DNA of 21,674 nt from positions 1-21,674 of the forward strand of contig CBFFRQ010000194.1 of assembly GCA_965644315.1 (NCBI GenBank), read 5' to 3'. The position numbers were made by a program, and so were the translations under genes. Each line of letters begins with the position of its first letter. The stretch's first letter is position 1. The notes below the pieces were generated by a model, which saw only the letters and a program-made list of their open reading frames with translations, made no database searches and was not told the DNA's origin. Source of the DNA: Caecitellus pseudoparvulus. Taxonomy: Eukaryota; Protista; Bigyra: Bicosoecida. Of this stretch, positions 1 to 21,674 are shown in pieces.

Positions 1-67
1 GGGGAATGACAGCTGATGCTGCGAGAGGCATGCCATGTGAAGCAAAGCAATGATGCACAATGCACCA

Positions 68-134
68 GGGGGGACTATAAATTCATAAATGAATTTATGA
101 GCGATATGCCTCAACTGCTAACGCAGTTTGCGGC
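68..134. repeat. Hairpin module copy 1 (GGGGGACTA-stem/TAAA loop-GAGC..TGCCTCA-stem/TAAC loop)
   Basis: ATAAATTCA-TAAA-TGAATTTAT (77-98) and AACTGC-TAAC-GCAGTT (113-128) are perfect inverted repeats; the module recurs at 632. Confidence 0.75.
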
Positions 135-211
135 TGGTTACGGATACGAGCTTAGATATATTTATAAATATTATTCTTAGATATATTTCTTAGATATATT
201 TCATAATATAG

Positions 212-599
212 ATAACACTTATTAGACACTTCTCCTATAAAAACAATCACTTATAAACCCTTGAGTATATTTTTTACTTACTTTTTACTACTATTTTATA
301 AGGGTTATCTAAGGGCTATCACTATATAAAAAAAAATAATAATAAAAAATATAAAATAAATATATATATATATCTGTTTCAGTCATTCTTAACACTCCTT
401 AACCCTTATAACACTTATTAGACACTATCCCTATAAAAACAATCATTTATAAACCCTTGAGTATATTTTTTACTTACTTTTTACTACTATTTTATAAGGG
501 TTATATAAGGGTTATCATTACAATAAATAGAAATAATATAAAAAATATAAAATAAATATATATATATATATATTTTCTGAGACTATTCTTAGCCCTTAT
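212..599. repeat. Tandem duplication of a ~196-bp AT-rich unit (212-407, 408-~599)
   Basis: Both copies begin ATAACACTTATTAGACACT and share TTATAAACCCTTGAGTATATTTTTTACTTACTTTTTACTACTATTTTATAAGGGTTAT followed by a (TA)n run. Confidence 0.9.
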
Positions 600-631
600 C
601 TGACAATCAGTCAAAACAAAATTGAAGCAAT

Positions 632-731
632 GGGGGACTACATACATAAATGTATGAGCTGCCGTGCCTCAGATTGCTATCGCAGAGAGAAGGAAGGAAG
701 GAGTCTTCCGCTTCGCTCTCCTTCCTTCCTT
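632..731. repeat. Hairpin module copy 2 plus a 14-bp perfect inverted repeat
   Basis: GGGGGACTA CATACA-TAAA-TGTATG AGC..TGCCTCA..TGC-TATC-GCA; AAGGAAGGAAGGAG (690-703) pairs with CTCCTTCCTTCCTT (718-731). Confidence 0.75.
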
Positions 732-1054
732 AATTTCTCATTCGTTGCACTCATTCTAAATATATGTTTTGTTACACAAAACATTCTGTTGGTTACCTTT
801 TATTATTATTATTATTTGGGTTACCTATCATATGAGAAATTAATATATATTTTTTTTAAAAGTCCCTAAAAAAAACGTAACCTTATATAAATTAATATAT
901 TATATATAAAAATTTTTTTTTAGGGTATTATAATACACTTACAGTATAACCTTCTAAAAGTATATATTTCGTTCATTCATTCGCTCATATAATCAAAAAA
1001 ACGATATTTTTTATAGAAGGGTATTTAAAAAACCCTATAATATATATTTATATA

Positions 1055-1161
1055 AATCAATCATTCATTAACCATATGAGAAATTCAATCAATCAATCAT
1101 TCATTAATCATATGAGAAATTAATCAAATTATTCAATCAATCATTCAATCAATCAATCAAT
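1055..1161. repeat. (AATC)n/(ATTC)n microsatellite-like tract with repeated CATATGAGAAATT
   Basis: Visible AATC/ATTC repeats; CATATGAGAAATT occurs near 829, 1073 and 1109. Confidence 0.7.
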
Positions 1162-1331
1162 AAAAAATAAAAAGGAAAAGCCAACGAAAATAAAATTTAA
1201 TTAATCAAACAATAAAAGGGAATTAATAATATTATGGTTATAACCTAACGCACCTTATGATAATACTTTATATATAAACCTTTTTTAAATCACTTAAAGA
1301 TTTGTTATTTTACATATATATATAATATAGT

Positions 1332-3035
1332 ATGGAAATATTCAAATTTACTGAATTTAAAAAATGTGTAGCAAATGATGAAGCTAAATGGAAAGCACAA
1401 AACTTTGATAACAAAAAGTTTAATGAAATTAAGAAAATTAAAAATTTTGAAGTTTGTGAATACTTAGAATCAAAAAATTACATTAAAAAAACTGTTTATT
1501 TAGTAAATGATGATTATATTACAGGTGGTGTAATTATCCCAAAAAAAATATTTGATGCAAAAATTCAAAGATTTCCTAAAATTCTTAAAGAATGGTTTAA
1601 GTTTGAGTATTGTAATTTTAAAACTCCAGTAATTAAAACTGATAGAGAAAAATTATTACCTGATGAATTTAATTTATTGCCTGAAGGATTACATAAATAT
1701 AAACCATTCAAAGATTTTGATAAAGAAATAAGAAAATATGCATTATATTATATAAACAATTATATACGATCTGTTTTATGCAATGATAAAGAAGAACATT
1801 TTCAATATATTATAAAATGGATTTCTTATATGATACAAGGCTATAGAAACGATGGTATGCTTGTTTTTAAAGGAATTGAAGGTTGTGGAAAATCAACATT
1901 TACAAAAATGATATGTGATTATATTTTAGGACGTAATAGAACACAAAAATCAGACTCAAAGCCATTAACTGGTGGTTATAATAGTGAATTAATGGGGAAA
2001 CAGTTGATATATTTTGAGGAATTGCGGTCAGGAACAAAAAGCGAACAAGAAATGGCAGCATCAACATTAAAAGATATGATTACAGCAGAAACACTGAATT
2101 ATGAAGAAAAATATAGAACAAGACTAAGTAATATTAAAAATGTTTCTAATTTTGTAAGTTTATCAAATAATTATTATGCTATTAAAGATAATCAAGGGCG
2201 ACGATACTTTATATTGGATATTAATACATCACATTATGATAATGAGGAGATGTGGGACATAATACATATGAAATGTATGAATAAAAAAATAGGACACGCT
2301 TTATATTGTTATTTTATGGAAGTAGATGTAAAAGGTTTTAGGTCTCAAAAAGATATGCCATTAACAGAAAATAAAATTGCATCTTTTGTTAAGTCCTATA
2401 CGCCTGAAATTATATTTATTAGAGATTATTATTTATTTACAAAAAAACCAATGAATATTAAAACAAACGATTTATATGCTGAGTTTTTAGACCATACCCC
2501 AGTTAATAATCCTTCAAAAAAATCATATTTTTATGATAAATTAAAACACTATGGATTCCAATACAGAAAATCAAATGGATATAATAAATATATTTATAGT
2601 CCTTTAGAACTTCAAGAACTAGCCGATAAATTTAAATGGGGTTTTATAGATGAAGCAGAAAATCACGAAAAAAAAGATGATTTAACAGAAAATGAAGAAG
2701 AATACACAAAAGAACAAGAATTAATAAATGACCAATCAAAAAGAATAAAAGAATTAAATAAAGAAGTGGAACAATTAAAACTACAAATAAAAAAATTAAC
2801 AGAAAAACCAATACCAGAATATGAACCAAAAATAGAAGAGCAAAAAGAAGAGCCAAAAAAAGAACCAAAAGAAGAGCAAATAAAAGAGCAAAAAGAAGAG
2901 CCAAAAGAAGAACCAAAAAAAGAACTAAAAGAAGAACCAAAAGAAGAGCCAAAAATTAAGCCCAAAAAGAATTTACAAGACGATTTTAATGATTATGCAT
3001 TTAACGATGAACCTGAAATCAAGTCCAAAGGTTAG
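1332..3035 (+). CDS. D5-like/superfamily-3 helicase (primase-helicase-type ATPase of viral/Polinton-like elements; DUF5906-like), possibly C-terminally truncated
   Basis: 567-aa intronless AT-rich ORF. Walker A GIEGCGKS (1872-1895), Walker B LIYFEE, LKDMIT..YEEKY motif, sensor FVSLSNN and arginine-finger-like GRRYFIL, then coiled-coil and K/E/P low-complexity tail. The stop codon is the TAG of the GGTTAG junction. Confidence 0.8.
   Translation: MEIFKFTEFKKCVANDEAKWKAQNFDNKKFNEIKKIKNFEVCEYLESKNYIKKTVYLVNDDYITGGVIIPKKIFDAKIQRFPKILKEWFKFEYCNFKTPVIKTDREKLLPDEFNLLPEGLHKYKPFKDFDKEIRKYALYYINNYIRSVLCNDKEEHFQYIIKWISYMIQGYRNDGMLVFKGIEGCGKSTFTKMICDYILGRNRTQKSDSKPLTGGYNSELMGKQLIYFEELRSGTKSEQEMAASTLKDMITAETLNYEEKYRTRLSNIKNVSNFVSLSNNYYAIKDNQGRRYFILDINTSHYDNEEMWDIIHMKCMNKKIGHALYCYFMEVDVKGFRSQKDMPLTENKIASFVKSYTPEIIFIRDYYLFTKKPMNIKTNDLYAEFLDHTPVNNPSKKSYFYDKLKHYGFQYRKSNGYNKYIYSPLELQELADKFKWGFIDEAENHEKKDDLTENEEEYTKEQELINDQSKRIKELNKEVEQLKLQIKKLTEKPIPEYEPKIEEQKEEPKKEPKEEQIKEQKEEPKEEPKKELKEEPKEEPKIKPKKNLQDDFNDYAFNDEPEIKSKG
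2820..2965 (+). repeat. Coding low-complexity KEEP/KEQ repeats in the helicase C-terminus
   Basis: Repeated AAAGAAGA(G/A)CCAAAA units encoding KEEPK. Confidence 0.8.
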
Positions 3036-6000
3036 ATCTCAATGCATTGCACTTCACCTCCACGCTTGCAACTTACGCGGTTCGGCTTGGGCGTCACATG
3101 CGGCGCTCGCTGCCGTGCACGAATGCACTGCAGAGGCGTCGCAGCGGCTTCCACTTGTGTGGATCTGCAACCAACACAGTCTTGCGACCGTTGTAGAGGT
3201 CGCCGCTTGCTAGGGCGTGTTCTACGCCCGCCCCGTGGGGAGAGAGTCCACTCCTTGGCCAGCTTGAACCACACCATAGAGAGTCCATCCAGGTGGCGCG
3301 CTCGACAATCAGCACTTCACAACATAATCCAAATCATTTCTCTGTGCTGTACCTCATGCTTGCTCGCTTCAACGTGCCTGCTGCCGCGGTGAACCCTTGC
3401 GGGGCAACTGCAGGCCGTTGTGAGGGAGGGGTGCTGCTGTGGCGTTTCGGTTGAAACGCCGCGGCGGCGGAGGGACCGCCTGGCGCACAAGCGCGCGCCG
3501 CAGCACCACATCCCCTTCGCAGGTTACTTTCCTCATATATAGGTTCATCATCTGTCGCACTTGGATGCTGAGTCCGGAGCCGGTGAGTCCGTGCCTGCGG
3601 CCCCGCGCGTGGTCCGTCCGTACGTCAAGCACGGCTTGTTCCACCCGCGTTGCCGCAGGGCTGCTTCAAGGACATCAAGAGGCTCCATCATCGTCAGGTA
3701 GGTGCCCGCGAACCCATGCTTCAGCAATTCCTCCTCCTTTCGCAGAGCTATTCGACGATCATCGGGGGGGCTTCAGCAGGCGCACTGCTTCGCAGGAGAG
3801 TGACCGTGGTTGTCACCACGCCATATGTAAGCCTGCTATTGCACGCCCGCGCCCTCCAGTGCCTCTTCTTCGCCCTCAGAGCCTTGTCCCATGGAGACTG
3901 ACTGTTTCCCTCGGACCAAGCCGTGGTCAAACAAGGTCGACTGCTGGGAGAAGGACCGGGGTGGCCCGCGCTGTGAGCGATCAGGGAAGTAAGTGCGCTG
4001 CGTCCTCCGCGTGCGTACATCCTGAGTCTGCCTGTTCACAGCACTTGACACAGGAACCGTATGGCCAGGAAAGGGACAGGCACGGCCGTGAGCTGCCCAC
4101 CAGAGGTACCTTGCGTGCCGCTGGATGTGCACATGCTCTGGCGAGGTAAGTCGAAGCATGCGCTGCAGCATGACGTCCCACGCAGATGAAGCGAAGGCAG
4201 CGCCTGCCTGAAGCAACTTCTTCCAGAGGACAGGGGGCTTGACTGGACCACGAGCGGAGCGAAGGAGGAGATGGGGGTGGCTCATGACCGCCGCCCCTTC
4301 GGGACCCCACAGCTGCTGCTCCGGGTCCTCGTCAATGCGGAAGGGCCACTGGCCACATAGGAGCAAGCGGAGGAGGAGTCTGGAGGACGACCGAGGGGAA
4401 GCAGACCGAGCCTTCGCCAACTGAAGGACACAGGTCAGGGGGGCAGGGATGGACAGATGAGCAGGGGGGCGGTCGCCATGTACGTAGCTGTTGGACTGGG
4501 CTGCGATGGACAGCATGGTGGTGAAGGCGTCTTGCCTGGCTTGGTCCAGAGCTGGGTGGCTGCACCAGAGCAGGACGTGCTCGTGCAGAGTGGCCCACGA
4601 GACACTCCCGCAGAGTGGGCACGCTTCAAAGAGCGTCGGGGTGTCTTCGCCGTGGATGAACTGAAGAGTTTGCCAAAGATGGACTTTCACAACTTGTGGC
4701 CGGTCATTATCGCAGACCCACAGTAGTGGACTTGGGGCTGACGGGATGGGGTGGAGCCAGCAGAAGAACCGGGCCCCCACGCCTACATGATACGGGCGTG
4801 GACGGCGCACGCGGTGTAGGTCACCGGTGGGGGAGTATCCGAGGGCAGGGCATTCAGATGACTGGGCGATGTGCAAGAAGGAGCACACAACGTGCTGCCG
4901 CGCACGCCACGACATCTTGGCAGGGAAGGCAGGAGGCGACAGCATGCTTGAGGAGGAGGAGGCAGCCAGACCAAGGTACTTGATCTTGGGAGGCGTGGGG
5001 TCCAGGTCCTGTGTGTCGGTTTCGCTGTCTTGGGAAGCAGCACCTGAGCTTCCATCCCCTTGGATGAGCCCCTCAAGGGCACTGCGGCTGGGCAGGCAGC
5101 CGTGCAACCACAAGTCCAGCAGGCCGTGAAGAGCGAAGGGAGGGGGGATTCCTGATCGAGCGCGGTCCAGGTCTCCGTTCAAGTTGACAAGGAACTCCAT
5201 CGTGACTGGGGAGGGGAGCATGTCGAGCGCAACCGGCAGGGTCTGCAGCATGACCCTCGCTACTGGTGTCCCGGCATGGAGATCGGAGATGAGCTTGCGG
5301 AAGATGTTCGAGCGAAGCTTGGTTGCGCGTATGTGTGCAGGAAGGAAGCCACATGCGGCGAGTTTTGCATAGTTGTGCATCCTTGCCAGGGAACTTTGCA
5401 TGCCGATCTGCGTCTTGCTCAGTGCAATGGCGAGACCCCGATCCACTTCACGCAGGGGAAGGACCGAGTTGCGGACCTGAGTAGCGAGTATGTAGTCCGC
5501 CGCAGCCGTGATTGAGGCACTGCCTATGCGCTGCTTGAGGTCAAGGCCTACCCATTCACCTGTAAGTAGAGCACCGCACGCAAATCCCGCTTGTGTACAG
5601 GAAAGGCCCGCCTGTTTGAGGGCAAGGGCCCGCGTTTTGCGGACATTCTCGCATAGTGGAGCGCCAAGGAAGACATAGCTGCGTGATCGCTGGATGTGGA
5701 CACCACCAACTGTAAGTGCCTTCCCAGACTTGAGCCACCTGGTCCGCCATACTGCCTTGCGCCTCTCGTTCGCGCATACCCCGTTGACTGGTGCTGCGTT
5801 AGTTACCACCATGATGCCGGACTTTCTTGGGTTGATCGTCAGGCCCACACGCGCCCCCACAGCCCGCACTTCATGAAACATTCTTTGCATCGCAGAAGGA
5901 GACGTGGCCAAGCAAGCAAGATCGTCGGCATACAGAGTGTGAGTGAGGCGGCCTGCAGATGTAGGCACCCCAGCTCCAGCGTATCCCTGTTTAGGGAGTT

Positions 6001-9000
6001 CTTGAAGGCGCTGGGACAGAACATCAATGGCGACTTTGAAGAGTAAGGGTGACAGGGCGCCACCCTGAGGGACGCCGCTTGTGACAGGGAGGGGATCGCA
6101 CAGTCCGTGGGCCGTGTGGATGGAGACACTGGCCCGTGACATGTACTCTGACACAGTCTTGAGCAGGGGCTGAGGCAGTCGGGCGGCTTCAAGGATCTCC
6201 AGAATGGCGGCATGACTAACAGAGTCAAATGCTGCCTTGAAGTCAACAAACATCACAAGGACATGCTTGTCTGGTGAGCGTCGAAGGTAGCTATTTGTGG
6301 CCTCCTGAAGAGCAATGATTTGCTCGTGTGTGTTGCGTGCCTTGCTGAACCCTGCCTGCTCTCGCGAGATCCAAGACTTCATCCATGCTTCCACGCAGGC
6401 CGCGACGACGGAGAAGAACAACTTGGCTGGAGGAGGCCGACAGACAATCAGCCTGTACGTATCCACACGCCCTGGCATACTCGTCTTCTTTGGGATGAGC
6501 GTGCCCACGCCCTCATGGTACTTCGCAGGGCATGATCCACCTTCAAGGACTTTCAACAGGGCTTGACTGTAGTTCTTCTTGAACTTTGCACTGGAGTACT
6601 TGAGGTGCTCAGCCTGGAACTGACCTCTTCCAGGATTGCGGTGCAGATTGAGAGCATTCATGGCTTTGATCACAGTGTGTTCAGTTGGGAGCCAGGTCGC
6701 TGGTGGCTGGAACTCTGCATGCATGGATGGTAGCAGTCTTCTCAGCCCATACTTGAGAGGCGTCAGGGGTGTGACAGTCGGACTGATGATCTTCCCCATT
6801 TGCTCGCGAACAGTGTGCTTGACGGCAGTGCCTGCATGCACAAGCTTCCCATCGCTCCCGTACACAGACTGCAGGGATGCTGTCCCTGCCTTTTTCCTTC
6901 GACCAGACAGCCGCCTGACATGCATGTGGGCAGCAAAGGGGTCAACGACCGCCAGCTCTTTGATGCGCTGCTTGATCTGAAGAACCGAGTGCTTGTGCTT
7001 CTTCTTGACCAGGTGAGTGCACCGTCGCATTGCCTCCTTCCTGATCTGCACTGTGTGGGAAAGGTCTTCCACCATCATTCCTTTCTGTTCTCCAAGAACG
7101 CGGGTCATGACAGGATCTGAAGATCTCGCAGTGTTGTGGACCAAGGCAAGGCGTCGGTCAATGCGGCACAACTCGCGTCGCAGCTTCTTGGCCCGAGCTG
7201 TCATCTTCTTCTTCAGTTTACTGTACTTGGACACGTCAGTGAACACTTGAAGTACTTGAGGAGATGTTCCCTTGCAGGTAGCATGTGCCTTCTGGGCTGC
7301 TGCAGCAATAAGTTGATCCAACTTCGACAAGGCCTGTCCCTCTCCAGTGCTTGCAGGTGGTATGAGTGTGGTGGCCTGGGCATGGTCGAGGAGGCTTCGG
7401 TGGAGCGCTTGAGCTCTCTGTCCCGACAGTGTCGAGGACGGCCACCACGGCGGGACAGAGTGGGGTCGTTTCGGACAATGGGCGACCTTGGCCTTCTTCA
7501 CAAGCTTCAGGGCCACAGTTGAGGACAGCAGGAAGTGATCGCTGAAAATCAGGGCTGCCTTTTGCTGACGTCCAGCACTGGAGAAGGTGGTCGTTATCTT
7601 CAAGGGGCGTGTCATGGTTGTCTTCAGCAGTGGGCACAAAAGAATGTGGTCAAGTGCTCTGTTGTATGTCGCATGGGTCGGCACACCTGCCTTGCCTGGG
7701 GGTGAGAGTCCGCCCATTTGGCAGAGCCTGTCAAGTTCTTGGACATCATCAGTAGGATCAGGGATACCAGTCTCATTCACCCATGCCTCTTTCCCCCAGC
7801 ACTGCACACCACTGTCACCCGGGTGACAGTTCAGATCCCCCATAAGCACCATCATGTGCGTGTGTTGCAGGGACTCTACGGCCGCGTGCAGTTGCTCCCA
7901 GACTTCCTGCCTGTGGGGGAGCTTTGTGTCAGGGTCGGCCAGTGGCTTCTTGCGTTGTGCCGTGTGCCAGTTTGGTACGTATGCAGCAATGATGGCAAGT
8001 GGTTTGGGCTTGGCTGGGACTGAACATGCAACGATACAGCGGCCGTCGAGTCCCAGGTCGAGCAGTTGTGTGGCTCCAAGGCGTTTGTCCAGAAGAAGAG
8101 CCACCTCACTTCTCCCTGGTGGTCTGTCAGGGGGGTTGGGCCTAAAGCACTGGAGGCCTACCACCTCAGTGTCGAGGGTCCCATGCCCTCCGGGTTCTGT
8201 CAGGCAAAGTGCAAGCAAGGCAGTGTGGGCTTGGGGTGTTCGTGCACAGTGTATGACCTGGTGAAGGTGGGTTCCACAGGATCGTGCGACGTTCCAGGAG
8301 ACGAAAGCCACCTTGGTCAGGCCCTTTCGACCAACAGGGGTATGTGGACCCTGGTCCCACCGAGCAGACATTGAGTCCCAACTCTGTGGGATGAACTTCA
8401 TGAGTGGGTCATTGTCCTTGGCTTTCTCCAGCATGGAGGCACTGTGTCGTGTACGTCGTGCCTCTGGAAGGACAACCCGGGTTGCCTTTCCCGCGATGAG
8501 TGTACGCGCATGTGCAGTGCTGTCATTCACCACAAGCGGCAGGGGGGGGTACTCGTCTCGGATGGTCTTGAACGCATCACGCAGTCGATCGCGGAAGGAC
8601 CGTGTGTGACCTGAGAGTGGAGTGACCGCTACTCTGTACACAGTGGTTACCCCTTCCGTATGTAGCCGGATCAGACACTTGTGTAAGGGAAGTTCTGAGG
8701 TAGAGCTTGGCAAATCTGGGTTCCACATGTGAAGCACACCATGGTCATGGTCAATGAGGAGTAGTTGAAGGTGAGCACTATGCGCCTTGGATGGAATGGT
8801 CAAGGCAAAGGCAAAGTACACATCCTCAAAGTAGTCCTCCTGCCGTTCGTCCTCCATCACAGCTCGGACATCAAGCTGACTGCTCGGTAGGAGGTCTGCG
8901 CCCTTCAGCGCCTTGTGACCGTTGTTGATGTGCTGCATGAGCAGGTGTAAGCCGGGAAGGAGGACAGGCGGGGATGCAGCTGACAGCAGGGAGTCTTCAG

Positions 9001-9853
9001 GTGCAAAGCGCACCAGGAGTTTGCGAAAGGCCGTCAGATCATCCGGTGCCGCATCCACCTCCCCGCTCCCAGTTCTGGTGACGGGGACGACATCGGAGTC
9101 AGGTGTTTGTGGGGCTGCCATGCCTGCAGAGGCCTTGATGTTGCCCATCGCATGTTGGGCTGCAGCAATGGTTGCTGCGTGATGAAGAAGAGCGAGGTCA
9201 TCTTGCTGTAAGATTGGTTCACCGGCGGCAGTCTCAAGACAGGCCTGTACGCAGTGTCTGTCCTCAGTGTTACTGTACACATGGTCAGAGGACAGGAGGT
9301 CACACAGCTTTGTATGGTGCTTGATAGACCGTTTCGGTAGGCATGCCGGCACTCGAGGACACGCAGCAAGTTCAACCACTTTGGTTGGGGGCTGGGCAGG
9401 AGCTGCAGCTGCTTTCGGTTCAGGCCCAGTTGTTGTGGGGGGTGCCTTCGGGCTTGGGAAGAGCTGGTCCCATCGCGTGGCTGTGCCCTTGCTGACTCGA
9501 GACGTTGGAAGGGCCACGTCGGCCTTGGTGCGTGGTGGGGTGGTACATGCAGGCGGGTTCGGCTTGGGGGAACCTCTGCCTTCCTCAGACGGAGCAGGCT
9601 CGCTCTTGAACAGGTCAGCAAAGGTGCGGTGGCGCTTTGGTTCCTTCTTTCCTTTTCGCAGGCCTCGCCGCACCTTCTTCTGCCTTCTGCCATCCTTCAG
9701 TGCTTGGGTGGGAGGCTGGGCCTCCTTGGCTGTACTTTCACCGACAGGGGCATCTCCCTCAGAGGGGACGGAATGTCCGGTGGCATTGTACATGGTCTTT
9801 GGCTGGGATCGTTGTGCAGCCAGGGAAGTCTTGACAAGGTTCACCACTGATGC
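3036..9853 (-). mobile_element. Element A: telomere-associated APE-type non-LTR retrotransposon, 5'-truncated
   Basis: Bounded by GGTTAG (3030-3035) and a TTAGGG tract from 9854. Contains an APE-RT-CCHC ORF. Its 3' ~200 nt are homologous to B and C; it lacks the ~780 5' nt present in B and C. Confidence 0.93.
3836..9847 (-). CDS. Non-LTR retrotransposon polyprotein (basic/disordered linker, putative Cys-protease-like domain, APE endonuclease, reverse transcriptase, CCHC knuckle, unknown C-terminal domain); N-terminus missing
   Basis: APE ~7510-8314: SWNV, LTE, EVALLL, AYVP, GDLN, LDHI, SDH. RT ~5660-6650: LIPKK, YRLI, QAGF, VDFKAAFDSV, GVPQGGALSPLLF, YADD, INPRKS, YVFLG. Knuckle CPLC..H..C at 4562-4621. 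2003 uninterrupted codons. Confidence 0.95.
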   Translation of the reverse strand: MVNLVKTSLAAQRSQPKTMYNATGHSVPSEGDAPVGESTAKEAQPPTQALKDGRRQKKVRRGLRKGKKEPKRHRTFADLFKSEPAPSEEGRGSPKPNPPACTTPPRTKADVALPTSRVSKGTATRWDQLFPSPKAPPTTTGPEPKAAAAPAQPPTKVVELAACPRVPACLPKRSIKHHTKLCDLLSSDHVYSNTEDRHCVQACLETAAGEPILQQDDLALLHHAATIAAAQHAMGNIKASAGMAAPQTPDSDVVPVTRTGSGEVDAAPDDLTAFRKLLVRFAPEDSLLSAASPPVLLPGLHLLMQHINNGHKALKGADLLPSSQLDVRAVMEDERQEDYFEDVYFAFALTIPSKAHSAHLQLLLIDHDHGVLHMWNPDLPSSTSELPLHKCLIRLHTEGVTTVYRVAVTPLSGHTRSFRDRLRDAFKTIRDEYPPLPLVVNDSTAHARTLIAGKATRVVLPEARRTRHSASMLEKAKDNDPLMKFIPQSWDSMSARWDQGPHTPVGRKGLTKVAFVSWNVARSCGTHLHQVIHCARTPQAHTALLALCLTEPGGHGTLDTEVVGLQCFRPNPPDRPPGRSEVALLLDKRLGATQLLDLGLDGRCIVACSVPAKPKPLAIIAAYVPNWHTAQRKKPLADPDTKLPHRQEVWEQLHAAVESLQHTHMMVLMGDLNCHPGDSGVQCWGKEAWVNETGIPDPTDDVQELDRLCQMGGLSPPGKAGVPTHATYNRALDHILLCPLLKTTMTRPLKITTTFSSAGRQQKAALIFSDHFLLSSTVALKLVKKAKVAHCPKRPHSVPPWWPSSTLSGQRAQALHRSLLDHAQATTLIPPASTGEGQALSKLDQLIAAAAQKAHATCKGTSPQVLQVFTDVSKYSKLKKKMTARAKKLRRELCRIDRRLALVHNTARSSDPVMTRVLGEQKGMMVEDLSHTVQIRKEAMRRCTHLVKKKHKHSVLQIKQRIKELAVVDPFAAHMHVRRLSGRRKKAGTASLQSVYGSDGKLVHAGTAVKHTVREQMGKIISPTVTPLTPLKYGLRRLLPSMHAEFQPPATWLPTEHTVIKAMNALNLHRNPGRGQFQAEHLKYSSAKFKKNYSQALLKVLEGGSCPAKYHEGVGTLIPKKTSMPGRVDTYRLIVCRPPPAKLFFSVVAACVEAWMKSWISREQAGFSKARNTHEQIIALQEATNSYLRRSPDKHVLVMFVDFKAAFDSVSHAAILEILEAARLPQPLLKTVSEYMSRASVSIHTAHGLCDPLPVTSGVPQGGALSPLLFKVAIDVLSQRLQELPKQGYAGAGVPTSAGRLTHTLYADDLACLATSPSAMQRMFHEVRAVGARVGLTINPRKSGIMVVTNAAPVNGVCANERRKAVWRTRWLKSGKALTVGGVHIQRSRSYVFLGAPLCENVRKTRALALKQAGLSCTQAGFACGALLTGEWVGLDLKQRIGSASITAAADYILATQVRNSVLPLREVDRGLAIALSKTQIGMQSSLARMHNYAKLAACGFLPAHIRATKLRSNIFRKLISDLHAGTPVARVMLQTLPVALDMLPSPVTMEFLVNLNGDLDRARSGIPPPFALHGLLDLWLHGCLPSRSALEGLIQGDGSSGAASQDSETDTQDLDPTPPKIKYLGLAASSSSSMLSPPAFPAKMSWRARQHVVCSFLHIAQSSECPALGYSPTGDLHRVRRPRPYHVGVGARFFCWLHPIPSAPSPLLWVCDNDRPQVVKVHLWQTLQFIHGEDTPTLFEACPLCGSVSWATLHEHVLLWCSHPALDQARQDAFTTMLSIAAQSNSYVHGDRPPAHLSIPAPLTCVLQLAKARSASPRSSSRLLLRLLLCGQWPFRIDEDPEQQLWGPEGAAVMSHPHLLLRSARGPVKPPVLWKKLLQAGAAFASSAWDVMLQRMLRLTSPEHVHIQRHARYLWWAAHGRACPFPGHTVPVSSAVNRQTQDVRTRRTQRTYFPDRSQRGPPRSFSQQSTLFDHGLVRGKQSVSMGQGSEGEEEALEGAGVQ

Positions 9854-10163
9854 TTAGGGTTAGGGTTAGGGTTAGGTTAGGGTTAGGGTTAGGGGTTAGG
9901 GTTAGGGTTAGGGTTAGGGTTAGGGTTAGGGTTAGGGTTAGGGTTAGGGTTAGGGTTAGGGTTAGGGTTAGGGTTAGGGTTAGGGTTAGGGTTAGGGTTA
10001 GGGTTAGGGTTAGGGTTAGGGTTAGGGTTAGGGTTAGGGTTAGGGTTAGGGTTAGGGTTAGGGTTAGGGTTAGGGTTAGGGTTAGGGTTAGGGTTAGGGT
10101 TAGGGTTAGGGTTAGGGTTAGGGTTAGGGTTAGGGTTAGGGTTAGGGTTAGGGTTAGGGTTAG
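9854..10163 (+). repeat. Interstitial telomeric tract (TTAGGG)n, 310 bp, ending GGTTAG
   Basis: Direct reading; two variant units (TTAGG, TTAGGGG) near the proximal end. Confidence 0.99.
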
Positions 10164-13086
10164 CTACTCAATGCATTGCAGATTGCCTCCATGCAGGCTA
10201 CATCATGGTACAGCTTGGGCTTGGACATGTGGTGCCACCTGCGCCACAACAGAATGCAGTGACACAGACACCACGACGGCACCGCTTGCACGGCTTTGCG
10301 ACTAGCACAGACTCGTGTCCGTTGTATAAGTCGCCGTCTGTCTTGGCGCTTCAGCGCCCGCCCCGGTGGGATGGTCTTGAGGTGTAGGTCCAGGTCTCGG
10401 TCCACTCTTGTCTTGTCCGTCCAGTCCAGTCTCGTCCGTCTCGGTCCGATGTCCAGGGGTGGAGACCCGACTTGCTTGGCTTGGGTGGCGGTGTGGGCTG
10501 GAGGATATGGACTCGACACGGACTGGGTGTTGCTGAGATGCAAGCACACGACCCAGCCCGGCTGTCCCTTCGGCTCAGGTTTGGGGGCGGCCTCACAGAT
10601 CTTGCTGCAAGTGCCTTCCCCTTCCACTGAGCCGAGTCCTGATGTGTTGGTATCGATGTTGGGTTGGTGATGGTGAGGTTGGGTTGGACTTTCCAATGTC
10701 CGATGTCAGCTATGTGCGTCGGTCGCGACACAAAGCTTCAGTCATGTGTGGCACAGGGAGTATGCCCCCACAGGTGACTTACATCAGGCGTCCACCCATC
10801 TGCCCGATCGAGATGTGGGGCACATCCTTGACCTTGGGCAGGCGACCCTCGCCGTCTTCAGGCACCAGCCGCTTGAGGGGGTCCTTGACCTCAGCCTCCA
10901 GGGTGGCGGCCTGCTGTCGGGTCATCCGCCCATGAGGCATGGCCACCCTTGTGCCCTTGCCAGCGATGAGGGTCTGGGGGTGCACGGTGCCGTCGGTGGC
11001 CTTGTGAGGCAGGGGGGGGAAGTCATCTCGGAGAGACTGGAGTGCCCCTCGAAGCCTGTCCCGGAAGGGTGCTGGACTGCCCGCCTCGGGTGTGGTCCAG
11101 ATCCGGTACAAGACGTTGATGCCTTCGGCTGCCAGCCGGGTCATGCACTTGTGCAGGGGCAGCTCGTCATGGAGGTCAGGGATGTCGGGGTTCCACAGCA
11201 CCAGCTTGCCTCGATCATGGTCGACGAGGATGAGCTGCAGATGGGCCGTGTTGTCGGTCCACACCTCTCGAAGTGCGAAGGCATACAGCACTCCGTCGAG
11301 GTGCCCCTCTTGGTCACCCTCTTCATCAACCTGGCTGGGGTCGACGCCGGCCTGGCCAAGGTCATCATGCCCGGCTGGGGCACGGTACCCTTGGTTGATG
11401 CGGTCGATGAGCAGGTGCAGGCCGGGAAGCAGGACTGGTGGTGTACCTGGGGCCAGGAAGGTGTCATCCGGCGAGTGCTGGTGCAGCATGTTGCGGAAGA
11501 CGGCCACCCGTTGCCCGTCTGAGCGGAAGGGGGAGGGTGGCTTCTGGCCGACGTCCATGATGTCCGAGCTGGACGAGTCACTGACCACCCCCTCCAGCTG
11601 CCTGACCATGTGCTTGAAGGCAAGCTGGGCAGCGTTGATGGTGGCTGCATGCTGGAGTAGGAGGAGGTCCCCAGCCTCGAAGACCCTCTCCCCTGCTGCC
11701 GTCTCGAGACAGGCCTGGACACAGGCCCGCCCCCCACGTTAGAGTACACGTGGGTCGATGACAGCAGGTCGGCCAGAGGGCCAGGCTTGATGGGGTACTC
11801 GGCCAGGTGCTCGGGTGTCCGCACACTGTCATGAAGAGGCACCACCCTTGTGATCACCTCCCATGCTGCTGCTGCAGACGGCCGATACCGGTGCACCTCG
11901 GGGCTTGCCTCGCCCGACGGGGTGGGGGACGGCCACTTGCGGTCGACGCCCCGCTGCACCCTTGATGAAGGCAACATGGCATGCACCACAGGGGTGGTGA
12001 CGGTATCTTTGGGTGAGCCTTGGGTGGCAGGTGGTGAGGTTGGTCGAGGTGCAGGTGGCCGGACGTTCTTGATGAAGACGTCCTCGAAGGTGAGGGATCG
12101 TCCGGCTGACTTGCCCTTTCCTCGCTTGCCTCGACGGGTCTTCTTCTTCTTCGGTGCCTTGTCGAGCTGAGTGTCAGTCCAGGTCGATGGTGTCTTGGTG
12201 TCGACAGGTGCATCACCCTCGGAGGGGACGGATTGTCTGACACTGGGACGGACGGCTTGGGCTGGCACGGGGCCATGGTCGAAGTGGGACCTAACGAGGC
12301 ACATGACCTTGGCAACATCACCTGACTGGCAGGCGATTTCGGTTGCTTCCTTGGTCACTTGGTGGGCCACTTGGATGGCGGTGGGGTGGGCCTTCACCTT
12401 CACTTTCGCCTTCGCCGATGCGAACTGCTTGGTGTTGGTGTAGGCCACGGCGACGAACCCACCTTGGCCGACTCGAATGGCGAAGTCGTCCTCTTGAGCA
12501 GCAAGAATGCGAAGTTGACGTGCCACTGTTGGTGAATCACCCTCACTTCCGAGCGTGACGAGGATGGTTGGCGATCCGGTGGGTCCCTGGCGCAGGGCCG
12601 CATTGGCGTTGCCGAATTCCGCACTCAGCCCTGGGATCAGCCGTTCGGCGGCTTCCCCATAGACCTCGAGCCACATGTCCCGTGCCGAAGATGAACTATC
12701 ATGATCAGTCTTGGGCAGGGGTCCTCCAAGCTCGAAGGTGCGTGCGGCACCCCGACGTGGCATGTCAGTGAAGACACCTGTTCTGGGGCCGAGCACTTGC
12801 TTGCGCTTCAGGCACCCCTCCACGAAGAGGACCCCCAGGACTTGATCCACTTGGGCGTTCATGATGCTTGTCAATGATGCTTTTGATGTCGATCCCAGGT
12901 GCATGCCCCGACCGAGGGCGCAAACTGGGAGCCACGGTGCGATGGTGTGCGGAATTCGCACTACCCCGCCCCGGTGCGCACCACCCAACCAGCAAGCACT
13001 GTGCAACACCACACTTGGGTGCACGAGCGCCTGGATTAGGCAATGTTAGCACTTCACAACTTGTGATTAGCTTGACATTTGGAAAG
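10164..13086 (-). mobile_element. Element B: non-autonomous relative (2.9 kb) with both termini but no APE/RT
   Basis: Flanked by telomeric repeats; 5' 88 nt are 83/88 identical to C; 3' ~200 nt homologous to A and C; ORF homologous only to the pre-APE part of A and C. Confidence 0.9.
10779..12862 (-). CDS. N-terminal-only protein of element B (~694 aa once one homopolymer frameshift at 11730-11735 is corrected): N-terminal domain, basic motif and putative Cys-protease-like domain
   Basis: Joins ORF-track entries 11141..13024 and 10779..11609. One extra G in the G6 run gives NVGGRACVQACLE, matching A's NTEDRHCVQACLE. The start Met is inferred from MNAQVDQVLGVLF (B) versus MSSKASQVLGVLF (C). 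Confidence 0.75.
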
Positions 13087-13114
13087 TTAGGGTTAGGGTT
13101 AGGGTTAGGGTTAG
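13087..13114 (+). repeat. Short telomeric spacer (TTAGGG)4TTAG
   Basis: Direct reading between the 5' end of B and the 3' end of C. Confidence 0.98.
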
Positions 13115-16100
13115 CAACTCACAATGCATTTCACCTCGGCACAGCTTGGCACCGTACAGCTTGAGCGTCACACGGGCGCCCCACAATGCACCTCTGCACA
13201 TGTAGGACGCCACAGCGGCTACCGCTTGGCGCGGATTCGCAACAAACACAGGCTTGCACCCGTTATATCTGCCGCCACTTGCTAGGGCAGGTCCCTGCCC
13301 GCTCCAATTCATCATCTTGGCCCTCCTCCGCTACACTTCATCCCTTGCTCCGCCAGCGCCAGACACCTGGGGCACACCAGAGCACACCCAGGCATCCGCG
13401 CAGTCTTGACAACAGATCATAATCCAAATTCCTCACCCACCTCCTCTGTGGCCCTCATAGGCCTCTCTGCGCCCTTCATGAGGTGTGTGCTCCGCCTCTG
13501 CGCGGGAACTCGGCCGGGTGCGTGGTGCGGAATTCGATCGCGCACACCAGCACCCGTGCGCACACACGCGCCCGCGCCACAGAGCGCATCGCGCGCATCA
13601 AGGGGGATACAGAAAGGAAAAGGACCTTCTTCTTCAACCCGTCACGCCCTGGTTTCGTGGTGAGTGAGCTTGCTTCATCGTCAGCCGCCATCCGGGCCGC
13701 GGCCGTGCAGCACTGCGGCTGCACACGCGCCGCGGCCCGAGGCACGCTCCCGCTCACTCCACTGCTACTCGCAGGCTATGTAGTAAGTAAAAGGTAAGGT
13801 CTTGGGCATCTGCTTCGGGCTACCGTGGTTATCACCACGCTTCACACAGGTTCATCACGTCAGGACACTCGTGGAGGGTAGACGCGGCCACAAGCGTGGC
13901 TGTTCCACTCCCCGCCCGCACGCCTGCGTTCCGCCTTACTCCTCGCTCTCTTCACAGGAACCATCGGGCCCTTCCCCCTCACCATCAGTGTCTGCATGGG
14001 CTGGCTGAGGCCCCATGAAGTGCTGCAGCGTCCTCTGGACCTTGCCCTCCGTGGACGGCACTTGGCCAGCCTTGGCAGGGAAAAGGTGCGTGCCCTGCGG
14101 CGAGTGCGGGGCCTGCGCGTGTGCCGCGTGGCCGCTGACCGCACTGGCTGCGTGCGGCCAGGCAGCGGCGCCCCGCGCCCATGTACTGCCCACCACAGGT
14201 ACTCAGCATGCCTCTGGACAGCAAGGTGGTGGGCATCGGTCATACGCAACATGTAAGTGACTGTGACCCGCCACGCCTTTGCTGTGAACTCAACCGCGCT
14301 GCGCAGGATGTCTTGCCATACAGCTGGGGCACGGACACGGCAAGGACCAGCACGGTGGACGAGGTGGGGGTGGGAGAGGACAGCCGCCTCTTTCATAGAG
14401 ACAAGCTGCTCTTCGTCGGCCAGCCCCCACCGGTGAGGCCACTGCCCGCAGAGCAGGAGCCTGTGGAGGACCTCGAGGTCCCGCAGGCTTCGCGGCTCTG
14501 GGTCGGGGGCACGAAGGAGGGCGTGGCAGATCTTGGGGGGATGGGCAGGCACTGCACTTGGCCCGCCGCGGACTCGGGCACAGCTGACCTGTTGGCCAGT
14601 TCTCTGAACTTGGTCATCGTGTGTTGGCGTGCCATGGTGAGTTCGTGGTGGGTGCAGTGCAGCAGGATGTGCACGTGCAGCTGTACATCGGTGTTGAGTC
14701 CGCAAATCGGACAGCACTCGTACAGAGTGGCACTGTCCCCCCCATGAAGAAGCTGTAAGGTCTGGAAGTGATGGACCATCACTCTGGTGGGCCTGTCATC
14801 AGGACAGACCCAGAAGAGGGGTTCACCCTGTGTGGCAGTGGATGTAGCCACACGAAGTGCTGCGCACCAGGCCCAAGATGATACGGCCTGGGCTTCTGCA
14901 CTTGGGGGATTCGGCTGTCGGTGGTGTAGTGGGCAGCTGCACTCGGCACTGCCTGGGCTACATGAAGATACGACGCGAGGACTTGGCGACGCAGGGCCCA
15001 GGGGGTGTCTGCCGTGAAGGCCGGGGGTTCGGCCATGGACGACGTCTCGCTGGCAGCCACCCCAACCACCGCAGACCTGTGGAGGCCCGGGGTGGTCTCA
15101 AGTCCGGCAAGGACTTGGGCAAGGGCTGTGGCAGCATGCTCAGAGCCAGGTGCACATGCAAGCCGAAGCTGTGCAAGGTCTGGCATGCAGCCCATGAGCC
15201 AGAGGTCCAAGAGGGCATGCAGTGCCCACGGAGCAGGGACACTGGCAGCCCGGAGTCGACCTCCATCAGCAATGGTGTCGACGATGAAGGTCGTCGACAT
15301 CGAAGCAGGCATAAGGTCAAGGGCCTGCGGGATGGTCAGGCACAGAGCTCGGGCAAGAGGGGTGTCCGAGTGCAGCATCCGGAGAGCCTTGACAAACATC
15401 CCAGTCCGCAGTTGCGTGGAGCGGATGTGGGCAGGCAGGACTCCGCATAGAGCCAGCTTGGCGTAGCTGTGGGGGCGCATGAGTGCACTCTGCGAGCCGA
15501 CTTGGGTCCTGTCCAAGGCGAGGGCGACGCCGCGGTCAACATCGCGCAGCGGAAGCAGGGAACTGTTGGCTTGGGTGGACAGCATGTAGTCGGCGGCTGA
15601 CGTGACAGTGGCATACCCAACCAGGTGCCGCTGCTGCACATCGAGCCAGGTGGCACTGAGCAGCGCGCCCGCAGTGAACTCCGGCTTGGATGCAAGCAAG
15701 CCCAGCTTGCTGCAGGGTGAGTGCACGGGTCTTGGCAGGATGTTCGGACATCGGCACACCCAAGTAGGTGTACTCGGCCACCCGTTGGATGGACTTGGTG
15801 CCAACCTTCAGCATGCTGCCCGCTTTGAGGGCAGCCGAGCGCCACACCAGCTTCTTCCTTTCACTGACTGGTGTCCGGCTGCCTCGCACGGAGTTGGCAA
15901 GGATCATGACCCCGGACTTCGACGGGTTGATGGCAAGGCCAACCCGGGGCAGCGATGGCCTTCACCTCTACGAAGATTCGGTGCAAGGCCGTGGCAGACG
16001 TTGCGATGCAGGCCAGGTCGTCTGCATACAGGGTGTGGGTGACATGGCCTGCTGGTGTTGGGATGCCCACTCCCTGGATGCCTTGGAGGGGCATCTCGTG

Positions 16101-19100
16101 GAGCCTTTGCGACAGCACATCTATCGCAACCTTGAAGAGGAGGGGGACAGAGCTCCTCCTTGGGGGACACCATTGCTGACAGGAAGGGGGCGACAAAGAC
16201 CATGGCGCGTGTTGATGGAGACCGTCGCCTTGGACATGTACTCCTTGATGACGGCCAGGAGTGGCGCAGGGAGGGAGGCAGCCTCAAGGATCTCTGTGAT
16301 GGCTGCGTGGCTCACAGAGTCGAATGCTCCCGGAAGTCCACGAAGAGTACCAGGACTTGCACTGGCGCTGTTGACTGTCGCAGGTGGCCCTTGATCACCT
16401 CTTGGAGAGCCAAGATGTGCTCATGCGTGTTGCGGTGTCGAGTGAAGCCAGCCTGCTCCTTCGACACCCATGTTTGCATCCAGGACTCCAGGCATGCAGC
16501 GGCCACTGAGGAAGAAGAGCTTCGCAGGAGGGGGGCGGCATACAATCAAGCGGTATGTGCGAGGCCGCCCAGCTTCACTCGTCTTCTTGGGGATGAGTGA
16601 CCCAATGCCTGCATGGTAGTCTGGCGGGCAGGTGCCGTGTTGCAACGCTTGGATGACGGCTTGGGAGTAGATGTCTTGGAAGCCTGGCCCAGCATACTTG
16701 ATGTGCTCTGATTGGAACTTGCCAGAGCCTGGGTGTCGATGCAAGCTGAGTGATCCCATGAGGACTTTGACTTGCTTCTTGGAGGGAAGCCATGTCACTG
16801 GCGGGGTGAAGGACTCTTGGGCTGAGGGAAGGAACCTTGCCAGCCCGTACTTCAGCGATGTTGGCCTGGGCTTGTTGTGACTCAGGATGCCAGACATCTG
16901 CTTGGCAACCTCCTCCTTCACCAGATCAGGGGAGGAGATGAGCACTCCCTGCATGGACTTCACGGACCTGATGGGAGCTCGACGGGCTCGACGACCTCGA
17001 CCTGACAGGCGCTTGATGTGTTGGTGGGCAGTGAAGGGATCCGTGACAGCGAGTTCCCTCAAGCGTGCTCGGATCCTGGACAGAGTGACATGTCGCTTCT
17101 TCTTCACAAGCCTCGTGCACTTCCGCATTGCATCCTTGCGGCATTGAAGCGTGGCGTGTAGCTCTTCAGTGGCCATGGAGATTCCCTCTCGGATGGCACG
17201 GGCGTGGTCTGGCTGAGGATGCCGACCGGTGGCAAGTGCGAGCTTCCGGTGCAGCTTGGCAATGGTCTTCCGCAGCTTGGACACGCGTGCAGTCATGGAC
17301 TTCTTGAGCCCGCTGGCCGCCTTGATGTCCATCTTCAGCTGGGGCAGAGGGTCACGTGGGGTCTTGGCCTTGCGATGTGTGTCCATAGCCGCAGCTTCGA
17401 TAGCACCGTTGAGAAGGATAGGCTCGGGGCGGCGCTGCCTGTCTGGAGCGCGGTGGCCCGCGAGCTGAGGGATCCTCGAAACATCGCTTGCGCTGCCAGC
17501 CCAGCCTCTGTCGCTGAGGTCCACCTGAGGTGGCACCGCCTGTACATGGGGGCTCTTGGATGATGTCCACACTCGCTTGGCAGGCTTCACTCGGACTTCT
17601 GCTGCAACAAGATGATGGTCACTGAGGACTAGTCGAGCGGCACTCTTTTTCGTCCCGCTGGAGAACGTTGTTGTGATGTGCAGTGGTCTGCTCAACATAC
17701 TGTGGAGGTCCTCAGTCATCAGGATGTGGTCCAGAGCCCGACCATACCTGTGCGTTGGCAGGCCACCAAGTCCGGCTGGGATCAGTGGGCCTTGCTCGCA
17801 GAGGAGCTGCATCTGCAGGATGTCTTCAGTGGGCTCGGGAATGCCGGTCCGGTTCTCCCAGTGATCTGCTCCCCACGTGCCTACCCCTTCGTCACCTGGA
17901 TGAGTGTTCAAGTCACCCATGATGACAATCATGTGGGTGAGGCGGAGCTGTTGAACAGCAGACTCAAGCTGCCGCCAAACCTCTTGCCGGTACGGAAGCT
18001 TCGTGTCCGGATCAGCGACTGGCTTCTTTCGCTGCCAAGAGTGCCAGTTGGGTACGTACGTGCGCTATGATGGCGATGGGTTGTGGGCTTGCAGGGATCG
18101 AGCAAGCAATTATGCAGCGACCATCAACGTCGAGGCCCGGGATCACTGAGCCATTGAGTCTTCGATCAAGCAGCAAGGCAACCTCACTCCGCCCGACAGG
18201 CCGATCAGGCGGGCTTGGGCGGAAGCATTCAAGGCCCATGACTTCCGTGTCGAGCAGGCCGTGCCCCCCAGGCTCTGTGACACAGAGTGCCAACATGGAC
18301 GACGCACTGCACACAGACTGGACACAGGTGACGACATCGTGGACACACTGGCCGCAGGAGCCGTGCACATTCCAAGCAGCAAGTGCGAGTGTCATGTGTC
18401 TTCCGCGGCCGACAGGGGTATGGGGTGCATCGCTACTGATCTGGTCGGCGACTTGTACAGATGTTGGGATGAGTGACAGTATGGGGTCAACCGTCTTGGC
18501 TCTCTCATCGGCAGCTGCTTGTTGGCGCGTGGTGCGGCCTACAGGGAGGTACACCCGTGTTGTCTTGCCAGTGATGAGAGTCTTTGGGTAGACAGTCTCG
18601 TCCTCAGCTACGAACGGGAGTGGGGGAAAGTCAGACCTGAGGGACAGCATGGCCAGCCGCACTCTGTCTTTGAAGGGAATCGGCTTGCCACTCAGCGGGG
18701 AGGATGAGACACGGTACACAGACTCAATGCCCATCGAGTCGAGTGTGTTCAGGCAGCCGTCGATTGGAATGTTGGTGCTCTTGAAGGGTCTCGGTCAGGG
18801 TTCCACAGTACAAGGTGTGGACTTCTCAGCGTTGACGACAATGAGCTGAAGGTGGGAGACACCTCCAGTGTCAACCAAGCTGAGAGCAAACGCGAAGTAC
18901 ACCCCAGCAAAGACTTTTGCCTCGGAGGTCATCTCTTTCTCTGCCTTGACATCAACCAGGCAGTGTCCAGACACTGTGCCGCCTTCAAGTTCCCGATGGC
19001 CCTCGTTGATACGCGTGAGCAAGAGATGAAGACCAGGGAGGAGCACAGGTGGACAGGCACTGGTGAGTGCTGCATCATCAGGCGCATGTCGGTACAGGAA

Positions 19101-20720
19101 CGATTGAAAGAGGTCAAGCTTGTCTTGCTCGGTGGTCGGCATGGAAGGTTCTGTTTCACAGACAGCATGGACCTCCGAGTCTGGTGCCAGGGTGACGCGC
19201 GCTGCTCTTCTTCAACACAGCACAGAAGGATGTCTGCGCCGCTTGGATGGTGGCTGCGTGTTGAAGAAGGACAAGGTCATCGTCATTGAAGAGTGGCTCT
19301 CCTGCTGCTGTTTCAAAAAGCAGGCCTGGACACAGTGTCGTTGGTCCTTATTGCGGAACGCGTGCGCAGAGGCGAGGAGTTGCTGCAAGGGGGAACCCAA
19401 GTCAAGGTTTGCCTGTCCAAGCCGTGCTGGTCGGCGACTGCAGTCAGCAAGTTTTAGCAGCGTAGTGGGTGCCGTGTTTGCAGGACTTGCAAGAGGTGGC
19501 TGTGCCCCGCTGCCCGATAGTGCCGCAGCTGTCGGGGACACGGGAGGAGGTCTCTGCGTGGGCTGGGCGAGTCCCATCTGCTGAAGGTCGGGCGCTTGAC
19601 TCTGGTGGACGGAAGAGGGACATGTTCAGGGGAAGGAGCAGCTTGGCCTGACGACTCGGCGGGTGCAGATGGAGGGGAGGGCGCTGTGGGGCGAGTAGTC
19701 ACGACGCCCTCCTTGAACAGTTCAGCAAAGCGCCGAGGAGGAGAGCTCTTTGTCGATGGCTTGCGTTTGCCCCTCCGTGTCTTCTTCTTCTTGGGACCGC
19801 CTTCAGCAAGGGGCTTTGGCAGTGTGCTTGGCAGCTTGTCGACAGAGCGTCATCTTCTGGAGAGACGGAGGTCCGGACAGGCTTTGGAGCACGCTTGGCG
19901 ATGGAGTGAGTGCTGGTGACATGGGCATGGACAAGCTTCAAGATCTTGGACACATCCCCACTCTCACAGGCAATGTTGGTTGCTGCCTCAGAGATCTTTT
20001 GAGCAACCTTCACTACAGAGGGAGGGGCGATCACGCTGACCCTGGCGCGCTCTGACGTGAACTGCCGCGTGTTGGAGTACACCACGCCCACAGAGCCGCC
20101 CCTTCAACATGATGATGAAGTCTTCTCGCACAGCAGCAGCAACGCGCAGGGACTTGGCAATGGCGGGGCCTTCACCGTCACTCGGCAGCGTGACAAGGAG
20201 AATGGTCTGCCCTGGTGCGGATTGTTTCAGCGCGGAATTAGCGCGCACCATCACAGGAGCAGCTCCAGGAAACTCGGCCTCCAGCTCATCTCCGAAGATG
20301 CCAAGCCACTTGCGGACGAAAAATGATGCATCTTGGCCATCCGTGCAGTCAATGTCCATGCCACCGAGCTGGAAAGTCCGGGCTGCCCTCGGCGTGACAT
20401 GTCAGTCAGCACGCCTGTTCGTGGCCGCCCTGACACACGCTGCTCCAGGCACTTGTCCGCGAAGAGCACGCCGAGGACTTGGCTGGCCTTGGATGACATG
20501 ATGATGAAGCAATGGCCTCGGGCAAGCAGTGGTGCAGCGTCCAGCCGGAGCCGCACTTAGCACTGCGTGGGGAGCGTGGCGTGCGGAAATCGCACTGCTG
20601 CTCACCCGCGCACCCAATGCAATGCACTAGCGCTGTGCAACACCACACTTGGGTGCACGAGCGCCTGGATTAGGCATTGTTAGCAATGCACAACTTATGA
20701 TTAGGTTGACATTTGGAAAG
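13115..20720 (-). mobile_element. Element C: full-length (7.6 kb) telomere-associated APE-type non-LTR retrotransposon, divergent paralog of A
   Basis: Telomeric repeats on both sides; conserved 5' and 3' termini; colinear protein homology with A over A's whole length. Confidence 0.93.
13936..20499 (-). pseudogene. Frameshifted polyprotein ORF of element C (APE, RT, CCHC); true pseudogene or sequencing-indel artefact
   Basis: About 16 ORF-track fragments carry AWNV, VTEP, GDLN, LDHI, SDH, LIPKK, QAGF, GVPQGGALS, YADD, YTYLG and CPIC..H..C in order, separated by single-base shifts. Confidence 0.85.
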
Positions 20721-20721
20721 T

Positions 20722-21674
20722 TTAGGGTTAGGGTTAGGGTTAGGGTTAGGGTTAGGGTTAGGGTTAGGTTAGGGTTAGGGTTAGGGTTAGGTTAGGGTTA
20801 GGGTTAGGGTTAGGGTTAGGGTTAGGGTTAGGGTTAGGGTTAGGGTTAGGGTTAGGGTTAGGGTTAGGGTTAGGGTTAGGGTTAGGGTTAGGGTTAGGGT
20901 TAGGGTTAGGGTTAGGGTTAGGGTTAGGGTTAGGGTTAGGGTTAGGGTTAGGGTTAGGGTTAGGGTTAGGGTTAGGGTTAGGGTTAGGGTTAGGGTTAGG
21001 GTTAGGGTTAGGGTTAGGGTTAGGGTTAGGGTTAGGGTTAGGGTTAGGGTTAGGGTTAGGGTGAGGTATAGGGATAGGGAGAGGGTTTGGGATAGGGTTA
21101 GGTTAGGGTTACGTTAGGGTTATGGAAAGGGTTAGGGTAAGGGTTAGGGTTAGGGTTAGGGTTAGGGTTAGGGTTAGGGTTAGGGTTAGGGTTAGGGTTA
21201 GGGTTAGGGTTAGGGTTAGGGTTAGGGTTAGGGTTAGGGTTAGGGTTAGGGTTAGGGTTAGGGTTAGGGTTAGGGTTAGGGTTAGGGTTAGGGTTAGGGT
21301 TAGGGTTAGGGTTAGGGTTAGGGTTAGGGTTAGGGTTAGGGTTAGGGTTAGGGTTAGGGTTAGGGTTAGGGTTAGGGTTAGGGTTAGGGTTAGGGTTAGG
21401 GTTAGGGTTAGGGTTAGGGTTAGGGTTAGGGTTAGGGTTAGGGTTAGGGTTAGGGTTAGGGTTAGGGTTAGGGTTAGGGTTAGGGTTAGGGTTAGGGTTA
21501 GGGTTAGGGTTAGGGTTAGGGTTAGGGTTAGGGTTAGGGTTAGGGTTAGGGTTAGGGTTAGGGTTAGGGTTAGGGTTAGGGTTAGGGTTAGGGTTAGGGT
21601 TAGGGTTAGGGTTAGGGTTAGGGTTAGGGTTAGGGTTAGGGTTAGGGTTAGGGTTAGGGTTAGGGTTAGGGTTA
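20722..21674 (+). repeat. Terminal telomere (TTAGGG)n, at least 950 bp, G-strand running to the window end
   Basis: Direct reading; degenerate patch at ~21061-21140. Confidence 0.99.

What the first reader, a model, noticed from the sequence alone, without database searches (positions are those of the whole stretch)
3030..21674. Head-to-tail telomeric retrotransposon array with autonomous and non-autonomous partners alternating with TTAGGG tracts
Seen: three related elements in one orientation (3' proximal, 5' distal), each capped distally by TTAGGG. They are clearly divergent in protein sequence, so they look like separate families rather than copies. Known: this polarity and arrangement recall Drosophila HeT-A/TART, Bombyx TRAS, Giardia GilM/GilT, Magnaporthe MoTeR and Athena elements. 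However, MoTeR and Gil use restriction-like endonucleases, Athena is Penelope-like, and TRAS/TART have two ORFs and poly(A). Inference: a single-ORF, APE-type, poly(A)-less lineage that builds chromosome ends together with telomerase, possibly undescribed.
Basis: partly seen in the sequence, partly recalled or inferred. Interest (0 to 1): 0.92.

Follow-up and report, generated by a model that had tools for sequence, protein, structure and literature searches.

The report
Telomere-targeting LINE stack on truncated virophage
This chromosome end of a GC-rich protist that still has telomerase is built from three head-to-tail copies of an undescribed telomere-specific jumping-gene lineage, one of them a partner without reverse transcriptase, alternating with TTAGGG repeats, and the stack is seeded on a cut-off virus-like element.

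Summary
The scan has already reported this system on other contigs of the same genome, so it is not new to the scan.

- **Layout.** Three minus-strand non-LTR elements lie 3' end inward and 5' end outward. Each is followed distally by TTAGGG, and the last tract runs to the contig end.
- **Element A** is 5'-truncated but keeps an open 2003-codon frame with endonuclease (APE) and reverse transcriptase (RT).
- **Element B** is the abundant RT-less partner. It keeps only the N-terminal protein.
- **Element C** is a full-length 7.6-kb autonomous copy. Its frameshifts are mostly homopolymer indels against 99.5%-identical intact copies, so they are probably assembly errors.
- **Shared ends.** All families share a precise 5' end and a structured 3' end that stops at GCAATGCATTG-N(4-7)-CTAAC(C). 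There is no poly(A).
- **Genome-wide.** 70 exact 5' ends and 171 3' ends lie almost only at contig ends, in this polarity.
- **Host and independent support.** The genome encodes TERT. A separate metagenome scaffold shows a full-length copy between CCCTAA tracts.
- **Relatives.** The RT has almost no close relatives among 1.8 billion representative proteins.
- **New in this window.** The array joins a truncated AT-rich virophage-like element through a single GGTTAG, which looks like a healed chromosome break.

The parts
1..65 (.). Short GC-richer flank at the contig start, proximal to the AT-rich element
   Evidence: Sequence read. Only one weak match elsewhere in the genome (C99). No match to the telomeric elements.
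66..3029 (+). AT-rich (22-28% GC) virophage-like (EMALE-like) element, 5' part only. It has terminal repeats at about 66-700 and a D5/VapE-type helicase gene at 1332-3029. The element is cut off at ...CCAAA.
   Evidence: Composition. Pfam DUF5906 3.8e-16 and VapE-like 2.4e-10. Repeats and helicase copies occur on many contigs. 75%-identical copies have a 573-aa gene followed by more AT-rich genes. Layout matches low-GC EMALEs in PMC8547959.
3030..3035 (+). Single telomeric unit GGTTAG joining the truncated AT-rich element to the 3' end of element A. Its TAG supplies the stop codon of the helicase frame.
   Evidence: The same GGTTAG^ register occurs at all 3' junctions.
3036..9853 (-). Element A: a 5'-truncated copy (6818 nt) of an autonomous family, with an open frame of 2003 codons (3836-9847) and an 800-nt 3' UTR
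   Evidence: Its first residue aligns to residue 157 of the full-length P0001. About 88% nt identity to L002, L003 and L043. dN/dS 0.14 against L002.
8312..9382 (-). A: N2 domain, papain-fold cysteine-peptidase-like (conserved HCVQAC Cys and a downstream His)
   Evidence: AF2 mean pLDDT 77. Nearly all of the 50 listed VIA matches are papain-fold peptidases or DUBs; the best is Josephin, Z 7.4. Foldseek not significant. Atlas hints are weak.
7535..8233 (-). A: APE-type endonuclease domain
   Evidence: Pfam PF03372 6.4e-8. Catalytic N, E, Y, D/N, D and SDH are invariant across families.
5765..6496 (-). A: reverse transcriptase core
   Evidence: Pfam RVT_1 1.1e-30. PDB matches: R2Bm 5e-20, human L1 ORF2p 1e-15.
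4562..4621 (-). A: C-terminal CX2CX10HX4C zinc-knuckle motif
   Evidence: Conserved in all family members and in P0002. Aligned in P0122.
3030..3189 (-). Structured, conserved 3' terminus of A. The equivalent stretches are 10158-10317 in B and 13109-13268 in C.
   Evidence: Alignment A1: 71% column identity across at least 7 UTR types. 28 pairs, 96.7% paired, 9 compensatory pairs, and 0 of 500 shuffles reach the covariation score.
9854..10163 (+). TTAGGG tract (310 bp) between A (5' end) and B (3' end)
10164..13085 (-). Element B: RT-less partner (2922 nt) with full-length 5' and 3' termini. It encodes only N1 (12194-12763) and N2 (10794-11729).
   Evidence: 22 copies are 100% identical and about 30 more are 99% identical, all at contig ends.
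11730..11735 (-). G6 homopolymer where B's frame shifts between N1 and N2. Probably a consensus error, or a real 1-nt variant.
   Evidence: About 30 other copies carry an uninterrupted 755-codon frame.
12194..12763 (-). B: N1 domain starting at the conserved MPRRGAARTF, with an RRM-like fold
   Evidence: AF2 pLDDT 75. The best VIA matches are the human LINE-1 ORF1p RRM (Z 5.1, 91 residues aligned) and many other RRMs. This is weak evidence.
13086..13114 (+). Short TTAGGG tract (29 bp) between B and C
13115..20721 (-). Element C: full-length (7607 nt) autonomous-type element with apparent frameshifts
   Evidence: 99.5% identical to L013, L014 and L021, which carry a 2207-codon frame. There are 23 indel letters, mostly in homopolymers, against 17 mismatches.
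20722..21674 (+). Terminal TTAGGG tract running to the contig end, with the G-strand reading 5'->3' outward

Best explanation
The window is a real chromosome end. Its last 18.6 kb were laid down by a family of telomere-specific, APE-encoding non-LTR retrotransposons working alongside telomerase.

**Element structure.** A full-length element is about 7.6 kb. It has:
- a conserved 5' end, (A)CTTTCCAAATGTCAA;
- one ORF of about 2160-2210 codons, reading RRM-like N1, basic linker, papain-fold peptidase-like N2, APE, RT, then a C-terminal domain with a CCHC knuckle;
- a structured 3' UTR ending GCAATGCATTG-N(4-7)-CTAAC(C), with no poly(A).

**Proposed mechanism.**
- Reverse transcription is primed by a G-strand 3'-OH ending ...GGTTAG. 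This is either an APE nick in duplex telomere or a free chromosome end.
- The copy therefore always lies 3' end inward and 5' end outward.
- Telomerase, or the rest of the pre-existing tract, supplies TTAGGG beyond the 5' end.

**The RT-less partner.** B carries the same two termini and only the N1+N2 protein. It is copied in trans by the RT of the autonomous families.

**This window.** The first attachment (A) was made through a single GGTTAG onto a broken, integrated virophage-like element. That is a healed terminal truncation.

**Shown:** anatomy, junction register, polarity, genome-wide confinement to contig ends, intact catalytic residues, purifying selection and the presence of TERT.
**Inferred:** the priming mode, trans-mobilisation of B, peptidase and RNA-binding functions, and the healing event.
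For: - **Anatomy and domains:**
- **3' junction register:** constant GGTTAG^ with no poly(A) at 37 distinct junctions.
- **5' junction:** constant 5' end and phase.
- **Census:** exact 5' 14-mer, 57 forward hits (all within 12.2 kb of a contig start) plus 13 reverse, reversed-pattern control 0. 3' motif, 132 plus 39, control 0. Protein hits lie only at contig ends with the 5' end outward.
- **Shared 3' structure:** covariation across families, including B.
- **APE:** catalytic residues invariant.
- **Selection:** dN/dS 0.14 for A against L002, with 0.07 in the RT.
- **B copy number:** at least 50 copies at 99-100% identity.
- **TERT:** Telomerase_RBD 79 bits plus RVT_1 in an open frame.
- **Independent assembly:** a full-length copy lies between CCCTAA tracts in metagenome scaffold L043, 97% identical to L002.
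- **Healing junction:** the AT-rich element stops at 3029, whereas related copies continue with further genes.
Against: - The A/virophage junction rests on one 21.7-kb contig whose C region carries many homopolymer indels.
- Expression and transposition are not shown.
- Junction anatomy cannot separate an APE nick from priming on a free end.
- 14 of 37 3' junctions carry 8 nt or less of telomeric sequence before non-telomeric DNA. This fits an element-borne CTAACC tail or end-priming better than random insertion into long tracts.
- Identical B copies could partly reflect recombination between subtelomeres rather than retrotransposition.
- The N1 and N2 fold matches are weak (Z 5.1 and 7.4).
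- A few 3'-motif hits may be interstitial, for example C18:155166. I could not inspect them.
Confidence: 0.78

Rival explanations
1. The elements extend chromosome ends without using their endonuclease. The RNA's own 3' tail (...CUAACC) pairs with, or templates GGTTAG onto, any free 3' end, and the RT copies the RNA outward. Drosophila HeT-A/TART and the Penelope-like Athena/Coprina elements work this way. Under this reading the APE would serve another step, or serve only occasional internal insertions.
For: - At least CTAAC follows the 3' motif at 35 of 37 junctions. 14 of the 37 have 8 nt or less of telomeric sequence before non-telomeric DNA, often the interior of a 5'-truncated neighbour.
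- The A/virophage junction has a single GGTTAG.
- Some elements abut each other with only CTAAC between them (L025).
- SART1Bm, a proven endonuclease-dependent telomeric LINE, needs at least three target repeats (PMC7265360 abstract).
Against: - The APE catalytic residues are invariant in every autonomous family, and the domain is under purifying selection (dN/dS 0.13).
- Elements also sit inside long tracts with a constant phase at both junctions. That is what precise endonuclease cleavage gives.
Confidence: 0.3
2. The junction between the AT-rich virophage-like DNA and element A (3029/3036) is an assembly chimera or a rare subclonal variant. In that case the array is real but its proximal boundary lies elsewhere.
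For: - The contig is short (21.7 kb) and starts inside a repeated element.
- The C region has 23 homopolymer-type indel letters against intact copies, which suggests thin or badly polished coverage.
- No read check was possible.
Against: - The join sits exactly at the universal GGTTAG^ register rather than at a shared repeat.
- A's 6-kb frame has no frameshift, so that part is well polished.
- Other arrays also end on non-telomeric DNA through one or two telomeric units.
Confidence: 0.12
3. The arrays spread mainly by recombination between chromosome ends (break-induced replication or subtelomeric gene conversion) acting on old insertions. On this view ongoing retrotransposition is not the main driver, and the elements are passengers in ordinary subtelomeric repeats.
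For: - Many B copies are 100% identical, and the same C-then-B order recurs on C154, C196 and this contig.
- A is a mosaic: dS is 0.02-0.05 in the first 512 codons but 0.44-1.1 downstream. This shows that exchange between copies happens.
Against: - Telomeric spacers between the same neighbours differ in length: 29, 53 and 68 nt.
- Neighbours and 5'-truncation points differ from end to end.
- Several families keep long intact ORFs under purifying selection, with intact catalytic residues.
- A related strain or species in a metagenome carries a 97%-identical full-length copy.
Confidence: 0.15

Closest known systems
Bombyx mori TRAS1 / SART1 (R1 clade, APE-type telomeric-repeat-specific LINEs)
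   Same: APE plus RT LINEs that insert at a fixed position of the host telomeric repeat, in a host that also has telomerase-type repeats. They form head-to-tail telomeric arrays, and TRAS has the same polarity relative to the G-strand (my own knowledge; SART1Bm requirements from PMC7265360).
   Different: - Here there is one ORF, not two, and no poly(A).
- The 3' end is a structured UTR ending in CTAACC.
- N-terminal RRM-like and papain-fold modules are fused to the pol.
- There is an abundant RT-less partner.
- The APE profile finds no LINE endonuclease in the PDB by sequence.
- No Bombyx or insect R1 proteins appear among the closest hits.
Drosophila HeT-A / TART / TAHRE (Jockey clade)
   Same: Head-to-tail terminal arrays with the 3' end inward. 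Autonomous elements sit beside a very abundant RT-less partner that keeps only the N-terminal (gag-like) protein (my own knowledge).
   Different: - Drosophila lacks telomerase and telomeric repeats. This host has TERT, and TTAGGG tracts separate the elements.
- Fly elements have poly(A) and separate gag and pol ORFs.
- Here every 3' junction is in one register of the telomeric repeat.
Penelope-like Athena / Coprina terminal elements
   Same: Telomere-associated, 5' end outward, and interspersed with telomerase repeats. Their 3' ends carry a short stretch complementary to the G-overhang (my own knowledge). That resembles the constant CTAAC(C) terminus here.
   Different: Those elements have a Penelope-type RT and lack an endonuclease. 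These have a LINE-type RT (best PDB matches R2 and L1 ORF2p) and an intact APE.
Magnaporthe MoTeR1/MoTeR2 and Giardia GilM/GilT
   Same: Telomere-targeted non-LTR elements in telomerase-positive microbes. MoTeR1 and MoTeR2 are an RT-encoding element and an RT-less partner sharing termini (PMC7367193 abstract; the rest from my own knowledge).
   Different: Those lineages use a restriction-like endonuclease (CRE and related groups). Here the endonuclease is APE-type.
Unannotated relatives P0002 (coral metagenome) and P0122 (3724 aa, run SRR24000141)
   Same: The only real relatives in 1.84 billion representative proteins. They are 30-36% identical across APE, RT, the C-terminal domain and the CCHC knuckle. 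P0122's contig begins with CCCTAA repeats, and the gene's 5' end points towards them.
   Different: P0002's 7.9-kb contig shows no telomeric repeats. P0122 has a 2100-residue N-terminal extension with no Pfam hit and lies 7.5 kb from the repeats. Neither has the ATGCATTG...CTAACC terminus within the DNA available.

Membership tests
Non-LTR (LINE) retrotransposon, APE type | LINE-type reverse transcriptase domain | tested here: met
   RVT_1 1.1e-30. Best PDB matches are R2Bm and human L1 ORF2p.
Non-LTR (LINE) retrotransposon, APE type | N-terminal apurinic/apyrimidinic-type endonuclease with catalytic residues | tested here: met
   PF03372 6.4e-8. N, E, Y, D/N, D and SDH are invariant in 9 sequences.
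Non-LTR (LINE) retrotransposon, APE type | No terminal repeats; frequent 5' truncation; 3' end joined to the target | tested here: met
   No head-to-tail similarity within any element. A and many other copies are 5'-truncated. 3' ends are always complete.
Telomere-specific retrotransposon (functional class) | Copies confined to telomeric repeats or chromosome ends in one orientation | tested here: met
   A handful of possible interstitial 3' motifs could not be inspected.
R1 clade (TRAS/SART) | Two ORFs (gag-like ORF1 plus pol ORF2) and a poly(A) tail | tested here: not met
   One continuous ORF from MPRRG to the C-terminal domain. The 3' end is ...ATGCATTG-N-CTAACC with no A run.
R1 clade (TRAS/SART) | RT groups with R1-clade references in a phylogeny | not testable with these tools
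   No curated clade references are available. The nearest generic hits are 29% identical or less and of mixed architecture.
Jockey clade telomeric elements (HeT-A/TART/TAHRE) | Host without telomerase; arrays replace telomeric repeats; poly(A) | tested here: not met
   TERT gene present. TTAGGG tracts lie between and beyond the elements. No poly(A).
Penelope-like terminal elements (Athena/Coprina) | Penelope-type RT, no endonuclease (or GIY-YIG) | tested here: not met
   APE domain present and LINE-type RT.
CRE/MoTeR and GilM/GilT | Restriction-like endonuclease C-terminal to the RT | tested here: not met
   The endonuclease is N-terminal and APE-type. The C-terminal domain shows only a CCHC knuckle and no Pfam RLE hit.
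Endogenous mavirus-like virophage (EMALE), for 66-3029 | Low-GC element with terminal repeats and a primase/helicase gene at its 5' end, multicopy in a GC-rich host | tested here: inconclusive
   Composition, repeats, DUF5906/VapE helicase and multicopy status all fit. The layout matches PMC8547959. No capsid, integrase or polymerase gene lies in the window. The host species is unconfirmed, because one search returned no names.

The most novel reading that the evidence does not exclude
A deep-branching LINE lineage of stramenopiles has become a second, RNA-templated end-maintenance system next to telomerase. Its RNAs end in a telomerase-template-like CUAACC and can be reverse-transcribed directly onto any free 3' end. 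This caps eroded or broken chromosomes, here a break inside an integrated virophage. A self-processing polyprotein (RRM-like protein, papain-fold peptidase, APE-RT) and a HeT-A-like partner supply the RNA-binding component. This would be an evolutionary intermediate between telomerase-only and retrotransposon-only telomeres.
Probability: 0.25. Interest if true: 0.9.

Novelty: new variant of a known kind. Interest (0 to 1): 0.68.

Why it matters
Telomere-specific retrotransposons are known from only a few lineages: insects, rotifers and fungi, Giardia, and Magnaporthe. They are central to ideas on how telomerase and retroelements relate.

What this system adds:
- The host is a free-living, culturable, telomerase-positive protist with a small genome.
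- Dozens of chromosome ends carry the arrays, and several coexisting families have intact ORFs.
- A fly-like RT-less partner is the most abundant member.
- The RT lineage has almost no known relatives.

This window adds a junction where the system appears to have capped a chromosome break inside an endogenous virus-like element. That makes it testable whether such elements help heal ends or only parasitise telomeres. It also bears on how endogenous virophages are lost.

The scan has already reported the system on other contigs of this genome, so this window mainly confirms and extends it.

Tried and rejected
- **RT clade placement.** No curated LINE references can be reached. Names of the nearest generic hits were uninformative: pseudoscorpion hypothetical proteins and one Chlorella 'LINE-1 ORF2'.
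- **False relatives.** P0123 and P0124 looked like relatives by score but are multi-RT chimeric gene models in animal genomes. I rejected them.
- **Pfam on the remaining regions.** The N-terminal region, the APE-RT linker, the C-terminal domain and B's ORF gave nothing.
- **APE against the PDB.** The family profile found only ExoIII-like chains at 1e-3 and no LINE endonuclease.
- **Foldseek on the N2 model.** No significant hit.
- **'A is the intact autonomous copy'.** Rejected, because A is 5'-truncated.
- **'C is a decayed pseudogene'.** Largely rejected in favour of homopolymer consensus errors.
- **'The array always starts on EMALE DNA'.** Other arrays also abut AT-rich DNA (L002, L008), but those flanks do not match this element. 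I made no claim.
- **Host species.** Not confirmed. The helicase search returned no names.
- **Further own-genome DNA.** Possible interstitial copies (C18:155166, among others) and several contig lengths went unchecked.
Full report
**What is in the window**

The window is the whole of contig C194 (21,674 bp) of a 30.6-Mb, 215-contig eukaryotic assembly.

TTAGGG repeats occupy three stretches:
- 9854-10163
- 13086-13114
- 20722-21674, which runs to the contig end with the G-strand reading outward.

There are 186 matches to an 18-mer against none in shuffles.

Composition splits sharply. Bases 1-3000 are 22-28% GC, and everything from about 3030 onward is 55-65% GC.

**The three elements**

Three elements lie between the tracts, all on the minus strand.

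- **A (3036-9853).** It carries an open 2003-codon frame with Pfam Exo_endo_phos and RVT_1.
- **C (13115-20721).** It matches A's protein over residues 131-1936 at 40-49% identity, but in several frames.
- **B (10164-13085).** It matches only residues 25-509 of A, so it has no endonuclease (APE) or reverse transcriptase (RT).

B and C share their first 143 nt at 82% identity. All three share their last 130-200 nt. None has LTRs or a poly(A) tail.

**Corrections to the picture**

*A is not a complete copy.* Aligned with family members, its first residue corresponds to residue 157 of full-length proteins, which all start MPRRGAARTF. So A lacks about 156 codons and the 5' UTR.

*C is the full-length element.* It is 99.5% identical over all 7607 nt to copies on other contigs (L013, L014, L021) that carry an uninterrupted 2207-codon frame. 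It differs by 17 mismatches but 23 indel letters, and nearly all the indels sit in homopolymer runs. That ratio is the signature of long-read consensus error, not decay.

*B's frameshift is probably an error too.* It lies in a G6 run at 11730-11735. The N2 coding sequence beyond it remains open in the other frame. The genome holds 22 copies identical to this one and about 30 more, 99% identical, with one continuous 755-codon frame.

**Element anatomy**

A full-length element is about 7.6 kb. An independent metagenome scaffold (L043) holds a complete copy, 97% identical to the genome's L002 and L003. It is flanked on both sides by CCCTAA repeats.

- **5' end.** It is precise, (A)CTTTCCAAATGTCAA, and almost always follows ...CCCTAAC in one phase.
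- **Single ORF, in order:**
  - N1, about 190 aa.
  - A basic linker.
  - N2, about 350 aa.
  - APE, with every catalytic residue invariant across families.
  - A linker of about 300 aa.
  - RT.
  - A 600-aa C-terminal domain with a conserved CX2CX10HX4C knuckle.
- **3' UTR.** It is about 800 nt. Its last 160 nt are far better conserved than the coding DNA, at 71% column identity across at least seven UTR types.
- **3' structure.** The terminus folds into stems that are 96.7% paired, with nine compensatory pairs. No shuffle out of 500 reaches the observed covariation, and slid controls collapse.
- **3' terminus.** Every 3' end stops at (G/A)CAATGCATTG, then 4-7 nt, then CTAAC(C).

**Domain leads**

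*N2.* The model has mean pLDDT 77. In an all-against-all structural search, nearly all of the 50 listed matches are papain-fold cysteine peptidases or deubiquitinases. The best is a Josephin domain at Z 7.4, rmsd 4.2, with 160 residues aligned. A conserved Cys (HCVQAC) sits at a helix start, and a conserved His sits on a later strand. Foldseek alone was not significant, so this is a moderate lead.

*N1.* The model has pLDDT 75 and is RRM-like. The best matches are the human LINE-1 ORF1p RRM (Z 5.1) and many other RRMs. This is a weak lead.

If both leads hold, the single ORF is an ORF1p-like RNA-binding module and a pol joined through a processing peptidase. The RT-less partner keeps exactly the RNA-binding and peptidase parts.

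**Genome-wide distribution**

- **Protein hits to A.** The 30 best all lie within about 25 kb of a contig end with the 5' end outward. The contig lengths needed for the minus-strand hits could be inferred from truncated loci.
- **Exact 5' 14-mer.** It occurs 57 times forward, all within 12.2 kb of a contig start, and 13 times in reverse. The reversed control pattern occurs 0 times. About 8.6% of the genome lies that close to a contig start, so this placement is not chance.
- **3' motif.** It occurs 132 times forward and 39 in reverse, with control 0. Nearly all listed forward hits are within 30 kb of a start.
- **Possible exceptions.** A few hits, such as C18:155166, may be interstitial. I could not fetch them.
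- **B.** It is the most abundant member, with at least 50 copies at 99-100% identity.

**Selection and host telomerase**

- A's lineage shows dN/dS of 0.14 against L002. By domain this is 0.07 in the RT and 0.13 in the APE.
- B's N1 and N2 give 0.17-0.25 against the autonomous families. Synonymous sites there are saturated, so these values are rough.
- The host encodes TERT: Telomerase_RBD at 79 bits plus RVT_1, in a long open frame.

**Junction register and mechanism**

On the G-strand, every 3' junction reads ...GGTTAG followed by the complement of the element's 3' end. A G-strand 3'-OH ending in TTAG therefore primed reverse transcription. This explains the fixed polarity.

The intact, selected APE argues for a nick in duplex telomere, as in TRAS and SART. 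However, of 37 distinct 3' junctions in the loci I hold, 14 carry 8 nt or less of telomeric sequence before non-telomeric DNA. That DNA is usually the interior of a 5'-truncated neighbour. SART1Bm, by contrast, needs at least three repeats (PMC7265360).

The spike at one unit suggests one of two things:
- the terminal CTAACC is carried by the RNA itself; or
- elements can be copied onto free ends after minimal telomerase action.

I give endonuclease-independent end-priming about 0.3 as the main mode. The two modes may well coexist.

**The proximal boundary**

Bases 66-3029 are the 5' part of a multicopy, AT-rich, virophage-like element.
- It has terminal repeats found on many contigs and a DUF5906/VapE helicase gene.
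- Related copies (75% identical helicase, 573 aa) continue with further AT-rich genes.
- Here the element stops at ...CCAAA. A single GGTTAG follows, whose TAG closes the helicase frame, and then comes the 3' end of A.

This layout matches the low-GC endogenous mavirus-like elements of Cafeteria burkhardae, which have the primase/helicase gene at the 5' end (PMC8547959). That paper does not mention telomeres. I could not confirm the species, because one search returned no names.

The simplest reading is a terminal truncation inside an integrated virophage that was healed by this system. A chimeric join is the rival reading, at about 0.12. It cannot be excluded without reads.

**Relatives and prior knowledge**

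- **Word-indexed search, 5.8 billion proteins.** It found only P0001 (the metagenome copy) and P0002 at 33% identity. Everything else was 29% identical or less.
- **Exhaustive profile search, 1.84 billion representatives.** It added P0122 (3724 aa, 30% identical over APE, RT and the C-terminal domain) before a plateau of generic LINEs.
- **P0122's context.** Its contig begins with CCCTAA repeats, and the gene's 5' end faces them. This is suggestive, but n = 1.
- **Rejected high scorers.** Two other high-scoring proteins are multi-RT chimeric gene models.
- **Literature.** Searches found no description of this system.
- **Earlier scan reports.** Reports on other contigs of this genome describe the same system. 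My results agree with them, and I reached them independently.

**Verdict**

This is a new variant of a known kind: a telomere-specific APE-LINE lineage with a HeT-A-like partner in a telomerase-positive protist. This window adds:
- a candidate chromosome-healing junction;
- a recombinant element A;
- evidence that the apparent frameshifts in B and C are assembly errors.

Noticed in passing
window 3836-9847 (-): Element A is a mosaic. Against L002, its first 512 codons have dS of 0.02-0.05, while everything downstream has dS of 0.44-1.1. This implies recombination or template switching between two families.
   Followed up: partly
window 66-731: Two different terminal-repeat modules of AT-rich elements lie back to back. 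66-631 and 631-684 each match many contigs separately, and both begin GGGGGAC...CATAAATG. There is also a 196-bp tandem repeat at 212-569. This may be a nested or tandem virophage-like insertion.
   Followed up: no
L039 (G000:C89:892901-894767): At another contig end, two short 5'-truncated telomeric-element fragments (A-type and C-type 3' ends, joined by GTTAG) are followed distally by the terminus of an AT-rich virophage-like element. So such elements also integrate into or beside the arrays.
   Followed up: partly
L002 and L008, 3' flanks (G000:C114, C153): Two other arrays end, through 7-15 nt of telomeric sequence, on AT-rich DNA (30-36% GC) that does not match this window's AT-rich element.
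   Followed up: partly
L044 (Logan SRR24000141 contig, 18.8 kb): The only distant full-length relative is a 3724-aa ORF (P0122) with a 2100-residue N-terminal region and no Pfam hit. Its contig starts with CCCTAA repeats followed by CCGGCAAGGA. The same 8-nt filler, GGCAAGGA, occurs at one junction in this genome (L021).
   Followed up: no
window 21062-21140: A stretch of degenerate repeats (GGTGAGGTATAGGGATAGGGAGAGGG...) lies inside the terminal TTAGGG tract. It could be variant repeats or read errors.
   Followed up: no
window 12886-13085 and 20522-20721 (-): The conserved 5' UTR of the elements contains several telomere-like C-strand motifs (CTAATCA, GCTAACA, CCTAATCC) within its first 60 nt. 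Their meaning is unknown.
   Followed up: no

What the first reader, a model, noticed from the sequence alone, without database searches (positions are those of the whole stretch)
3021..3060. Helicase gene joined directly to the retroelement at a lone GGTTAG: candidate chromosome-healing junction
AT-rich coding sequence runs to AAGTCCAAA-GGTTAG and element A begins at the next base. The ORF stop is the TAG of this telomeric hexamer, there is no AT-rich 3' UTR, and no continuation of the AT-rich block appears beyond A. Internal target-primed insertion would leave the rest of the target on the far side. Inference: a break or cut was primed at a minimal telomere seed, extended by the element and then capped with repeats, or the distal part was lost later.
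Basis: partly seen in the sequence, partly recalled or inferred. Interest (0 to 1): 0.8.

Follow-up and report, generated by a model that had tools for sequence, protein, structure and literature searches.

The report
Virophage gene capped by telomeric retrotransposon
A helicase gene of a virus-like element resident in this protist genome has lost its last ~40 codons, and the cut end carries one telomere unit and then a stack of telomere-specific jumping genes and TTAGGG repeats, which is what a healed chromosome end looks like; no sequencing reads could be checked.

Summary
Composition jumps from 25% to 60% GC at 3035/3036. The helicase ORF (1332-3035) stops in the TAG of GGTTAG (3030-3035). 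The exact 3' terminus of a minus-strand APE+RT LINE starts at 3036.

The reading as a healed end is largely supported.
- A paralogue in the same genome aligns up to base 3029, then reads CCCAAG and runs on for 40 more codons. The hexamer is therefore not native and the gene is truncated.
- The joint is unique in the assembly.
- No AT-rich DNA follows. There is only LINE A (5'-truncated), 52 TTAGGG, element B, 5 TTAGGG, element C and a 159-repeat terminal tract.

Two corrections apply. The "helicase gene" belongs to an endogenous virophage/Polinton-like element, not to the host. The lone GGTTAG is not special: of 47 distinct LINE 3' joints, 14 carry exactly one GGTTAG or GGGTTAG, some after abortive LINE stubs of 44-200 nt. 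The unit is probably copied from the LINE RNA's own 3' end rather than laid down by telomerase.

At least two other virophage-like copies are cut elsewhere and capped. Earlier notes of this scan describe similar healed ends in this genome.

The parts
1..64 (.). GC-richer flank at the contig start, left of the AT-rich block; origin unknown
   Evidence: Matches to the AT-rich terminus in other loci begin at window 65-69. Only a weak match elsewhere, C99 at 86%. No hit in the LINE sequences of the window or in any fetched locus.
65..631 (+). Terminal module of a virophage-like element: G-run, A/T hairpin and 196-bp tandem repeat
   Evidence: TRF period 196. The 224-bp part (407-631) recurs as inverted pairs about 22 kb apart on C212 and C19. 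The same terminus is seen in L055, L057, L056, L058 and L053.
632..1331 (+). Second G-run/hairpin terminus and TIR-like leader of the helicase-bearing element
   Evidence: 818-859 and 1213-1300 match both ends, in inverted orientation, of the 18.5-kb element at C66:550.2-568.8 kb. Hairpin copy at 632-684.
1332..3029 (+). Native part of the viral-type helicase gene (DUF5906/VapE-like P-loop), 3'-truncated by about 40 codons
   Evidence: Pfam PF19263 at 3.8e-16 and PF05272 at 2.4e-10. 75% aa identity to C19/C149 copies. DNA homology to the C66 paralogue ends exactly at 3029.
3030..3035 (+). Single telomeric unit GGTTAG at the joint; it supplies Gly and the TAG stop
   Evidence: The same unit and phase precede nearly all LINE 3' ends in the genome.
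3036..9853 (-). LINE A: APE+RT non-LTR retrotransposon with 3' end at 3036; 5'-truncated, open frame runs to its end
   Evidence: ORF 9847-3836, 2003 aa, RVT_1 at 1.1e-30 and Exo_endo_phos at 6.4e-8. It lacks the first 156 codons present in P0032, 89% identical. No poly(A)/T run at the 3' end.
9854..10163 (+). (TTAGGG) x 52 laid on the 5' end of LINE A
   Evidence: TRF, 51.7 copies, 98% matches; sequence.
10164..13085 (-). Element B, short partner element with the same type of 3' terminus
   Evidence: Joint ...GGGTTAG then CTACTCAATGC. Its 5' end ...TTTGGAAAG equals that of C.
13086..13114 (+). (TTAGGG) x 5
13115..20721 (-). Element C, full-length-sized (7.6 kb) copy with a broken reading frame
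   Evidence: Joint ...GGGTTAG then CAACTCACAATGC. ORFs are fragmented. 5' end at 20721.
20722..21674 (+). Terminal (TTAGGG) x 159 running to the contig end, G strand 5'->3' outwards
   Evidence: The window is the whole contig C194.

Best explanation
The AT-rich block is the left end of an endogenous virophage/Polinton-like element. Its DNA became a free chromosome end, by breakage or terminal erosion, inside the 3' part of the helicase gene, leaving a plus-strand 3' end ...AAGTCCAAA. That end was used directly as primer by a telomere-specific LINE (element A). Reverse transcription started at the very 3' end of the LINE RNA, which carries one C-strand telomere unit (CUAACC) instead of poly(A). 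This wrote GGTTAG and then the element onto the plus strand. Synthesis stopped before the RNA's 5' end, and telomerase then added about 52 TTAGGG. Elements B and C and the present telomere were added later in the same outward direction. Shown: the truncation, the non-native hexamer, the exact element terminus, the uniqueness of the joint, the polarity and 5' truncation of A, and the family-wide one-unit joint. Inferred: the free end as primer, the RNA origin of the unit, and the order of events.
For: - Paralogue homology stops at 3029, and the paralogue runs on for 40 codons.
- Among 12 helicase homologues in the genome, all others but one are complete (open frames 575-590 aa); that one, on C31, is cut at about codon 243 and capped by a 212-nt TTAGGG tract.
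- A third virophage-like copy (C129) is cut before the gene and capped by three units plus a B-type element.
- All LINE 3' ends point to the centromere side and are joined in the phase ...TTAG.
- Of 47 distinct joints, 14 have exactly GGTTAG or GGGTTAG and 17 have 7 nt or less. Several follow LINE stubs of only 44-200 nt, the picture expected from end priming or template jumping.
- A lacks 156 N-terminal codons and is followed at once by TTAGGG.
- No copy of A above 97% identity exists elsewhere, so the array was not recently copied from another end.
- An independent metagenome contig shows a full-length copy between TTAGGG tracts with the same joints.
- The LINEs lie almost only within about 30 kb of contig ends.
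Against:
- The element keeps an APE-type endonuclease domain with a GDLN-type motif, so nicking of a telomere tract cannot be excluded.
- One round of telomerase would also give GGTTAG or GGGTTAG ending in TTAG, so the unit's origin is not settled. I put about 60:40 for RNA-borne.
- The paralogue used to define the breakpoint is only about 29% identical overall and is similar just in this tail.
- The true parent element is not in the assembly.
Confidence: 0.62

Rival explanations
1. Telomerase healed the break first, laying a TTAGGG tract directly on ...AAGTCCAAA. LINE A was inserted later into that tract by its own endonuclease, just after the first unit. The 52 repeats beyond A are then the rest of the original cap.
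For: Telomerase-only capping of a cut helicase exists in this genome (C31: 212-nt tract). The LINE keeps an Exo_endo_phos domain. The constant TTAG phase could reflect a cleavage site.
Against: Insertion exactly after unit 1 of a tract of more than 50 units is improbable for one case. It does not explain why one unit is the modal joint (14 of 47), including joints after 44-200-nt LINE stubs. The best-studied endonuclease-targeted telomeric LINE, SART1Bm, needs at least three repeats (PMC7265360, abstract).
Confidence: 0.15
2. The joint arose by DNA recombination, not retrotransposition. Either a broken end in the helicase gene invaded or was end-joined to another subtelomere (break-induced replication or NHEJ), or an internal deletion fused the gene to a pre-existing GGTTAG-LINE joint.
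For: Subtelomeres here share many related arrays, and several contigs carry identical duplicated stretches.
Against: No donor exists: the best other copy of A's 3' end is 96-97% identical and has a different upstream tract. Microhomology at the joint is at most 1 nt against the paralogue. The breakpoint falls exactly at the start of a single unit, which is the family's usual retrotransposition signature.
Confidence: 0.08
3. The joint is an assembly artefact: a chimeric read or contig joins an AT-rich viral contig end to an unrelated subtelomeric array.
For: The contig is short and starts inside repeated DNA. Many contigs of this assembly break in the AT-rich elements. No reads could be examined.
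Against: A misjoin would not fall precisely at the element's first base with an in-phase telomere unit. There is no shared repeat between the two sides to mislead an assembler. The same architecture occurs at independent loci with other breakpoints.
Confidence: 0.07
4. The free end was never a chromosome break. A linear virophage-like DNA was captured at an uncapped chromosome end, its distal part was eroded, and it was then capped by the LINE.
For: At three other ends the G-run/hairpin terminus of such elements sits directly on an abortive LINE 3' stub of 190-440 bp (L057, L056, L053).
Against: The related C66 element encodes an rve integrase with chromodomain, which would equally explain insertion into subtelomeric arrays. 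The window's own left flank (1-64) is not recognisably LINE.
Confidence: 0.08

Closest known systems
Drosophila HeT-A/TART/TAHRE terminal retrotransposition, including healing of broken chromosome ends by HeT-A (review PMC5537684, seen as abstract; healing of terminal deficiencies from my own knowledge)
   Same: Head-to-tail arrays with 3' ends towards the centromere. Elements attach to 5'-truncated predecessors or to non-telomeric broken ends. A free 3' OH serves as primer.
   Different: Here telomerase repeats coexist and alternate with the elements. The elements end in a telomere unit instead of oligo(A). The autonomous element keeps an APE domain. The host appears to be a GC-rich protist, so the system probably arose independently.
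Bombyx SART1/TRAS1 (R1-clade LINEs targeted to TTAGG repeats by a sequence-specific APE; PMC7265360)
   Same: APE+RT LINEs embedded in telomerase-type repeats in one orientation and one fixed phase.
   Different: SART1Bm needs at least 3 repeats and a long poly(A) (PMC7265360 abstract). Here a third of joints have one unit, none has poly(A), and joints onto non-telomeric DNA are common.
Chlorella Zepp, and endonuclease-independent L1 insertion at dysfunctional telomeres or breaks (my own knowledge; Zepp is only named in papers listed)
   Same: LINE-type elements accumulate at, or repair, chromosome ends in telomerase-positive organisms.
   Different: Zepp and L1 end in poly(A). No sequence relation was found: the best named relatives of this RT are 30% identical or less.
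Endonuclease-deficient Penelope-like elements (Athena and others), whose 3' ends carry short reverse-complement telomeric repeats (my own knowledge)
   Same: The RNA 3' end carries telomere-complementary units that can pair with or extend a G-strand end.
   Different: These are a different retroelement class: Penelope RT without APE. Here it is a LINE with RVT_1 and an Exo_endo_phos domain.
Endogenous mavirus-like elements (EMALEs) of Cafeteria burkhardae (PMC8547959)
   Same: Low-GC islands of about 20 kb with TIRs in a high-GC protist genome, encoding a primase/helicase, rve integrase and packaging ATPase. Many copies are partial and lie at contig borders.
   Different: Identity of the organism was not established, and coordinates of the elements do not match the four published assemblies. 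That paper's main text never mentions telomeres, so truncation by telomere or LINE addition is not described there.

Membership tests
Healed chromosome end (de novo telomere formation on non-telomeric DNA) | Unique non-telomeric sequence is interrupted relative to intact homologues | tested here: met
   Homology to the C66 paralogue ends at 3029, and the paralogue continues for 40 codons plus downstream genes. The other homologues are complete.
Healed chromosome end (de novo telomere formation on non-telomeric DNA) | Telomeric sequence in G-strand-outward orientation starts at the breakpoint, and no distal part of the interrupted sequence follows | tested here: met
   GGTTAG at 3030, then LINEs and TTAGGG tracts up to the contig end. 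GC is 0.50 or more throughout.
Healed chromosome end (de novo telomere formation on non-telomeric DNA) | The joint exists in the DNA of the organism (spanning reads, PCR, terminal position by Bal31) | not testable with these tools
The exact joint was not found in JGI metagenome contigs.
Telomere-specific non-LTR retrotransposon adding to chromosome ends (HeT-A/TART-like mode) | RT-encoding non-LTR element in head-to-tail arrays, one orientation, confined to chromosome ends | tested here: met
   RVT_1 and Exo_endo_phos. Three same-sense elements lie in the window. More than 40 copies lie nearly all within about 30 kb of contig ends.
Telomere-specific non-LTR retrotransposon adding to chromosome ends (HeT-A/TART-like mode) | Direct attachment of the element's 3' end to 5'-truncated predecessors or non-telomeric ends | tested here: met
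   Seventeen of 47 joints have 7 nt or less of telomere-like sequence. Upstream flanks include LINE stubs of 44-200 nt, host-like DNA and AT-rich viral DNA.
Telomere-specific non-LTR retrotransposon adding to chromosome ends (HeT-A/TART-like mode) | Observed transposition onto a free end | not testable with these tools
   This needs experiments or population data.
SART/TRAS-type endonuclease-targeted telomeric-repeat LINE | Insertion inside arrays of several repeats, with repeats on both sides | tested here: not met
   The window joint and 13 others have a single unit upstream. SART1Bm needs at least 3 repeats (PMC7265360).
SART/TRAS-type endonuclease-targeted telomeric-repeat LINE | Poly(A) tail at the 3' joint | tested here: not met
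   There is no A/T run at any of the joints read.
SART/TRAS-type endonuclease-targeted telomeric-repeat LINE | APE domain with sequence-specific cleavage of the telomere repeat | tested here: inconclusive
   The domain is present (6.4e-8) and a GDLN-type motif is visible. There is no significant match to solved LINE endonucleases, and specificity cannot be tested here.
Endogenous virophage / Polinton-like element (EMALE-like) | Low-GC island of about 18-22 kb with terminal inverted repeats in host DNA | tested here: met
   C66:550.2-568.8 kb has inverted matches at both ends. Pairs 21.6-22.6 kb apart lie on C212 and C19. GC is 0.2-0.3 against 0.6-0.7 for the host.
Endogenous virophage / Polinton-like element (EMALE-like) | Replication/integration and morphogenesis genes: helicase-primase, rve integrase, FtsK/A32 ATPase, capsid proteins, protease | tested here: inconclusive
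   Helicase, rve plus chromodomain (rve 22.2 bits, below Pfam's 32.6 cut-off), A32-like ATPase and a weak, sub-threshold lipase-like match were found on the C66 element. Capsid, penton and protease were not detected by Pfam, and the window copy keeps only the helicase.

The most novel reading that the evidence does not exclude
In a telomerase-positive protist, a telomere-specific LINE carries its own telomere unit at the RNA 3' end. It can therefore seed a new telomere on any free DNA end without prior telomerase action. Endogenous virophage DNA at chromosome ends is then repeatedly cut back and re-capped this way, or linear virophage DNA is even captured at uncapped ends. The window joint would be a natural record of retrotransposon-first de novo telomere formation.
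Probability: 0.35. Interest if true: 0.7.

Novelty: new variant of a known kind. Interest (0 to 1): 0.5.

Why it matters
Healing of broken ends by retrotransposons is textbook for Drosophila, which has lost telomerase. Here the same kind of joint is seen where telomerase repeats and LINEs alternate.

The joint onto non-telomeric viral DNA, with only six telomeric bases, bears on mechanism. It argues for priming on a free end, with a telomere unit brought by the element. It argues against endonuclease targeting of repeat arrays.

It also shows one fate of endogenous virophage-like elements, namely terminal truncation and capping, that the EMALE literature I could read does not describe.

For annotation, the 567-aa 'complete' helicase ORF is a truncated gene whose stop codon is borrowed from a telomere unit.

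Tried and rejected
Loci were not delivered for the same reason.
- Exact joint (36 nt) in JGI metagenome contigs: no match. This is uninformative.
- Naming the organism:
  - Helicase relatives are unnamed metagenome proteins at 54% identity or less.
  - The LINE has one 88% relative from an ENA metagenome, and the rest are 30% or less.
  - A 1277-aa host-side ORF found nothing.
  - EMALE coordinates of the four Cafeteria burkhardae assemblies do not match this assembly's elements, so I do not name the organism.
- APE domain against solved structures: no significant match. The first attempt was out of frame.
- 'Natural stop' reading (the gene simply ends here): rejected. There is no 3' region or TIR, the paralogue continues, and GGTTAG is absent elsewhere in the AT-rich block.
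- MAFFT alignments of the tails were misled by the EEPK/lysine-rich repeats. A local alignment gave the clean breakpoint.
- Window 1-64 as LINE-derived flank: no support.
Full report
**What is there.** The window is the whole 21,674-bp contig C194 of a 30.6-Mb, 215-contig assembly.
- Composition changes abruptly at the finding. GC is 0.19-0.29 up to base 3000 and 0.50-0.67 from 3001 to the end.
- Read directly, the plus strand runs ...AAGTCCAAA (to 3029), GGTTAG (3030-3035), then ATCTCAATGCATTGC... from 3036.
- ORF 1332-3035 (567 aa) ends in the TAG of that hexamer.
- It is a viral-type P-loop helicase: DUF5906 at 3.8e-16 and VapE-like at 2.4e-10.
- From 3036 a minus-strand ORF of 2003 aa (9847-3836) carries RVT_1 (1.1e-30) and an Exo_endo_phos domain (6.4e-8). 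Base 3036 is therefore the 3' end of a LINE.
- Beyond it lie 52 TTAGGG (9854-10163), a 2.9-kb partner element, 5 TTAGGG, a 7.6-kb element and a terminal tract of about 159 TTAGGG reaching the contig end.

**Is the gene really cut, and is GGTTAG foreign?** The genome holds 12 helicase homologues.
- The closest (C19 and C149, 75% aa identity) are 573 aa and are followed by further viral ORFs.
- A more distant copy on C66 shares the tail motif QDDFNDYAF.DEP at DNA level.
- A local alignment runs from window 2951 to exactly 3029. After that the window reads GGTTAG plus LINE, while the paralogue reads CCCAAG... and continues for 40 codons to its stop.
- GGTTAG and CTAACC occur nowhere else in 1-3029.
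- The hexamer is therefore not native. The ORF's stop codon is borrowed, and about 40 codons plus the rest of the element are missing.
- No AT-rich DNA reappears distally.

**What the AT-rich block is.** It is not a host gene.
- Window 818-859 and 1213-1300 match both ends, inverted, of an 18.5-kb, 25%-GC island on C66.
- That island encodes the helicase, an rve integrase with chromodomain (rve 22.2 bits, below Pfam's cut-off), an A32-like packaging ATPase and a weak, sub-threshold lipase-like match.
- Other islands of about 22 kb with inverted terminal modules lie on C212, C19 and C68.
- This is an endogenous virophage/Polinton-like element family. It is very like the EMALEs described in Cafeteria burkhardae (PMC8547959).
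- I could not establish the organism. The published element coordinates do not match this assembly, and protein searches returned only unnamed metagenome sequences.

**Is the joint a fixed unit?** No.
- The helicase/LINE joint occurs once in the assembly.
- The nearest copy of A's 3' end (C184, 96-97%) has a 36-nt telomere-like tract and a different upstream sequence.

**How typical is a lone GGTTAG?** I tabulated 47 distinct LINE 3' joints from the loci in hand.
- All but a few end ...TTAG immediately before 2-9 subfamily-specific bases and the conserved AATGCATT motif.
- Tract lengths are 3-4 nt in 3 joints, 6 nt in 5, 7 nt in 9, 9-25 nt in 20 and longer in 10.
- Exactly one GGTTAG or GGGTTAG is therefore the modal joint.
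- Among the 6-9-nt joints, several follow abortive LINE fragments that keep only the first 44-200 nt of a 3' end.
- This is what repeated priming on a free end, or template jumping, produces.
- It is hard to reconcile with endonuclease insertion into repeat arrays. SART1Bm, the studied analogue, needs at least three repeats and a poly(A) tail (PMC7265360), and no joint here has poly(A).
- I therefore think the unit is copied from the LINE RNA's own 3' end, inherited by read-through of the flanking unit.
- One round of telomerase would give the same six or seven bases. I put about 60:40 for the RNA-borne origin.

**Polarity and order.**
- With the LINE sense strand on the minus strand, first-strand cDNA is the plus strand, growing outward from a primer ending at 3029 or 3035.
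- A lacks the first 156 codons of a full-length relative (P0032, 89% identity) and is followed at once by TTAGGG. This is expected if reverse transcription stopped early and telomerase then extended the end.
- B and C repeat the cycle.
- An independent metagenome contig (ENA ERZ23495255) carries a full-length copy between TTAGGG tracts with the same 3' and 5' joints. The family's telomeric habit is therefore not peculiar to this assembly.

**Parallel cases.**
- On C31 a related helicase is cut at about codon 243 and capped by a 212-nt TTAGGG tract, then a LINE.
- On C129 the same kind of element is cut before the gene and capped by three units and a B-type element.
- Another repeated sequence is cut at two different points and capped by the same LINE subfamily (L046 and L025).
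- Earlier notes of this scan on other pieces of this genome report similar healed ends. I treated them as leads. I examined the C31 case myself, though I cannot verify that it is the locus of note s1-661293.

**Rivals.**
- Telomerase first, then endonuclease insertion after unit 1: possible, but it does not explain the modal one-unit joint.
- Recombination or break-induced replication from another end: no donor above 97% identity and no microhomology.
- Assembly chimera: unlikely given base-exact, in-phase junction architecture and no shared repeat.
- Capture of linear viral DNA at an uncapped end: suggested by three loci where a virophage-like terminus sits directly on a LINE stub.

**Verdict.**
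- This is most likely a real terminal truncation of an endogenous virophage-like element, healed by a telomere-specific LINE.
- It is a telomerase-positive variant of the Drosophila HeT-A type of healing.
- Its value lies in showing that the LINE can attach to non-telomeric DNA with only one telomere unit.
- It is one instance of a genome-wide phenomenon, not a singular event.
- Read-level confirmation is still needed.

Noticed in passing
L057:1100-1500 (C129), L056:1700-2300 reverse strand (C198), L053:1000-1450 (C89): The G-run/hairpin terminus of AT-rich virophage-like elements sits directly on abortive LINE 3' stubs of 190-440 bp at three chromosome ends. This is either integration into the LINE arrays or capture of linear viral DNA at uncapped ends.
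   Followed up: partly
L055:200-2000 reverse strand (C31:9428-11227): A related helicase gene is cut at about codon 243, just after the Walker-type region, and capped directly by a 212-nt TTAGGG tract followed by another LINE subfamily.
   Followed up: yes
L046 and L025 (C138 about 10.9 kb; C114 about 31.9 kb): The same upstream repeated sequence (...GATTTACTCTGTT...) is cut at two different points and joined to the same LINE subfamily. One joint has a single GGGTTAG; the other comes after a further 300-bp AT-rich palindromic stretch and has 15 nt of repeats.
   Followed up: partly
L060:1-7707 (ENA ERZ23495255 scaffold_8088): An independent metagenome contig holds a full-length LINE of this family (2159-aa ORF, about 88-89% identical to element A's protein) flanked by TTAGGG on both sides with identical joint phases.
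   Followed up: yes
window 2830-2971: Imperfect 12/24/36/48-nt tandem repeats encode an E/K/P-rich expansion in the helicase tail. It is absent from the paralogues and keeps the truncated ORF at a 'normal' length of 567 aa.
   Followed up: partly
window 2951-3029 versus L011:9288-9369: The helicase tail resembles the C66 copy at DNA level, although the body of the protein is closest to C19/C149 (75%) and only about 29% identical to C66. This suggests mosaic recombination among the viral elements.
   Followed up: no
window 58-135 and 632-700: Two different G-run plus A/T-hairpin termini are stacked in the same orientation, type 1 then type 2. On C89 (L053) the order is reversed. This could be nested or tandem element ends.
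   Followed up: partly
window 21060-21125: A patch of degenerate repeats (GGTGAGG, TATAGGG, GAGAGGG and others) lies inside the otherwise perfect terminal TTAGGG tract. It is either a sequencing-error cluster or an old variant-repeat island.
   Followed up: no
G000 C19/C149, C19/C212, C68/C212: Pairs of helicase copies with identical scores lie on different contigs. They may be haplotigs or recent segmental duplications of whole viral elements.
   Followed up: no
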